Made by a program: the position numbers and the translations under genes
The notes under the pieces: model-generated
Told to the model about the DNA's origin: nothing
Database searches by the model: none
The model's input: only the letters and a program-made list of their open reading frames with translations
Part shown: positions 1 through 64,000 of the stretch, one piece after another
How positions within the stretch are numbered: the first letter of the stretch is position 1
Layout: the number at the start of each line of letters is the position of its first letter
NCBI RefSeq assembly: GCF_030684315.1
Contig: NC_081362.1
Span: forward strand, 54,463,744 to 54,527,743
From: Stegostoma tigrinum
Lineage: Eukaryota
DNA: 64,000 bases
Direction of reading: 5' to 3'

Positions 1-779
1 AAATTTTGGAAGTATGAATTATGTAACCCACGTGGGAATATCTTGAGTGGGTTAAATACGTGCAAGTTCCCTGCACAGGTTAAGAGGAAATGGGATTGAT
101 TTATAATACAGTATTAAAATTTTGTCAACTAAAGTTCAGAGGTATCGCATCTAAACGACACTACCAAAAAGTTTGAGGATTCAGACTTCAATCCTTCCAT
201 TCCATTGTGATCCTGGACTGAACAATATTGCCTACAAACTGAGGTATGCATAGTGACAGGAACAATGGAGCAGGGTGTAGATCAGCAAAAGTGATTGACT
301 GAGGTATAGAGCAATGTTTTCAGTCTCGTTAGCATAAGTACAAACCTAAGGCAGACATCGCAAAAGAAAGCTGACTATTTGGCATTTCAAGTTATAATTG
401 AATTTTTGTTATGGAATGAATACATGAGCCATCTATTTTTCCTACTGCCTGCCACAGAAGAAAACCAATCAGTTATAAAAATTAGGTGATGCATTTCTAG
501 GACTCAAGGTTCAGTTCAGGCGAATGGGTGAAGTGTAATTTTCATTTCATCCAGTTGTAAAAATAATTTTTGAAATTCACTCATTTTTAACATCTGTTTA
601 TTTGTTCTTGTGATACTGGTAAGGCTATATCCATTCTTTGCCTGGTTTCTTGGGGCCAGTTAATTGAGTTCTGTGAAAGATGCTTCGTTCGTATTTTGAA
701 AGTGGATGGAAGTTCCAGTCTGTTGAGTCTGTTTTCCATGAAGGATTCTTGTTCTGCTGAATTAGCAGCAGTATATACG

Positions 780-950
780 TACAAACATATGAATTAGGTA
801 CATGTGTGAGCTCTTCAACCCCAAAACCTACTTCATCATTCAATAAGGTAATGACTGATCTCATTCCTCTCATTTCTGCCTGTCTCTGATAACCTTTCAC
901 CTCCTTCAGATCAAGTATCTATCTACTTCAGTCTTCGAAATATTCAAAGA
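780..950 (-). mobile_element. CR1 LINE 3'-end fragment
   Basis: Resembles the reverse complement of the CR1 3' ends seen elsewhere in the window (cattcaataagg..gactgatct..tatctatcta..gtctt..aaatattca). Confidence 0.6.
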
Positions 951-1964
951 ACAAGCACCTGCTTAAGGATAGCCACTTGATAAAGATTGTGCAGGCCTGC
1001 CAGGCTTACAAGTCAATGTTCTAATGTGCAAAGTGTATGATAAAAGAAAAGTCCATTCCCAGTAAACGCTAAATCACAGTGAGAATCACTAAACAGATAT
1101 TACACATTGTGAGCCAGCACTATTCAAGTGGCCACAGTTTGCAAGATGCCTTGAGGCCTAATACACTTACCTGTAATTGGTACTGAAAAAGTGTTTTTTC
1201 CTTGGCAGAGTCATGTTGTGTGCTTCCATTAGCTTTAAAACACCAGCTGCTGTGCAGCATTATGTTGGCACAATTTAGTATACTATGATTTTTTTTGGTA
1301 GTACCTTTTTGTTTTAGGCATGCTGCAATGACACACCATGTGGGATTTCAGAGTACAAGCACTCCATTTGCCTTGTACAGCAATACAGATCTCCTTAGTA
1401 GCTATCATATTGGACCAGTGCTTATATACACTATTGGAGTTATACCTTCAGTTTCTTGTTTCTTTACTTTTGCATCACACTTTTTTTGTCCCCTCTCCTT
1501 TATCCTTGCCAAAAGCTGCTAATTTTTTTCAGTTCCCCATTTGAGGGTGTGGCCCTTTCTCATTTGAGTTTCCCAAAATGTATTGCTTCAATAATTATAT
1601 AAAATATCAACAACTTGAACTTTGCAAATGAGCTGAACTCAATATTGAGTGAAAACAGCCCAGTTCCATTTCAGGTTGTAAAAATGCCACACAGTATAAA
1701 TAATGGCATTGTTCTTTTTTTTTAAAAAAATGCAAGTTGAAGCATTTTTGATAGTCTTTACTGCCATTTTCTTGGGAAGAGAAATTTAACTTTTCAAAAG
1801 GAACATTGTTCAAATCTTAAAGTCTGAAGCAAATAACAGTCCCAGAGGAAACGTATAGGAATAGTTGGTTGTACAGTTATGTTCCGCCTTCTACAAATTA
1901 GAAGCCATCCAGTACTTTGCTGCTCATGTCCAAGCATGTAAAGCCTGGCTCCCTTATACTTGCT

Positions 1965-2078
1965 ATTAGCATATCTGAATCAGATAGTGTAATTACACAC
2001 CACCTAGAGCAGGCAGGATTTGACCCCACAACTCCTAGCTCAGAGACAGGGACGCTACCATCATGCCGCAAGTGCCCT
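1965..2078 (-). mobile_element. Short tRNA-derived SINE
   Basis: Minus strand reads gggcacttgcggcatgatggtagcgtccctgtctctgag...ggggtcaaatcctgcc, with A-box-like and B-box-like motifs. Confidence 0.55.
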
Positions 2079-2776
2079 CTCTGACTTGTGTATCCCAGTT
2101 CTCTTGCTGCTTTCCCTTAGAATTTCCCAGGTGGCACTTGATGAAAGGGCAGGCACATACTTCACACAAGCTCTTTCTCAGCAGGAATCAGGCTTCAACA
2201 AGCACTGAGCCCACATTGCACAGTAGAAGAAACCACAAGCATTTTACAGAACCACACAGCTGTCAAGAGTCAGTCTGAGCTTCATGCAAGCCATTGCTGC
2301 TCCAGAGATTGCCATCTCAAATTCTGATATCACTGGCCCACTGTTTGGGAAGTGTTGTTTTTATGCAAATGAACATTGTTATTGCAGTCTATCCTGAGAG
2401 AGTTGCTCTTCCTCCAGAATATTATGGTGTGCGATAGTGATTTAGTTATTGAATTAGGTGCTTTGAAGAAAAGTTAGAAGGGAGCATATCTAACAAAGGA
2501 GTTACCATCAAACTGATCTAGGAGAGTCCAGAATGTACTCATGTCAAAAGTATAAAATAAAAATAATTAATTTTAGTGGAATAAAACACTAAGCCCAGAT
2601 AAATTGGCAGATCATAGTGGGCTAGCAAGATAAAAATAAGAATAGTGGAGTATCTGCAGGTCAAGTGCATTACAGACCAGAGTAAAGGGGCTATGTCAAA
2701 GACAAGTTCCACAATAATCATGGGGAAGGAAAGACTAAACAGGTAGCATCTTAAAGGAAGGACTTCCATTTGTTTT

Positions 2777-3349
2777 CAGAGATAATGGGAACTGCACATG
2801 CTGAAGAATCTGAGATAACAAGGTGTGGAGCTGGATGAACACAGCAGGCCAAGCAGCATCTCAGGAGCACAAAAGCTGATGTTTCGGGCCTAGACCCTTC
2901 ATCAGAAAAGTTGGTTCCATAGGCAGGTGCTGAGAAGGTGATGTGGCTGTGGTACCTGGTTTGCTTCAGGACATGGTCGAGCAGTTTCAAGGCCGAAAAG
3001 ATGACGAGAGTTGCAGTGGGAGAGGGATCCCCTGAGGTTGGTCCGGAGGGAGGAGGGTAACTTCTTCAGGTTAGGCATCCTGGAAGAGGCTTCGCAGTGA
3101 GGTTAAAATTGTGATCACAGATAATGGGAACTGCAGATGCTGGAGAATCTGAGGTAACAAAGTGTGGAGCTGGATGAACACAGCAGGCCAAGCAGCATCT
3201 TAGGAGCACAAAAACTGACGTTTCGGGCCTCGACCCTTCATCAGAAAAGGCCTTTTCTAATGTAGGGTCTAGGTGCGAAACGTCAGTTTTTGTGCTCCTA
3301 AGATGCTGCTTGGCCTGCTGTGTTGATCCACCTCCACACTTTGTTATCG
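2777..3349 (-). mobile_element. Internally deleted Penelope-like element: pLTR - 5' ORF remnant - pLTR, plus inverted pLTR arm
   Basis: Direct repeats at ~2777-2909 and ~3116-3250; inverted arm 3251-3349. TSD cttccatttgtttt (2763-2776) / ctttcatttgtttt (3350-3363), 1 mismatch. ORF remnant from ATG at 3078 (minus): MPNLKKLPSSLRTNLRGSLSHCNS../KLLDHVLKQTRYHSHITF/LSTCLWNQL, frameshifted. Confidence 0.8.
3217..3244 (-). ncRNA. Minimal hammerhead-ribozyme-like core (PLE type)
   Basis: Minus strand: CTGATGA-AGGGTCGAGGCCC-GAAACGTC. Conserved CUGAUGA and GAAA boxes, GGG/CCC stem II, palindromic ACGU stem III and GUC cleavage triplet. Stem I is only about 2 bp. Confidence 0.65.
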
Positions 3350-3651
3350 CTTTCATTTGTTTTGTCCCTTTTTCAGGATAGCCTAGTCTTTCCAGCCAGT
3401 TAAGCACTTGCCCTTTTTAATTGTAGGAAGTTGTGGCAGTAAATTTGCATAGTGCTCCAAACAACAGAAAAAAATAAGAAAGCAATCTGTTTGTAGTAGA
3501 TCTTCAGGGATAAGTATTAACCAGTTCACTTCTTTTGTTGTGAAAACTACCTTTCTTGCTGGTATATGGAGGATGATGGGCTGCATTGAAGTGGAATGGT
3601 GGATCCGCTTGGCATTGGCAGTCTGGGGCATGGAGCATTGGACATTGGGAC

Positions 3652-3965
3652 AGAATCATAGAATCCCTACAGTGCAGCAAGAGGTCATTTAGCCCATCAA
3701 ATCTGCACGGACTGTTTGAAGAGCATCCCATAAAGATGCAGCAACCCTAACCCTATCCCTATAATCCCACATGACCATGGCTCATTCACCCAACCTGCAT
3801 TTTTTAGGATTGAGGGAGGAAAGCAGGGCACCCAGCAGAAACCCACTCAGAACAGGGAGAGCATGTAAACTACACACAGGCAGTCACATAAGGCTGGAAT
3901 CTAACTCCGGTCCCTGGCGCTGTGAAGTAGTAGTGCTAACCATTGAGTCATTGTGCATGCTGCCC
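3652..3965 (-). mobile_element. HE1-type V-SINE (tRNA-derived)
   Basis: Reverse complement of the SINE at 7820; more diverged. Confidence 0.85.
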
Positions 3966-4114
3966 CAAAGTTTGGTGTGAGGGGCAATGAATTGGCATTG
4001 CTGAGTTGAGGGGCATAGATTGGCATGGGGGTGGAAGAGTAAGCTTTCATGACCTTTAAGCAATGTTGGGAGCTGGTCTCCTATGATGGAGAACAGAGAG
4101 AGATTCACTACTGC

Positions 4115-5040
4115 ATCTTACTAATGGTCATTAGGCCCTTCAGGCCATTGAGTCTGCTCTGCTGTTCAGTAAGATCATGGCTGGTTTGATCATCCTGAAC
4201 TCTGCTTTCCAGCCTTTATCCTAAACCCTTGATTCCTTTGAATATATTTAATGACTCAATAGTTTTCTACAGCTTGGAAAAAAAAATTCCACTCATTCAG
4301 CCTCCCTTGGAGAAAAAATGTCTTCTCATCTCTGACTGAAATAGGCGCGTTCTTATCCTGAGAGTTCTAGCCTCTCCCTCAATTGGGAACCACCTTTACA
4401 CATCTATCCTGCCATGCCCCTTACAAATTTTGCATGTTTCAAGAAAATTGCTTCTCATCTAAATTCCTACAAGTACAGGCCTAAGCTACTGATCCTCTCC
4501 TCGTAATACAGTCCCTTCATACCTAGTGAACCTTGTTTGGACAGCACTGTACTCCAACTGTGGTCTAACTTGCCTAGTTTTAGCAAAAAGTCCTTAATTT
4601 TATACTCCATTCCCTTTCAGATTCCATTTTTAAAACTCCAACATTGTTTTTTGCAATACAATACATTCCATTACACTTCCATAACCAGATCCAAAATAGC
4701 CTAGTCTCTGGTTGGATCCACGACATATTGTTCAAGGAGACTATTCTGAATGCTATCTGTTTTCTTCCTCAGTTTCCTCTGGCAATCTTATTATCCCAAT
4801 TTGCATTAAGTTTAAGGACATATTTTATTTTTATTTATTTGCCTTTTCTTTCCTGCACCCAAAAGGATTCTACAGCTTCCAATCTGAAATAATTTCTTCC
4901 TATCATATTTATTCCATCCCATACCAACAAAGCCACCCTACTATGCTTCCCTTTCTTTCCAGCCTTTCAAAAAAAATCACCTACTCCCAAATATATAGTT
5001 CCCAGCTTTGATCCCCTTGTGACAATTTCGCCAATCATCT
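4115..5040 (-). mobile_element. Decayed CR1 LINE fragments
   Basis: CR1 3' end (ggccattgagtctgctctgctgttcagtaagatcatggctg) followed by RT C-terminal and endonuclease-region remnants on the minus strand. Confidence 0.7.
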
Positions 5041-5050
5041 ATTTTTTTTT

Positions 5051-5371
5051 TAGAATTGGAATTAGAATCCCTACAGTGTGGAAACAGGCCCTTCGGCCCA
5101 ACAAGCCCACACCGAACCTCGGAGCATCCCACCCAGACCCATCCCTTTATAACCCACCTAATCTATACCTCCCTGAACACTATGGGCAATTTAGCATGGC
5201 CAGTCCACCTAACCTGCACATCTTTGGACTGTGGGAGGAAACCGGAGCACCCGGAGGAAACCCACGCAGACACAGGGAGAAAGTGCAAACTCCACACAGA
5301 CAGTCGCCCAAGGCTGTAACTGAACCTGGGTCCCTGGCGCTGTGAGGCAGCAGTGCTAACCACTGAGCCAT
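5051..5371 (-). mobile_element. HE1-type V-SINE
   Basis: Minus strand tggctcagtggttagcactgctgcctcacagcgccagggacccaggttc (A/B boxes), V-domain gtgggtttcctccgggtgctccggtttcctcccacagtccaaagatgtgc, and a CR1-like tail. Confidence 0.92.
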
Positions 5372-6479
5372 CTTATTCTCAATGTTCAGCGTGTTCAAGT
5401 AAAGAACCACTAATTTTGCCTTATACAATTTTGTCACCTTTTGACTCTCTGTCATTTTTCTATGGCCATGTACTCTGCCCCTTCCTGTCCTACTGTAGAA
5501 ATTGTTATCCAAATAATTGCCATGTAATGCTTCCATAATCATATTATATTCCTCGTTAACTGCATCATGGCTCGCAAAATGCACTGCAGATCCAAATGCT
5601 GTGTGGAAAGACAAAACTCCAAGGTTGCACATGCAATTTTGTGCACAAAAGTGAAAGGTGGGATTTTCCCAAGCCTATAGACTGTCTGGCCCCATGTATT
5701 GCTCTAAACTATGCTTATTCCCATTGAGGCCAGTATCTTTTCTATGGTGCAATACCCAGAATTATCTGTAGTACTGAAGGTGAAGTCTGACCAGGGTTTT
5801 GTATAGCTGAGGTATGTCTTTTATCCCAGATATAAAGTCCAGCATTCCATCGGCCTTTTGGATAATTCTCTTTATCAGCTGATGTCAATTTAATGATTTA
5901 TGTACTTTGACCCATGTCTCTTTGGCCGTCCGTTGTTTCTACCTTTTATACCATTATAAAGTTCAAAGGGTGACTCTGATTTTACTTAGGATTATATGCT
6001 GATGATGTGCCAATTCTTATAAAAGATATGATCTTTGTAATTAAAGATGATGCTAAATGAGTAGAGAGATAGCTAAGGACAGAAAGTAAAATGTGGATGT
6101 AATTAATATTTTTAGAACTATTGGCGTGTGGAAAGGTCTTGAAAGGATCACTGACATTTGTGTACAAATAAAATGCACACAGACACAAGAATTGATATCT
6201 TGGGGCCATAAAGAAAGAAAGAATACCAAAAATTACAGGCTGATGCAGGTTAGCAAATCGGGTGCTAGATGCAATTCAATGCTAGAAAAGCTGAAGTAGA
6301 TCATTTCCGGGAGATGGAGATGAAAAACAGTTGAAGGAAAAAGCCTTGAAATGTTAAGACTCTTAACTGTGATTACTTAGTTCTTGTGTGCTTACATCTC
6401 TGACATTACCTGTGTTTTTATATTCTTATAAAGAAATAGGAAAAGTCTTGAAGTTCTGAACTGAAATGACTGAAATGCT

Positions 6480-7230
6480 TCAACTAATTTGCAAACAACA
6501 AGCTTTGTCCATTCATTCATGGTAAAAACAGCAAAGAACAAAAAATGAGAGAAAAATTATGGTGTATGAGAAAGCTAACCAGAAATATAGCTAGGTAATG
6601 AAATTTTCTACAATTTTTTTAAGGAAACAAAAAGTTAATATTTGTCCTATAGAAGGCACACCTGGAGAACTAATAATGAAAACTAAGGAAATGGCTGGTG
6701 AATTGAAGAAATCTTGCATTGATCTGCACTATAGAGAATATAAATTACATCTCCGATGCAGCGATAAATTAGGAAATGGAAGGGAAGAAGAAACACAAAA
6801 TCACCTTGACTAAGGCCTGGCCTATGTGTGACTCCATATCCAGAGCAATATGGTTGACTCTTAAGTGCCCTCTGAAATGGCTGACCAAGTTACTTAGTTC
6901 GGGGTGATTAGGTGTTGGGCCTCAAAAAAAAGCCAGACTATTGTTACGTTGATTTTAACTTTCAAAAACTCCATTGATTTGGGAATGTTTCCATTAGATT
7001 AGAAGATAATGAACAGAGCTCCCTTACTCAAAAAGAGAGAGACAGTAAACAGGAAACTCTATGCCGGTTAGCTTAACTTCTGTCATGGGAAGATGTTAGC
7101 AAATATTATTAAACAGGTTGTTGCAGGACACTTAAGTAAGTTTGAGGTAATCAGGTGTAGAATCAAAATCATTTTGTGAATGGCAGATCCTGATTCACCA
7201 ATTTTTCGAAGTTCTTCGGGGAGATGACAT
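6480..7230 (+). mobile_element. Decayed CR1 ORF2 fragment with a nested SINE-tail insert (~6810-6920)
   Basis: GELIMKTKEMAGELK linker motif, then a degenerate RT N-terminal region (ccattagattagaagataatgaac..ccggttagcttaacttctgtc). Confidence 0.65.
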
Positions 7231-7610
7231 GTCAGTCATTCTGCATAGAAACAGACCTTTGGCCCACCATGTCTATGCTGACAAGTACCAAACTATACTC
7301 ATTCCCATTTTCCTATGTTTGCTTCATTTTAAAATGCCAGGGCATAGTGGGAATACTAACCCAGATGCTTCTTAAATGTTGCTAGAATACCTGCCTCTGT
7401 TGCCCTCTCAAGCAGCACGTTCCACATATCCACCACCCTCTGGGTGGAAGAAGATTTTTTTCAGATTTCCGCTAAACCACCTGCTCTTCACTTTTTAAAA
7501 ATTCTGTTCTATGATCTTAGCATATGTATCTATGGGGAAGAAATTTTCACAATCTACTCTATCAGTACCTGTCAATTTTGTGTACCTCAATCAGATCTCT
7601 TCTCTCTCCG

Positions 7611-7633
7611 CCCCCCCCCCCCCCCCCCCCCCC
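7611..7633. repeat. Poly-C homopolymer (23 nt)
   Basis: Seen directly. Confidence 0.95.
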
Positions 7634-7819
7634 GGCCAACAGTCTCCTCTGCTCCAAGGAAAACAAACCCAGCCTATACAGTCTGTCCTCATAATTGAGA
7701 CTTTTTGTCCCAGGTAACAGCCAAGGACCAGCCTTCGATGTGGGACATTGTCAAAGTCCTTACTGAAGTCCATTGTAAACCATATCAACTGCACTACCTT
7801 TATCAATACCTGCCTTATT

Positions 7820-8132
7820 GGGCAGCACAGTAGCTCAGTGGTTAGCACTGCAGCCTCAGCACCAGGGACCTGGGTTCAATTCCAGCCTCGAGTGACTGTC
7901 TGTGTGGAGTTTGCACATTCACCCCGTGTCTGCATGGGTTTCCTCCGGGTGCTCCGGTTTCCTCCCACAGTCCAAAGATGTGCAGGTTAGGTGGACTGGC
8001 CATGCTAAATTGCCCATAGTGTTCAGGGGTATGTGTATTACGGAGGATGGGTCTGGTTGGGATTCTTCAAGGGGTGGTGTGGACTTGTTGGGCCGAAGGG
8101 TCAGTTTCCACACTGTAGGGAATCTGATCTAA
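7820..8132 (+). mobile_element. HE1-type V-SINE, full length
   Basis: A-box tagctcagtgg at 7831, B-box ggttcaattcc at 7873, V-domain core, tail gggccgaagggtcagtttccacactgtaggg. Confidence 0.92.
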
Positions 8133-9379
8133 TACATTTAGTCTCCTTTTCAAAAAAATCAGTTAAAATAGTCAGACAGGATCTCCCTCTAACAAATCTG
8201 AGCTGACTGTCCTTGATCACTCCCTGTCTTTCCAAGTATTGATCAATCCTGTCCTTCACATTTTTTTCCAATAATTTCCCCACCACTGATGTTAGTCGAA
8301 CTGATTACCCGCCCTATCTCTGCTGCCTTTCTTAAGCAAAGGAACCACACTGGCTACCCTTCACTCATCTGGCACCTTGTCGGTGGTCAGTGAAGTATTA
8401 AATATATCTGCCATGGACCCAACAATCTTTACCCTTGCTGCCTGTAGCAACCTGGAATAGATCTCATCAGGCCCTGGGGATTTGTGTATCTATGTGCCTG
8501 CCAAAACAGCTAATACTTCCTCTTTATTAATCTTCGTTTGTTCCAGACCCCCTCGTTCCAACAGAAATTCCTGGCTACAATGTCTTTCTCCTCTGTGAAT
8601 AGAGGTGAGAAGTATTCGTTTAAAACCTCACCCATGTCCACTGGCTCCATGCTTGAATTTCCATAATTTATCCCACTCTTTCCCTGGTTCTCCTCTTAGT
8701 CCTAATATACTTGGGCTTTACCTTGGTCCCACTTGCCAAAGATATTTTGTTGCTCCCCTTTGCCCTTGTAAATTCTTTGTTAAGCAGCCCCCTACTTCAA
8801 AACTTTTTTGAATAGTTTTCCCTGCTGTATCTGACACATGCTTCCTACTTTTTCTTTATAAAACTGTCCATAACCCTTGACATCCAGTGTTCCCTGGACT
8901 TGCTGCAATTGCCCTTCACTCTTAAAGGTACATGCTGGTGCTGAATTAATTCTCACTGTCCTACTTATAAAGGACTCCCTCTTTCCAAATGTAGACTTGA
9001 TATAAGTAGCTGCTCCAAATTGGTCTTTGGCAGCCTTTGTCTAATGATATTGAAATCAACCTTCCTGCAATTGAAGCACTTAACTTCTATACTATCCTTG
9101 CCCTTTTCCATATTGACTTTGAAATTTAGGGTAATGGTCACAGTCTTCAAAATGCTCGCTTACTGAAACTTCAACCACTTGACCGGCTTCATTCCCTAGG
9201 ACTATGTCTAGCACTGCCTCATCTACTATCTGTATACTGGCATAGTCTCCCAGATGCAGCCTAAAAATTTGACCCCATCTTGTCCTTTTACACTAAGGTG
9301 ATCCCAATTAATGTTAGCAAGGTGGATGTTAAAAATCAAATTAAGAACTAAGTAAGTAAAACATACCATACAGGGAGCA

Positions 9380-12190
9380 ATTCAAGACAGAGGAGAAAAG
9401 AGAAATATTGTTGAAATCGGGGATAGTATATAGTTAGGGAAATTGACACTGTTCTCTGTGGCTAGATTCAAGAGTCCAAAAACAGTGTTGCCTGCCTGGT
9501 GACTGGGTTCAGGATATCTCATGTGGGCTGCAGAGGAGTTTGGAGCAGGAGGGGAAAGAACTGGTTGTCATGGTTCATGTGGTTCCAATTATCTAGGTGG
9601 AAAGAGGTTTTGCTGGGGGAATATGAATAGCTTGGTGTGAAATTTAAAAAAAATCAGGAAGGTAATAATGTCTAGACTACGACCTGAGCCACAAGCTAAA
9701 CGGCACAAAGTCAATAAGATTAAAGAGAGAAATGTCTGGCTCAAAGATGGGTGTGGGAGAAACCGGTTTGAATTCATGGGATTTTGGCACCAGTACTGGG
9801 GAAGGAGAGAGATGGTCTGATGGGATGGGCTCCACCTGAATTTTATGCTGGGACCAGAGTCTTGGCGAATCGTATAACTATGGTTATGGATAGTGCTTTC
9901 AACTAACATTGGGTGTGGTAGTTGTCAGTTGTATGGAAAATCAGAAAAATTAAAGCGGGGGAGAACTCAACAGAGGCTAATTAAAGTTTCCATAATAATA
10001 TGGAGTATGGAAAGGGTCAGGAGTCTAACTTAAGGTACAGCAGATGACTATGACAAGGCAGGAACAGTTAAGACAGGATTGAGGGTGCTGTACTTAATTT
10101 ACCTTATTTTGTGTACTGTGCATTTAACTTGAGTGCAGATTGAAATTGACAGGTATGATGATGTGGGTGTCATGACAAGTGTCTTCAAGGAGATCATGAC
10201 TGGGAATTAAATATCCAAGGATACGTACGCTGTCAAAAGGAGAGGCAGAGGAGGTTGGGTTGCCTTGTCGTAAGAAATGGAATTAAATAGATAGCAAGAA
10301 AAGTGATAGAATCTGTGTGAATAGAGTTGAGGAACTATAAAGGGAAAATGACCCTGCTGGGCATTGTGTAAGGCCCCCTGGCAGTAGTCAGAATGTGGGG
10401 AAGAAAATAAATCAGGAGATGGACAAGGCATGAAAAAAGGCACTGTTACAGTAATTGTGGAGTTCAAATTGCAAGTGGACTGAGAAAATCAAGTTGGTAC
10501 TAGATCTCAAGAAGAAATCTGTGGAAGGCCTAAGAGAAGGTTTCTTTTTGGAGCAATTTGTGGTAAAGGCTACACGGGAACATGCAATTTTGGATTTGAT
10601 GTGTAATGAGGGAAACTTGATTAGGAAGCTTAAAGAGAAGGAATCCTTCAGGAACAGAGACTATAATATGATAGAACACGCAGTTCGATTTGAGAAGGAG
10701 AAGCTGGAATCAGATGTAACAATATTACAATTGGGTGAAGGTATCCACAAAGATATGACAGGAGCTGGCCAGTACTTGAGGAGAGGGAATGTAGTAGGGA
10801 AAATGATACTTCAGAAACCCTTTTTCTTCAGAGACCTTTTTTTCTGAAGAAGGGTCCCGACCCAAAACATCAGCTTTCCTCCTCCTCTGATGCTGCCTGG
10901 CCTGCTGTGTTCCTCCCGCTCTACAGCTTGTTATCTCAGATTCCAGCATTGGCAGTTCCTACTGCCTCTGGCTGAGTCAGCATGGCTTTGTCAAGAGGCA
11001 GTTATGCCTCTCTAATCTGTTAGAATTCTTTGAAGTAATGAGCAATTTAAACCAAGGAGAACCAATGGATGTGGTGCATTTGGACTTCCAGAAGGCCTTT
11101 GATGTAGTGCCACAGGAGGCTGCGAAATAAAATAAGAGCCCATGGCGTGAAGGGCAAGTTAGTGACATGGATAGAGGATTGGTTGACTGGCAGAAGGCAC
11201 AGAATTGGGTTAAAGCAACCTTTTTCAGAATTGCAGCCCATGACTTGCGGAGTTCTGGAAGGGTCCACGTTGGATCACTAATAATCTACACAAAGGAGCT
11301 AAGGACATTATTGTTGCTGAATTTGCAGAGGGCACAGTGGAGAATAGGTAGGGTTGAGGAAGCAGGGTGGCTGCAGAAAGACTTGGACAGACAAAGAGAG
11401 TGGGCGAAAAGTGGTGGATGGAACACAATGTGGGAAAGTATGAGGTTATGCACTTTGTTATGAACAATAGAGGTGTAGACAGTTTTCTAAATGGGGAATG
11501 ATTTTGGAAACCTAGTTCTCAATTCTGAAGGTTAACATGCAGGTTCATTTGACAATTAGGAAGGCAAATGCAATGTTAGTATTCTTTTCCATAGGGCTGC
11601 AATTAAAGAGCAGGGATGTCTTTCTAAGGCTCTATAAGGCTCTGGTCAGACCACTTGTGAAATGATATAAGCACTTTCATGACCCTTGTGTAAAGAAGGA
11701 TATGCAGGTGTTGGAGGGGCGGCGGGGGGGCTCCTGATGAGATTTACAAGAATGATCCTGTTGATGAAGGGTGCTTCGTATGAGGAGCAGTTGTGGACTA
11801 GAAGGGTGAGGAGGATTTGATAGAAAGTGAAGAATACTGAGGGGCCTAGAGTGGACATTGAGAAGATGCTTCCACGAGTAGGAGAAAATAGGACCCAAGG
11901 GCGCAGCCTCAGAATAAAGGGACGACCCTTTAGAACTGAGATGAGGACGAAATTCCTCAGCTAGAGGGTGGTTAATCTGTGGAACTCATTGCTACAGAAG
12001 ACTATGGAGGGAAAATTATTGAGCATATTTAAGACAGAATATTAAGCTAAGCTCTTGATTAGTAAGGGGATGAAGTGTTATAGGGAGAAGGCATGAGAAG
12101 GGGCCTGCTTTACATATCAGCCATGGTTGACTTTTGGAGCAGGCTCGATGGGCTGAATGGCAAAATTCTGCTTCTATATCTTATGATCCA
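9380..12190 (+). mobile_element. Long decayed CR1 LINE with ORF1 esterase remnant, endonuclease, RT and 3' end
   Basis: From ~9410: IGDSIVREID..CCLPG..VVMVHVGSN (SGNH esterase of CR1 ORF1). Endonuclease FLEQFVVKATREHAILDL; RT VVHLDFQKAFDVVP; 3' tail ggagcaggctcgatgggctgaatggc. Internal deletion around 10800-10970. Confidence 0.85.
10843..10969 (+). mobile_element. Single Penelope pLTR arm (second subfamily) with hammerhead-like remnant
   Basis: CTGAAGA-AGGGTC-CC-GACCC-aAAACATC then ctgatgctgcctggcctgctgtgttcctcc..ttatctcagattccagcattggcagttcc. Homologous to the arms of the hairpin elements. Confidence 0.75.
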
Positions 12191-12930
12191 AGTCCCCTAC
12201 AGCTCTAATGCCATTTCTCTCACACCTTTGTGATCTGCCTTTCACTGACTGTTGGGGGGCGGGAGGTGGTTCCTGTAGTTTTATCCTACCAAGTTAATCA
12301 CTCCTTTTTTAAATTTCTGCTCTCTATCCAGATGGCTTCTTTTGAAAGCCCAATTAGGATATCCTCCCTCATTACTGCAGTGATAGTTTCTTTTATCAAT
12401 GATGCGATGCCATGGCCCACCCAACCCAACTCCACCTCCTATCGCGCCTGAAACTTCTGTACCCTGGAAAGTTGTTTTCATCCCATCCTCACCTCAGCCA
12501 TGTCTCAGTGATTGCTACAATATCACATTATCACGTACAGATCAATCTGTAAATTCATTTGGGTTACCAGTCAATCTCCTTGCATTAAAATACATACATA
12601 TAGCTTTCTTTTTCTTTCCCATGTATCTTATTCCGCCCATGTCTTCTCCACCTACTGGATTGTCCTGACATTCCTTAAGTATCTGTCTAAGCCTTTGCTC
12701 ATGGCTCATTCACTGTCATTTTAATGTTTTTATTTAGCCCCTGGTTGCTTATACTCCCTCAATAGAATCTGCTTAGTCCCACCAATATTGTTCGTACCTC
12801 CATTGACCATAACAATTAAATATTTCCCCTCCCACTCCAGGTTCCTCTCCAGCCTGAGAAGATGTCCTTAAGCCTGGCAATAGGCAAGAAACACAGCCTT
12901 TGGAGCTCATGCTGTTGGCTGCTAAGAACT
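12190..12930 (-). mobile_element. CR1 fragment (ORF1/endonuclease junction)
   Basis: Minus-strand ORF2 start (tgtatgtattttaatgcaaggagattgactggt..gatattgtagcaatcactgagacatggctg) with upstream ORF1-like sequence. Confidence 0.7.
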
Positions 12931-13159
12931 GTATCTGACTTAAACATTTCCATTAAGTAAACAAGGGTATTTCATTCAATTTTGTCAGATATTATGCCTA
13001 TATAATCATACTTTGGTTTATCAAGAGAAAAGGTTTGTGTGTGACAATGATGCAGATTACATGGACTTGTTCAGTTTAGAATATTTGGTCAGTGTGGACA
13101 AATTGGGCAGAAGGGTCTGTTTCCATGCTGTATAACTCTGACCCTAACCCCTCCTTTTC

Positions 13160-13502
13160 TACAGAAAGGTTGTAATTGCAGTACAAATGTTATTGAGCAG
13201 ATTTATGAGGATATTGCCAGGAGTGAGAAATTGCAGTAATGAGGAACAATTGGATAGGCTGAAGTCGCTTTACTTTGAAATAATAGGCTGAGGGGTGATT
13301 TGACTGATGTGTACAGGGTGAGTTAGTGGATGCAAAAGCCTATTTTTCTTAGTAGAGGGGCTATTGATTAAGAGTCATATGTTTAAATTAATTGTTAGGA
13401 GAATTAGAGGGTAGATGAGGAGATAGCTCTCCACCCAGAAGGTGCTAGGGGTCTGGAATTCACTGCCTGAAAGGGCGGTAGAGGCAGAAACTGTCATCTC
13501 AT
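13160..13502 (+). mobile_element. Old CR1 RT C-terminal fragment
   Basis: VWNSLPERAVEAET motif. Confidence 0.7.
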
Positions 13503-14632
13503 TTAGGGCACATGGTACTGGGGGCAAAATACTGAGTTGGATTGAAAATTGGCTGGCTGACAAAGCAAAGAGTAGTGATAAACGGGTCCCTTTCGGAATG
13601 GCAGGCGGTGACCAGTGGGGTACCACAAGGTTAGGTGCTGGGACCGCAGCTGTTTACGATATATATTAATGATATAGACGAGGGCATTAAAAGTAATATT
13701 AGCAAATTTGCTGATGACACAAAGTTGGGTGGCAGTGTGAAATGTGAGGAGGATGTTATGAGAATACAGGGTGACTTGGACAGGCTAGGTGAGTGGACGG
13801 GTGCTTGGCAGATGCAGTTTAGTGTGGATAAATGTGCGGTTATACACTTTGGCGGCAAGAACAGGAAGGCAGATTACGATCTCAATGAAGTCAAGTTAGG
13901 TAAAGGGGAAGTACAACGAGATCTAGGTGTTCTTGTACATCAGTCAATGAAAGCAAGCATGCAGGTAGAGCAGGCAGTGAAGAAAGCTAATAGCATGCTG
14001 GTCTTCATAACAAGAGGAATTGAGTATAGGAGCAAGCAGGTCCTTCTGCAGCTGTACAGGGCCCTGGTGAGACCGTACCTGGAGTACTGTGTGCAGGTTT
14101 GGTCTCCAAATTTGAGGAAGGACACTCTTGCTATTGAGGGAGTGCAGCGTAGGTTCACGAGGTCAATTCCCAGAATGGCGGGCCTATCATATATTGTAAG
14201 ATTGGAGCGACTGGGCTTGTATACACTTGAGTTTAGAAGAATGAGAGGGGATCTGATTGAGGCGTATAAGATTATTAAGGGATTGGACACTCTGGAGGCA
14301 GGAAGCATGTTTCCGCTGATGGGCAAGTCCAGAACCAGAGGACACAGTTTAAAAATAAGGGGTAGGCCATTTAGAACAGAACTGAGGAGAAACTTCTTCA
14401 CCCAGAGAGTGGTGGATATATGGAATGCTCTGCCCCAGAAGGCAGTGGAGGCCAACTCTCTGGATAGTTTCAAGAAAGAGATAGATAAAGCTCTTAAAGA
14501 TAGTGGAATCAAGGGTTATGGGGATAAGGCAGGAACAGGATACTGATTGTGGATGATCGGCCATGATCATAATGAATGGTGCTGGCTCGAAGGGCCGAAT
14601 GGCCTACCCCAGCACCTATTGTCTATTGTCTA
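13503..14632 (+). mobile_element. Young 5'-truncated CR1 LINE; RT C-terminal ORF 13635-14546 intact
   Basis: 303-aa open frame LGPQLFTIYINDID..KFADDTKLGG..LYRALVRPYLEYCVQVWSP..RNFFTQRVVDIWNALP. 3' UTR ends in a ctattgt repeat tail. Frameshift near 13565. Confidence 0.95.
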
Positions 14633-14634
14633 TA

Positions 14635-16330
14635 ACTCATCTATGCCAACCAAATATCCTAGATAAATCCAGTCCTATTTGCCAGTATTTGGCCCATTTC
14701 CCTGTAAACCCTTGCTATTCTTACACCCATACAGATGCCTTTTTAAAGGTTGAAATAGTACCAGTCTCCACTGCTTCTTCTGGCAGCTCATTCCATACAT
14801 GCACCACCTTCTGCAAGAATAAGTTCCCCCATAAGTCCCTTTTAAATCTTTCCCCTCTCACCATAAGCCTTTGCCCTCTCGCTTTTGACTCCCCACCCCA
14901 GGGAAAAGACCTTGTCTATTTACCCTATCCATTCTTCTCATAATTTTATAAACTTTTACAAAGTCACTCCTCAGCCTTTGACATTCCAAGGTAAATAGCC
15001 TAGCTTATTCAGCCTCTCCCTATAGCTTAAGCCCGCCAATCCTAGCAACATCCTTGTAAATCTTTTCTGAAACCTTTCAAGTTTCATAACATCCTTCCTA
15101 TAGCAGGGTGACCAGAAATGCACACAGTCTTCCAAAAGTGGCCTAAACTAATCTCCTGTACAGCCGCAGGATGACCTTCTAACTCCTGTGCTCAATGAAC
15201 CGACTAATAAATCAAGCATGTTAAATACCGCCTTCGCTACCGCATCTACCTGCAACTCCACTTCCAAGGAACTATGATGCTGCTCTCCAAGTTCTCTTTG
15301 TTCAGCAACATTCCCCGGGACCTTACTATTATGTGTTTAAGCCCTGCCCTGATTTGCCTTTCCAAAATGCACCACCTCACCTTTATCTAAATTAAACTCC
15401 ATCTGCCACCTATTGGCTCATTTGATCAAGATCTCGTTGTCATCTGAGTTAACCTTTTTCACTGTCCACTACAGCTCCAATTTTGGTGTCATCTGCAGAC
15501 ATATTAACCATGTTCACATCCAAATCACTTGTAAATAATGAAGAGCAGTGGACCCAGCACCAATCCTTGTGACACACCACTGGTCACAAGCCTCCAGTCT
15601 GAAAAGACACCCTCCACCACCACCCACTATCTTCCACCTTCAAGCCAGTTCTGTATCCAGATGGCTAGTTCTCCCTGTATTCCATGTGATCTAACTTTAC
15701 CAACCATCTGCCATGAGGAACCTTGTCGATCGTCTTACCGAAGTCCATTTAGATCATGTCCACTGCCCTGTGCACATCAGTCCTCAGTTACTACTTTAAA
15801 AAATTGTCATGTTAGTGAGGCATGACTTCCCATGCACGTAGCCCTATTGACTACTCCTAATTAGCCCTTGTCTTTCCAAATACATGTAAATCCTGTCCCT
15901 CAGCACTCTCTCCCACAGCTTGTGCACCACCAATGTCAAGCTCACTGATCTGTAGCTCTCTGGCTTTTCCTTACCACCTTTCTTAAATAATAGCACTATC
16001 CGGCACCTCATCTGTGACTATTGATGATACAAAGATCTTAGCAAGGGGCCCAGCGATCATTTCTCTAGCTTCCCATAGTGTTCTAGGGTACAGCTGGTCA
16101 AGTCCTGGGGATTTAACCACCTTTATGTTTTAAGACATCCTGCACCACCATTTTCTAATATGGACATTTTTCAAGATATTGCCATCTATTTCTCCACGTT
16201 CTACATCTTCCATAACCTCCACAGTAAACAAATGTGAAATACTGATTTGGTATCTTCCCCCATCTCCTGCGGTTCCCCACATGGGCGGCCCTGCTGATCT
16301 TTAAGGGGCTCTGTTCTCTCCTAGTTACCT
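14635..16330 (-). mobile_element. CR1 LINE, 5'-truncated
   Basis: Minus-strand RT (gtctgcagatgacaccaaaattgg = SADDTKI; ggtgctgggtccactgc) running to the 3' end near 14635. Confidence 0.88.
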
Positions 16331-16339
16331 TTTTTTGTT

Positions 16340-17392
16340 GACGGAATTCTGAGAGAGAAGATCTACATGCATTTGGAGAGACAAGGACTGATTAGGGACA
16401 GTCACTGAGTTTTGTTCAGACTGAAGGCCTGTGACCAGCAGTGTGCCACGAGGATCAGTGCTGGATCTGCTGTTCGTCATTTATATAAACGATTTGGATG
16501 TGAATATAGGAGGCATGGTTAGTAAGTTTGCAGATGAAATCATAATTCCTGACATAGTAAATAGTGAAGAAGGTTATCTAAGAATACAATGGGATCATTA
16601 AGAAACTGGACTAGTGGGCTGAGGAATGGCAAATGGAGTTTAATTCAGATAGACAAGACTTGCACAATTGACGGTAGGGTCCTGGGGTGTGTTGTCAAGG
16701 AGAGCGACAAAAGTGTGCAGGTTGCATAGTTCCTTAAAACTGGCATAACGGATAGATAATGTGCTAAAGAAGGCATTTGATGCACTTGCCTTCAGTCAGA
16801 GCACTGAATACAGGAGTTAGGACATAATGTAACGACTGTACAAGAGATTGGTAAGGCCATGTTTGGAGCACTGGTACAATTCTGGTTGCCCTACTGTAGG
16901 AAGGGTATTATTAAATTGGATAGCTTGCAAAAAACTCTTACAAGGATGATATGAGAAGGTTTGAGTTATAATGAGAGGCTGGGTAGGCTGCGACTTTTAT
17001 CCCTGGAGAGTAGGAGGCTAAGTGATGACCTTTATAGAGGTTTATGAAATCATAAGGGGATAGATAAGATGAATAGCCAATGTCTTTTTCTCAGGGTAGG
17101 GGAGTCCAAAACTAGAGGACATAGGTTTAAGGGTGAGAGGGGAAAGACTTAAAAGGGACCCAAGGGGCAACCTTTTCATACTGAGGATAGTGCATAAAAG
17201 GAACAAGTTGCAGACGAAATGTTAAATACAGGAATAGTTACAACATTGAAAAGACATTTGGACAAGTACATGGATTGGAAACGTTTAGAGGGATAGAGGC
17301 CAAATGCAAGCAAATGGGACTAGTTCACTTTAGGAAACCTGGTTGGCATGGATGAGTTGGGCCTAAGGGTCTGTTTCGCTGCAGTATGACTG
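16340..17392 (+). mobile_element. CR1 LINE, 5'-truncated, similar to 14635-16330
   Basis: gtgtgccacgaggatcagtgctgg..ataaacgatttggatg..aagtttgcagatga; tail gggcctaagggtctgtttcgctgcagtatgac. Confidence 0.88.
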
Positions 17393-17409
17393 ATTTAAAT
17401 AGGCCTGAA

Positions 17410-18125
17410 TGGTGAGAAGATGTAAAGAGCCATCAGGATGACTTAGACAAGTTGAGGGAGTGGGGAAAATGTGTAGCAAATGCAGAGTAACGTGGAAAAA
17501 TGTGAAGTTTCTCACTTCAGTAGGAAAAACAGAATAGTAGTATTATTTAAATATTGGAATTTTCACCGTGAGCATTGAAAGCAAGCATGAAGGTGCAACA
17601 GGCAGTTAAGGCCTGTGGCATTTTGGCCTTTATAGCAAAAGAGTTTAAATTCAGGAGCAAGAGGACTCTTTGCAGCTGTACTTTGCCTCAGTGAGATGAT
17701 ACTTGGAGTATTGTGTACTGTTTTTTGGTCTCTTTAACAAAGCAATTAAATGCATACCATAGAGTAGATGTAGCGAAGGTTCGCCAGACTGATTACTGGG
17801 ATGTGATAATGGGAACTGCAGATGCTGGAGAATCCAAGATAATAAAGTGTGAAGCTAGATGAACACAGCAGGCCAAGCAGCATTTCAGGAGCACAAAAGC
17901 TGACGTTTCGGGCCTAGATCCTTCACCAGAGAGGGCCCTCTCTGGTGAAGGGTCTAGGCCCGAAACGTTAGCTTTTGTGCTCCTGAGATGCTGCTTGGCC
18001 TGCTGTGTTCATCCAGCTTCACACTTTATTATCTTTGATTACTGGGAAGGCTGGTTTGCTGTATGAAGAGAATTTGGGTCAACTGGGCCTGTATTCACTG
18101 GAGTTTAGAAGAATGAGGGGAGGAC
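17410..18125 (+). mobile_element. Decayed CR1 RT fragment hosting a hairpin element
   Basis: LLYEENLGQLGLYSLEFRRMRG continues after the insertion. Confidence 0.8.
17802..18035 (-). mobile_element. Penelope-derived hairpin element (inverted pLTR arms)
   Basis: Perfect centre cttcaccagagaggg|ccctctctggtgaag (axis 17935/17936). TSD tgattactggga at 17790-17801 and 18036-18047. Confidence 0.88.
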
Positions 18126-18464
18126 ATTTTTCATATAAAGTATTAGATTTAGTCCAGCTCTATTACATTGCCATTCAATGTATTCTTGAAGGTAAACATG
18201 AAACCTACTAAATGTATTTTTCAAGTAAGGCTAATCAATGTAGAATTTCAAAACTCTTGGTGACATAGATTTACAACATGTTTATTCCTTTTCCAATGGA
18301 TGAACATCTCCAGTGTGTCACTAGTTTTGTGAAGGGAGAGATAATGTCACCAATTTCTTTTGTTCTTCCTTCTGTTGATTGGGAAAGCCAAACTACGAGA
18401 GTGTAAGATTCTTAAGTGTGACTGGTTTTAAAGTAATCGCCCTGGGAAGCTCTATTCCTGAGAG

Positions 18465-18662
18465 TAAAGATAGGAATTACTGGAAATATTCAGCATATCT
18501 GATGATATCTGACAGTATCTATAAGAGAGATGATGTTGTTCTGATAAAAGGTTGTTGATCTGAATGTTAAATGTTTTTCTCTCCACAGATACTGCCAAAT
18601 CTATTTCCAGCATTTTCAGTTTTCATTTCATAACTCCAGTATTTACAGTATTTTGCTTTTGT
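18465..18662 (+). mobile_element. Older Penelope-derived hairpin element (third family), decayed
   Basis: Left attactggaaatattcagc..tctgacagtatctataagagaga versus right tctctccacagatactgcca..tttccagcattttc. Central ctgataa..gaatgttaa hammerhead-like remnant; extra tail on the right. Homologous to 36983-37095. Confidence 0.6.
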
Positions 18663-19234
18663 GCTTTTAGAAATCTCCTTTTGAACCTTTAATTCTTTGG
18701 AACCAAATGATCTGAGAATTGGAAGGGTTAAATAGCAAATGAATGTGAAATTGAAGCAAGAGTAATAGTCAATATCCATCTGAAGAGAGTAATTATTGTC
18801 TTGAGTTTACTTGCACTTTGAAAATCATCCTAATTTAAAATATGTTAAATGCTTTTCTGTTCCAGGTCAGAAAAGTTCACTGAGAGACTGCCTGTACCTA
18901 TGTTTGTAAAGGGACGGAATTAATGTAGTTTTTCAAATCTCTAATCTCTCCATCTTCCTACCTTTTGTGATTATCTGGTGTTTACATGAACATAACTGAT
19001 TATGCATTTCTGATTAAACTGTTGCTTATTGCAGTTAAAACTGACGTAAATAGTTGACTCAAATAATCCTCAAAAAGCTTCACCTGTGGATAATTTATAA
19101 AGCACAACATTCCAAAATGAGATCACAATTTTAGATATTTGCTGTTGTATTTTCCCTCCCTGGGGATTTGTCAAATATTTTCGTTGATCTAAATGTTCCC
19201 CACAGTTGAAGTTAGAAATGTTAAAGCATTATTC

Positions 19235-19578
19235 TTTTATGGATGTTGGCATCATTGGAGAGTCCAGCATTTATTGCCCATTCCTAATTTTTGAATAGTT
19301 AAGAGTCAATAACACTGCTGTCATATGTAGGCTAGATTAGGACAGGATGACAGGTTTCCTTCCCTAAAGGGCATCAGTGAACCAGACAGGGTTTTTATTT
19401 TTATAGTCATCAGTGATTGCTTCATGGTCACTATTACTGAATCTAGTTTTTGGTTCCAGATTTTATTATTTGAAATTAAATTCCACCAAATGCTGTGATA
19501 GGGAACAAGTTCAAATCCTGAGTGTCAGCCTGCACTTCTGTTTTTCTAGTCCTGTGACATTAGAGTATGCCACCATTT
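19235..19578 (-). mobile_element. tRNA-derived SINE sharing its tail with the second LINE family
   Basis: Reverse complement of 19765-20230; tail ccagcatttattgccc also ends the LINE at 41170-42195. Confidence 0.7.
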
Positions 19579-19764
19579 GGTTAGATAATGAGCATTTTCT
19601 GGAGATCTTTTCAGGTTCTGAATCTGCTTGTCAGGGTCACAACATGAACACTGATTTGTGGACAGGTGATCAAAATTAGAAATACTTACTGTAACTTCAT
19701 TGCTTGTTAAGTCCTATGACCCATCATCAGTTTTCATTTTCACATAGCTGTGTTACAAATTATT

Positions 19765-20235
19765 AGGTGCAGTAGGATTATGATTATACTACTGGATGAA
19801 TAATCCAGTGGTTTCATCTAGTGATCAGGAGACATGAATTCAAATCCCATGCTGGAATTTAATTTGGTGCGTTAAATTAAAACAATTGTCATGAGAAATA
19901 CTCATACCAGGACAAACAGCCATGAAACTACAGAGCTGTCATTTTTTAGAAATAAGTATTTGGTTAAAAAAAAGTTCCAGAATAATAATCTGATTTAATG
20001 GTGACAATGTAACCTGTTGATTCTCATAAAAACCTACCTGCTTCACTAATGTCCTTTTAGAGAAGGAAGTCAGTTATCCTTATCTGATCCGACCTGACCT
20101 GACCTGACCTGACCTGACCTGACCTACATGTGACTCCAGATGTGTGGCAAATTAGTTGACTCTTAACTGCGTTCTGGACAATTGGGGATAGACAGAAATT
20201 CTCTAGTCAGTGACATTGATGTCCCAGGAATTAAT
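19765..20235 (+). mobile_element. Same SINE family, with an internal microsatellite
   Basis: B-box-like gaattcaaatccc; cttcactaatgtcctttta..acatgtgactccaga..gttgactcttaactgc. Confidence 0.7.
20091..20125 (+). repeat. (GACCT)7 pentanucleotide microsatellite
   Basis: Seven perfect units seen directly. Confidence 0.95.
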
Positions 20236-20671
20236 TTTTAAAGATCTTTATAATTAGAAACTCCTATGAACATAGAATTCTATGTGCAAAGCCATCCGTA
20301 GCAGAAACAGTTTATAATAGTGAGACCAAGCATTTTCTGAAAAAAAGTAAGCTTTAGTCAATATGAGAGTTTATTTGGTCTTTAACAGAAAACAGTACAA
20401 TCAGCAAAGTGGTTTTTTCCATGTTATTGTCCAAGATTTGATATGCTTTTTCCTCTGTTTACCTCCTACTTTTGCAGACTAAAGCAATCAACTTGAGAAC
20501 AGTGGCCTTTGAAACATATCACCTTGTCTTTAAAGGCAGGTCATTGTTCTCGTAAAGTTATGTCTGTCAATTTTTGATTTTTCATCATTTACTCTCCTCA
20601 CTGACTGAGCCAAAAACACACAGATCAAGAGAACTCTGAATGCACTTGAGAAGCTGTTCTCCTCTGTCCTG

Positions 20672-20762
20672 TGCTTTTCTGCGCCTCTGATGCTGCCTGG
20701 CCTGTTGTGTCCCTCCAGCTCCACACCGTGTTATCTCTGACTTCAGTATCGGCAGTTCTTCC
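20672..20762 (+). mobile_element. Partial Penelope pLTR arm (10843-type)
   Basis: cctctgatgctgcctggcctgttgtgtccctccagctccacaccgtgttatctctgacttcagtatcggcagttc. Confidence 0.7.
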
Positions 20763-21414
20763 TAAACTATCTCTGATAGTGAACCAGGTTTCTTTTAAAC
20801 AACAGATCATAACTTTGTGCTTGTCTTCTTTTGCCTAGTAACACAAGAGATATAAATATAGGTGTTTCTGTCCATTTTTATAGCTGGGGTTTTCCTGGAA
20901 CAGATCACTAACCTGTCACTGGAGACTATATCTTTCGTCACACACTCTACAGGCTTGGCTGACCAAGAGACTGTCCTGTTCTCGTGACCTACATATGAGA
21001 TTTGTAGGTTGATAACCAGGAAACTTGTTACTGTTACTTGGTCTGGCCAATATGTGACTCTGGCATATGTGGTTGTCTTTTAACCACCCTCTGAAGTGGC
21101 TTCACAGTCCTGTCAGTTGTATCCAAACTCCTAATTTTCTCAGGGCAACTCAGTATAGGCAATTAATGTAAGTTTTACCAGATATATCACCCTTCAGAAA
21201 ATGACTTAGTGAAAAAGAGACTTTTGGTGCTGAAAGTATTTAACATGATCTTAAAACCAAACAACTAGGCAACTTGTTCGTAATATCCTACCTGCACTGC
21301 CTTCAGCCTAGAATAAAGATTGTCTGGTTTTTACACTCCCTAGCCAGTGGATTTGAAGGCAAGAGGCAAAGAGCAAAGAATAATGCAGTTAGTGGCTCAT
21401 AAAATATACATACA

Positions 21415-22200
21415 GGCAGAGAATTAGACTGTTTGGCCCATTGAGTGAGCTCTACCATTCATTTGTGCCTGATACATTTCTCAACTTCATTCTCCTGCCT
21501 TCTCTCCATCGCCTTTTGATTCCTTTACTATCAAGAACCTATCTATCACTGTCTTAAACACACTCAATAACTTGGCTTCCACAGCCTTCTATGGCAAAAG
21601 TTCCACAGATTCACCATGCTCTTATCTTGACATGAATCGCCCAACTAGGCAAGCAAAACACCATGCAGGACTCTTGATCCTGCCTATAAATGATGCTATC
21701 TAAAGCTATAAACACCAAATCCCCTGACCACTATTGTGTTTCTTTTTGCTCTCGATGTTTGGTTGGTCAGTTTTCCCATCTTTCCTACAGTCCTCTTGCT
21801 CATCCACACAGGCAACAAGTATCTCATAGCTGCTGGACAAGCTGAGGCTATTCCAATGCTAAATTCAGGATCTCTCCACCTGCCTTACTTATAAAATGGC
21901 CTGACTGTTGCTTACCCATCTGACCTGTCCTCCCCACTGCTCCCTCATTACTTAAGTGTCTGGAGTCAAGTGTAGACCAGGATAGTACATTTTGTTTCCA
22001 ATTCCAGTAATATCAGGTGATCAATCCACCAGTGGGCCAGTTGAAGCTGCAAGTTAACCAGCAATGGGAAAGTCTTCTGCCAAATGGCTAAGCCAACAGA
22101 TTTTCCTTCCTTGATGGCAGATGAAATGCTCCCTTCCCTTAATGGGATCCCTGAACCGCAGTGGAGCAGACATTCTCCTGATCTACTTTTCCACATCCAC
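21415..22200 (-). mobile_element. CR1 3'-end fragment plus ORF1-region fragment
   Basis: CR1 tail (ttggcccattgagtgagctctaccattc..cttccacagccttctatggc), then esterase-region-like sequence. Confidence 0.55.
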
Positions 22201-22597
22201 CTTGTTAGGCAGGGGTACAGCGACTACAGTGTTACATGAAATCAAAGCCCATGTTTTTGAATGGGCTGTAATGATGAGGGGAAGTGCAAGTGTAGGACTG
22301 AGTTGCTCTTACAGAGAAGTGGCATGGGCACAATGTCAAATGGCACTTCCCGTGCTGTAACCATTCTATGAATTTTAAAGAAGGTGTTAATTGTAAGAGA
22401 TTATGAACAAGTTGACACTCTATATACACAATTGAATTTCACCAAATGACAGCCGTTTGACAGAACTGTGACTATTTTTGGTCAGAACAAATTATCCACA
22501 GTGTACATGCATCTTTCCCCCCTTAGTAATTATATCGAGGACCACATATGTACAGGAAAGAAAGTGCTTATTTTTTTTTTTAATCTGTTTTGTGTAG

Positions 22598-22724
22598 TGG
22601 AAAAACAAAGAGGCCTCCAGTGGGTTATAGATATTACCATCGCATATCACAAAGCAAAGCCAATAGACATTCAGACTTGGATAATTGGCTACAGAGAACC
22701 AACAGTCACACATGTACACTACAG
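22598..22724 (+). CDS. LPGAT1: LPGAT1 (lysophosphatidylglycerol acyltransferase 1) internal coding exon, third from last, 127 bp
   Basis: Polypyrimidine tract then tgtgtAG acceptor ending at 22597; donor AG|GTAAGT after 22724. Translates (x)EKQRGLQWVIDITIAYHKAKPIDIQTWIIGYREPTVTHVHYR, matching recalled vertebrate LPGAT1 KGLQWIIDTTIAYPKAEPIDIQTWILGYRKPTVTHVHYR. Phase 1 in, phase 2 out. Confidence 0.96.
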
Positions 22725-22929
22725 GTAAGTCATGTTGTTTCTGTTAAATCTTTAACTGAATACATGTACTCTCTTTTACCAGTGGCCAGTTGAGAAACTG
22801 AACTGATTTACATTGGGATTATGTACTTAGTGGAGTACAAGAGGGACTGATTTTGTTTTGATTGCATTCCCTTGTCACTGTAAATTATTGCCTTCTCTCC
22901 CCTACTAATTCTTCTTCTTTGGACCAAAC

Positions 22930-24130
22930 CTGTCACTAAGATTGAGAGACAAAGTAAAGGGAACTATACCAAAGTGTACATGGCGTTTGTAATAAGGTAG
23001 ATTATTTAAAGGCAAAGTAGATGAAATTGGGTGTGATCTAATCACCATTATTGATAACATGCCTGCAGTGTGACCAAGGAATATTTGACAATTAGAAAAT
23101 ACAGGCATAAAGGAAGAGCAGGTAGTGACAAGCTAATGATTAAGAATAGGATCAAAATGTTAGAGAGGAAAGATCTCCAATCGAAAGAACAAAATGCGGA
23201 ACCTGTTACAATGGAGCTAAGGGGCAGCAAACACTGGTAGGAGTTATTTATAGGCCATCAAATAGTTGCGTCAGTATGGGTCATGGTTTTAGTCAGGAGA
23301 TTAGAGAAACATGTGGCACAAGTAATACGGGTATCATGGGTGAGTTCAGTCTGTGTATAGATTGGATAAACCTAATGAGCAGGTATGATAGAGATAATGG
23401 GAACTGCAGATGCTGGAGAATCCAAGACAACAAAATGTGAGGCTGGATGAACACAGCAGGCCAAGCAGCATCTCAGGAGCACAAAAGCTGACGTTTCGGG
23501 CCTAGACCCTTCATCCTCGGATGAAGGGTCTAGGCCCGAAACGTCAGCTTTTGTGCTCCTGAGATGCTGCTTGGCCTGCTGTGTTCATCCAGCCTCACAT
23601 TTTGTTGTCTTGAGCAGGTATGATGTTGTGGATGACTTTCTAGAGTGTAGGGATTGTTTGTAGAGCAGTATACGGAGAAAAATTCCCGTGTGCAAGCTAT
23701 TTTAGATCTAGTACTAAGAAATGTAAAAGGCCTAATTAATAATTTTGTTGCAAACGAACCTTTATAGAAAATGAAATCATACAGTGCAGAAGAGGCCCTT
23801 CAGCCCATCAAGTCTACATTGACATGTGAGAAAGACCTGACCTTTAACCTAATCCTATTTACCTACACTTGGCCTGTAGCCTTGAATTGCCAAGGGGATA
23901 AATGAGCAAAATATGATATAGAATTTTACATTAGAACAAAGAAAATTGTGAATGTATGAGGAGCAAATTGATTGAAATAGATTGGATAAATACATTAAAA
24001 ATATGACAGTGCATGGGCAATGATTTTTTTTAAAAGAATGAGTGCATAGTTTAGAGCAATTCTATGTTCCTTTAGGGCACAAAAACCCAAAAAAGCAGTC
24101 AGCTGTGGCTAACAAGGGAAATTTAGGATT
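22930..24130 (+). mobile_element. CR1 endonuclease-region fragment starting ~200 bp after the LPGAT1 exon
   Basis: tgtgatctaatcaccattattgataacatg..ggagttatttataggcc..atcatgggtgagttc..gctattttagatctagtac. Interrupted at 23390 and ~23765. Confidence 0.75.
23390..23610 (-). mobile_element. Penelope-derived hairpin element
   Basis: Arms of ~92 bp that are perfectly complementary by eye around a 2-nt loop (23517-23518). Perfect TSD tgagcaggtatgat at 23376-23389 and 23611-23624. Confidence 0.92.
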
Positions 24131-24724
24131 GTATAATGTTTTGACACAAATCAGCCTTTCTAATTCTGTATTTGCAGCGCAGTAAAATTAAAACCTTCAA
24201 AGACTCTCGAAATCGACCTCAATGGTGTCTGACCAGACTTATGAGTAAAAAATCCCAGAGTGTGTGAACAATACATTCTGGACTGCAGTTTTTATCTTAA
24301 ACAAAAAATTTAGTAATTTATTAGTGGTATAGTAACGTTAGCAGAGCAAAAATTAAGCAACAAAACAATTTTTAATTGGACTATTCCATAAATCCCAAAG
24401 TCTTTGTTTTCATCCCAATTCAGACAAAAGACAGACAAACCAGTTAAGGAATAAATAAAATAGCAAAACTGGCCAGATTACTTGAGTAGTTTTCATGATG
24501 TGTCGTTCCACAAACATTAGATGGTTACTTTATTGATTTTCTGAACATGTCAATCAACGTCACTTTACAGTGCACTCGGGTCAAGCCATAATACATATAA
24601 CTTGGTTTTCTATTCTTTGAACTTCCCAAAGCTGATGAGGAAGGTTAGGCATGGAGCTTTCCAATGTTCATGCTTTTGCATCTGCATCCAGGTTCCCTTT
24701 TACCCCAGAAAACACAGTCCAAAA

Positions 24725-26345
24725 CCCAATCCAGTAGTGTTAGAAAAACTAATGGACCTAAAGGTCGATAGATCTCCTGACCATAATGGCTTGCATTCTA
24801 GGATCCTAAAAGAGGTAGCTACAGAGATCGTGGATGTGTTGGTTGAAATTTTCCAGAATTTGTTAGATTCTGCTCAAGGCCAGGAGCCGGTGAATTCTTC
24901 TTTGGGTTTGTGACCCATGATCAGTGGGGTTCCACCGGAATCCGTGCTGGATCTGCATCTGTTTACAATATATATTAATGACTCGGATGAAATAAGTAAA
25001 TGTACGATAGCCAAATTTGCAGACATCACAAAAGTAGGTGGAAAGTCAGGTTGTGGGAGGGATAAAAAGTTTAGGGATTTATTGATAACTTAGGTGGGCA
25101 AAAAGTTGGTAAATGGAGAATAATGTGGGAAAATGTGAACTTGTTTGTTTTCAAAGGAGAACAAAAGAACAGAATGCTATTTAAATGGAGAAAAACTGCA
25201 GAAAGCAGCAACACAAATGGAACTTGTGGGTGTTTATGTATAAAACACAAGCTACCTCACAGGTACAACAAGATAATCGAGTAGGTTAATGGAATGTTGG
25301 CCCTTATCTTACAGTGCCTGTACAAGGTGAGACTACATCTGGAGTACTGTGAGCAGTTTCAGTCCATTTATTATAGCAAAGATATCATTCACTGGTGGCA
25401 GTTCAGAGAATTTCACTGGGGTGATCTCTGGTATGGAAGGATTGTCTTATGTGCAAAGGCTGAGCAGGTTGGGTCTGTATTCAATGGAGTTTACAAAGAT
25501 GAGAAGTGATTTCATAAAAGCAAAGGATCCTTAAAGGGCTTAACAGGATAAATGCTGAGAGGATGTTTCCCTCATGGGTGAGTCTAGCATTAGAGGTCAT
25601 AGTCTCAGAATAAAGGACTGTCAATTTAAGACTGAAATGAAGAGGAATTTCTTCTGTCCATGGGTTGAGTGTCTTGGGAATTTTTTTGCCACAGAGCTGT
25701 GGGGAGTTGACTGCTTGTGTATTTACAGTCAAGATAGATTCTTGATCAGTAGGGGAATCCAAAGTTATGAGGAACTGGCAGGAAATCATGTGTGAGGAAT
25801 GTCAGATCGGCCATGATCCTGTTGAATGGCAGTGCAGGCTCAATGGGCCAAATGGCCTACTCATGTTCGTATTTCTTACGGTCTTATGGACTTGTTCCCG
25901 GGATGGTGGGATTATCCTAAGAAGTGAAATTCAAGAACCTGGGCCTAATTTCTCTGGAGTTTCAAAGAATAAGTGATCTCATTGAAATCTATAAAATCTT
26001 TAAAGGAACAGATTGTATATGTATTGGTATGATGTTTCTCCGGCTGGGAATCTAGAACCAAGGAATGCCATTTCAAAATAAGGGGGAAATTGCCTTGGAA
26101 GGGAATGAGGATTTTGTTTCACTCGAAGTACTGAGATTCTTTTGGAATTCACTACACCAGAAGGCTGAGGAACCTTGGTCAATGAGAACGTGTAAAGTAG
26201 AGCTTAATAGATTTTTAAATACTACTGATATAAAGGGACATGGATGTAATGATGGAAAAGGGCACTGAAGTGGATTATCAACCAGGATTGTATTGAATGG
26301 TAGAGCAGGTTCAACAGGCTGAATGACCTACATCTGTTCCAATGT
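24725..26345 (+). mobile_element. Two tandem CR1 3' fragments
   Basis: VLEKLMDLKVDRSPDHNGLHSRILKEVATEIVD; aaatttgcagacatcac (FAD); GHSLRIKDCQFKTEMKRNFF; a second 3' end at 25890-26345. Confidence 0.85.
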
Positions 26346-28379
26346 TCAGTATCAAGCTCATTACAAAGATTGCTTGTCACTAGGTCGTCTTCTGCATTTC
26401 ATATTGGCTTTGCGTTCATCTCTCTATAATCCATTCTAGATTACACATGACTCAGACTTTTAGAGTTTATAGATGCTTTTGACTCCAAACCTTTGATTCT
26501 CAGATAATGAAGCAGTCTGTTCCTCCTGCAGCAAGATCCGGATAACTCTCGGCTAGATAATTATGTGGTAGGTAACATGTACACCACAAAGGAGAGCTGT
26601 GTTCATCTTGAGCAATAGCAAGTCTAACCATCTTCCTTCTTGTTATTCAATGACTTGACCATCAGAGGTAACTCTTAAGTAGAAAACATAACAGGACAAG
26701 CGACAAATCCAATGGTTAGGAGCAAGTCAGAACTGGTTATTCAAAAGCAAGTAACTCCTCTCTTCTCAAATTCTTTCCATCATCTGTATGACGTAGTTCA
26801 CTTGCCTAGTATACCTGCCTCCACAGTCTGCAGTGATTGACAGCTTGTCTTAACTTAGATTGCAGTTAGGATTTGGCAATAACTGTTGGTTTTGTCTCAG
26901 TCACCCACATACCACGAACAAATTAAAGAAAAAGAATGTTTCATGTTTGCTTTTATCTTTTTAAGATGTAAAATGATACCATACAGTTGTTATCAATTGA
27001 TATTATTTCTTCTCTAGGTAACTTAAATCTACAATTATATTAGGTTGATATACTCTGAAGAGATTTTCTAGAACTTTTAAGCTTTACAATTTAACAATCT
27101 GCTTTATCAGTAAAGAAATTGTTTCAGTAACAACTGCATTAATTACTTGACAGTATTGTTCCTGTACTGAATTAACATATGGAACTTAAACATTGATTTT
27201 GCATCCAAGTTACACAATGCATAATTTCGTATGTTTTCTTTTTCTTTGAGTGAGTATAAATTGATAGAGCAGATTGTGATTGAAATTGTGGGAGTGACAA
27301 AGTTAGTGCAGTAGGTAATTTCAGATATCAGGGTTGCTAAAACTTTCCTGACAACATTTTTAAGTCTAAGTACACGTCCTTTCATAATTGATCAGTGTAT
27401 AATATTGGTTGGCCTCAATTACTTGTGTTTGGTTTGATATTTGGAATTTTTCTTGGGGTTTTGCCGGAAAGTGTGACCAAAACATAGGCCTGTATGTTCA
27501 GAATGAGCAACCATTTTCAGTTACGTTGAAATAATTCTGCACACCGGGATTCTGTCTGATTTCTTCGTAGTAAGGAGGAAAAGGACACAGTGGGCATCAG
27601 AAAAATTGATGGATCAGGGTAGGGAGCCTGATGCACATCTGGAAAGATGGACCTTGAGTTATTTAAGAGTGGTGAAGTAAGCAAGGAAGAAATGGAGTGG
27701 ACAAATTCAGAGGCCAGGCATATAGTGGTGAGCAAACAGCCAACGACAGTGGAGTGGTGAGAGGAAAATGTAGAACCAACATTGGAGGAGCAGTGGATAT
27801 TTACAGTAATGTGTGTTGATGCTTGTGTTAAGGCATTGTTCAACATATATAAACTGTATTGGAGGTCTCACCTCCTCCTAACTGCATCTTGGTATCTGTC
27901 CCATTTGGCCCATGTAGGAGTATGTGGCTGAGAAGGTAGATGCTGAGAATTTTGCTGTTGCATTAGTTGGACTGTATTTGGTATGTGACTTAAGTAGAGA
28001 TAAATAGGAGGTAGAGCTACATTAGTTGTTCCCAATCCATTGTGAAAGGTGGAAGCGGAGAAGGACAAATCAGATGAATGTAATGTTTTCTAAGAAGTTG
28101 GCAACTGCTTCTCAAACAGTGAAAGCAATGTCTGACTGACAAAGAGTGCTTTGTCTGGCAGTCTCTTAACTTTTCACAGAAAAGCTCAGGCTAAGGTAGT
28201 TAAGTGCCATATGTGGTGAAAGCGACTGACCAGTACTTGAGAGAAGGAGAAAATCAGATTGTATTTTGATACAATGTCAGAAGTTTGATCAAATGTGACA
28301 TCAAGGAGCTTTATTAAAACTCATGCCACTGGGAATCAGGATAGAAGATTTGAGCCAAAGTCATACCTGGCCACAAAGG

Positions 28380-30420
28380 AATTTGTTCATGTTAGAGGTC
28401 AATCCTCTGAATGCCAAGGTATTGCTGCAGGAGTTCAAGGGCCAAGCAGCTGTTCCATCAATGACCTGCCTTCCAGCATAGGGTTAGATGTGAGAATGTT
28501 GATGATTGCACACTGTTCAGTTCCATTTGCAACTCCACAGATAACGAATTAGCCCTTGTCCAGATGTAGCAAGACCTGGACAAGACATAGCTTTGTTATA
28601 ATAACATTGCTGCCTTCTGTCGTATCTGCTTCTTATCTTGCATAGACCCCTATAAACATAGCTTCATAGGTTCCCACATTCAAAGGTGTCCTGGAGGCAG
28701 TATCTGACATATACAACAGTGATTTTGCTGAACATTTTAAAAAAGTATCATTTGCAAATGTAAATGAGGGTAGAGTGATGGTGACAAACCTAGCTGTTAG
28801 TCAGGAATCCCTGAACTCCAGAACCACGTTTACCCAAAGTGAAATTGTTTCTCTACAGCTACAACAAGCATCTATTCAGAAATATGAAAGATTGGTCAGG
28901 TATATCTTGGCCATACAAAGCAGGACAAGTCCAACTGGTAGATAAAGTTGTAACAGTCTGTTTTCAATACCAGTAACCTGATGGTCGGGGTTGACAGTGC
29001 TGTCAAGCAAAACTTGCTCAAAAATAGTCAGCTCACTGATATTCACTTTGAGTTCTGCCAAAGCCACTCAACCTCTGACCTGAGCCTTGACTAAGCATTT
29101 ACAAAAGAGCTGAACTCCAGAGGCGAGGTGGCATCAAGGCAGCATTTGGCCAACTATGGCATCAAGGAGTCCCAGCAAAACTGCAATCAGCAGAAATTGG
29201 GGGGGAAAAGAAACTCTGCTGGTTTGAAATATCTTAAGGATAAAGGAAGATGCTGGTCCACCACCTAATCAGCAAGGTTAATGGAAACTAACCTTTATTA
29301 CAAGTGGAATTGAACTTAACAATGTGTTATTCATCAATTATACAGGGCATTGGTGAGACCAATTAGGGATCACGCTTTTAGGGTAGAGAAGGGAATTTTT
29401 TGTGGCTGAGAGCCTATGAAACACTCTGTGTCAGACGTTGGGTGGAACAGAGGTCACTGAATATTTTGAAGGCAAAGAGTTTTCTTGTTTAGCAAGAAAA
29501 TCAAAAGTTATGTGAGGGTGTTTGCTATGAGTGCAGAGTGTTGCATTGAGATGACTCAGATAGTGAAGTAGTCCACATCCAAATACAGCATAATCTGCAG
29601 AACATCCATGTTTGGGTTGACAAGTGGCAAGTAACATTCAAGCCACTCAAGTGGTAGGCAACTACCATCTCAAAGAGAATCAGAACAACCTCCACTTGAC
29701 ATTCAATGGGATCATCATCGTCGCTGAATTCCCCCCCCACGACTATCACCATCCTAGGAGTTACCATTGACCAGAAACTGAACTGCAGTAGCCACATAAA
29801 TACTGTGGCTACAAGCACAGTTCAGAGGCTAGGAATTCTGTAGTGAGCAATTCTCCTCCTGTCTTCCCAATCACTGTGCATAATCTACAAGATGCACATC
29901 CAAGATCTGATGGAATAGCTTCCACTTGTCTGAACAAGTATGACTCCAACAGCACTCAGTGTTTGATACTGCCTAGGACAAAGCAGTCCATTTGATTGGC
30001 ATCCCACCCACTGCTTTCAACATTCTTTCCCTTCACCACTGATACACAGTGGCACAAGTATGAGCCATCTGCAAGATGCACTGCAAACATTTGGCCAGGC
30101 ACCTTCAATAACACTTTCCAAATGTGCAAACTCCCCTTTCTGGAAGGACAAGGGCAGCGGATGCAGAGGAATGGGACCACTTGCTAGTTCCCCTCCAAGC
30201 TATAATGCTGACTTGAAATTATCAACGTACCTTCACTGTACCTGGGTCACCGTCCTAGAACTCCTTTCCTAACAGCACTGTGGTTATACCCACACCCTAA
30301 GGATTGCAGTGGTTCAAGAATGCAGCTCGCCACCACTTTGCTGAAAGCAGTCAGAAATGGACAAAAAAAATTACTGTTTCTGGCAATAACCACCAAATCC
30401 CTTGAACTTTTTTAAAACAA
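28380..30420 (+). mobile_element. Fragments of a second CR1-group LINE family
   Basis: agctgttccatcaatgacctgccttcc; gacaagtggcaagtaacattc..accattgaccagaaactgaactg..atctgcaagatgcactgc..cagtggttcaagaatgcagctcgccaccac. Homologous to 41170-42195. Confidence 0.75.
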
Positions 30421-31022
30421 AATGTGCTAACTTCTGTTTTGCAAAAACTAAGATGAAATTGAGCCTCTAACTGGAATTGCTATCAATGGACCACAGGCAA
30501 CAGTGCTTAGACAAGCTTTAAAAAGCTGATAGCTACTTTACAGAATTTTGAATATGTAAGTATAACATTTCATCAGGAGTATTTTGTGTCTGAGAAAATG
30601 CATTTGTTTTAAAGCATTTCATAACAGCTGTTTAGGAAATTGTCATGAAATTGAAACCACTGCACTTGATTACAAATAATTTTCCCTGTAAATCTGACTG
30701 CAGACCATATTCACCCATAGGCTGGCTGTGTTTTTTTTAAACTGCTGATTGTTTCACCATCTGTTCACTTCATTGATTCTGGATTTAATGCATCACAGAA
30801 GCTTCAGACATTTGCAGCAGATTAATTTGGATGTATGATGTTTAATAAAGGCACCATTTCTCATCTTTATTAACTACAAGATAGTGAATTCCCTCAGAAC
30901 ACAATCCCAGAATTTATGCCAGAGTCATACTTTCAATAGTCTCCGGCGTTGACCTTGCTAGTTTCAAGTTCAGTAAGAGGGGAAACGATAATGTAGAGCA
31001 GGCAGGTACAACACTATTGGAA

Positions 31023-31255
31023 ATAATGGGAACTGCAGATGCTGGAGAATCCGAGATAACAAGGTGTGGAGCCGGATGAACACAACAGGCCAAGCAACAT
31101 CTTAGGAGCACAAAAGCTGATCTTTCGGGCCTAGACCCTTCATCAGAAAAAGGGTCTTTTTCGGATGAAAGGTCTAGGCCTGAAACATCAGCTTTTGTGC
31201 TCCTAAGATGCTGCTTGGCCTGCTGTGTTCATCCAGCTCCACACTTTGTTATCTC
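31023..31255 (-). mobile_element. Penelope-derived hairpin element
   Basis: Arms meet at catcagaaaaag-ggt-ctttttcggatg. Perfect 15-bp TSD acaacactattggaa at 31008-31022 and 31256-31270. Confidence 0.9.
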
Positions 31256-31754
31256 ACAACACTATTGGAAGTCTGCTTTTGAGATGGGTTTTTATTTCAA
31301 AAATCTTATCTAATTCAAACGTTAACAGTGTCTTTATTACCCTCCTGTGTTAAGGGGGCTGAACTGTTTCAATTTTTTCTTTAAAATGCCATATCTTTCA
31401 TGGTCCTGTGATGAGATCCACTTTTTGCTCACCAAATGTTCAACTCACTAGGTATAGCTGCATCCAGAGATATGCCAGAATCTCATTGAGCTAGAAGAAG
31501 AGGTCATCCTGGGTCTGCACCGTTTGTCTCTCCTCCTCATGATTAGGTAGGCCAATCACCCGAGACAAGATCTAAGCTCTTTATGGGAGATTCCTGCTTA
31601 GGAAGCAGGAAACGATGGAACCCATTAGACATCTGGCATCCTCAACATTTGCTATAATGATTGTATACGGAAAATGGCAGCTGTTAATTACATTGTTAAT
31701 TTCAAGAACGCGCTAAAACTAATTTTGAAGTGACTATTTTTCACAAATCTCATG

Positions 31755-33392
31755 GCCATGTACCTGATTTCAGAGAGACCATCATTATCACGAGGGAAGA
31801 AGTACTGAGCCATCTATTAGGATTGAAAGCAGACAAATTTCCAGGGCTTGGTGGCCTATGTCCTAGAATCTTTAAAGGAAGTGGCAGCAATGATAGTGGA
31901 TCCATTGGTTATACTGTTCCAAAATTCCCTGGATGTGGGAAATGTGCCAGTGGATTAGAAAAATACTTAGCTAATACCCTTATTCAAAATGTGAGGGAGG
32001 CAGAAAATAGGAATCTACAGAAGTTTGTTCAACATGTGTCTTTAGAAGTTGTCAGATCCATTATTAAGGAAATAATAACAGGACATTTGGAAAGTCAAAG
32101 CATAATCCATTGGAGTTAGCATGGTTTTATGAAGCATTAGTCACGTTTGACTAAATTACTAGAGTTTTTTTTATTGGAGATGTAACAAGCAATATGAATA
32201 ATGGGGATCATGTAATATATCTGGACGTCCAGAAGGCATTTGGTATATTGCTGCACAAAAGATTATTATGCAAGATAAGATCACATGGGGTTAGGGGTAA
32301 TTTAGTAGCTGAGTTGGATGATTGGCTGATCAAAAGAGAGAGTTTGAATAAATGGGTCTCTTTCTAGTTGGCAAGATGTAACCAGTAGGGTACCACAGAG
32401 TTTGGTTCTCAGGCCCCCAAATAGTTATTATCTCTATTAATGACTTGGATGCAGGGATAGAAAGTAATATAGCCCAAACAGCAGATGAAACTAAACTAGG
32501 TGGGAAAATAAGTTGCAATGAAGAGATAAGCTTACAAATGGAAATGGGTAGATTAAGTGAATGGGCTGAAATTTAGAAGATCAAGTTTAACATGCATATG
32601 TGTGAGGTTATCCTTTTTGGTCAGGGCAATACAAAGACAACTTATTATCTAAGTAGAAAGAAACTTCAGAGTGCTTCAGTGTAGAGGGATCTGGTGACTT
32701 GTGCATGAATCACAGAAAACTAGTATGCAGGTATGGCAGGTAATAAGGAAGGCAAATGGAATTTTGGCATTTATTACAAAAGAATAGAGTATAAAATGTA
32801 GAGAAGTGTCACTGTGATTGTACTTTGTATTAGTGACTGTGCGCCTGGAGTTTTGCACACAATTTTGGGCTTCTTAGTTGTGGAGGAATTTAGTTGAATT
32901 GGAGGCAGTTTTAAGAAAGTTCTCTAAAATAATTCCAGAGATGAAGGATTTGTCTTATGAAGAGAAATTGAGACTTGTTTAGACTTGTACTGTCTGGAAT
33001 CTAGAAGAATGAAAAGAGATCTAATTGAGGTACATAAGATACCACGTGGGAATGACAAAGGATATTTCCTCACGTGGGGCAATCTAGAACGTGAGGTCAT
33101 AATATTATGTTAAGATGTAGCAGATTTAAAACCGATGAGGAGAAATTGCTTCTCTCAAAGGGTCATGAATCTGTGGAATTCAGTTTCCCATTGTATGGTG
33201 GATACCAGGATATTGAGTAAGTTTAAGGAGGAGATGGTCAGATTTTTAATTCGTAATGGGATGACTGGTGAAGGAGTTTGGGCAGGAAACTGGAGTTGAG
33301 ACTGAGATGAGATCAGCCATGATTGTATCAAATGGAGGAGCAGGCTTGAGGGGCTGAAATTGCCAACTCCTGCTCCTAATTCTTCTATCCTT
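31755..33392 (+). mobile_element. CR1 LINE, 5'-truncated, decayed
   Basis: IIITREEVLSHLLGLKADKFPGLGGLCPRI; gcagatgaaactaaactaggtgg; CR1 3' UTR. Confidence 0.88.
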
Positions 33393-34089
33393 ATTTATAG
33401 TGTTTTGTTAGCTTAAGTTTACAGGAAACTACATACTTGCTTTCTTTCGTCCACATTTCCTAATTTTAAAGGGAACCATTCAACAACTTTTACTTTGTTA
33501 TGTACAAACCTGAAAAGAAAAACATACTTAATAGCAATATAGTTTTTTTAGCTGTCATCATTTTCTCTCCTCCTTAGCACACGTAACAGTATTTAGTAGA
33601 GATATTGCACTTGCAATCTCTCCTGCAGTGTTAATGACTGGTAGCTGTGTATGTGGAGGAAAATCCAATAGAAAGTCTGTGATGGATACCTAAAATTGCA
33701 AACTTATTTTAGGAATGGCTGCTTAGAGGAAAGTGTTCTAATTAACTCCTCCTTTGATCTAATGTGTATTCCTGCTTGTGTAGCTGGAGTTTTGCTTTTT
33801 TGAACACAGTTAGAACTTGCGTGTGTATTTCTGCTGATCAGATTTAGTTTTGTGCAGGAAAAAGGATTGAGTTTTCAATTCTTCTGGCCCTTCACAGGTA
33901 CTGTATTTGAATCTATTTAGCAGAACCACCTGTGGCCCAAAGGCAACACTCATCACAGAATGATTGAGTTCAAATCTATTTGCAAGACTTGTATTGAAAT
34001 TGGTTGAGGGAAAGATGGAAAAGCACTTAAATACAGTTTTTCCATAGTGCTTGGTAGTATATAGAAACATACCTGGTTGTTCAGTTGTG

Positions 34090-34892
34090 GGACCATTTCT
34101 GATTGTTTTGTTCAATGATGGAGTAAAGGGAGCAGTGCATAAACTTGTAAACTATGCTACAGTAAGAGGCATGATGAATAATTCTGACATTGATTAGGTG
34201 GTGGGATGGGCAAAAAAAAATTGTTGAGATTCAGTGTCTAAATATGAGGTATTCACTTTGATTCAATTAGAAGTAGAAGTTTGGATGATAGACAGATGAA
34301 GGATTTTGTGGTTCCCTCTCTCAAAACATGGCATATCAAGTGGATTAAGTTAATCAGAAAAACTAACAAATATTTAGTTATTTAGCAAGAGGTATTGCCA
34401 GGAGATAGTGATGTAATGTTAACAAAACCTTAGTAAATCCACATTTGGAGTGCTATCTGCTCTTTTGGGCTCCAGACTATTGGAAGAATGTTGAGGCAAT
34501 TTTTTTTGTTTTAAAAAGCACAAAGTCACGAATATTCTTTTGAGAAAAGGCAACACAAGTTTCAATTCAAATTGCTTTTGTTAGAACAAAGGAGCTGTTG
34601 AAAGGTGTCTACAATTATAAAAGTATAAAGCACCAACATAGACTAACATATGGGGCAACATTTTCACACACAGACTGGTACATGTATGGAATGAGTTGCC
34701 AGTGGAAGTGGTGGAGGCTGGTACAATTACAACACTTAAAAGGCAACGGAATGGGTATATGAGTAGGAAGGGTTTAGAGGGAATTGGGCCAAATGCTGGC
34801 AAATAGGACTAGATTAATTTAGGATATCTGGTTGGCATGGACAAGTTGGACTGAAGGGTCTGTTTCCATGCTTTATAACTATGTCTATGACT
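34090..34892 (+). mobile_element. CR1 fragments
   Basis: Old RT remnant plus a 3' end (tggaatgagttgccagtggaagtggtggaggctgg..gggtctgtttccatgc). Confidence 0.75.
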
Positions 34893-36982
34893 GATTGGGC
34901 TGAAAAGTGTTCCTGTGTGGTAATTATTTCCGGATGTGATCACTTATCGTCAATCTACAATGAAATAGTAAATGGACTTAGTCGTTTGCCATCCCAGAAA
35001 ACTTTGTGTTACAAGACAACGAGTCAAAAGAAAAAGCAAGCCAGTCATGCAAGTTCCTTTTATGCTGGGAATACACAGGCAATAAGTCAGCATTTTCTGA
35101 AAATCATGCAGACCCACTATTGAATTGTTTCCTTGACTTTGCCAAGGACTTGTAATCACTTCTGGCATGTAGCATTTTGTAAGATTGTGCTTCTTTTCTT
35201 CCCTTATTTATGGAGTTCATCCTTTGCTCAGGTTTCATCTGAACAAAACAATTATTCATTAAATATGAAGTCAGGAAGAAGTACCATTTGCTATAACCTT
35301 GTGGTGCACATCTCATGTCACAGTAATGTGATTTCTAAAGTGCTTTAGTATGTTTAATGATATGGTTTAAGTTTATGTATTAAGGTTCATATTATGGCAG
35401 AATCTAGTATACTGTAATATATATCTTCATTTGATGCGCTGTTTGCTGAATATTTCTATTCAAATTGACTTTGATAAGCTAATCATGAGAACTGATGGAA
35501 CTAGCTATTTATTTAATTGTATGACCAAAAAGGTTAGCACCTTTTTCTAGGCTACTGTACTTTAGGAAAATGTAGTACAGGATATATTGTATATACTTTA
35601 TATGTTAAGTAGGCAGATAAAGCTTCAAGTAACACTTGCCTGTTGTATGACTAGTTCTCTATGTATTAGGGACCCCATTTCCGATTTCATTAGTTGCTTT
35701 CTTCTTGTCCTGTTTAATACAGTCTAATAGAACCTCTGGCTTCTTAACCCCAAGCACTCCACCTCCACATTACAGACTGGAAAAGAAATTAGTACTCTTA
35801 AGTGCAATGCACTGTAGAAGGTAGTAAGACCAGTCAAAATCTTGGGTGCCTTCCTTTCAGGATTAAGTATTCTGCATTGTATGATTAGAATATGGGTTCC
35901 CTGATTGCGGCAGTTAATCTGGCCCAATAAGGAGCCCTGGATGACAGATAAAAACAGGATTTTATGACATCCTGATACTCTGAGGGAGCTGGATCAGTGT
36001 CAAGTACTTTCCACGTGTAAGTAAATGGTGAATTGGTGACAGGTTATCAGGCTCTGTGGAGTTATTCCACATGCATAGAATGTTGCATACAATGCTGGTG
36101 CCTATCCTTAAGTAATATACTTGCATTGGAGACAATTCAGTAAAAGCTGACTAGGTTCATGGGTTGACACTTGCTGTGAAATGAATTCAAGACAGTTATC
36201 GTATTTGATATTAAACTAGTCAATTTTGTTGTACATAGCACTTTGGTTGAGTATTTTTACATAGCTTCTCTGTCCATATTGTAATCAGTATAAAAGTTGG
36301 CTGAGTGGCTTTGTTGTTCTTTAATGCAAGATTAAAGGTGAAGGACATTATAGGAACCATTAATACTAAGGGACTTTGTGTAACTTCAGCCAAGGGGAAC
36401 AAGTAGGTCACTGGAGGTATATTATTAACTGATCCCTTGCATCTCATTCATAATATTATGCTTACCTTCCTTCTGTTCCCTGGCCTTCACACAGACTTGT
36501 GTAATGAATGGTGACTGTAATGGCTTTTCTGCCTCCTAAATGCAGACTCCTCTGAAATGCAATGTTGTGCAACAGGCTGGTCAATGTATGACAAGATATT
36601 TTGTGGGGCATGTGGTCAAGTTATCACCATGTGACCTCCATTTTAATCTTTAAACCACCACTGAATTATTGTGGATTCAGAGATAACGGATGTCAGTTTG
36701 ACCCTTCCAAGGTCCAAATTGACTGGGGGAGGTTTTCTGTTACTGGGAAACTGACACAGAGCTTCTCCCACAATTAAGTAGGCCTGCTACCATGGCTCCC
36801 ATTGCAACAAAATGCATCAAATCCAGCCCATAATCTCAGATTTTCTGTCTAAGAACAATGATTTATATAAAATACACTGTTCAGCAATTTAACTCCAGAT
36901 TTTAGCATTGCACAAAATAATTATTAATTCTCATTTGTGCAATAAGCCTGTTCAATCCAGATTGCATATCAATCAAAAATCA

Positions 36983-37095
36983 AAGCCAGAAGAACTGTAG
37001 ATGCTGTAAATCAGAAACAAAAACAGAAGTTGCTGGAAAAGCTCAGCAGGTCTGGCAGCATCTGTGGAGAAAAAGTCAGAGTTAATGTTTTGAGC
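36983..37095 (-). mobile_element. Single arm of the third Penelope-derived family
   Basis: agaactgtagatgctgtaaatcagaaacaaaaacagaagttgctggaaaagctcagcaggtctggcagcatctgtggag..gttaatgtttt; same architecture as 18465-18662. Confidence 0.65.
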
Positions 37096-40000
37096 CTGAT
37101 AGGTAATTATAGGCATTTATATTTTAAAAATTCTGAGGGGGGATAAAACCTAATGTATAGCTTTACATTTTAGAGTTGGAGTTGGTGAGTGCTTATGCAT
37201 TTGTTCTAACTAGTGTTACCAGCATGAGCATCTTGCTACATTCAAGACAATCAAATTATAGTTTTAATCTTGATATTGTTTTCTTCTGAATTTTGGATCA
37301 CCTGATTAAACCACAGTGGTAAAGTAGAAGGTTGAGCTCTGATCCATGTCATTACTGGAGTGACTATCGAGTAAATTAGTTTTGATAACACGCCACCATT
37401 ACAATGTGATGTTACTGAAATTTTCTTTTCAAACAACTCTGTTCTGGTTTATTTAAATATTTAATTGATAATGCAGTAGTATAATGCTGTGCATTAAAAC
37501 AATGGGTACAACAGCTTGAGCTGATATTGTTTAATTTCTTTTGAAGTTCTGAATCACCACCAATCAGAGCTGCTAAAGGTGAGAATCAATAAAGTGTCAA
37601 TAGGGATTGCAAGTAGACTTGAGTTGCTGTATTTTTTTTGATATCACTACAAAATATTTGAAGACAATGTCAATCATTTATATATTTAAACTATTGATTT
37701 TGATCATAAAAATGTGGTTAATGGCATGATTTTACTCGAAATTTGGGAGTGGAAGTCAGATTGAAAGGATTAAAACACAGTGCTTGAAGAAGTGGCTGTG
37801 CAACTGGGTAATAATGTGATAGAAAAGGGGAAGGAGGTATGTTAAATAATTGAGAGAATAGAGAGATTAGGATGGACAATAAGGAAAATGAGGTTTAAAG
37901 CTATGAGGAGGTGGAAGGCTGCTGTGAGTAGAAAATAACTAAAAACTGATAAGAGACAACATAGTATGGAGCTGGAGGAACATAGCAAGCCTGCTGTATT
38001 CCTCCATCTCCAGCATCTGCAGTTTTTGCTATCTCTAATATCTGAACCCAGTAGTTGGTGATATTTGGAAATTCCCTATACTTCTCCAAGGCAGGTAGTT
38101 TACATGGTCAGGAACTAACTCAAGAAAGAATCAACAGAATGGCTTACTGCCAACGTAGAACAGATCAGTCTGATCAGGATTTGGGCAAAACAGTGGAGAA
38201 AATAGAGGATACTCCTGAGGCTAGAACTGGATAAGGAGTTTAGGGGCTGCGAGATGCCAAATGGATAATTTCAATTTTGGAAATAAAGAAATAATTAACT
38301 CCTTGCACACCTGAGGATAGTGAATTATGAAGAGGAGAAATTTGTAGTTCATGAAATTGATGATATTGTTTAAAATGCTTGAAACCCCTTGTGGTTTTTA
38401 GTCAATGTACTTAGCAACAGCAGTTTTCCAATTATTCTACTGACCATTTTCCGTGCAGCGTTAAGGAAATGGTGCCTGTTCAGGAGCATAGGATTGATTA
38501 GTATTTATTCTATTTGCCAGGACTGCTAGTATGTGTGTATGGCTTGTCAGAAAAAAGCAATAATGTTCCGTGTGACAGGGGAACTGATAGTAACTAATTT
38601 GAGCCTAATTTGCATCCATTAGTGGTGTTTTAGCTTGTATTCTTGGCAGTGATCATTTTATTCTCTCACTTTTAGAGTCAAGAATAGAAATCCTGCTCTA
38701 GAATCTGTTTGAAACTTTGGTTGCTTGGTATTTACAGTTTCATCTAGAGCTCTAGGTTTAATCAGAACCATGTGGAAGCAAATTTTTGGTGATTCAGATT
38801 ATGAATAGTATTTTTAGAGTATGTAAATATTAATATGACAAATGTGATGCAGAAGTTAGAAGATAAGAGCCAGATGTAATTTTCTGAAATTGACGTAAAT
38901 GTTAACAAGAAATTCAAACATATAACTTGCGAATGAGGGGAGCTGTTAAGATGCTACATTCTGTCCACTTGCCTGTGTACCTCCAGAAACCCAGACCATA
39001 AGATTTGAATAAGAAAATAGAGGTCTTTGAATTGTGGATCCTAAACCACGTTAACAATTCAATATGAAAGTACGCTTAGATAAAGAAACGTAAGAAAATG
39101 CATGAACAAAAGAAACTGTACAAAGTGACACCCAGAAAGGAAAGTTTCAGTTTTTCGAGCATTTAATAAGATCTGAAAAGCTGCAGAGATTCTTTCCGAG
39201 GGAAAAGAGATCAACAGACAGAAGGGCTGACCTGCATATAGTTGGATACTGGTTGTCACAGAATGGTTGCAAATAGGTTGCAGTGGATGTGTGAAGATGG
39301 CGGAAGACAGATGAGGATAGCATAATGACGGCAGATCTGGCTGTAGTAGTTACAAACAGCAGCAGTAAAAATTGAGGGAGCACTTTCAGGTCAGGGTATC
39401 CTGATCTTAAAAATGGCATTCTAACTACACGTCATTTCCAAGTCCAGTGGACTCTGTCCTATCCTTTACGTGGATATCATTGTGTTTATGATTGCCCATT
39501 TTAGTTTGTATAGCAAACATTTAGCCGTGTTTGCACTCCTAACCACCTGCCAGTTAGGGTCTGTTGAAATGTGTCTTTATGTGACTTCTGTTTATGTCCT
39601 TCTGCAGCAATTAATATCGTATCAGCTTGAAGGCCTTCTTCAGATTTTAAAGCAACTTGCAATTTGTAAGAAACCCAAAATACACCAGTCTCTTGTTCCT
39701 GGTACTGTGTCCCTTTTTTTATTATATCTGCAGCTGGAAAGAACATTATCCTACAGCTTTATGTAACAAGATATATATTAATGAAATTAGTCATTTTCTG
39801 TACCTGTGATGACCTTCTCAGGAATTCTTTACTCAGTTGACTTTTCCAGATGTCACTTTGTAGAGTTCGTTTTGCTTGCGCAATTTCATGTACCACTTCT
39901 TCACTGAAACAGTTAACATCTGTGATATTCATGGATAATTTGCAGCCTATTTAGAGATGAAATGCAGTTCCATTTGTCAGGGCTTATACCCTGTTCAAAG

Positions 40001-40789
40001 GTAGGTGGATCCCATAATAGGAGTGTTATAGTTAGTTTGAGTTGTTCCAAAATAACTTGTTTGACAACAAATAATGATATTTGCTATGAAGTGTAGAAGA
40101 TTGTAGGTTAAATATCTTTTGCCTTTTCACTACTTGGCATGAATTGCTTGTATTTAAGGAAGTATCTCGCTTTGTATTTGCAATAGACATGTTTTTTTAA
40201 AAATAATGGTTACGAATTAAGTACTTAGAATGGACTTTGTGTAGCCACGTCACAGTCAAGATGATGACCACTGCACCTGTTCAAAGGTTAGGTTTTTCCT
40301 CTTTCAGAACTATGTATATTTGTTGCCTGCAGTAATCAGAACAATGAGCAGAAACTAAGGATCATTAAAAACTGTTTTATGTGTGTGATTAATAGTTTAA
40401 CAGCCTGCCTAAACTGTGACTGTATCTGTTCCCACACATCTTGTTTCGCTAGTTTTGAAGAATGCATCCTGTGGGGGAAACAGAAGCTTTGAATTTTTTC
40501 CATTAAATGAGCAGAAAAGTGAGGGAATTCCTGTAGATTAAACAAAAAAATACATTTTCTTTTAAAATTTCAATTTTATTCTGGATATGAAGATCTTTTA
40601 AGTTGGATGAGGCAAATCCAGAGTTATCTGACTCAGGAAAACTCTCTGGCTGTAAATCTCCATTATCAGCCAGCAGTGTGGTTCTGGAGTCAAGTCAGTC
40701 TCTGACCATTTTTAAAGCATGGAAATACCTCTAACTAAACCATAGAGAACGTCTATTGTGACTGTGACGGTAGTCTACTATCTTCTTTA

Positions 40790-40920
40790 TTCTCAACTGC
40801 TCTGTAGCCCAGTCGGCCCTGAACTGATCTTACGACCCTATATCCTCTTCATCAGTTTCCACCTCCGTCTCAGTCCATCCAATACTAAAACACTCGACAT
40901 TGTTTTTATCACTTTCAGAG
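40790..40920 (+). mobile_element. L2 LINE remnant
   Basis: PELILRPYI..FHLRLSPSNTKTLDIVFITFR resembles the L2 RT C-terminus (ELSF.PHI..YFHLR..LS...ETLIHAFVTSR). Confidence 0.45.
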
Positions 40921-41169
40921 CCTGTAGTGTGTTAGACGAGAGCCATGCATCTCCGAGAACCATCATTGAAATTTCAGTGGTTGCAAAGAACACGCAGCTC
41001 TCTGTAGTAATTCCTGACTCGTGTCTTGCTAGCCTTTATCTGCTGTGCTTAACAACTTATCACAAACAGACACTCAAGAGGGGGCCCTTGCAGAGGATGA
41101 TCTAGAGGAGTAAGTTACACCCTCTGACGTAAATTCTAGGATATGGACAAAGGGACCATGTCAGCCAGC

Positions 41170-42195
41170 AGTGGAACCTAGTGCACCTAGAGCAAAGGAA
41201 GAAGGTTGTCATTATGGGAGGTCAGTTGTCTCTGTCCCAGGAGGTCATCAGGGTTGTGTCCTATGCACAAACAACTCGGTGCTGTAGCAAAGACCTTATG
41301 TCCGTAATAATTCAGAAGTGGGGATATTTGCTGATGATCACACACTGTTCAGCGCCATTCACTACTTCCCAGACTCTGAAGCAGCCTGTGTGCATTTGCA
41401 GCAAGACCTGGACAATGTCTAGGGTTGGCTTACAAGTGGCTAATCACATTCACACCAGACACTGAAAAAGAGAATCTAACGATTGCCCGCTTGATGTTCA
41501 ATGGCATTGTCACATTATCTTTGCTAAATGCCCCACTAATAACATCCTGTGAGAGGGGAACCCCTAATCAGAAGCTGAACTGGACCACTCATAATGCAAT
41601 GACTACAAGGGCAGGTCTGATGTTAGGAATTCTGTGGCGTAGTCTCCCCAATGTCCATCCACCATTTACAAGGCATGACTAAGGATTGTGAAGGAACACT
41701 CTCCACTTGCCTGGGTATGAGTGCAGCTCAAGGTTGACACTATCCAGGACAAAACAAACCTGCTTGATTGGCACTCAATCCACAACTTTCAATGTTAACT
41801 CCCTTCACCACAACATACACTGCTGTCATGACATCTGTCTACAAGATACACTGCTGTAACTCACCGAGGCATGTCTTGTTGCACTTTCCAACCATGTGCT
41901 GTCTACCACGTAAAAGGACAAGGGAAACAACTGCATTGAACACGAACACTATCTCTTGCAAATTGTCCAAGCTACACACCATCTTGACTTTCAACTACTT
42001 TGTTGTAATTTTACAGTCTTGGGTCGTAACGCTAGAACTCCCTTCCTTAACAGTACTGTGGGTATCCTTAAACCCTTCAGAACTGCAGTGCTTCAAAAAG
42101 ACAGCTTTCCACCACTTTGTCCAGGTCACTTAGGCATGAGCAATAAATGCTGGACCAGCTAACAATGCCCACATCCCACAAATAAGATTTTAAAA
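41170..42195 (+). mobile_element. Second CR1-group LINE family, 3' portion
   Basis: gatatttgctgatgatcacaca (IFADD) through to the tail gcaataaatgctggaccagctaacaatgcccacatccca. Confidence 0.8.
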
Positions 42196-42329
42196 ATCTG
42201 AGACTACGAGGGAGGTCTCCAGTGGCTTCAATCTTAAGTGTGAATCAGAATGTAAACCCAGTATCCCATCAGTGAGCTACTGGGTTTAACCCTCTATGAT
42301 AATTGTTAGCCTTCAATAGAGGAAGCCAT

Positions 42330-43692
42330 TAAATCACTGAAAAATGAGACTGCAGAAGTAATAACGAGGAAGAAAGAAATGGCAAATGAACTGAATACGT
42401 ACTTTGCATCAGTGGAAGACATCAGTAGCATACCAGAACTTTGAAGGCTGGGGGCAGAGGTGAGTAGAGTTGCTATCACTAAGGAGAAGGTGCTGGGAAG
42501 CTGAAAGGTCTGAAGTGGATAAATCATGAACTGGATGGACCGCACCCCAGGGTTCTGAAGGAGATATGAGAAGGTTATTGAGGCATTGGTGATGATCTTT
42601 CAGGAATCATCTGAAGTCAGGGAGAGCCCCAGAGGACTGGAACATGACAAATGTAACACCTGTTTAAGAAGTGAGGGGGGCAGAACACAGGAAGCTATAA
42701 GGCCAGTTAGCTTCACCTCTGTTGTTAGTAAGATTTTAGAGTCCATAAGTAAGGATAAGATTGTGGAGACTTGGAAGTGCATTGCTAAGTAAGGCTGAGT
42801 CAGCGCAGCTTCATCAAGGAATGGTCATGCCTTACATATTTGTTAGAATTCTTTTGAGGAGGAAACGTGCAAGTTAGACAAAGGAGAGCGAGTGGATGTG
42901 ATCTGTTTGGGTTTGCAAAAGGCCTTTGACAAGGTGCCACGTGGGGTGGTTGCTCACTAAGATGAGAAACCATTGTGTTACGGGCAGGATTCTGGTATGG
43001 ATAACTGGCAGAGGGCAGAGAGTTGGTATAAGAGATGTTTTTCAGGATGGCAGGTGGTGACCGGTGGAGTTCCCTGGAGGTCGGAACTATTCACATTATA
43101 TCATCATTAACAATCTGGACAAAGGAGCTAAGAGTACTGTTGCTAACCTTGCAGATGATATCAAGATAAATGAAGGGCCAGGTAGGGTTGAAGAGGTGAG
43201 GAGGCTGGAAAAGGACTTGGACTGGCCAGGAGAGTGGGCAGCACAGTAGCTGAGTGGTTAGCACTCACAGTGCTAGTGACCTGGATTCGGATCCGTCCTC
43301 GAGCGACTGCCTGTCTGTGTCTGTCATACTTTGTGCGTTCTCCCTGTGACTGTGTGGGTTTCACCCACTTGCTCTGGTTTCTTCCCACATCTAGCACTGT
43401 GCAGTTTAGGTGAATTAGCCTTAGAAAATGCAGGATTACAGGGATAGGAGGAATTTGTTCAACCTGAGAGTGGTGACTGTGTGGAACTTGTTGCCACTCT
43501 CGGCTGGGGAGGCCATGTCATTGTGTGTATTTAAGATAGATACATAAGTTCTTCCTTAGTAAGGGGATCAAAGGTTATGGGAAGAAGACACGAGAATGAG
43601 ATTGCAAAATACAACAGCCCTGGTCGATTGGTGAAGCTGGCTTAATGAGCTGTGTGGCCTAATTCTTTTCCTATATCTTATGGTCCTATGGA
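42330..43692 (+). mobile_element. CR1 LINE, decayed, interrupted by a SINE
   Basis: RPVSFTSVVSKILESI; NLADDIKI; 3' UTR near 43690. Confidence 0.85.
43236..43450 (+). mobile_element. HE1-like V-SINE, decayed
   Basis: gggcagcacagtagctgagtggttagcac..ggattcggatcc..gtgggtttc..ggtttcttcccacat. Confidence 0.75.
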
Positions 43693-44214
43693 CATATAAA
43701 CTCTTTGAAAGTCTTGCCACATTTCCACATGTTTTGTATCTCCAGCATCTCTCTTCTAACTGAAGACATCAGAGACTCCCCATCAGCCAGTTCCGCAATT
43801 GTGCTGTTCTTGTAACGGTGTGTGTAACTCATCCAGCCACATAGATAGTGAGGTATCTACAGTAGGAGTAGATGCTGTGGCAAAACATAATGGTGTACTT
43901 CTTCCGCCTCAGTCATCCTCAGGGGTTAATGTGGATCCTTCAGCCTGGAAATTATAGTTGCCAATGTTTCACAAGTGAGGGTATTAAAACAAATACGAAA
44001 GTGTCTGTGATTTTAGCTGAATTCCTCCACATGCACCCTCCCATGGAGAATGCTAAAAAAAACTCTAAAAGTTCACCCCCTCTGTAATTGAGACACATTC
44101 CTCCTCAAATGCTATAAGCCATAAAAGTAAGCCCATCGATACTTCCTGCCCCCGCACCCTTTCCCAACACTGTTTTCCCCTCTTCTTGATTGTTACAACA
44201 ATTACAATAATTCC

Positions 44215-44980
44215 AAATTTCCAGGTGTCACAAAAATAATTGAGAGTGTAAGATGGGATGAAGATGCTAGATGTCTTCAAGCAGACTTGCACACGCTAAC
44301 TAAATAGGCAAGAATGTGGCTGGTGGAATATAACTTAAATGTATAAAGTTAATCATTTTGATTTTTAAAAGTTATATTATTTAAATGGCAAGAGGTTGGG
44401 AAGTGTGTTGTCCATGTGACCTGATTGTCCTTGATCATGAGTCACTAAAAGCGAGCATGCAGTCATGCTAACATTGACATGTAACAGTCAATAAGAAAGG
44501 CAAATTGTTTGTTGATCATCATCACCAGTGAATTATATTGCAGAATTGCTGTTATTGTATAGAGCCTTGCTGAGTCTGCAGCCAGTGAATTATCTGTAGT
44601 TTTAGTCTCTTTCTTAAGGAAAGATCTAGTTGCTATAGAGTAAGAGCAATTGATGTTCACAAGACTAATCCCCACAATGGCAGAATTATCAAAGGAGCAG
44701 AGATGGAGGAAACCAGGCCTGTATTCTCTCGAGTTTTGAAATATGGAAGGTAGTCTCGTTGAAATGTTTAAAATTATTGTAGCATGACAGGGTGGAAGTA
44801 AATAGAACATTTCCCTGGGTGGTGAATCTTGAACCAGGGATATAATCTCCGAATAAGGGGTAGCCCATTCAAGATGGGGATGAAGAGGAATTTCTTCACT
44901 CAGGCTGGTGAGTCTTTGGAATTCTCTGCCTCAGATACTATGGAAGCTCAGTCACCCAGCATGTTCAAGGCAGAACAGTA
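44215..44980 (+). mobile_element. CR1 RT C-terminal fragment
   Basis: ttccaaatttccaggtgtcacaaaa..gatgaagaggaatttcttcactcag..tggaattctctgcctcag. Confidence 0.75.
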
Positions 44981-45136
44981 AATTAAGCTCTGTCTGTTCT
45001 TTTGAGTGAATGTAAAATGTTCCAGGCCATCATTTGAAAGAGCAGGAGGTTCTCCACATGCTTTGGCCATCAATAATTTCCAAGTCCACATTATCAGAAA
45101 TGTTATCCGTTATGTATCTCTTTCTGCTTGAGGGGC

Positions 45137-45832
45137 TTTTATGGACCAGACCACACCTGACCCTCAAAGTATGGTATGGAGATAGCCTAGACCTCAACTT
45201 TTATACTTCTAAAAAGCGAGTGGAAGGTAGTGTATTCCAGATATGATTCATTTGGTCTACCATTAAGCTTTAATCAAAACGCACTTTTTTTTATTTTAAC
45301 TGTGTTGTAGGAATAAAGAAGATTTGATGTAATGGTACTCTATTGAAATACTTAACAAGATAATGTAACATTTAACGACTAAACATCAAATGTTCCGAGA
45401 AAGGCAGCATCCCATAAACACACCTTTTGGCAAAGGTGATTCAGTAACAAAATTATTAGTCTCATGTGATGTCTCTCTCCAGTCCAGAAGAGAGAAATCT
45501 GAGGAAACAATCTGCCCATTTGATTTTCTTTTAAGAAGCCTCTCTGTCTTCGTGGAAGCAGCAGCAAACTCGAGCTTCCAGTTCCAGCAGCTAGCAAAAG
45601 CTACCAACTAACTAAAAGCAACATCAAAATTCTTTTTCGGTCTGTGTGAGCTTGACTCTAACTGCTCATGATTCTTTTATCTTATCTCTTGAAACAAAAA
45701 CTACTCAGGGAGAACTCAAAGCTATTTACCACTTGCCTGTCTGAAAGAAATATTTTGACACCATGTGACAACACCCCTCTGCAAAAGAAACAGGGCAGAA
45801 CATGTATCTCTTAAAGTCACTGTATCATCATA
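45137..45832 (-). mobile_element. Possible solo LTR
   Basis: About 700 bp non-LINE insert beginning ttatggaccagaccac and ending cttaaagtcactgtatcatca, with tttatt (AATAAA on minus) at ~45290. Termini are eroded and no clear TSD. Confidence 0.4.
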
Positions 45833-47638
45833 TGTGCCTCGCTTTGTGCAAACTATCTCTTGTTTCCCTTGAGTAACAACAGTTGCAATATTTCAAAAAC
45901 ACTTCGGGAACCTCTTTTCCTCAACGCACTTGTTTTTTTAAAAAAGCCAATGCATGTTATTTGATTTTGTTTGTTGGAATTTAGTATCCAATAATGAAAC
46001 TTAAATTTGTGAATACTCTTAAGTGTTTCTCTCTGTACGTTAGAAGTCTATGATTAGCTTTCCTCTCAAATTGCTGCAGTACTCGTGGCGATGGTATTGG
46101 AACAATGGTGTTGGATAGGGAATTCCAGACTTTTGAGCTTGTGATGAAGAAACAGTAATGTACGCCCAAGACTGGATGTTGTGTGAGTTAAAGATTTGCT
46201 GTTTTTGTTGTTTGTAGTAAAGGCTGAGAGATAGCTAAGTGCTGAGCCTGGTAGATGTTGGGAGAGCCTTTAAGGGGATCAGGAAAGTAAATGGTCATAG
46301 AATGTTCAGTCTCTGCTATGCTTTGGGGCCAAAATGTTGATATGTTTGGCCCTGTTAAACTTATGGTCAGATCCCAGCTGCTACAAACTTGGACGAGACT
46401 GATAACTTCTAAAACGGTACTTGAACTTCCGGTTATTATGTAAAATAATGACATCACAAGATTTTATATTTTAGAACTTCTGATCTATCAAATGACTAAA
46501 GACATACTCTTGATTAAATACTCATTGATTTATGGGCAGCTCATACATTAAATTACTGAAAGTGATTCCCTATTTAACTTTTAAGACAACAGAAAATCTT
46601 CCCCTAATGGATATAAATTGCACTTTTCTTCATGCTTCATGCAAGAACTAGTCCAAATTATTTTCAGCTCGGTGATTTACTTCCTTTTAATTTCCTAGCC
46701 AGGGAACTCCTGTTACAGAATAGACTTTCACTGCATGGGTTACCCTGTAGACTCTTCCCTTTGGCCCAAAAAAGGAGAATTTTCCAGTCTCTCTAAATCC
46801 TCATGAACTAAATTTTTTCAGTCTGAGTACAGGCTCTCGCCCATGTTCTGTATGGTGAACAACAAAGTCAGCGGTTTGTGTTTTGGGTGTAGGACTGCCT
46901 ATGTCTGTTGCTGTGTACCTCTCAGATGGTTACAGACCAACTCAAACATTAGGCAGACAGCAGTTTGTTTATGGATTGGTAGAGAATCCTGTCCTTGATG
47001 TTAATAGTGACAACAATGCCCTCTTCCCCGTGGCAGTGTGAAACATATAACATTGTATGAGGTAAAAATGCTAATTGACTATTTTTCATTCCAATTCCTT
47101 TCATCTTCGTTTACAGCACAAGTGTTTACAACCCATAATCTGTCACATCTTTCTGAGACTTCGGGGGACTTGCCGTTAATTCAAGGTGTACCAGAAGCTG
47201 CCTCTAATGCCTGCAAATATCTTGTGTCCTCTCAGAAAGACAATCTGATATCTCCTTTGACCTCTAACCATCAAACTACCCAGGCTGCTGAATGTGCTAC
47301 ATGAGTCCCTTTCATTTACCCTAAATTTGAAAATATAGACCAAAAATCTATTCATCTGATAGACCACAAAATACAGTTCCAAAATGTCACAATCTTATAA
47401 AGCTCAACATTGTAACTTCAAGATGTTGAAGAGGGAATTGGCAGGCATTTTTCTTGCTTGGACATTGGTCTGGCATTTTTGTGATACAAAACTATTGGAA
47501 TTCATCAGTTCTTTACTATGCAGGGAAATACAAGTGTTAAATCTTGGAGAAAAACTGTAACAATAAAATGAATCCCACAAATGCATGTCTAGTGTTCAAG
47601 ATTTTCTAAAGAGTCCTTTCCTTGTTTCTTTTCTGCAG

Positions 47639-47745
47639 GATCTATCCCATTAAGGATGTTCCAATAGAGAGTGAGGCACTAACTAAATGGCTTTACCAGC
47701 GATTTGTAGAAAAGGATGAACTTTTGGCACATTTTTATGAAACAG
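47639..47745 (+). CDS. LPGAT1: LPGAT1 penultimate coding exon, 107 bp
   Basis: Acceptor cttgtttcttttctgcAG, donor G|GTGAGT. Translates (R)IYPIKDVPIESEALTKWLYQRFVEKDELLAHFYET(G), like LPGAT1 IFPIKDVPLETDDLTTWLYQRFVEKEDLLSHFYETG. Phase joins the previous exon (AG+G = Arg). Not in the ORF track. Confidence 0.96.
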
Positions 47746-48819
47746 GTGAGTTCTGCCTAACTGCTTGAGATGTGTAAAGGACATAAATTTTACTCTTTTG
47801 TAACTGTCTGGAAACTTTGATTCATCACCACTGACTCCCAGGTCCTGTAAGCCCTTGTAAACACTGCACTGAAGTTCACCAGATCAGTAAAAGACTTTAT
47901 CTATCCACATGATAGGGGAGTCACACAATCTATAGCAGCTTTTCTACCACATTTTAATCAAGCTGGAAGCTTTCTGGTTAGAAGGGTTTGGCTAGCCACT
48001 AAATAATGTTATTAAGATGTTGACTGCCTGAAAGAAGGTGGCTGATAGATTTTATTCTGAAATTTTCTGCATGCCAGGTCTAACTTCACTGAAGTGAACT
48101 CTGAAGTTTCAAATTATTTTTATCAAATGTAAATACATCTGTAGTCACACAAGAATAGAACACTTTTTCAACAGAACAAATGCCGATTCTATGTACTTCA
48201 TGATTACTTTTGTGCCTAGTTCATGAGAATTTTGGCATTTATGGTAATTGAATCAGATTGTATGGATGGACCCCTTGATTATACGGATGACATTGAGCAA
48301 CACTGGACCCTAACATTATCATGACCATGCTTTTGGGTTGGGTTGTGGAAGATAAGTTTTTTTTTTAACCTCATTTCTAAATGTAATTCTTTTGAAGGCT
48401 TGAAAAAGAGAAAAAAAGTTTATCTTTTGGATATCATGTTAATCCTCACTGTGGCTGGAAATTTATATATCTAGTGGTATTGTTTAATTTTTGAAATGTG
48501 AAAGTTATCCAGAGTACTACTAAAATAAAAGAATTAAAGGATTGAATACTGGAATTGAGTAATAACGTTTCAGATTGAAGTATATTAATTACTGTTTCCA
48601 AGCATAAGTAGGGGCTACCAAGTTAGGTCACGATTTGAATATTGTCTGACCCAGAAGGATGATCTTTGTGAATCACAAGCATACATTAAGATCAACACTG
48701 CTGAACTTCAAGGAAAGCTTCAGAGTGTCTTTGCCTGAAACACTGACAATTTGAGAATTGAGAAAACAAGACACTGTAGAGGAGATACTTTTCATTTTAT
48801 ACTGACACTATCCAGTCCA

Positions 48820-50000
48820 TCTTAGTTGGTTTTGCAGACGTGGTGGCTTCAACAAAGAGACTTTGTTTAATAGTCTTCTCATTGAATCCAGAGAATGTAG
48901 AGCAGGCACTGCTGGTGGAATTTCTTTATCATTGTTATTTATCACTAATACACAGTCCAAGTTTCTCTGCAGTGCAGGAGTAGAGACAACAAATGTTCTG
49001 TATACCAATTTCTTTTTTGATTTGCAGAGATCTTTGTTAGACAACATTTTGTAGCTGTAATTTGTAGAAGTCTGTGCTCCTGTATTGGAGAATAAAGCTA
49101 CTCTATTTTTGGCATTCACAACTCCTCTTCCCATCTTTCTGTGATAACTTTCTTTTCTGCCCGGTGGTGGCAACTTGGCTCTCAATATTCGTTGCAGTTC
49201 TCTTTCTGCACTCCTATTTTACCATCCGCAAATGCCCTGGTATTCTGCAGCCAACGGATTCACTGCTTCTTCTGTGTGAGGGAATATGAGGGAAATTGCT
49301 CCTAGTTTGCTTTTAGGCTACCCATCAGGAAGATATTGCTGATCTGTGTGTGATCATGCTGCGTCCTGTTAGAGCCAGTTATCTATTAGCCATCCTTTAC
49401 TGCATGATGTTGATAGAACAAATATAAATGACACTGGAGATGTGAAGCATCTGTGCAAAATGCAGTAGGTGATATGATTAAGATGGTGATAAATTGCTCC
49501 TGCAAAATTGATGCTGCTGGCTTGTAAACACACTAGTCAAGTTGGACCACAGACTGCAGCTGATACAGGCTTGACATCTCCCTACATCACGCAATTGATC
49601 AGGCACCTCGTCTCTACTGCACCACTGTCAATGACTTACCAGTTCTGCCAACAGCAGTAATGTTGCCTGCTTCTGGGTCCACCACTGGCACCCATGCTCA
49701 GGTGACTAAATTCTGTCTTACCTTTTCAGGGACAAGTGAATGAGTTGTGCAGCAAAATCTTCGACCATTGATCAGTCATTATTGTGCACAATCTCCAGAA
49801 CAATCAAGGGATCTGGGGGACAGTGTTAAACAATGGTGACGTCCAGATCTGCACCCTCAGCCCTTTTGTGGCTCTAATAGTACACTCAATTTCTTTCTTG
49901 TTCTGTGTTGTAATATTCTGAAGTATTTGAATCATTGCCTGAGGCTTTGAGAATTTTGAGATCTGTATATAGTGGTGTTCAGCCTCTTGGGAAAGCACAG
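48820..50000 (-). mobile_element. Decayed RTE-clade LINE
   Basis: Minus strand LSNKDLCKSKKKLVYRTFVVST..ETWTV..IKKFHQQCLLYILWIQ resembles RTE TKL.VYRAVVLSTLLYG.ETWT..L..FHQRCLR.IL.I.W. Confidence 0.65.
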
Positions 50001-50764
50001 AGCAGACAACAGCTGTGGCTCGGTGAGTGAATATATTTGACAACACAGAACAGGCCGGTCTGGAGGAAAAATTAAAAAAAAAACCCAGCCTGAAAAGAAC
50101 ACAATCCAAACAATCTTGATAATTTCTGTTGCAAAAGTAATAGATGTGGAAAAGATTGAAGTCCAACTGTGATGGTTCCACTGATTAAAATAGTTGATAG
50201 CTATATGCTTTCTCATACAAGAAAGTGATCACATGGATCACATTGCAGCCTTCAAGAAATTTGGGGGAAAATATTTGAAGTAGTTAAAATTTTTAATAGA
50301 ACTGTTTAGAAGTAATTTTAATATTTGCAAATAAAGATAGAGTGACATTAAGGCTACTGATCATCATTATCTCTGTGGAGTTTGTGGAAACTGAGCTTTT
50401 GCACTGCAGTTTCTCAAATTAGTTCTAGCTTATCTTCCAGAGAGAATATTATGTCACATTAATCTGCACACAAATTGGGATACAAGCCTTTGCTATGACT
50501 AATTTTGTTGTAAATGAAATTGAGTAGCATTTGCTTTTTGTTTTGTGATGATACAAGAAATTACCTTGCACACAACAAGAAACTGTAAAGAAGGCAAAGT
50601 AAGTGAAGACCTCACTACAGTAGAGTACCTTTTATATAGGACAAAATGTTGACATTTATGTGTTGGATATTGGCAGAAGAAATCATATTTTGAAGTTTTC
50701 CATCTGGCATTCAAGGACAATACGCAAGAATTAGCAGGTAAACAGAAAACAGCATTAATGCTGA

Positions 50765-51850
50765 ATGAGAGGAGAGTGCTGATTAGTTGGCAAATAGACT
50801 CTGGTAGACGTGCATTAATAATTATTTAGCAAATGTTGTCCAGTTGTGGAATCATGTCCAATGTTAGACATGTTTGAGTTTTGCATGATTAGCACACTCT
50901 GCTCGTTGTGAACAGTTAAAGGGACATGCTGTTTGGTATGATCTGCCAATCCTTGGAACGTACGGTGTACGTACTTCGCACCATATTGGCATTATAATTT
51001 ATAAACCACATTCCTCATTAATGTTGTTAGCAGAAAATATTTCTAGATTGATGCCAGCAGCTTAATACCACTCGTCACTAATGCAAAATAGCAGTATGAA
51101 ACAGTTTACTGGTTACTCAAAAGTTTGAGACAGTACTTTTCAGGACCAAAAATGATGGCCTTAGGTCAATTGTCAGGTTTGTGCAGAATGTAAAGTGGGA
51201 ATTTTGAGCATGATGTAAAGGTACCAGTGTATTGCTAGAACTGTACACCATATGCCCCAAAGAGTGAGGTGATATCCATCCAGCTGTTGACTACAAGCAA
51301 CATGCTGGCCATGCCCAACCAGCCTGCACTTGCAAAGCTCAAAAGTGTCCAGCATTAGATGTAATTCTGTATTTGAACAACCTTTACTGAATAATTCTGT
51401 GTGTGAATAATTAAGGTGGCGACCAATGTCGGATTGTTAATTTGGCTCACAGTGTAGCACATTTGTGTGTATGGGAAGCTTTGTATAATCATGCATTGGG
51501 CCTGTCCTTTGCAGTTAGGAGCATGAATGCACTGTACCTGTTTGATTTCAACAAAATGGGTGAAAACTATTCCCTTGTTCATTTCTAAAGGAGGTGTCTT
51601 CACTGATCACAATCAACCAACCTCATTCAGAATTTAAACAAAACTTGGCAGTTAACTGTCTGTCATCTAAGTGTTGCATTTGTCTCATCACAGCACTTCT
51701 GCCTATCAGAGTCCACTTGCCAACCAATCAGTACTCTCCTGCTATCCCGTATAAATGTTGTTTCCCCTTTACTAGGTAATTCTTGCAAATTGTCTTGCTG
51801 AATGCAAGACAAGAAGCCTTGACAAACTGTCCTTTATCGTCAATATACAA
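50765..51850 (+). mobile_element. Decayed Penelope-like element with GIY-YIG endonuclease remnant, 3' pLTR and inverted 5' arm
   Basis: From ~51354: IRCNSVFEQPLLNNSVCE*..DQCRIVNLAHSVAHLCVWEALYNHALG, like the PLE GIY-YIG C-terminus (SAIGQHL..F.I...A......LEA.YI....P.L). Inverted repeat 50770-50807 / 51703-51740. Hammerhead-like remnant at 51790-51825. Confidence 0.7.
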
Positions 51851-52288
51851 CCTTTTGTACTACAAAGACTTTTTTAAACAAGCTTATTAATAAGGCTGCA
51901 TTGTTTATCAACTGTCTTGTACATCTAGTACCATGGATAAGTAGCCAAAATTAATGCAGCTTTCCGAGTTGGTAAGGTTTTTAGGCTGCTCTGCTGAATA
52001 GGGTATAAGATGATAAGTGCTTTCCATCTTGAAAAGGGTGGAAATGACATTCCTGTCATTAAAATGCTTGTGCCCTGGTCATCTGTAACAGTGTGGCATC
52101 ATTGATTGCAATAAACTTGCAGCTCTCTATAACCTTGTTCTTCCATCTATTGAAGGAAGAAATACTATAGAGTGGGAAGAGAATGTTGATTCTTGAAAGT
52201 GGGTTATTCATCAGATTAAAGTGAAACAGAACACGGTACCTTTTATGAAATTACTGACAAAACTAAAAAGTTTTTTTTTGTTTTACAG

Positions 52289-52452
52289 GAGCATTCCCTC
52301 CTCCCAAAGGTCAAACTGTAGCAACTTCCAGAGCTATGACCCTTGACCCATTGTGGCTTTTCCTCATACAACTAATGGGATTTCTTTCTGGCTACATGTG
52401 GTATAACATTCTGAAGTATTTGTATCACTGCCTGACACTTTGGGAATTTTGA
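52289..52452 (+). CDS. LPGAT1: LPGAT1 last coding exon to stop codon
   Basis: Acceptor tttttttttgttttacAG. Translates (G)AFPPPKGQTVATSRAMTLDPLWLFLIQLMGFLSGYMWYNILKYLYHCLTLWEF* with TGA at 52450-52452. Matches the LPGAT1 C-terminal hydrophobic segment (GAFPP...MTL..LW.FLIQ...FLSGYMWYNI..Y.YHCL). Confidence 0.95.
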
Positions 52453-55110
52453 GAACTAAAACTTTGAATTTGGACTTGAACCCAAGCACGTATGTCAGTG
52501 TCCATGTGTGAATGTAAATGTTTCTTGAAGGATGATAAAAAAAAGGATGAAGTGGTTACCTGTTATTTTTCATCAAAATTTCTAGACTCAAATTTAAAAT
52601 ATAAAACCAGACCTTCAAGTCTACAACCTGGTGTTAAGGTTTACACGATCCTTAAGCATCCTTATGTTCAGTTATCCTTCATAGCCACAATATCCTCTTT
52701 GAGTGAAAAAAGGTTGGAGAGTGCTTCAGGTTACTGCAGTAAAAACCATACTGTCACTTCCAGTTGCTTCAGGAGGCAAAATTGCCAACATTCAAGACTG
52801 TCAGGAGCAAGCTCTTATCTCCTACCTTTTCCAAATTAAGATGACCCTGATGAGAAACTAGTGAAATCTGCCACTATTTTTTTTATATATTATTGGCAGG
52901 GAGAAGTTTGTTTTCATAGAGGTTAATTAATATACTTTTCGTTTATTCATGAGTACTGATCGAAAGCAACAATTCTAGTGATTGTAAGTCATTAATTATG
53001 ACATTGTTGACACTTAAATAGTTAGGAAGGCTGAAAACAAACCTTCAGTCTATTTCTAGTATGTATGACATGTTGTGAATAAAGTTTAGTTGAAATGACC
53101 GAATCAAGTAATGGAGCCAATCATGTAGTATCTTAGTTAGCGAGACGCTGCTAGTTGTAGTTAGTTCAGGACTATTACAGCACTACTATTGAAGAATAGT
53201 CAGACTATCAGAGAGCATGGAAAGTATTTCTTATAAGAGATTTCACACAATGGATTAGAAATATCAAAAAATATTTATAGTTTAAAGTATAAGCTAATCT
53301 TGGTACCTTTTACTACGCTCCTGTATTAAAACAGTGATTCTGGTTGCATCTTTTATGTACACGTTCTGTTGTTCAGTTCAATTGTGTAATTGTTACTGAT
53401 GGTTTGCGTGAATTGATGCAGATGTTTTTAAATCTTGACCAATTAATCTCTTGATTTGGAAGACGTCTTTGTCATTGTTCCATTTTGATGCTTGGAAATC
53501 ATGATTTAGTTTTCCAAGATTTAAAAAAAACCTTGTGTACTAACTAATTTCTTGAATTTCAGAATTTCAGTAATGCCCAGGCATTAAGATTAATATTTCA
53601 CTGCCTAACACTGGATTTTTGTCATCCACTTAGAAACCAGATCCATTGTTTTTTGGCCATTAGACCAAGGTAAAATGGCTCGGGTCAGGGAAAGGAAAAA
53701 TGCATTATTGTTTATAGTGTTTTATGATTGAAGGTAGACACACTGGTTTATTTATGACTTGAGAGTGTTATAGTTGTCTTAAAATAGTCCAAAAATGATG
53801 TAAAATATGGGTTGGCAAATATTAAATTGGTATATTTTTCATCCCATCAGAAATGAAGGAAATGTATTTGCTTAAGTCCTCCTTCCTTCATATGTGTCTT
53901 AGGAGCCTTGGAGGTATCAGTTCTCATGTATATTCCTGGGAGCACACGTAATGGTCCATTGCTTTGTGTTCCCTTTTGTTTATCTAGCCTTCCCCCACAC
54001 CAAGTATGCATCCAGTTGGTTAAGCATGTTCCTACATTGGCAAAAAAAAGGCAATTGGCAGCTTTTTCTGATCTTTACTGCAACCATACTTGGATGCAGC
54101 AGCCATCAAAAAGACAAATACCCTATTCTGATCAGCCAGAAATTTCAAAGGTCTGTTTGATAATCAGCATGTGGACTGGAAATGATTATGCATTATTAGT
54201 TAAAATATTTAATACAGGAGTTTGGAGCCCCTAACTGGATGCTGTTCAAATAGCTTTCTTTTGAAACCAGAAGTTAGAACAGCTTAAAAATACAGGCGTA
54301 TAGGAGAAAAGAACATTCAGCTAATTAAGCATGGTCTAGCATTTGTTTAAGATAAATTCTGCAATCTATACATCACAGATGCTGTCATGTTGAGTGCTTT
54401 GCACAAATACATAAAATCTGTAAATGCAAAATGTGATCACTCTTTTTCACTCGCCTCCAACCCCTACCTCACTCTCTCTGTAAGGAGACAGCTCTGAACT
54501 CTGTAACCTTTATCATACATGTGTTGGCTCTTGGCTACATTTAAATACCTAAACTTAAAAAGAGAAAGAAGTACAGGAATACTGCATTGACTGTTCTGAA
54601 TATACTGGGCCATTGTAAAAAATGATTTTATTTTTCATGTGCTCACTTTCAGTGTTAATTGTTGATTGAATGAACAGTCTGAAATCCTTATTTCTTCCAA
54701 TTCGATAGTTGGATACAATAGTAAAGCTGAAGCAGGAGCCTAGATATCAAAGTAGTGGTAAAATGGTTGTTGATATCTGCTTACGTGCCCTAAGGCGGTA
54801 CAGTATTAGCTGTTGACATGTTGTGATCATCAAGAAAGAAATGTTGGAATAATAATTTCAAGAGTTCTAGCAGGTTAAATAATTTTCTCCATATCTTAGG
54901 TCCTTGTATGTGTGGTGTGAGGCTCCAATACATTTGTATTTTGTTTTTGAAATGCATTTGAAATTTCTTGACTTGAGATTATCTGTTTCAGAATGTCAAT
55001 ATTTCTGCTTTAAGAAGCTTTAAAAAAAGTGTTTTAAAATGTTTTTATTATTACATCACTTGGCATATATGGGTTTTATTTTAAAAATAAATAAAACTAC
55101 TTCTGCCATT
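52453..55110 (+). other. LPGAT1: Probable LPGAT1 3' UTR (end uncertain; may extend to ~57000)
   Basis: About 2.6 kb of AT-rich sequence after the stop with no recognisable TE, ending in a U-rich stretch and overlapping AATAAA motifs. Confidence 0.6.
55086..55095 (+). terminator. Candidate polyadenylation signal (overlapping AATAAATAAA)
   Basis: AATAAA at 55086-55091 and 55090-55095 after U-rich upstream sequence. Alternative AATAAA motifs at 53078-53083 and 56980-56985. Confidence 0.5.
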
Positions 55111-55261
55111 TTAAGATTTATTATGAGCATCCTTAATGAAATTCCACTGGATATAATCTTAGGACTGTTTCTCAATAATAAGATTGACGTAACCCAAAAC
55201 AATTAAATTCTTGTGGAAAAATGACAGTGTAGGGCAGAAATTGTCAGGACAACTTGCGGAT

Positions 55262-55382
55262 GAAGGGTCTAGGCCTGAAACGTCAGCTTTTGTGCTCCTG
55301 AGATGCTGCTTGGCCTGCTGTGTTCATCCAGCTTCACACTTTATTATCTTGGATTCTCCAGCATCTGCAGTTTCCATTATCA
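55262..55382 (+). mobile_element. Single full Penelope pLTR arm (main family)
   Basis: gaagggtctaggcctgaaacgtcagc..ggattctccagcatctgcagtttccattatc; 8-bp TSD ttgcggat at 55254-55261 and 55383-55390. Confidence 0.85.
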
Positions 55383-56053
55383 TTGCGGATATCGCCCCTT
55401 TTCCTCTTTGTTTTCATACAGTAAGCCCACATTCCTTACAAATTAGTCATGTAGCTTACTCCAGCTTCAAAGTCGCAGGAATCCAATGCTGACTAATGTA
55501 AATCATTTATCTACTGCTGGTCAATTTCAAACCAAAATTGTGAAGACAACAAAATGGACTAAGATTTAAGTAAGCAAAATTTGCTGCCCTTTGCCATCCC
55601 AATCCCAGTTACACAGTTATCTCTCCTCGAACAAAAAGGGACCAACAAAATTTTGAACCACATTATTTAATTTTGCTGAACACTTCAGGTTTGAATTCAT
55701 CCTTCACGTTCTTCTACTGGAGGGGTAACAAGCTTAGGTTTGTTTATATGCTGCATTGGTGTTTTGAGGTCCCACTCCTCTCCTAGTATATGAGGACATT
55801 ACAAGTCATAACTTTGATCCATCCAGTGCCTCTCCCATGAAACCTCTACTGTGTGATTATACCTGTCTTAGTGTAGGTGCCGGAGTTACTCAAAGGTTGC
55901 AATCTGGAAGTATATAGGACTAACATACATAGATATGTTAAAATGTAAGATGCTACTAGGCTATGCTTTTTCAGAAAAGAATGATTGAAAGTTTGCATTT
56001 AAATTAATGCTATAATCTCCGTCAGGGTAAATTTTAAACCTTCCAAATTTTAC

Positions 56054-56340
56054 TGAATATCAATTGCTCACCAATCCATCTGTGTTGCTATCTTGTTTGG
56101 GTAAAATATAGAGGTGGAATGTACAGTGGAAAGAGCTCAGCAGTTTCTCATACAGAGGTCCTGTAACAAGAAGGAAATTAGTCATGTATTTGATAATGGT
56201 AGGTTCTTCTAAAGTTTTTGAGTGCTTTTTCCAGTTTTGACTTTAAACAGTAATATTCATCTTCTATGGTAATGTGTAACCTACTATTTACACTTTAAAT
56301 AAATTTAAATTTATTTAATCGAGGTTGGGGAAGTGGCAGA
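56054..56340 (+). repeat. Direct repeat, copy 1 (~287 bp)
   Basis: Matches 57727-58012 with about 10 differences by manual alignment. Confidence 0.95.
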
Positions 56341-57726
56341 GAAAACAAAGTATTGGACTTAACAGCACTCTCACATCCCCCACCACCCCCAAACCCCTCA
56401 ATTTTCCTTGAAGAATATTCACTGTCATTTTGTTCCCTGCCAACTTGTGGAATTTTTCTGGATATAATTGCGATTTTGCTGAAGCAATGCTGTTAGGTCA
56501 CAGAATTTTCCTGTAATAACATGCAGAACATGAAATGTAATTTTTGTGTGAAAACATTAATCTCTGTGTGAAGTCATACAACAATAGATTAACAAAGATA
56601 TCCAGGCATGTAGCAATCCATCAGGAAACTATAGATGAGAATATTTCTTGACCTAGCTTGCTAAATCCAAACCTGCTGGTTTTCTAGAGAGTTGAATCGA
56701 GGAGTTTGGAATCAAATAAAACTGAAACCATTCATGTTCAATCTTGCTGTTTATTTTCTATGAACACAAGATAAATATGGTTTACTGCTGTATATAAATT
56801 TTCCCCTTGCCTTTTACTTTTAAAACATGCTGTTTACAATGTTTTTAATCTTAACATTACATAAACCCTCAACCAGGTTACCATCAGTGTCAAACAGCAA
56901 AAACTCTTAATAACTTTGTACCTAATGTATTCACTGTTTTACAATTGTTGTATACTAAAATATGCACAGAAGGGGTAGTAATAAAATAATACAGTTAAAA
57001 TGTGTTATTTGAAGACTACTTCACCATTTCTAAATATAAGAACTTTTCAAGCTTGCCCTGTTATTTATATACACTAGTACAAAATAATTTCATATCTAGG
57101 TGTTCTAGATTGCATGTTGCTGTGTACAGTAATGTGTGAGAATTTCAATAAGCTCAATGCCGAGATTTTTTTTAATCCTCTGACTCCACTGTTGAGGGAA
57201 AAACTGTAGATTGATTCAATGTAGCCATATCTGCAATTGCTAGTTTGATCAAAATCAATAAATTTTTTACCTCAGGACAAAAGACAATTGTAGTTCATTC
57301 TCTCATTATTCATTGACTTGTCCTAATTGATGATGTTTGTGTTCTATGGTAAGATACAGATATAGCTTCAATAGAACGAGTTGGAAGGCATTCTTAGTTT
57401 AACTAGATTCATTCTAAAGTATCAAAAACAGGACTTTTGACATTGATTTCCCTCCAACTGTAATTAGAATAATTATTAGGCTTCTGCTCCTCTCTCTTCT
57501 GCATCAACAATAAATACAAAAATTGGTTTTCAGAGTTAAGAAGCATCTATCAATGGTGCAACATTGGTGAGACGATTAAATGTCATATAATTCAGCTAAT
57601 TGGCCTATGCTGTCTGAAGCAAAAATCTGAGGCACTCTACCTATGTATTCCCCCAATTCCCTAGTTTGCCCCTCAGCTCTGTTCACACGCACCCACATCC
57701 TTTACTGGAGCCTGTCAGCTTGTCCT

Positions 57727-58012
57727 TGAATATCAATTGCTCACCAATCCATCTGTGTTGCTATCTTGCTTGGGTAAAATATAGAGGTGGAATGGACAGC
57801 GGAAAGAGCTCAGCAGTTTCTCATACAGAGGTCCTCTAACAAGGAGGAAATTAGTCATGTATTTGATAATGGTAGGTTCTTCTAATGTTTTTGAGTGCTT
57901 TTTCCAGTTTTGACTTTAAACAGTAATATTCATCTTCTATGGTAATGTGTAACCTATTATTTACACTTTCAGAAATTTAAATTTATTTAATCGAGGTTGG
58001 GGAAGTGGCAGA
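57727..58012 (+). repeat. Direct repeat, copy 2 (~286 bp)
   Basis: Matches 56054-56340. Confidence 0.95.
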
Positions 58013-58659
58013 CCCCAGATTCACCTTCAAGTCCAATTGCTTTGAATCTGGCTTCCTTCTCTGGTTTGCCATTTGATTCCCCAGCAGCTATGCAGCGGGA
58101 CTTGCAGTATAATGGGGCTGAAAATTACTTCAAGCAATTCACAGCCCAGCCTCAACATAAATTTCCGACCAATGGCTTAGTTTTTGGGTGGTAACAACTT
58201 GCTTTGACTGAAGCCTCCAATCGGCAAATACCTTGCAGTTTATGCGTGGCCCAAGTTAGTCGGTTAGTTAACCATAACTGAGTCATTTCCTCCTATTTTT
58301 ATGGTGACTTCTATGAATATCTTGCTTTGTTTGATTCTCTTTGTCTCCCTTAAAACTTCTACCATCCCAGCCCTTGCCCATTGTAGAATATGTCCTGTTA
58401 TCGCCCATGTCTGAAGTGTGTTAAAAAGCACTTTGTAAATGTAAGGTAACCAATAATAATACTTTGTCTCTTGTCAACAGCCTACTTCTTATAATCATCA
58501 ATTGCCACTTCAATCCCTCAAAGCAGAAATCCTGGCTGTGAGGGATGAGGAAAGCCACTGCATTTCAGTAAAGAAAGCCTATCTCTTTTTCAGTAGTTGA
58601 GTTGGGGGTGGTTATTTTAAAGTTGTTTTATTACAGCCTTGTCTGTGATTAGGGTACAT

Positions 58660-60270
58660 TACTGATGAATTATAGAACTTATTAGAAAGGGTATTACGGG
58701 GGTATGAAGCACAAATTGGCTAGGCGGCTTTGGGGAACTTTATTAAAATGTTTCACGCTAGATAGGCAATGGCTAATATTTAAAGAACGTGAACAAATTC
58801 AACAATTATTCATTCCAATCTGGTGCATAGAGAAAACTGGAATGGTGGCTTAAACAGGCTTACAAATGAAATCAAGGAAATTGTTAGATCCAAGGAAGTG
58901 GCATATAATTTCCAGAAAAAGCAGCAAACCTGAAGACTGGAAGTATTTTAGAATGCAGCGAAAGACAAAAGGTTTGATCAAGAGGGAGGAAATATAATTT
59001 AGAGACAAAATTTACAGTGAAGGTGAAAACCAACCAAATATTTGAGGAGAAAAAGGTAATCAAGGTCTCATAGTCAGAAACCATGAAATGATCATGGGGA
59101 ACATAGAACAGCAGAAGAATTGAATACATACATTGGTTCTGTCCTCTCAAAAAAAGAACAAGCAACCTCACAAATGTTTAGAGAGCTAAGAGTTGAGCAA
59201 GAGGAGAAATTGCATTATAATCAGTATCATTTAATCAATCAGTAGCAATTAAATCTATCAGTAAGAAAAAAGTGCTATTGAAATTAATAGGGTTAAAGGC
59301 GGACAAATCACTCGTGCTTGATAATCTACATGGGACTGGGGGCATAGATTGAGAATTGGTTGACAAAGAGTGGGAATAGATGGGACTTTATCTGAATGGC
59401 AGCCATGGACTAGTGAAGTATGACAAAAACTGGTGCTTGGGTCTGAGCCATTCATGATATAAAGATGACCTGGATGAGAGAACTAAAAGCAACATTTCTA
59501 AGTTTCTGATGACGCAAAGCTGATTACATTGAGGAGAAGGCAAGGAAACTTCAAGATGAATCAGACCATTTGAGAAAGTAGGGAGAAACATGGCAGATGA
59601 ACCTGTGGCTCAATGTGAAGATGTACATTTAAGAGTGAAAAAAGAAAGGAAGGGTATGATTTAAGTGGTGATATATGTTGGACGTTGTAAATGTACAGGG
59701 TAGCCAGGCAGGTGCAGCAAGCAATTAGAAAGACGTGGAAAAGGATTTGATTTCAGAAGGTTGGATGTCTTACTGCACTTACTCAGGACCTTAATGAGAC
59801 CACACCTGGAGCATTGAGTGCAGTTTTGGTCTCTCCGCCTAAGAAAGGATATAATTACTTGGTTAATACTGGACATGTTAGGATTGTCCTTTGATGAAAG
59901 ACTCTTCATCTGGGCCTGAATTCACTAGAGTTTGGAAGGATAAGAGGGCTCTGATGGAAACATAAAATTTTAACCAGGTTAGACAGATCAAATGCGAAAA
60001 GTTTTTTTTTTGCCCTGGTTGTAGAGTCCAGGACCAGGGAGTCTCAGTATCAGGATAACTCCACTCAAAGGATATTGAACCTGTAGAATTATTTAACACA
60101 AGGCAGAAGAATATATCCAAGAAAGAGATAAATTTTTTAGATGGTAAACATGTCAGTGGGTATAGCAGAAGAGTGGAATATGGCATTGAGATAGCAAATC
60201 AACCATGATAATATTGAACAGCAGAGCAAACCTGAAGGGATGAATGGCCTACTGCTGTTCCTAGTTTCTA
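58660..60270 (+). mobile_element. Old CR1 LINE, heavily decayed
   Basis: gggttaaaggcggacaaatcac; aagtttctgatgacgcaaagc; gagaccacacctggagcattgagtgcagttttggtctc; 3' tail. Confidence 0.75.
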
Positions 60271-60549
60271 TGTAAATTTCATGTCTGCTTCAGTACACCT
60301 GGTTCTCTCAAAAGTGGATCCTTCATTCCTTGTAAGAAAAGGTTTACACAGTTGTTTGGTGCTAAAAATTGCAATTAACCCTTTTGTGCATAACAGGGTA
60401 ACTATTAATCTTAGAAGCAATGCATTAACATATCTTTCCTGAAAGTGAACCATACAAGTTGTGAGACAAGGCTGTACGTAAATGCACTATAAGTTATAAA
60501 ATGTAAGGAAATTTGTATGTATATAAGCATGTGCTAACCAGACTTCTTT

Positions 60550-60930
60550 AAAGCATTTTACAGCAAAGAAGCACTTTCAAAATACAGCTAATTGTAATGT
60601 AAGAAGAAAAGCAGTTAATTTGCACAAAATAAACGGCAATGCAATAACAACCAGACTGGCTACTCTGTACATCCACAATTTCCGATATATATCATTTAAA
60701 TACTAACCATGGCTTCAGGGAAAACAGCCCTTCTTTGAGACATTGCTATGGATATTTTTATATTCACCCAAGCAGGCAGATGAGACTTTGATTTCGTGTC
60801 TCAAGTTAATATATTCAGTAGCACAGCTCTTTAGGATTACATTGCATTTTTCTTGGCACTTTAAAGTTGAAGTGGTACAGGCATCCTCAATCTGCTGACA
60901 CAGCGCTGAGTACTACCAACTGAGCCACGG
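60550..60930 (-). mobile_element. DeuSINE (SacSINE1/AmnSINE-like)
   Basis: Minus-strand head ccgtggctcagttggtagtac; body atctgcctgcttgggtgaatataaaaatatccatagcaatg; tail ttacaattagc..tttgaaaagtgcttctttgctgtaaaatgcttt. Confidence 0.6.
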
Positions 60931-61211
60931 ATTGACAGAAGTTGGTTATGCAATGCTCCAACAAATGGAATACAATTTTTGGTGAAATTTAAGTTATTTT
61001 TGATGCTTTGCAATATCAGAAACAGTACATCATATGTATCTGCTTTCACTTTAACAACTGTCCTGGTTAGCTGTAATTGTATGGAGAGAAAAAGATAATC
61101 TCTCCCAGAAGTATCTGTGCTGCTGTGTGTTTCAGCTCAGAAGTTTAAAAACCTGATACTGAGCTCTGCTAGGTAGAGACTCCTTGGTGGGTATCCACTG
61201 CTGAATGAAAC

Positions 61212-61680
61212 ATAGAAGCGTGAATATATGAGCAGGATTAAGCCATTCAACCCCCTCAAGCCTGCTTTGCCATTCTATATGATCACAGCTGAGCATTGAG
61301 CTCAATTCCCTGATGCCATCCACCCTTTCATATCCTTTGATGCCGTTAGCCACAAGAGGTCTTTCTACCTCTTTCTTGAAAACACAATGTTTTGGCCTCA
61401 AGTACTTTATGGCCATGAATTCTGCAGGCTCACCTTTCTCTGGGTGAAGCAATTTCTCCTCATCTCAGTCCCACAGGGTCCCTTACCCTCAAACTATGAT
61501 CCCCTGGTATTGGGCTTTCCCCACAATCAGGCACATCCTTCTACATATAATCTGTTTAGTCCTATTAGTATTTTATAGATTTCTATGAGATCTCTCTTCA
61601 TTCCTCTAAATTTCAGTGAATGCAATCGTAACTGACTCAATGTCTCCTCATATTTAAGAGCTGCCATCCCAGGAAATAAG
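61212..61680 (-). mobile_element. CR1 3' fragment
   Basis: KKEVERPLVANGIKGY..IEWQSRLEGVEW; ctctgggtgaagcaatttctcctcatctc. Confidence 0.8.
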
Positions 61681-62250
61681 GCCATTGCAAAATATTATAA
61701 ATGTAGCTACATCTCAGTGTGACATAGTTTGATTGACAGAAGTCTGTTTGTATACCTTTATTCAAAGACTTTCCTTTTGGTTTCTTGGTGAAACACACTT
61801 TACTGGATGGTCTGTGTGGTTTGTGGGTTTAATCTGATGAGTTATAATTAATTTACAAATAGAATCTTTCTTTAACGACTGATGAACCACTGTTAATCTT
61901 GTAAAATTTTAGCACTATCTCCAAAACTTTGGGAATACAGACTAACAAGCAAAAGATGAAGTGTTCCTGGCTCTTACTTGCAACCAAGAATGAACACAAC
62001 ATATAAGGGGATACAGGCTTACTGTCCTGCAGTATAACAGAAACCTGTGCTCTGGAAAATCAGGTTGCTGGGAAACAACCTGCATACTTCAAGGAGGAAG
62101 TAAGCATTAAGAGTGGGAGTTTGTTTACAAGGTATGAATATTCATCCATTAAGTGCACATACGACCCAGTGATACTACTTACACCTCTAACTGAAAGATT
62201 CTCGAAAAGTCACACTGTAGCCCTTTCATGCAATTAAGACTGTAACCAGT

Positions 62251-62558
62251 GGGGCAGCTCAGTGGTTAGCACTACTGCCTCAGCACCAGTGATCCAGGTT
62301 CAATTCCATCCTCGGGCAACTGCCTGTGTGGACTTTGCACATTCTCCCCATGTCTGCGTAGGTTTCCTCAGGGTGCTCCAGTTTCCTCCCACAGTCCAAA
62401 GATGTGCAGGCTAGGTAGATTGTCCATGCTAATTTGCCCATAGTGTTCAGGGATGTGTAGGTTAGGTGGGTTACAGGAATGGGCCTGGGCAGGATGGTCA
62501 GAAGATTGGTGTGGACTTGTTGGGCCAAAGGGCCTGTTTTCACACTGTAGATATTCTT
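62251..62558 (+). mobile_element. HE1-type V-SINE
   Basis: gctcagtggttagcactactgcctcagcaccag..ggttcaattcc..tttcctcccacagtccaaagatgtgcagg..gggcctgttttcacactgtag. Confidence 0.9.
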
Positions 62559-63299
62559 CTAAAAGTGCAGCATGGTGGAAATTTCGTATCATTAGAAATG
62601 TCATAATTCAGAAGAAAATTAAACATTTTTTTGCTTGTGCAGTTAGACATAAGATGTCCCATATATTATTTGAAAACAAGGGAACATTCTGGATCTTGCT
62701 TAAAATGTATTTCATAATTGAGGATGATAGCAAAGGTACATGTCCAAGAAGACTACAAGTTGATTGGCTAGTGAATTTTGTATCCTCATTTCTAAAATTC
62801 ATTTTAGAAATTGGGACATTAAGAGTTTACTGAAAAGGATCAAGAAATATATTGTGTGTAATTTCATGTTGTCAACAGAAAGGAAGCAAGTAGCTGCTCA
62901 GTTTTCAAGTGGTAAAGTTTGTTGATAATAGTACAGTTTATCTAAAAAGTGCAGGAAAGCAGCTGGGCAGCAGAGTTCTTAAGTGCAAATCCTGTTCTAG
63001 CTGGGAATGTGGTTATCCAGCAAAGGCAAGCAGCCCAAAGTGTGTTTGTGTTGCCAGTAGCGGAAGCTTCATGTCCAGGTTTCAGAGCTAAAGAGGCATT
63101 TGGTATCACTACAACATATCTGTGAAGTCCAAGATTTGCAGTGTTGTATCACTGCTTAAGAGTGTACATGGAGAGAAGAAATGGGTGACCACCAGATAGT
63201 CACTCTCCAACAGTATTTAGTTTTGAATGCTGATAGAAATCATAGTTCATCTGAGAAGCACAAAAAGCCTAATCAATGACTCACCACTAGCCAGACAGT

Positions 63300-64000
63300 G
63301 TTCATAAAAAAAGACTGGAAGATCGATCATGATCGGAAATTGAATAGGGGAAGAGATGAATGTTTCTATAGCCACAGACTTCAGGAAGATGCATTGCCCA
63401 AGTACTTGTTGACCCTCAGGGAGGTGTTGGTAGTGTAAAGGGTGGCAGGGGTCTACATCAATAGTCAAGAGATGTATGACACATCAATTCCATGGATATG
63501 GCTAGAAATGAGTATATGGTCCACAGTCAATATTTAAGGAGTTAGGTAGGAAATTCACAAAAAGAACCTTGTAAGCACACATTTGCAGAATACTCCTGGT
63601 TCTGCACACAAGTATAAGAATATGAGAGAAAAACAAACAATTCTGTGGTAGGAAAGATGGTGCAGCAGTAGTGGAAAGGTCGGGTGAGGGTGTAAGAGGG
63701 CTTAGACTTCTGAGACCACGGGATCACATATGGGAGAGATCAATCTTCTACAGGGATGAGCAAACTGTTAAGCGGAGGTGGGATGAATTTCTTTATGGGG
63801 AGAGTTGCTCCTGTTACTGGAGTGATATTAAACTAACTTAACATGGTGCTAAAACCAAGAAATTGTATTAGAGATGAACGCCAAGGAGAACACTCGAAGA
63901 GAAAGAGCAACGTAATAGGAAATAGCAAGTTATTCAATGGGTTCAGAGAAGCAAAGACCAAACTGGCATGATGATGCCTGGACGTTAATGCATGGAGTGT
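63300..64000 (+). mobile_element. CR1 ORF1 (esterase) region running off the window edge
   Basis: atgcattgccc..ggagtatatggtccac..gggcttagacttctgagaccacgggatc..actaacttaacatgg; resembles 9400-9950. Confidence 0.5.

Follow-up and report, generated by a model that had tools for sequence, protein, structure and literature searches.

An abundant Penelope-like element (PLE), which encodes a reverse transcriptase (RT) and a GIY-YIG endonuclease (EN), gave rise to the hairpin-forming insertions in the window, the 64,000-nucleotide stretch of Stegostoma tigrinum DNA analysed here. These are the shortest of its back-to-back insertions, at the lower limit of a continuum of PLE copies that are inverted and truncated at the 5' end and that range up to 4-kb, ORF-bearing insertions. 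Their arms stop where the transcript of the element is predicted to begin, a cliff in arm length that likely reveals how PLEs as a class copy themselves onto the two ends of cut DNA.

Hairpin insertions and their parent element

The first-pass annotation had described four insertions with inverted arms of ~95-100 nt, individual target site duplications (TSDs) of 12-15 nt and a CTGATGA core, or a variant of it, at or near the fold axis in each arm. All four were verified at their coordinates (Table 1), with arms of 94-105 nt and TSDs of 14 (one mismatch), 12, 14 and 15 nt. The core is exact in only one of nine window arms (CTGATGA..GAAACGTC, 3217-3244, minus strand, in the second tailed arm of insertion 1); invariant core bases are lost or mutated in the arms that do not fit the pattern CTGANGA..GAAA..TH. 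The hairpins are asymmetric, with an extra ~33-nt PLE tail on the left arm, and the fold of insertion 2 (-197.9 kcal/mol, z -27) is far from chance. Insertion 1 consists of a tailed arm, ~200 nt of ORF start, a second tailed arm and an inverted arm. Its first tailed arm differs from the other two at positions 41, 81, 94 and 99 and hence likely stems from a different template, and its ORF-start segment is reached via a template jump and runs into the next tail.

Table 1. PLE-derived features in the window (inverted repeats with length and identity; reference, reference position)
Feature	Position	Strand	Inverted repeat	Details
Insertion 1, composite	2777..3349		3155-3250/3251-3346, 96 nt, 93%	14-nt TSD 2763-2776 / 3350-3363, one mismatch
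Insertion 1, first tailed arm	2777..2910	-		tail + pLTR to reference 129
Insertion 1, ORF-start segment	2913..3120	-		reference 3434-3644, vs natural full-length copy L191
Insertion 1, second tailed arm	3121..3250	-		ends at reference 130
Insertion 1, inverted tail-less arm	3251..3349	+		reference 130 to ~33; core mutated
Insertion 2	17802..18035		17831-17935/17936-18040, 105 nt, 95%	12-nt TSD 17790-17801 / 18036-18047; 0-nt junction; tailed arm 17802-17935 and tail-less arm 17936-18035, each to reference 130; identical CUGAUGA substitution in both cores
Insertion 3	23390..23610		23423-23516/23519-23612, 94 nt, 100%	14-nt TSD 23376-23389 / 23611-23624; tailed arm to reference 122, tail-less to 126; arms identical; whole CUGAUGA in neither
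Insertion 4	31023..31255		31053-31152/31156-31255, 100 nt, 92%	15-nt TSD 31008-31022 / 31256-31270; tailed arm ends at reference ~132 and tail-less arm at ~128, with a 3-nt spacer between them
Lone tailed arm, same PLE family	55259..55382	+		8-nt TSD; arm end at reference 122; not paired with an inverted arm
Older diverged arm, same PLE family	10843..10959	+		77% identity; short inverted remnant upstream
Older diverged arm fragment, same PLE family	20673..20758	+		73-76% identity

The first-pass annotation had made its interpretation depend on genomic linkage of the arm to a PLE RT/GIY-YIG ORF. This linkage is present in long and full-length copies, in which the arm runs directly into such an ORF. 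Both the PLE origin and the suggestion of stereotyped abortive PLE insertions are borne out. The parental RT domain (RVT_1, E 2.3e-5 and 4.4e-5) and GIY-YIG domain (E 2.7e-4 and 2.2e-3) score below the Pfam cut-off. The PLE RT motifs ADKGG, MDVQSLY, GVAMG and RYIDD lie within one natural frame, and VYCIHCTRCGYLYIGET lies downstream of the RT as a C-terminal GIY-YIG with two cysteines inside the motif. RT and EN are separated by a CX2-5CxxC linker (residue 494 of the L192 frame); as this linker defines the Neptune/Nematis clades (Craig 2021, PMC8557442), the linker motif suggests a Neptune/Nematis-type element. The ORF starts just past the tail. In L191 and at 14 ORF-start loci, a partial tandem is seen, with a further copy of the 3' end, varying in length, on the upstream side. 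Candidate ORF starts number ~2,700 genome-wide.

We analyzed 312 arms in 1.72 Mb of DNA, comprising 16 blocks picked irrespective of the element except for the window's own block; the ends of alignments are accurate only to within a few nt. The family makes up ~9.5% of the sampled DNA, and a second PLE family shows 47-52% amino acid identity to the first. Nearly all directly joined pairs (83 of 87) combine a tailed with a tail-less arm, and the start positions of arms fall into two clusters, reference -4..+1 and 31-33 (about -2 and 32). TSD scores of at least 8 were obtained in 62 of the 83 pairs and at 2 of 83 shifted control positions, the TSDs of these 62 pairs being mostly 12-17 nt long with a mode of 14. 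Minimal pairs, with both arms at most 133 nt, account for about two thirds of the joined pairs, and single insertions, tail-only and tail-less, also occur. The 54 directly joined short hairpins correspond to ~1 per 32 kb, so that the ~1 per 16 kb estimated from the window did not hold over 1.72 Mb; at 54 per 1.72 Mb, the genome would contain ~100,000 of them. Any transcript running across such a hairpin would contain ~100 bp of preformed double-stranded RNA, and the hairpins can mislead the annotation of MITEs and microRNAs.

Arm lengths and the predicted transcript start

Among the 195 arms at risk, 69 end at reference 125-132, i.e., 1-8 nt upstream of the CUGAUGA box. None of 126 arms ends in the following 25 nt (133-157), and beyond this point ends occur at ~0.1% per nt. 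The cliff is also present in arms without a long neighbour, of which 57 of 101 end at 71-129 and none at 130-214. Loose ends in two DNA-like public runs accumulate at reference 125 (671 and 682 contigs) as frequently as at the tail end (685 and 657 contigs).

The cliff lies 26-33 nt downstream of the only TATA-like word of the element. Of 98 anchored long arms, 87 have this word, TATTTAT and the sole TATWWAW match in the 3.75-kb sense strand, at a distance of 33-36 nt upstream from core C3. Using the TATA/Inr spacing and consensus, a transcription start can be predicted, and the hairpin axis tracks this predicted start rather than the ribozyme cut site. A ribozyme-cut template was rejected as the cause of the cliff, since only seven ends fall at 95-98 and arm ends form no peak at the cut site 96|97. 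A splice acceptor was likewise rejected, as the pyrimidine-tract CAG would place ends at ~146, where none occur. The fit recurs in the second PLE family, which has a TATAAA-like word at about -33 and CAGTT at the box; beyond the box, no more than 7 nt of upstream sequence are shared in 31 of its 36 copies. In a third, more distant family, 11 of the 12 copies with an intact box run on past it. At the 14 ORF-start loci, the upstream pLTR extends past position 133 in six and ends at 115-132 in only one. Of 13 template jumps, 4 depart from 125-132. The base following the arm end, inspected for a cap-derived extra C, was C in 14, A in 14, T in 9 and G in 6 cases.

Origin of the paired arms

We consider it fairly probable (roughly 0.6) that a hairpin arises as one tailed and one tail-less copy of the PLE 3' end within a ~14-nt TSD, with both strands primed on one RNA and the cDNAs running off its predicted 5' end. 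The identity of the arms with the PLE 3' end, the tail on one arm, the TSD and the unique junctions are all observed. The arms are also coupled in length, the joined pairs comprising 54 short/short, 29 long/long and no mixed combinations (37.7 mixed expected, P~1e-22); ~5 mixed cases were counted by hand among 138 arms outside direct pairs. Subfamily marks agree within an insertion (5% mismatch vs 36% when shuffled). A few pairs nevertheless mix subfamilies, one with 6 of 14 marks differing inside a perfect 15-nt TSD, and a single RNA is therefore not universal.

According to the proposed mechanism, the protein would nick both target strands ~14 nt apart and the RT would start at two sites ~33 nt apart, steps suggested by the arm starts and by in vitro results on another PLE (Frangieh 2024). 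The pLTR TATA box would set the transcription start 4-8 nt upstream of the CUGAUGA box. Protein bound to the pLTR at the RNA 5' end would cap both cDNAs at ~130 nt, while binding to the downstream pLTR would permit both to be long. The two cDNA 3' ends would then be united by blunt, microhomology or short-filler joining, with trimming. The hammerhead would be a passenger, and the hairpin product, which lacks the TATA box, is predicted to be a dead end. The six upstream pLTRs that pass position 133 require the addition of read-through RNAs or end-to-end jumps to this model, and the many short arms ending well before the cliff (73 of 307 at 60-114) require trimming or early stops.

It is possible, though we put this forward tentatively, that the stubs are fossil "strong-stop" products of a dimeric enzyme with two fixed priming sites on one RNA (sometimes two), run-off at the TATA-defined 5' end and an obligatory jump to the downstream pLTR to regain the promoter. 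If so, a single mechanism would account for tail, inverted pLTR and partial tandem alike, and for the ~100,000 genomic hairpins.

The hard length limit at the predicted promoter, the coupling of the arms and the finding that either arm can be longer allow the family statistics to separate the models. Fold-back self-priming of one strand, which has been suggested for rotifer Penelopes (PMC3846280), is unlikely to have produced the second arm; in this reading, asymmetry would be due to later deletions at the palindrome centre. Fold-back accounts for the short/short coupling and the common subfamily marks, and fits the exact 0-nt palindromic junctions of window insertions 1 and 2, the rare variant in both arms of insertion 2 and the match between the tail-less arm of insertion 1 and its adjoining arm. 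However, a tailed cDNA cannot yield a longer tail-less arm, yet the tail-less arm is longer in 37 of 83 pairs (the tailed arm in 32), including pairs with identical arms and the youngest copies, e.g., 306 vs 613 nt with 0/89 mismatches. Moreover, older copies are no more asymmetric than younger ones (rho -0.17, P 0.22), rare variants are shared by both arms in only 5 of 185 cases, and both the arms of different subfamilies within one TSD and the single insertions argue against it.

Still less likely, in our judgement, is a cliff caused by stalling of the RT, determined for each RNA molecule, at a C-rich tract or at a hammerhead that is folded or bound by protein. A C-run in the template does begin at the cliff, where the hammerhead also has its 5' edge, and the 6 of 14 upstream pLTRs extending past the cliff are in line with stalling. 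A chance stop per pass, however, predicts ~38 mixed pairs where 0 of 83 were observed, comparable C-runs at 133-157 carry no ends, and the second PLE family stops at equal TATA spacing in a different, non-C-run sequence.

The minimal-hammerhead motif claimed for the pLTR was confirmed: 139 of 197 core-spanning arms keep all 11 invariant bases, and CUGANGA varies between subfamilies at the free position only. Within the window, three of nine arms match the pattern CTGANGA..GAAA..TH, and Rfam hammerhead models gave no match at E<=1. An Rfam search of the window returned two weak matches to miRNA models. In 26 of the 54 short hairpins no arm reaches CUGAUGA; two intact cores are present in 5 and no intact core in 32. 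Most hammerhead cores in the hairpins are broken or, from the predicted pairing, would be locked. Back-to-back cores cannot function as a dimer within a single transcript: each strand holds one sense core, which is predicted to be paired into the hairpin. A non-autonomous MITE-like or retrozyme-like hairpin spreading as a unit via its hammerheads, a reading akin to the ribozyme-carrying hairpin family that the first-pass annotation had also considered, is very improbable and largely refuted: high copy number, a narrow ~200-235 nt size class and the motif speak for it, but only one junction geometry recurs (twice) among the 54, insertions form a continuum up to 4-kb ORF-bearing copies, 32 of the 54 lack an intact core, arm ends do not peak at the cut site, and the stubs lack a promoter and carry a core predicted to be fully paired. 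A MITE, which would show short TSDs of fixed length, symmetric termini, a uniform interior and length, and a matching transposase, was rejected; the 12-17-nt TSDs, unique junctions, one-sided tail and RT-EN linkage uphold the initial view of retro-insertion.

Comparison with known systems

In L1 twin priming, one RNA is primed from both target ends, and the minus-strand strong-stop DNA of LTR elements is a short cDNA made by run-off at the RNA 5' end, from which it may jump. The hairpins resemble both in the proposed dual priming on one RNA and run-off cDNA. They differ from twin priming in that fixed sites ~33 nt apart would copy the same stretch, giving a palindrome and not an inverted upstream segment.

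The inverted architecture is already published for PLEs: the canonical EN+ insertion unit comprises a pLTR, an adjacent inverted 5'-truncated copy, a 30-40-nt tail at one end and a TSD, and TATA and Inr-like words have been noted in a rotifer pLTR (Craig 2021, PMC8557442; Arkhipova 2013, PMC3846280). The present family shares the head-to-head inversion, one-sided ~33-nt tail, variable TSD, partial tandems, and RT followed by a GIY-YIG with CxxC inside the motif. In contrast to those descriptions, in the sections considered, its joined pairs are mostly minimal, with coupled arm lengths and a sharp limit at the predicted start. How PLEs form the tail and the tandem or inverted insertions is described there as unresolved (Craig 2021). 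In the main texts of the open-access literature searched, we found no description of a TATA-aligned limit or of arm coupling.

Poseidon of the green anole cuts and extends both target strands in vitro, uses two RT start sites that bound the tail and mainly copies unprocessed RNA, hammerhead cleavage being dispensable; inverted copies are left unexplained in the main text (Frangieh 2024, PMC11167929). The arm starts observed here resemble these two sites. The CX2-5CxxC linker is absent from Penelope/Poseidon, and the ORF of Poseidon starts inside the hammerhead, not just past the tail.

For the minimal type I hammerheads of metazoan PLEs, motif pairs that lie on opposite strands at distances of ~100-700 bp have already been noted (Cervera and de la Pena 2014, PMC4209133). 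The present motif shares CUGANGA, one unpaired base, stem II, GAAA, the palindromic ACGU and UC; it differs in a stem I that by inspection has only 2 bp and in being, within hairpins, mostly broken or predicted to be paired. Like non-LTR retrozymes (bioRxiv 10.64898/2026.07.22.740005), the hairpins are short, non-coding, PLE-derived and hammerhead-bearing. Classification as such was rejected, since those form head-to-tail tandem arrays of hammerhead units, whereas the insertions described here are single head-to-head inversions with unique junctions.

Anatomy of the hairpin insertions and their parent element

The four hairpin insertions that the first-pass annotation placed in the window were recovered at the same coordinates, each with an individual target duplication (TSD) and with inverted arms of 94-105 nt that are 92-100% complementary. 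Overlooked at that stage were ~33 nt of extra sequence, the tail of a Penelope-like element (PLE), on one arm of each insertion, and the composite nature of insertion 1. The proposed hammerhead cores held for some of the arms: the string is intact in only one of nine and core-compatible in three of nine, the remaining arms do not match, and Rfam models gave no hammerhead match in the window.

Coordinates of the hairpins and of neighbouring features
Feature	Location	Detail
Insertion 1	window 2777-3349	TSD 14 nt
Insertion 2	window 17802-18035	TSD 12 nt
Insertion 3	window 23390-23610	TSD 14 nt
Insertion 4	window 31023-31255	TSD 15 nt
Dispersed repeat family, ~310 nt	window 5061-5371, 7819-8128, 62256-62557, 3776-3956	SINE-like by size
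LINE-type RT fragments and ~970-nt duplicated segment	window 13635-14543, 14634-17391	RVT_1 E 1.2e-5
Exon-like frame	L011 ~9540-9810	+ strand, just upstream of window
Unrelated inverted repeat	block W 57133-58422 (L015)	1,290 nt, 99% identity; 43 kb upstream of window
Nested young copy	L004 731-973	
Pair with differing arms	C5 54173-54389 (L056)	TSD 15 nt, perfect
Second PLE family, examples among others	C1 83839-84025 (L029); C4 41174 (L095); C3b 78417 (L158)	
Two further hammerhead-bearing hairpin families	C2 3543-3731 (L041); C15 87812-87984 (L079); L018 3720-4062	

Within 40 kb downstream of the window, the same arm continues into an ORF inside a 4.1-kb insertion that has the layout of the hairpins (inverted tailed arm, tail-less arm, 15-nt TSD). 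At the protein level, 305,489 candidates emerged from a first look. The natural full-length copy L191 runs from a partial upstream pLTR through tail, ORF, 3' UTR and pLTR to a second tail; on its numbering (cDNA sense, from the tail end), used throughout, the CUGAUGA box lies at 118-124 and the predicted ribozyme cut at 96|97. Natural frames match RVT_1 and GIY-YIG, both below the Pfam cut-offs, and hold DKG, the RT core motifs, a CX2-5CxxC linker and a CxxC within the nuclease motif; judged by sequence, this is the Neptune/Nematis layout as defined in the accessible text of PMC8557442.

Sixteen sampled blocks (1,720,131 non-N bases) of the 3.2-Gb assembly yielded 396 arm matches, of which 312 (at least 82% identity and at least 40 nt) were retained and 84 discarded. 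Directly joined inverted pairs numbered 87 (174 arms): 83 combine a tailed with a tail-less arm, three have two tails and one has neither. The TSD score reached at least 8 in 62 of the 83 pairs (mode 14) vs 2 of 83 controls, and insert sizes range from ~110 nt to 4 kb. At L004, a young 4-kb copy is nested in an older one of the same family.

Coupling of the two arms and a probable two-priming mechanism

By length, the joined pairs comprise 54 short/short (both arms ≤133 nt), 29 long/long and no mixed pairs, whereas independence expects 37.7 mixed (P~1e-22); a manual look through the remaining 138 arms turned up about five mixed cases, two of which involve jumps. Subfamily marks mismatch in 5.5% of comparisons within short pairs vs 36% after shuffling, and in 4% vs 18% within long pairs; a few pairs are clear exceptions despite perfect TSDs. 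At L056, the arms differ at 6 of 14 marks, either because the insertion drew on two templates or because one arm was converted afterwards.

We consider it probable (about 0.62) that the hairpins arise from two primings on one RNA. The target would be nicked twice, ~14 nt apart, the primings would lie ~33 nt apart on a single RNA, use of the 5' pLTR would let synthesis run off the 5' end of the RNA, and the products would be joined end to end with trimming. The anatomy and the arm statistics are observed; promoter function, the start site, a protein dimer and the joining route are inferred. According to the accessible text of PMC11167929 (Frangieh 2024), an anole PLE protein, a predicted dimer, cuts and extends both strands, starting reverse transcription at two sites that bound the tail, and ribozyme cleavage is not needed.

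Fold-back self-priming, as proposed in the accessible part of PMC3846280, followed by central deletion, appears unlikely. Fold-back of a tailed cDNA cannot yield a longer tail-less arm, as two primings can, yet in 37 of 83 pairs the tail-less arm exceeds the tailed one by >3 nt, and in 32 the tailed arm is the longer. Either arm may also be the longer in identical-arm copies, and the pattern does not increase with age. By sequence comparison, the first cDNA of insertion 1 extends to 129 and is followed by the ORF start of a differently marked template and its tail, to 130, where it meets the tail-less arm; the latter shares marks with this second template. The order and marks fit two primings with a template jump. 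Four of 13 template jumps depart from 125-132. Several consecutive jumps occur at one locus, L204.

Length limit, predicted start and junctions

Arms end at 125-132 in 69 of 195 cases at risk (4.4% per nt), at 133-157 in 0 of 126, and beyond at ~0.1% per nt; no pile of ends was seen at the predicted ribozyme cut site in the sampled arms. The limit recurs among the 101 arms that have no long neighbour, almost all of which are non-palindromic: 57 end at 71-129 and none at 130-214, indicating that it is set at insertion. In two public runs of unstated kind, both from a single study and possibly near the window's source, hence not independent, as many contig loose ends accumulate at position 125 as at the tail end.

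The only TATWWAW word of the whole sense strand begins at 158. Of 120 long arms, 98 could be anchored and 22 could not; the word is present in 88 of the anchored arms, in 87 of them 33-36 nt upstream of core C3. As the usual TATA-to-start spacing is ~30 nt, a putative promoter would place the start at ~128, where the oldest subfamily has CCATTTC, which we take to be Inr-like. In the accessible text of PMC2377424 and PMC4209133, the Drosophila virilis start lies 46 nt ahead of an intron that extends to the hammerhead, a precedent for a start close to the ribozyme. Counting against simple run-off, the upstream pLTR at 14 ORF-start loci passes 133 in six and ends at 115-132 in one, which requires read-through RNAs or jumps. 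That the limit marks a stall of the reverse transcriptase, not the RNA 5' end, seems to us quite improbable.

A self-spreading hairpin family, considered in the first-pass annotation, is very improbable: among the 54 short pairs a single junction geometry occurs more than once, 130/130/0, found in window copies 1 and 2, whose subfamilies differ, and such nearly unique junctions imply that each hairpin is made anew. In 26 of these 54 hairpins no arm reaches CUGAUGA, 32 lack an intact core and five have two. Each strand of one hairpin holds one sense core, and the box is almost wholly paired in the predicted fold of read-through transcripts.

Related families, surroundings and known systems

The main family accounts for 75 of 104 close inverted repeats. 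A second PLE family, found among the remaining hairpins, has RT/EN homology upstream in two of four long copies (47-52% identity) and a TATAAA-like word ~33 nt upstream of the box in three long copies; 31 of 36 box-intact copies have ≤7 nt of shared sequence upstream of the box. It is older, with the same back-to-back hammerhead hairpins, a CUGAGGA variant and CAGTT at the box. In a third family, 11 of 12 box-intact copies extend beyond the box, which counts against a TATA-aligned limit, and the TATA-like word of this family lies further upstream. One of the two further families has an AGCU palindrome instead of ACGU; the other has longer arms that pass the box.

The exon-like frame in L011 ends at a GT donor, has no Pfam match and presumably resembles an LPGAT1-like lysophospholipid acyltransferase; the window hairpins may be intronic and hence transcribed as dsRNA. 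The inverted repeat at L015, unrelated to this PLE family, may have arisen recently or may reflect misassembly.

In the main text of the open papers searched, neither the TATA-aligned limit nor arm coupling was found described, and the hairpins supply a lead on the insertion mechanism that can be put to the test. An inverted copy plus tail of PLEs is already described in the accessible text of PMC8557442 and PMC8969392, as are hammerhead pairs on opposite strands in that of PMC4209133. Non-LTR retrozymes, in the accessible part of bioRxiv 10.64898/2026.07.22.740005, are tandem, unlike these hairpins.

Follow-up and report, generated by a model that had tools for sequence, protein, structure and literature searches.

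Architecture of the Composite Insertion

An insertion of 573 bases occupies positions 2777–3349 of the window, the 64,000-nucleotide stretch of Stegostoma tigrinum DNA that was analysed, and is flanked by 2763–2776 and 3350–3363. The insertion is a Penelope-like element (PLE) that keeps both of its ends and the start of its protein gene and from which the middle is gone. Read on the minus strand, the order of its parts is an inverted arm, a direct arm (A1), a spacer, a start codon at 3078, 168 nt of ORF, and a second direct arm (A2). The inverted arm (about 3251–3349, plus strand) is a tail-less pLTR with a decayed core that lies head-to-head with A1 across a short palindrome; the two are 93% complementary over 96 nt, with 0 nt between them. 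A1 (3116–3250, minus strand) includes tail sequence and continues toward the ORF through the spacer (3079–3115, minus strand), which runs from the tail end to the start codon and which contigs of other copies span together with the ORF start. The coding piece (2911–3078, minus strand) is the first 168 nt of a PLE ORF, corresponds by protein matches to parent residues 1–57, and contains two frame breaks. A2 (2777–2910, minus strand), the 5′ end of which abuts the ORF piece at the junction, also includes the tail and is identical to A1 at 125 of 134 sites, leaving nine differences.

The tail, ~35 nt in length (2777–2812, minus strand), is defined by arm ends and by contig loose ends. It is missing from inverted arms, which finish ~36 nt short in all four hairpins of the window, and contigs leave the arm at 2811–2814 with 1,000–1,750 loose ends per site. 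The whole unit sits inside a single TSD pair, one copy adjoining the tail end (2763–2776) and the other adjoining the inverted arm (3350–3363).

A first-pass annotation of this DNA had described an inverted arm, a pLTR, an ORF start, and another pLTR within one TSD pair, and both this anatomy and its coordinates hold. The 14-bp TSD that it reported is present but imperfect, matching at 13 of 14 positions, a level reached by 7 of 20,000 random boundary pairs when boundaries may move within ±10 nt. The abrupt passage from ORF to second arm, placed near 2910, is confirmed at 2910/2911 but falls 5 nt upstream of the CTGATGA box rather than at the box itself. The boxes start at 3244 and 2905, so that the two hammerhead cores claimed to lie ~340 nt apart in direct orientation are indeed spaced by 339 nt.

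Other Repeats in the Window

Three fold-back pLTR copies, at 17802–18035, 23390–23610, and 31023–31255, have exact TSDs of 12, 14, and 15 bp and differing palindromic centres. A pLTR monomer at 55254–55382 has a TSD of 8 bp, and this TSD and the hammerhead box overlap at the 5′ junction of the monomer. Older pLTR subfamilies that have diverged further are represented at 10840–10970, 20673–20776, 36992–37069, and 37953–37991, the first of which has a CTGAAGA box together with a consistent helix II change. The ORF start occurs once in the window, compared with four other young insertions of the arm.

Repeats of other kinds are also present. An open frame of 303 aa at 13635–14546, related fragments of which recur across the window, resembles, in our reading, the C-terminal region of a LINE reverse transcriptase of the CR1 type. 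An abundant short repeat, which we presume to be a shark SINE, has copies at 5150–5371, 7832–8125, 62256–62557, and 3852–3951. A direct repeat of 258 nt (56054–56311 and 57727–57984) is 95% identical, with its copies 1,673 nt apart. A bacterial promoter scan of the window, which is not relevant to this element, returned nothing.

The Coding Remnant and Its Parent

The peptide encoded by the ORF piece is split over two reading frames, its start and end in one frame, which is the 58-aa ORF P0001, and its middle in another. Contig comparison places the frame breaks near 3005 and 2933. The peptide of the first-pass annotation is therefore not a single frame, but reading across the breaks matches an intact shark protein. 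With the first frame as the query, the one match among three candidates was this Stegostoma tigrinum protein, P0002, which matches both window frames, the middle piece at 24 of 26 residues. P0002 as the query found three further shark proteins among 392 candidates, and a phmmer search with it gave 100 hits, 14 of which, picked by length and score, were taken into a Pfam scan. Pfam searches of the N-terminal pieces found no family in three proteins.

The connection to a reverse transcriptase (RT) comes from P0132 (Chiloscyllium punctatum XP_072440417), residues 1–25 and 26–49 of which are 72% and 79% identical to the two window frames, respectively. P0132 is a single chain comprising the shared N terminus, a DKG motif, and an RT domain, without a nuclease. 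Its RVT_1 match (E 6.3e-6, 26.5 bits) is below the cut-off of 29.6, and P0131, the representative of its cluster, passes that cut-off at 32.9. Because P0132 links the N terminus and RT in one chain, the peptide does lead into a PLE RT elsewhere, the point on which the proposed parentage had been staked. These matches support the assignment of the ORF piece as the N terminus of a shark Penelope-like ORF and of the hairpin arms as the pLTRs of a Penelope-like element. The derivation of the arms from a Penelope parent is thus borne out, and the description of the locus as an internally deleted PLE stands in outline, as an internally shortened PLE with an ORF start between its two ends. No RT was found in the 64-kb window by tblastn with four PLE proteins. 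Splicing as the cause of the gap in the ORF was rejected by inference; in the parent proteins the next codon is one for Ile, Leu, or Pro, and no codon for these residues begins with GT.

The shark proteins found stop short of the linker and nuclease, and GIY-YIG was seen only in distant full-length relatives. Among distant hits of at least 880 aa, which share ~30% identity with P0002, GIY-YIG was matched in four of five (one above the cut-off) and RVT_1 in three (one above the cut-off). P0076 (929 aa) proved to be an unrelated repeat match and was removed from the full-length set. The four full-length relatives all contain DKG, RT, a CX4CXXC linker, and, at the C terminus, GIY-YIG, and the shark RT shares 50% identity with one of these relatives across 580 aa. 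Given this linker and this RT identity, the parent likely belongs to the Neptune/Nematis clade. A Poseidon assignment was dropped, since the full-length relatives carry the linker motif that marks Neptune and Nematis.

Several features of the shark proteins were noted in passing. The Rhincodon typus protein P0003, a predicted isoform of an acid phosphatase, has ~130 residues of the PLE N terminus at its end and is either an annotation fusion or an exonised element. In P0004–P0007, P0056, and P0132, the N-terminal domain and RT are separated by a long insert rich in Thr, Pro, and Ala; this insert is missing from the four full-length relatives and recalls the low-complexity inserts of rotifer PLEs. 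Metagenome scans, in which shark DNA is not expected and which are thus uninformative, gave 340 pattern matches with P0002, none of them confirmed, and no match to the exact junction pattern.

Hammerhead Cores and the Unit-Length RNA Proposal

Core 1 (3216–3246, minus strand) has C3 at 3244 and a predicted cut between 3217 and 3216, and its palindrome is intact. Core 2 (2877–2907, minus strand) has C3 at 2905 and a predicted cut between 2878 and 2877. In core 2, the helix III palindrome is broken by a G-to-A change at 2880, leaving a C-A mismatch in helix III of the predicted dimer; the palindrome was probably intact at the time of insertion, the mismatch belonging to the present-day copy. The pLTR hammerhead is of a minimal type I, with the core motifs, an extra base after A9, a palindromic helix III, and a helix I of 2 bp, the length seen in both cores. 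Helix II is paired in 95.5% of the cells of the arm alignment. Helix I is 2 bp in 11 of 11 aligned arms, in which the second pair is retained as either U-G or C-G and the third never pairs. Covariation in the aligned arms showed no excess over shuffles (100–139 of 500), and Rfam at its gathering score gave no hits in the window, the hammerhead being identified from its core motifs. A PLE variant that combines a short helix I with a palindromic helix III has been described in Drosophila virilis (PMC4209133). A 2-bp helix I, as a family trait like that of the D. virilis variant, does not by itself exclude cleavage.

The spacing of the cores had prompted the proposal of dimeric hammerhead folding and release of a unit-length RNA. 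In its full form, the insertion would derive from a non-LTR retrozyme dimer, in which paired hammerheads release a 339-nt RNA that is circularised and reverse-transcribed round the circle before insertion. The direct orientation and 339-nt spacing fit the size of animal retrozymes (170–400 nt, with a chondrichthyan mean of 363 bp), the minimal hammerhead is the described variant noted above, and PLE hammerheads can be protein-assisted (PMC11167929). Copying from one circle predicts, however, that the arms are identical downstream of the cut, whereas A1 and A2 differ at sites where A1 matches the inverted arm. At three of the nine differences, the A1 state is common to the inverted arm and missing from A2. 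Both A1 and the inverted arm have T at 3214 and A at 3201, minority states at positions where A2 has the majority state; A at 3201 is a common family variant that accounts for 24% of depth. The third site, 3161, is weak because it also varies between the arms of another hairpin. The direct arms thus most likely came from different pLTR templates, which argues against a single circular template for both.

Other observations also weigh against the circular route. The 134-nt direct repeat around the 339-nt unit amounts to ~1.4 units and not to a tandem array, and TRF detected no tandem arrays in 2600–3500. The dimer would have to accommodate the C-A mismatch in helix III and a helix I of 2 bp. 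In the predicted folding of the whole-element, read-through transcript, the inverted arm pairs with core 1. The dimer fold lies 39–75 kcal/mol above the ensemble, an uncalibrated value that is given little weight because it has no positive control. Cleavage in vitro was absent for eight of nine predicted Xenopus dimers in published work. The retrozyme-like dimer and its unit RNA are accordingly poorly supported, and a circular-RNA origin for this insertion is highly improbable. The hammerheads here appear instead to be passengers that were copied uncut.

Copy Number of the Junction

Contigs of four runs were aligned to 2640–3135 at 82% likeness. The insertion is present in two samples of the same species, the contigs of which span the left boundary without difference. 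Single-copy flank depth is 21.5 and 9.43 in these samples. Relative to the flank, summed depth is ~2.6–3.2 million-fold on the arm and 53,000–78,000-fold at the ORF-start peak, sums that are not copy numbers. At 2911, the summed depth falls to 294× and 284× flank, 0.6% and 0.4% of the ORF-start peak, and includes contigs that merely end there, so that it is not a copy number either. A related species has 237× flank depth at 2911. The junction is bridged by none of the 32 long pieces listed, beyond which there are 254,090 more, the window's own junction among them. In two other species, the match of the flank contigs ends at 2759 and 2762, leaving 152 and 121 letters unmatched, which hints at an empty insertion site in these species.

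The first-pass annotation had proposed a search for other loci with the same ~2910 junction. A depth at 2911 of ~0.4–0.6% of the ORF-start peak excludes a large family; one copy up to a few hundred carriers is compatible with it. A small family of non-autonomous mini-PLEs, in which a linear RNA transcribed from the pLTR is mobilised in trans by the protein of a full-length PLE, would lie within this range. The insertion retains both pLTRs, the tail, and the ORF start; in Adineta, the presence of pLTRs is enough for mobilisation in trans (PMC3846280), and non-autonomous PLEs exist (PMC8557442). Against this reading, the 64-kb window has no second copy, with one ORF start compared with four other young arm insertions; no listed piece bridges the junction; and the depth ratio at 2911 is similar in a species in which the orthologous flank does not seem to enter the element. 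A mini-PLE family is considered fairly unlikely.

Among the joints listed, others that connect the ORF start to the arm are found at 3079, 3045, and 3042, each at ~4–11× flank depth in both samples, so that some short units may have multiplied. Breakpoints at 3042–3045 and 3079 are recurrent on the ORF side, and one of them is also found in the related species; the 3042 joints may reflect microhomology. Joints that start at 2877, the base that immediately follows the predicted cut, make up one of 15 listed joints and four of 12 rows of a second joint list. These run to 3042, 2776, 2779, and 2830, two of them at ~6–9× flank depth in both samples, and are a possible footprint of in vivo hammerhead cleavage. 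In some copies, joints that lead from 2906 back to 2874/2875 imply a back-to-back pair of cores ~36 nt apart. The joints at 2877 and on the ORF side count as leads because they are the best-supported of several hundred and have short sides (20–30 nt where given) and low likeness.

Taken at their most far-reaching, these joints would belong to a population of short pLTR–ORF start–pLTR units made by template jumps, at 339 nt here and at 3079, 3045, and 3042 elsewhere, with some units at 5–10 copies and some starting at the hammerhead cut. Such units would be intermediates in the birth of a retrozyme from a PLE, and the 2877 joints would record in vivo cutting by a hammerhead with a 2-bp helix I. 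This scenario is a speculative one with little probability. In vivo hammerhead cleavage was absent from RNA-seq of the Anolis element (PMC11167929).

Origin of the Composite

The position of the junction and the differences between the arms are the main guides to how the insertion arose. The distance from the start of the arm to the hammerhead core downstream of it is 6 nt in A1 and 5 nt in A2. Other copies in the two same-species runs break off mostly at 2906–2909, with 436–549 contigs per listed site, mixed flanks, and an agreement of 0.34–0.38, and the junction at 2910/2911 sits 1–4 nt from these commonest 5′ boundaries. The junction thus coincides with the usual 5′ boundary of the family, where a random deletion would rarely end.

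The composite is most likely a rare copying accident rather than a circular-RNA element. In the specific form that we favour, and to which we give an even chance of being right, it is a dead-on-arrival insertion of a Neptune/Nematis-type PLE, present in a single or very low copy number, that was shortened during reverse transcription by a template jump. The PLE protein would nick the target and prime cDNA synthesis at the tail, by internal initiation as in the Anolis PLE, in which internal RT start sites flank the tail and the template is uncut RNA (PMC11167929). The first pLTR would be copied to the usual 5′ stop, at which point RT may have jumped to codon 57 of a PLE transcript and then copied back through the ORF start and the upstream pLTR to the same usual stop. 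The cDNA would then fold back to give the inverted arm, and the insertion would be sealed with its 14-bp TSD. One shared 5′ stop would explain monomers, hairpins, and the composite as three outcomes. Template jumps are proposed for PLEs in the Discussion of PMC3846280; in the same paper, similar shortened copies are put down to microhomology-mediated deletion, and an antisense template is argued for the fold-back. Against the jump, gene conversion could mimic the states common to A1 and the inverted arm, and the loose ends at 2906–2909 are in part due to differences between subfamilies upstream of the core.

The same end product would result if a longer or full-length insertion had later lost its middle in DNA, either through a repair deletion or because a pLTR monomer landed in codon 57 and then recombined with the 3′ pLTR. 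A typical full insertion has this very outer layout, and PMC3846280 describes a shortened copy that carries a microhomology deletion. The existence of monomers that begin near the same place, such as that at 55254–55382, and the extreme abundance of arms mean that the nested route accounts for both the junction position and the differing arms. A plain deletion, on the other hand, must end by chance within 5 nt of the usual 5′ boundary, and the nested route would take two events and lacks a second TSD. Loss in DNA is thus unlikely, if still a serious competitor.

Whichever route produced it, the insertion ties the very abundant fold-back repeats of the shark to a named parent, which is of value for annotation. 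The template-jump reading makes it a record of a step that is still unsettled in PLE copying, a stop just upstream of the hammerhead followed by a fold back, a join, or a jump. With the very high copy number of the arm, a shark assembly would allow the copying model to be tested by junction counts. The locus would matter more if short units were multi-copy or started at the ribozyme cut, as the route from PLE to retrozyme has so far been argued from phylogeny only.

Comparison with Known Systems

Animal non-LTR retrozymes (PMC7229834 and bioRxiv 10.64898/2026.07.22.740005) share with the shark composite a type I hammerhead, a unit of ~340 nt, a PLE origin, and a long TSD. Unlike them, the shark copy, which is known from DNA, has no tandem array, a minimal rather than canonical hammerhead, an inverted arm and a coding remnant, and arms from what are most likely different templates.

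The Anolis Poseidon element PAc (PMC11167929) resembles the shark element in that its tail marks internal RT starts, its pLTR contains a hammerhead, and uncut RNA is the template. The PAc ORF starts inside the hammerhead, whereas the shark ATG is 166 nt downstream of the core. Neptune/Nematis PLEs have a C-terminal GIY-YIG with a CX2-5CxxC linker between RT and EN (PMC8557442). The four full-length relatives follow this plan, with DKG, RT, the CX4CXXC linker, and GIY-YIG, and the shark proteins found end before the linker. No description of this shark PLE family was found in the literature on PLE topics, a search that stopped short of Repbase, Dfam, subscription papers, and preprint supplements.

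The pLTRs, inverted 5′ copy, 30–40-bp tail, and TSD of EN+ Penelope-like elements are all present here, as judged against PMC3846280 and PMC8557442. In Adineta vaga, the typical arrangement is an ORF with a pLTR on either side, next to which lies an inverted pLTR that is shorter by 37 bp; the tail is 31 bp long, and there is a single TSD (PMC3846280). The Pen2a/Pen2 elements depicted there (Fig. 2a and 2c) match the shark copy in the succession of inverted pLTR, pLTR, ORF, and pLTR within one TSD and in the palindrome at the turn, and an internally deleted copy of the same layout is known in rotifers. The shark copy differs from those copies in that it lacks nearly the whole ORF and the 3′ region and in that its right breakpoint is the usual 5′ boundary of the family; its TSD is 14 bp, compared with 9–10 bp in A. 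vaga. The shark composite is thus a fresh example of a layout that has already been described.

Follow-up and report, generated by a model that had tools for sequence, protein, structure and literature searches.

Mirrored variants in the arms of Penelope-like hairpins of Stegostoma tigrinum and the template that they suggest

The window analysed here, a stretch of 64,000 nucleotides of the Stegostoma tigrinum genome (NC_081362.1, positions 54,463,744 to 54,527,743), contains four hairpins (94–105 nt, complementarity 92–100%), and the question raised by this locus is how the two arms of one hairpin came to carry the same unusual bases. The original prediction was that one arm is templated from the other, either by snap-back of cDNA during integration or by later conversion within the hairpin. 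The mirrored motifs that it quoted were all found (Table 1), and the third arm of element 1 was confirmed to lack the two variants mirrored in the adjoining hairpin. Family positions are numbered negatively, backwards from the tail end (e.g. -83).

Table 1. Positions of the hairpin elements and related features in the window (TSD, target site duplication)
Feature	Position	Strand	Remarks
Element 1, left TSD	2763..2776	+	14 bp; 1 mismatch vs 3350-3363
Element 1, tandem third pLTR 3' unit	2778..2909	-	tail present
Element 1, element-body start fragment	2910..3115	-	partial tandem; piece also after tail in other copies (L074 array)
Element 1, arm with tail	3116..3250	-	-96 C>T at 3214; subfamily -83 G>A at 3201
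Element 1, arm without tail	3251..3349	+	-96 C>T at 3287 (pairs with 3214); -83 G>A at 3300 (pairs with 3201)
Element 1, right TSD	3350..3363	+
Element 2, left TSD	17790..17801	+	12 bp; second copy at 18036-18047
Element 2, arm with tail	17802..17935	-	-123 A>G at 17926, likely RNA edit
Element 2, arm without tail	17936..18035	+	-123 A>G at 17945 (pairs with 17926), inside hammerhead-like core
Element 3, left TSD	23376..23389	+	14 bp; second copy at 23611-23624
Element 3, arm with tail	23390..23515	-	-37, -40 A>G at 23428, 23431
Element 3, arm without tail	23516..23610	+	-37, -40 A>G at 23607, 23604 (pair with 23428, 23431)
Element 3, hammerhead-like motif	23518-23552		predicted cut between 23545/23546; by inspection against the available part of PMC4209133
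Element 4, left TSD	31008..31022	+	15 bp; second copy at 31256-31270
Element 4, hairpin	31023..31255	.	centre aaaaag-ggt-cttttt; arms have only subfamily markers in common
Lone tail-bearing family copy	55259..55381	+	haplotype at -50, -44 as in element 2

Identity of the element and its 5' ends

The hairpins are almost certainly 5'-truncated, head-to-head insertions of a Penelope-like retrotransposon. Their layout, with a tail of ~33 nt on one arm, a hammerhead-like motif near the centre and a TSD of 12–15 bp outside, is already known for such elements, and the family itself has probably been catalogued. An 844-amino acid frame at L036:6499–9033, contiguous with an arm, encodes a predicted reverse transcriptase (RT) with a C-terminal GIY-YIG endonuclease (EN); the Pfam matches (RVT_1, E = 8e-4; GIY-YIG, E = 0.003) both lie below the curated cut-offs, and a DKG motif was recognised by eye. 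The translation holds a C-x4-C-x2-C linker that fits the CX2-5CxxC motif between RT and EN, and by this motif the element is predicted to be of the Neptune (or Nematis) type. A full-length copy was not found, the 844-amino acid frame being 5'-truncated, and partial tandem pLTR structure was seen at 2778–3250 of the window and in the L074 array. Across 1.264 Mb of the genome, 75 inverted pairs were counted, containing 143 of the 272 copies that reach the 3' end. MITEs and palindromic DNA transposons likewise form short, abundant inverted repeats with TSDs; an origin of this kind was rejected since the ends here are unequal, junctions, centres and arm lengths vary (40 nt to >2 kb) and the arms continue into the RT ORF, with no fixed symmetric ends or interior.

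The hammerhead core motif and stem II were recognised by inspection (monomer fold z 0.21); an Rfam search over positions 1–32000 of the window gave no hammerhead match and two chance miRNA matches only. The 5' ends of arms show a peak at -98, the predicted site of ribozyme cleavage, where 10 of 279 arms end against a background of 0.94 per position (corrected P = 3e-6), and several arms stop there though their partner extends further. Hot spots also lie at about -127 to -133, with a peak at -127 (28 arms) that is inflated by upstream mismatch to the reference copy. The peak at the predicted cut suggests germ-line ribozyme cleavage; in the available part of the anole study, no RNA-seq reads end at the ribozyme cut (PMC11167929).

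Mirrored and single-arm variants

The mirrored bases had been called copy-specific; the mirroring was borne out, and about half of the bases turned out to be subfamily markers. Among other young arms, the -83 base (ttaggagc) is present in ~43 of 220, the 'aataaagtgtgaagct' bases in ~99 of 216 (-50) and ~104 of 212 (-44), and the -40 G in 88 of 212. Other mirrored bases are rare: -96 C>T recurs in 4 of the 210 remaining arms and -123 A>G in none of 169, and -37 A>G occurs in 9 of 206 when the two arms of element 3 are counted in. The fourth hairpin, at 31023, has no rare variant mirrored between its arms.

In the genome sample, partner arms share their subfamily haplotype (mismatch 9.6%, vs 37.5% after shuffling). 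Element 1 fell below the identity cut of the short-arm control comparison and was retained in the shuffling and in the mirrored-variant counts. Among rare variants, 264 were confined to a single arm and 33 were mirrored (13,364 columns; five tail-tail pairs and one tail-less pair are omitted from these canonical counts). At -123, A>G was found genome-wide in both arms of 9 loci, in one arm of 100 and in neither of 6412, with 0.53 both-arm loci expected (P = 6e-9). A restriction of mirroring to A>G was ruled out, as T>C at -122 is equally strongly mirrored (both arms 21, one arm 111; both-arm expectation 0.89), so a second source exists, namely private changes of the source copy or RT errors.

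Gene conversion or hairpin repair between the arms at a later time, the second of the routes originally proposed, is highly improbable as the source of the mirrored variants, although mirrored non-edit variants do occur (the 33 above), climb weakly with arm divergence (1.5, 2.3, 3.6 and 2.2 per kb) and include -122 T>C, near the centre, on several subfamily backgrounds. The predominance of single-arm variants indicates that there is no strong ongoing conversion; these variants are as numerous as in the controls (144 against 156, and 97 against 95 for old pairs), mirrored variants lie no closer to the centre (0.49 vs 0.51) and lack GC bias, and conversion would need to transfer entire edit sets while leaving all else untouched. 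GC-biased mirroring, hinted at by an initial look at the short region, was gone once long arms were used, and a pattern of variants mirrored at inner and discordant at outer positions, when tested, was not significant (P = 0.10). The arms diverged freely after insertion. The pairing of arms by locus that had been expected would mostly fail to appear in a tree: of 114 short young arms, 7 had their partner as the single closest arm (24 tied), and of 26 long arms, 14 did. What is supported of the templating claim is a template usually common to both arms at insertion; later conversion as the main cause is not.

Edit clusters and the strand of the template

Some copies bear strand-specific A>G clusters that resemble ADAR editing of the template RNA and, judged from the DNA, are likely A-to-I edits; the sample as a whole has no A>G excess (13.0 per 1000, vs 14.4 for T>C). 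Where both arms carry -123 A>G (9 loci), further mirrored changes outside the markers were A>G in 19 of 19 cases, compared with only 1 of 22 single-arm changes. A survey for a triple A>G motif yielded 69 arms at 60 loci, representing 48 independent insertions. From the 60 loci, 26 informative insertions remained once 12 duplicates, 18 loci that lacked a head-to-head partner and 4 whose overlap held no edited site had been set aside. These edited loci are a small, selected class, the 69 arms standing against an estimated ~190,000 inverted pairs, a figure scaled up from the 71 counted in 1.2 Mb. The same sense-strand set was found in both arms of 19 of the 26, opposite edits in 6 and an unedited partner in 1. 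The 19 loci share 76 A>G changes between arms, with 6 single-arm A>G changes and 1 other mirrored change in 1382 columns; they represent 14 distinct edit sets, and 18 of them have a TSD.

Variants present in both arms, including the probable A-to-I edits, would be there because the arms were copied from the same RNA, and the sense edits in both arms indicate that a single sense RNA usually gives rise to both during insertion. It is very probable that both arms of most loci were copied at insertion from one sense template; two RNAs transcribed from a genomic copy that already bore the edits could also have served as templates. ADAR disfavours a 5' G neighbour, and by eye the contexts of -112 (UAG) and -98 (CAG) fit ADAR, whereas that of -82 (GAG) does not; -82 is frequently changed despite its 5' G. 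Double-edit centre patterns were matched by 1 and 2 loci, too few to use.

The opposite-edit loci (6 of 26) are hairpin RNAs copied again. In five of them T>C was found at 77 of 134 paired T and 4 of 54 tail T (P = 4e-11), a concentration expected from a double-strand-specific deaminase, and matches to a T>C motif showed opposite edits between arms in 14 of 20. At L236 and L245 one and the same hairpin, flanks included, is present in two copies with different edits; a reading of the TSDs of opposite-edit loci as fresh was dropped, since these two show that a TSD can be inherited. The general copying of fixed master palindromes, in which whole existing hairpins are transcribed and recopied, draws on these same observations, on shared centres and on two loci with the same -1391/-2840 junction, and is nevertheless very unlikely: it cannot give sense-strand A>G in both arms, so that the 19 same-edit loci already contradict it as a general route, most junction pairs of the unbiased sample are found only once, and edited loci are by construction enriched for hairpin RNAs. 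Less probable still is self-priming on an antisense RNA template, the idea put forward in PMC3846280 (available part). It accounts for head-to-head geometry and junction palindromes, and antisense-edited pieces do undergo reverse transcription, three being joined to unedited arms; T>C, read on the sense strand, would then be expected in each arm of simple hairpins, which gave 0 of 19 loci in the T>C motif search (and 0 of 11 with a first T>C motif, rejected because it met only old divergent copies and chance matches), against A>G in both arms at 19 of 26. The sense-edit result therefore argues against this published idea.

Route to the palindrome and comparison with known systems

A TSD was found in 50 of 63 young pairs and 0 of 63 controls, mostly of 14–15 bp, and one duplication encloses both arms. 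Tail-less ends lie at -31 to -37 in 46 of the 63 loci, a position that matches the two initiation sites and both-strand extension described for the anole element in vitro (PMC11167929, available part). Arm 5' ends fall within 10 nt of each other in 28 of 63 (9.5 on permutation); the tail-less arm reaches further by >10 nt in 22 loci (>50 nt in 12), the tail arm in 13. Junctions overlap by at least 2 nt in 22 of 41. Arms of two templates within one TSD were found at L218, L050, L103:6920 and L071:5874, L218 having an edited and an unedited arm that each reach -123; L182, taken for a chimera, turned out to be two insertions. The differing centres had been read as each marking an independent fold-back; they are not free and copy upstream bases of the element: 'cc-tc-gg' is an asymmetric junction plus a substitution, one zero-loop centre recurs in 11 of the first 50 loci listed (hand count), and shared centres come from the end-point hot spot. 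Nor do differing centres speak against master hairpins, as recopied hairpin RNAs exist.

One insertion per hairpin, with both arms from the same sense RNA at insertion, is on balance the overall explanation that we favour. The enzyme would nick both target strands ~14–15 bp apart; both target ends would prime on the same RNA, one of them at its tail site (-1) and the second at about -34; both cDNAs would run to the RNA 5' end (about -127 to -133, or the predicted cut at -98) or stall; and their 3' ends would join by short microhomology or templated inserts into a head-to-head palindrome. The second arm may derive from RNA or in part from the first cDNA, and minority routes would be the use of two different RNAs in one insertion and renewed copying of an existing hairpin RNA. 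Double priming of both target ends in this form is rather probable, and is favoured over pure snap-back, in which a single target-primed cDNA would fold back and serve as its own template, the endonuclease would trim the copy at about -34 and asymmetric deletion would later reshape the centres. Identical edits fit cDNA fold-back just as well. The correlated 5' ends, junction microhomology, the arms of L103:6920 (concordant at inner markers, discordant at outer ones) and the L246/L247 palindrome also speak for it; each arm of that palindrome repeats a unit in which an edited inverted piece is attached to an arm free of edits, a structure that fits DNA copying. An uneven palindrome centre could stem from later deletion. 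Snap-back is strained by the longer tail-less arms, which need an extra deletion if priming was from the tail, by two-template insertions such as L218, by the loop-free commonest centre and by arms that end at -98 while their partner runs on; possible as it is, we consider it rather unlikely.

A fuller version of double priming, palindromic twin priming, is put forward tentatively, at somewhat short of even confidence: a dimer would prime both target ends on a single sense RNA, using two sites separated by 33 nt, the RNA 5' end would often lie at the ribozyme cut or at a pyrimidine-rich start a little upstream of the ribozyme, fossil ADAR edits would serve as single-molecule barcodes for one-RNA, two-RNA and recopied insertions, and the hairpins would be double-stranded RNA substrates edited in the next generation. 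The formation of tandem and inverted structures in Penelope-like elements has been called undefined (PMC8557442), and the choice of sense or antisense template was left open (PMC3846280), in the parts of these papers that were available. As a molecule-level marker, mirrored edit clusters answer the strand question for the shark family with sense, and allow one-RNA and two-RNA insertions to be counted wherever an assembly has many such elements. Strand-specific edit clusters mirrored across arms as a record of the template are new; searches of the openly available literature found no paper joining Penelope, ADAR and hammerhead, and only unrelated or marginal matches on shark Penelope palindromes.

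Both target ends also prime on one RNA in L1 twin priming, which gives a 5' inversion; there the cDNAs copy different parts of the RNA, whereas here they would copy the same part, giving a palindrome. The EN+ Penelope-like elements (Neptune/Nematis), as described in the available parts of PMC8557442 and PMC3846280, resemble the shark element in having RT followed by C-terminal GIY-YIG with the CX2-5CxxC linker, partial tandems, an adjoining inverted 5'-truncated copy, a tail of 30–40 nt at one end and a TSD; their pLTR hammerhead motif would correspond to the hammerhead-like motif seen here. TSD length differs (8–10 bp in the rotifer examples, 14–15 bp here), and the shark family has a very high copy number of ~100-nt hairpins and edit clusters from which template strand and molecule can be read, clusters that those parts do not report. 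Hyper-editing of inverted repeats by ADAR, including lizard Penelope RNA, likewise produces A>G clusters in double-stranded repeat RNA (PMC5625713, available part), whereas here such clusters are part of the genomic DNA itself and recur in mirror image in the two arms. In the available part of the anole Poseidon study (PMC11167929), two initiation sites bound the tail and both strands are cut and extended in vitro, as proposed here, and a dimer is predicted. Poseidon belongs to a different clade without the linker of the shark element, inverted copies receive no account in that part, and cleavage is not needed in vitro, whereas genomic 5' ends in the shark peak at the predicted cut.

Head-to-head pairs and the extent of mirroring

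Four hairpins with arms of 94-105 nt were found in the window, along with single copies of the same family; each hairpin is flanked by a 12-15 bp direct repeat and has one arm longer by ~33 nt. Positions are numbered backwards from the end of this longer arm (-1), on the strand carrying the reading frame. A survey of neighbouring and distant DNA (1.264 Mb, 11 contigs) showed the arms continuing into this frame, which contains a DKG motif, RT, a C-x4-C-x2-C linker and GIY-YIG (Pfam scores under cut-off). It also gave 75 head-to-head pairs with arms from ~40 nt to >2 kb, which account for 143 of the 272 copies extending to the 3' end. Target-site duplications (TSDs), mostly of 14-15 bp, were present in 50/63 young pairs, against 0/63 in the control. 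Exact central patterns had matches at 5,610-6,412 loci genome-wide, and a rough extrapolation from 71 pairs in 1.2 Mb puts the genome total at ~190,000 inverted pairs.

The motifs quoted in the original prediction, which held that copy-specific mutations are mirrored in both arms of each hairpin, are all present at the stated positions. About half of these bases are subfamily markers; the arms of one locus have a marker haplotype in common (37/386 mismatches, 9.6%, vs 37.5% when shuffled). Among 57 canonical pairs, rare variants were single-arm in 264 cases and mirrored in 33; for the short region the counts were 144 single-arm and 12 mirrored, as compared with 156 and 1.8 in matched controls. 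Nor do arms mostly pair by locus as had been expected, the partner being strictly nearest for 7/114 short young, 2/44 old and 14/26 long arms. Mirroring is thus real, yet minor, and arms diverge freely after insertion. Genome-wide counts agree: -123 A>G occurs in both arms at 9 loci, in one arm at 100 and in neither at 6,412 (0.53 expected in both), and -122 T>C in both arms at 21 and in one at 111 (0.89 expected in both).

Clustered A>G changes

At the nine loci with -123 A>G in both arms, 19/19 further mirrored non-marker changes are sense-strand A>G, vs only 1/22 single-arm changes. Clustered, strand-specific A>G changes are the signature of ADAR, by which A becomes I in double-stranded RNA and is read as G. 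In the 17802 and 23390 hairpins the rare variants are A>G and fall on positions altered in the edit clusters, so they are probably such edits; the C>T of the 3116 hairpin is not, and would be explained by an RT error or a change in the source copy.

A triple A>G motif was found in 69 arms at 60 loci, or 48 independent loci once 12 duplicates were removed. All 48 were read, and 26 have a head-to-head partner overlapping a changed site; edited loci form a small and selected class, and the search constrained three sites in one arm only, leaving the partner arm free. The same edit set occurs in both arms at 19/26 loci (14 distinct sets; TSD at 18/19), with 76 A>G shared, 6 in one arm and 1 other mirrored change. 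At one locus (L218), one arm has five changes and the other none, both within a 14-bp TSD. The remaining 6/26 carry opposite edits: one arm shows A>G where its partner has T>C, a pattern equal to A>G along one genomic strand. Edited loci are enriched in hairpin RNA, so this share need not hold for hairpins at large. In five of the six, T was changed at 77/134 paired vs 4/54 tail positions. Searching with a T>C motif yielded 20 matches, spread over 19 loci. Of these matches, 14 have an A>G partner, 3 are joined to unedited arms, 2 belong to a single 2.9-kb palindrome that has captured an inverted piece and 1 is alone; in no simple hairpin among them do both arms carry T>C.

The opposite-edit loci are recopied hairpin RNA. 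The fixed master palindrome that the original prediction had set aside thus exists as a minority. At least some of these loci were passively carried with an inherited TSD, because two of them (L236 and L245) share 660 bp including flanks and differ in their edits. Both end in a short tandem tail, which resembles a CR1-type LINE end; the arrangement suggests that another retroelement carried them along passively.

Locations of individual features (L numbers, sampled loci outside the window; after the colon, position inside the locus)
Location	Feature	Remark
Window 3116, 17802, 23390, 31023	Hairpin starts	
Window 10843-10959, 20673-20758	Older family copies	~77% to young ones
L236:1144-1804, L245:1145-1804	660-bp copies of one hairpin with flanks	Differently edited
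L246:1114 to L247:1880 (G000:C15, ~2814287-2817157)	~2.9-kb palindrome, arms 99.9% alike	~1 kb captured non-element DNA; both arms share an inverted piece bearing the same 18 T>C; one end with tail, one without; TSD
L074:112-2759	Very young insertion, five inverted tandem 429-bp units (pLTR end + body start)	Junction at predicted ribozyme cut
L036:6149 to L037:339, L004:974-5117	Unlinked 4.2-kb inverted pairs	Near-identical junction (~-1391/-2840); tail on opposite arms
L171, L223-L227, L229-L233	One edited insertion 11 times, identical changes, mostly small contigs	Multiplied as part of a larger repeat
L165:1531-1552	Short second arm stopping at predicted ribozyme cut	Edits match long arm's
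L198:1515-1535	Two A>G in a junction insert whose flanking arms are both unedited	As if copying had switched briefly to a third template
L239, L235, L243	Heavily T>C-changed piece on unedited sense arm (43 T>C in L239)	Suggests jump onto antisense RNA
Window 13635-14543	303-aa RT-like frame of another LINE	Presumably CR1-like, by motifs
Window 14369-14847, 15537-16481, 39094-39887	Weak inverted pairs of other repeats	
L017:9494 to L019:9208	~20 kb G/C-skewed low-complexity repeat	Both strands hold very long frames free of stops

Origin of the two arms

Since the two arms carry identical sense-strand edits, editing must have preceded the synthesis of both, and their template was one sense RNA or its cDNA. 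Self-priming on an antisense template, as outlined in passages of PMC3846280, is therefore disfavoured by the matching A>G sets, as is later conversion between arms, which the original prediction had offered as a source of mirrored variants. Fold-back of the cDNA would yield the same edits in both arms equally well, and the ~2.9-kb palindrome fits DNA copying; we nevertheless regard snap-back as rather unlikely.

Double priming of both target ends would, on balance, be the probable route. Sections of PMC11167929 describe an anole element that in vitro cleaves both strands of its target, extends each of them and initiates at two sites bounding the tail; were each target end primed at one of these sites, the observed geometry would follow directly. 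This reading is supported by the clustering of tail-less ends near -34, by arm reach at 63 loci (tail-less arm >10 nt longer at 22, tail arm longer at 13, within 10 nt at 28), by a few insertions with arms from two templates (L218, L050, L103:6920, L071:5874), and by junction overlaps of >=2 nt in 22/41, with templated inserts also seen at junctions. Counting against double priming, besides the equal fit of fold-back and the ~2.9-kb palindrome, later deletions at palindrome centres could make arms uneven, and a positional test of the mirrored variants was not significant.

Hairpin centres and relation to known elements

The centres copy the bases immediately upstream of the predicted ribozyme core, and these bases are not the same in the two subfamilies. 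Differing centres had been taken to indicate an independent fold-back per insertion; one zero-loop centre recurs, however, at 11 loci among the first 50 listed (hand count). Because these loci occupy different target sites, the shared centre reflects an end-point hot spot. Arms stopping at this hot spot end on the final C of a pyrimidine run, a candidate TCT-like initiator. A second 5'-end peak falls exactly at the predicted ribozyme cut (10/279 arms, 9 loci, two sharing one junction; background 0.94 per position). A palindromic AGCT there could contribute to this peak, but the majority of junctions at the cut are uneven.

The prediction of general copy-specific mirroring was thus overstated; its mirrored subset still leads to a molecular barcode that can be used to study how the hairpins form. 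The element itself is of a known kind, Penelope-like. Penelope RNA of a lizard is heavily edited, according to the portion of PMC5625713 consulted, and the window hairpins have the layout that excerpts of the literature give for Penelope-like elements: an inverted 5'-truncated copy with a 30-40 nt tail (PMC8557442, PMC3846280), together with a putative minimal hammerhead motif (PMC4209133).
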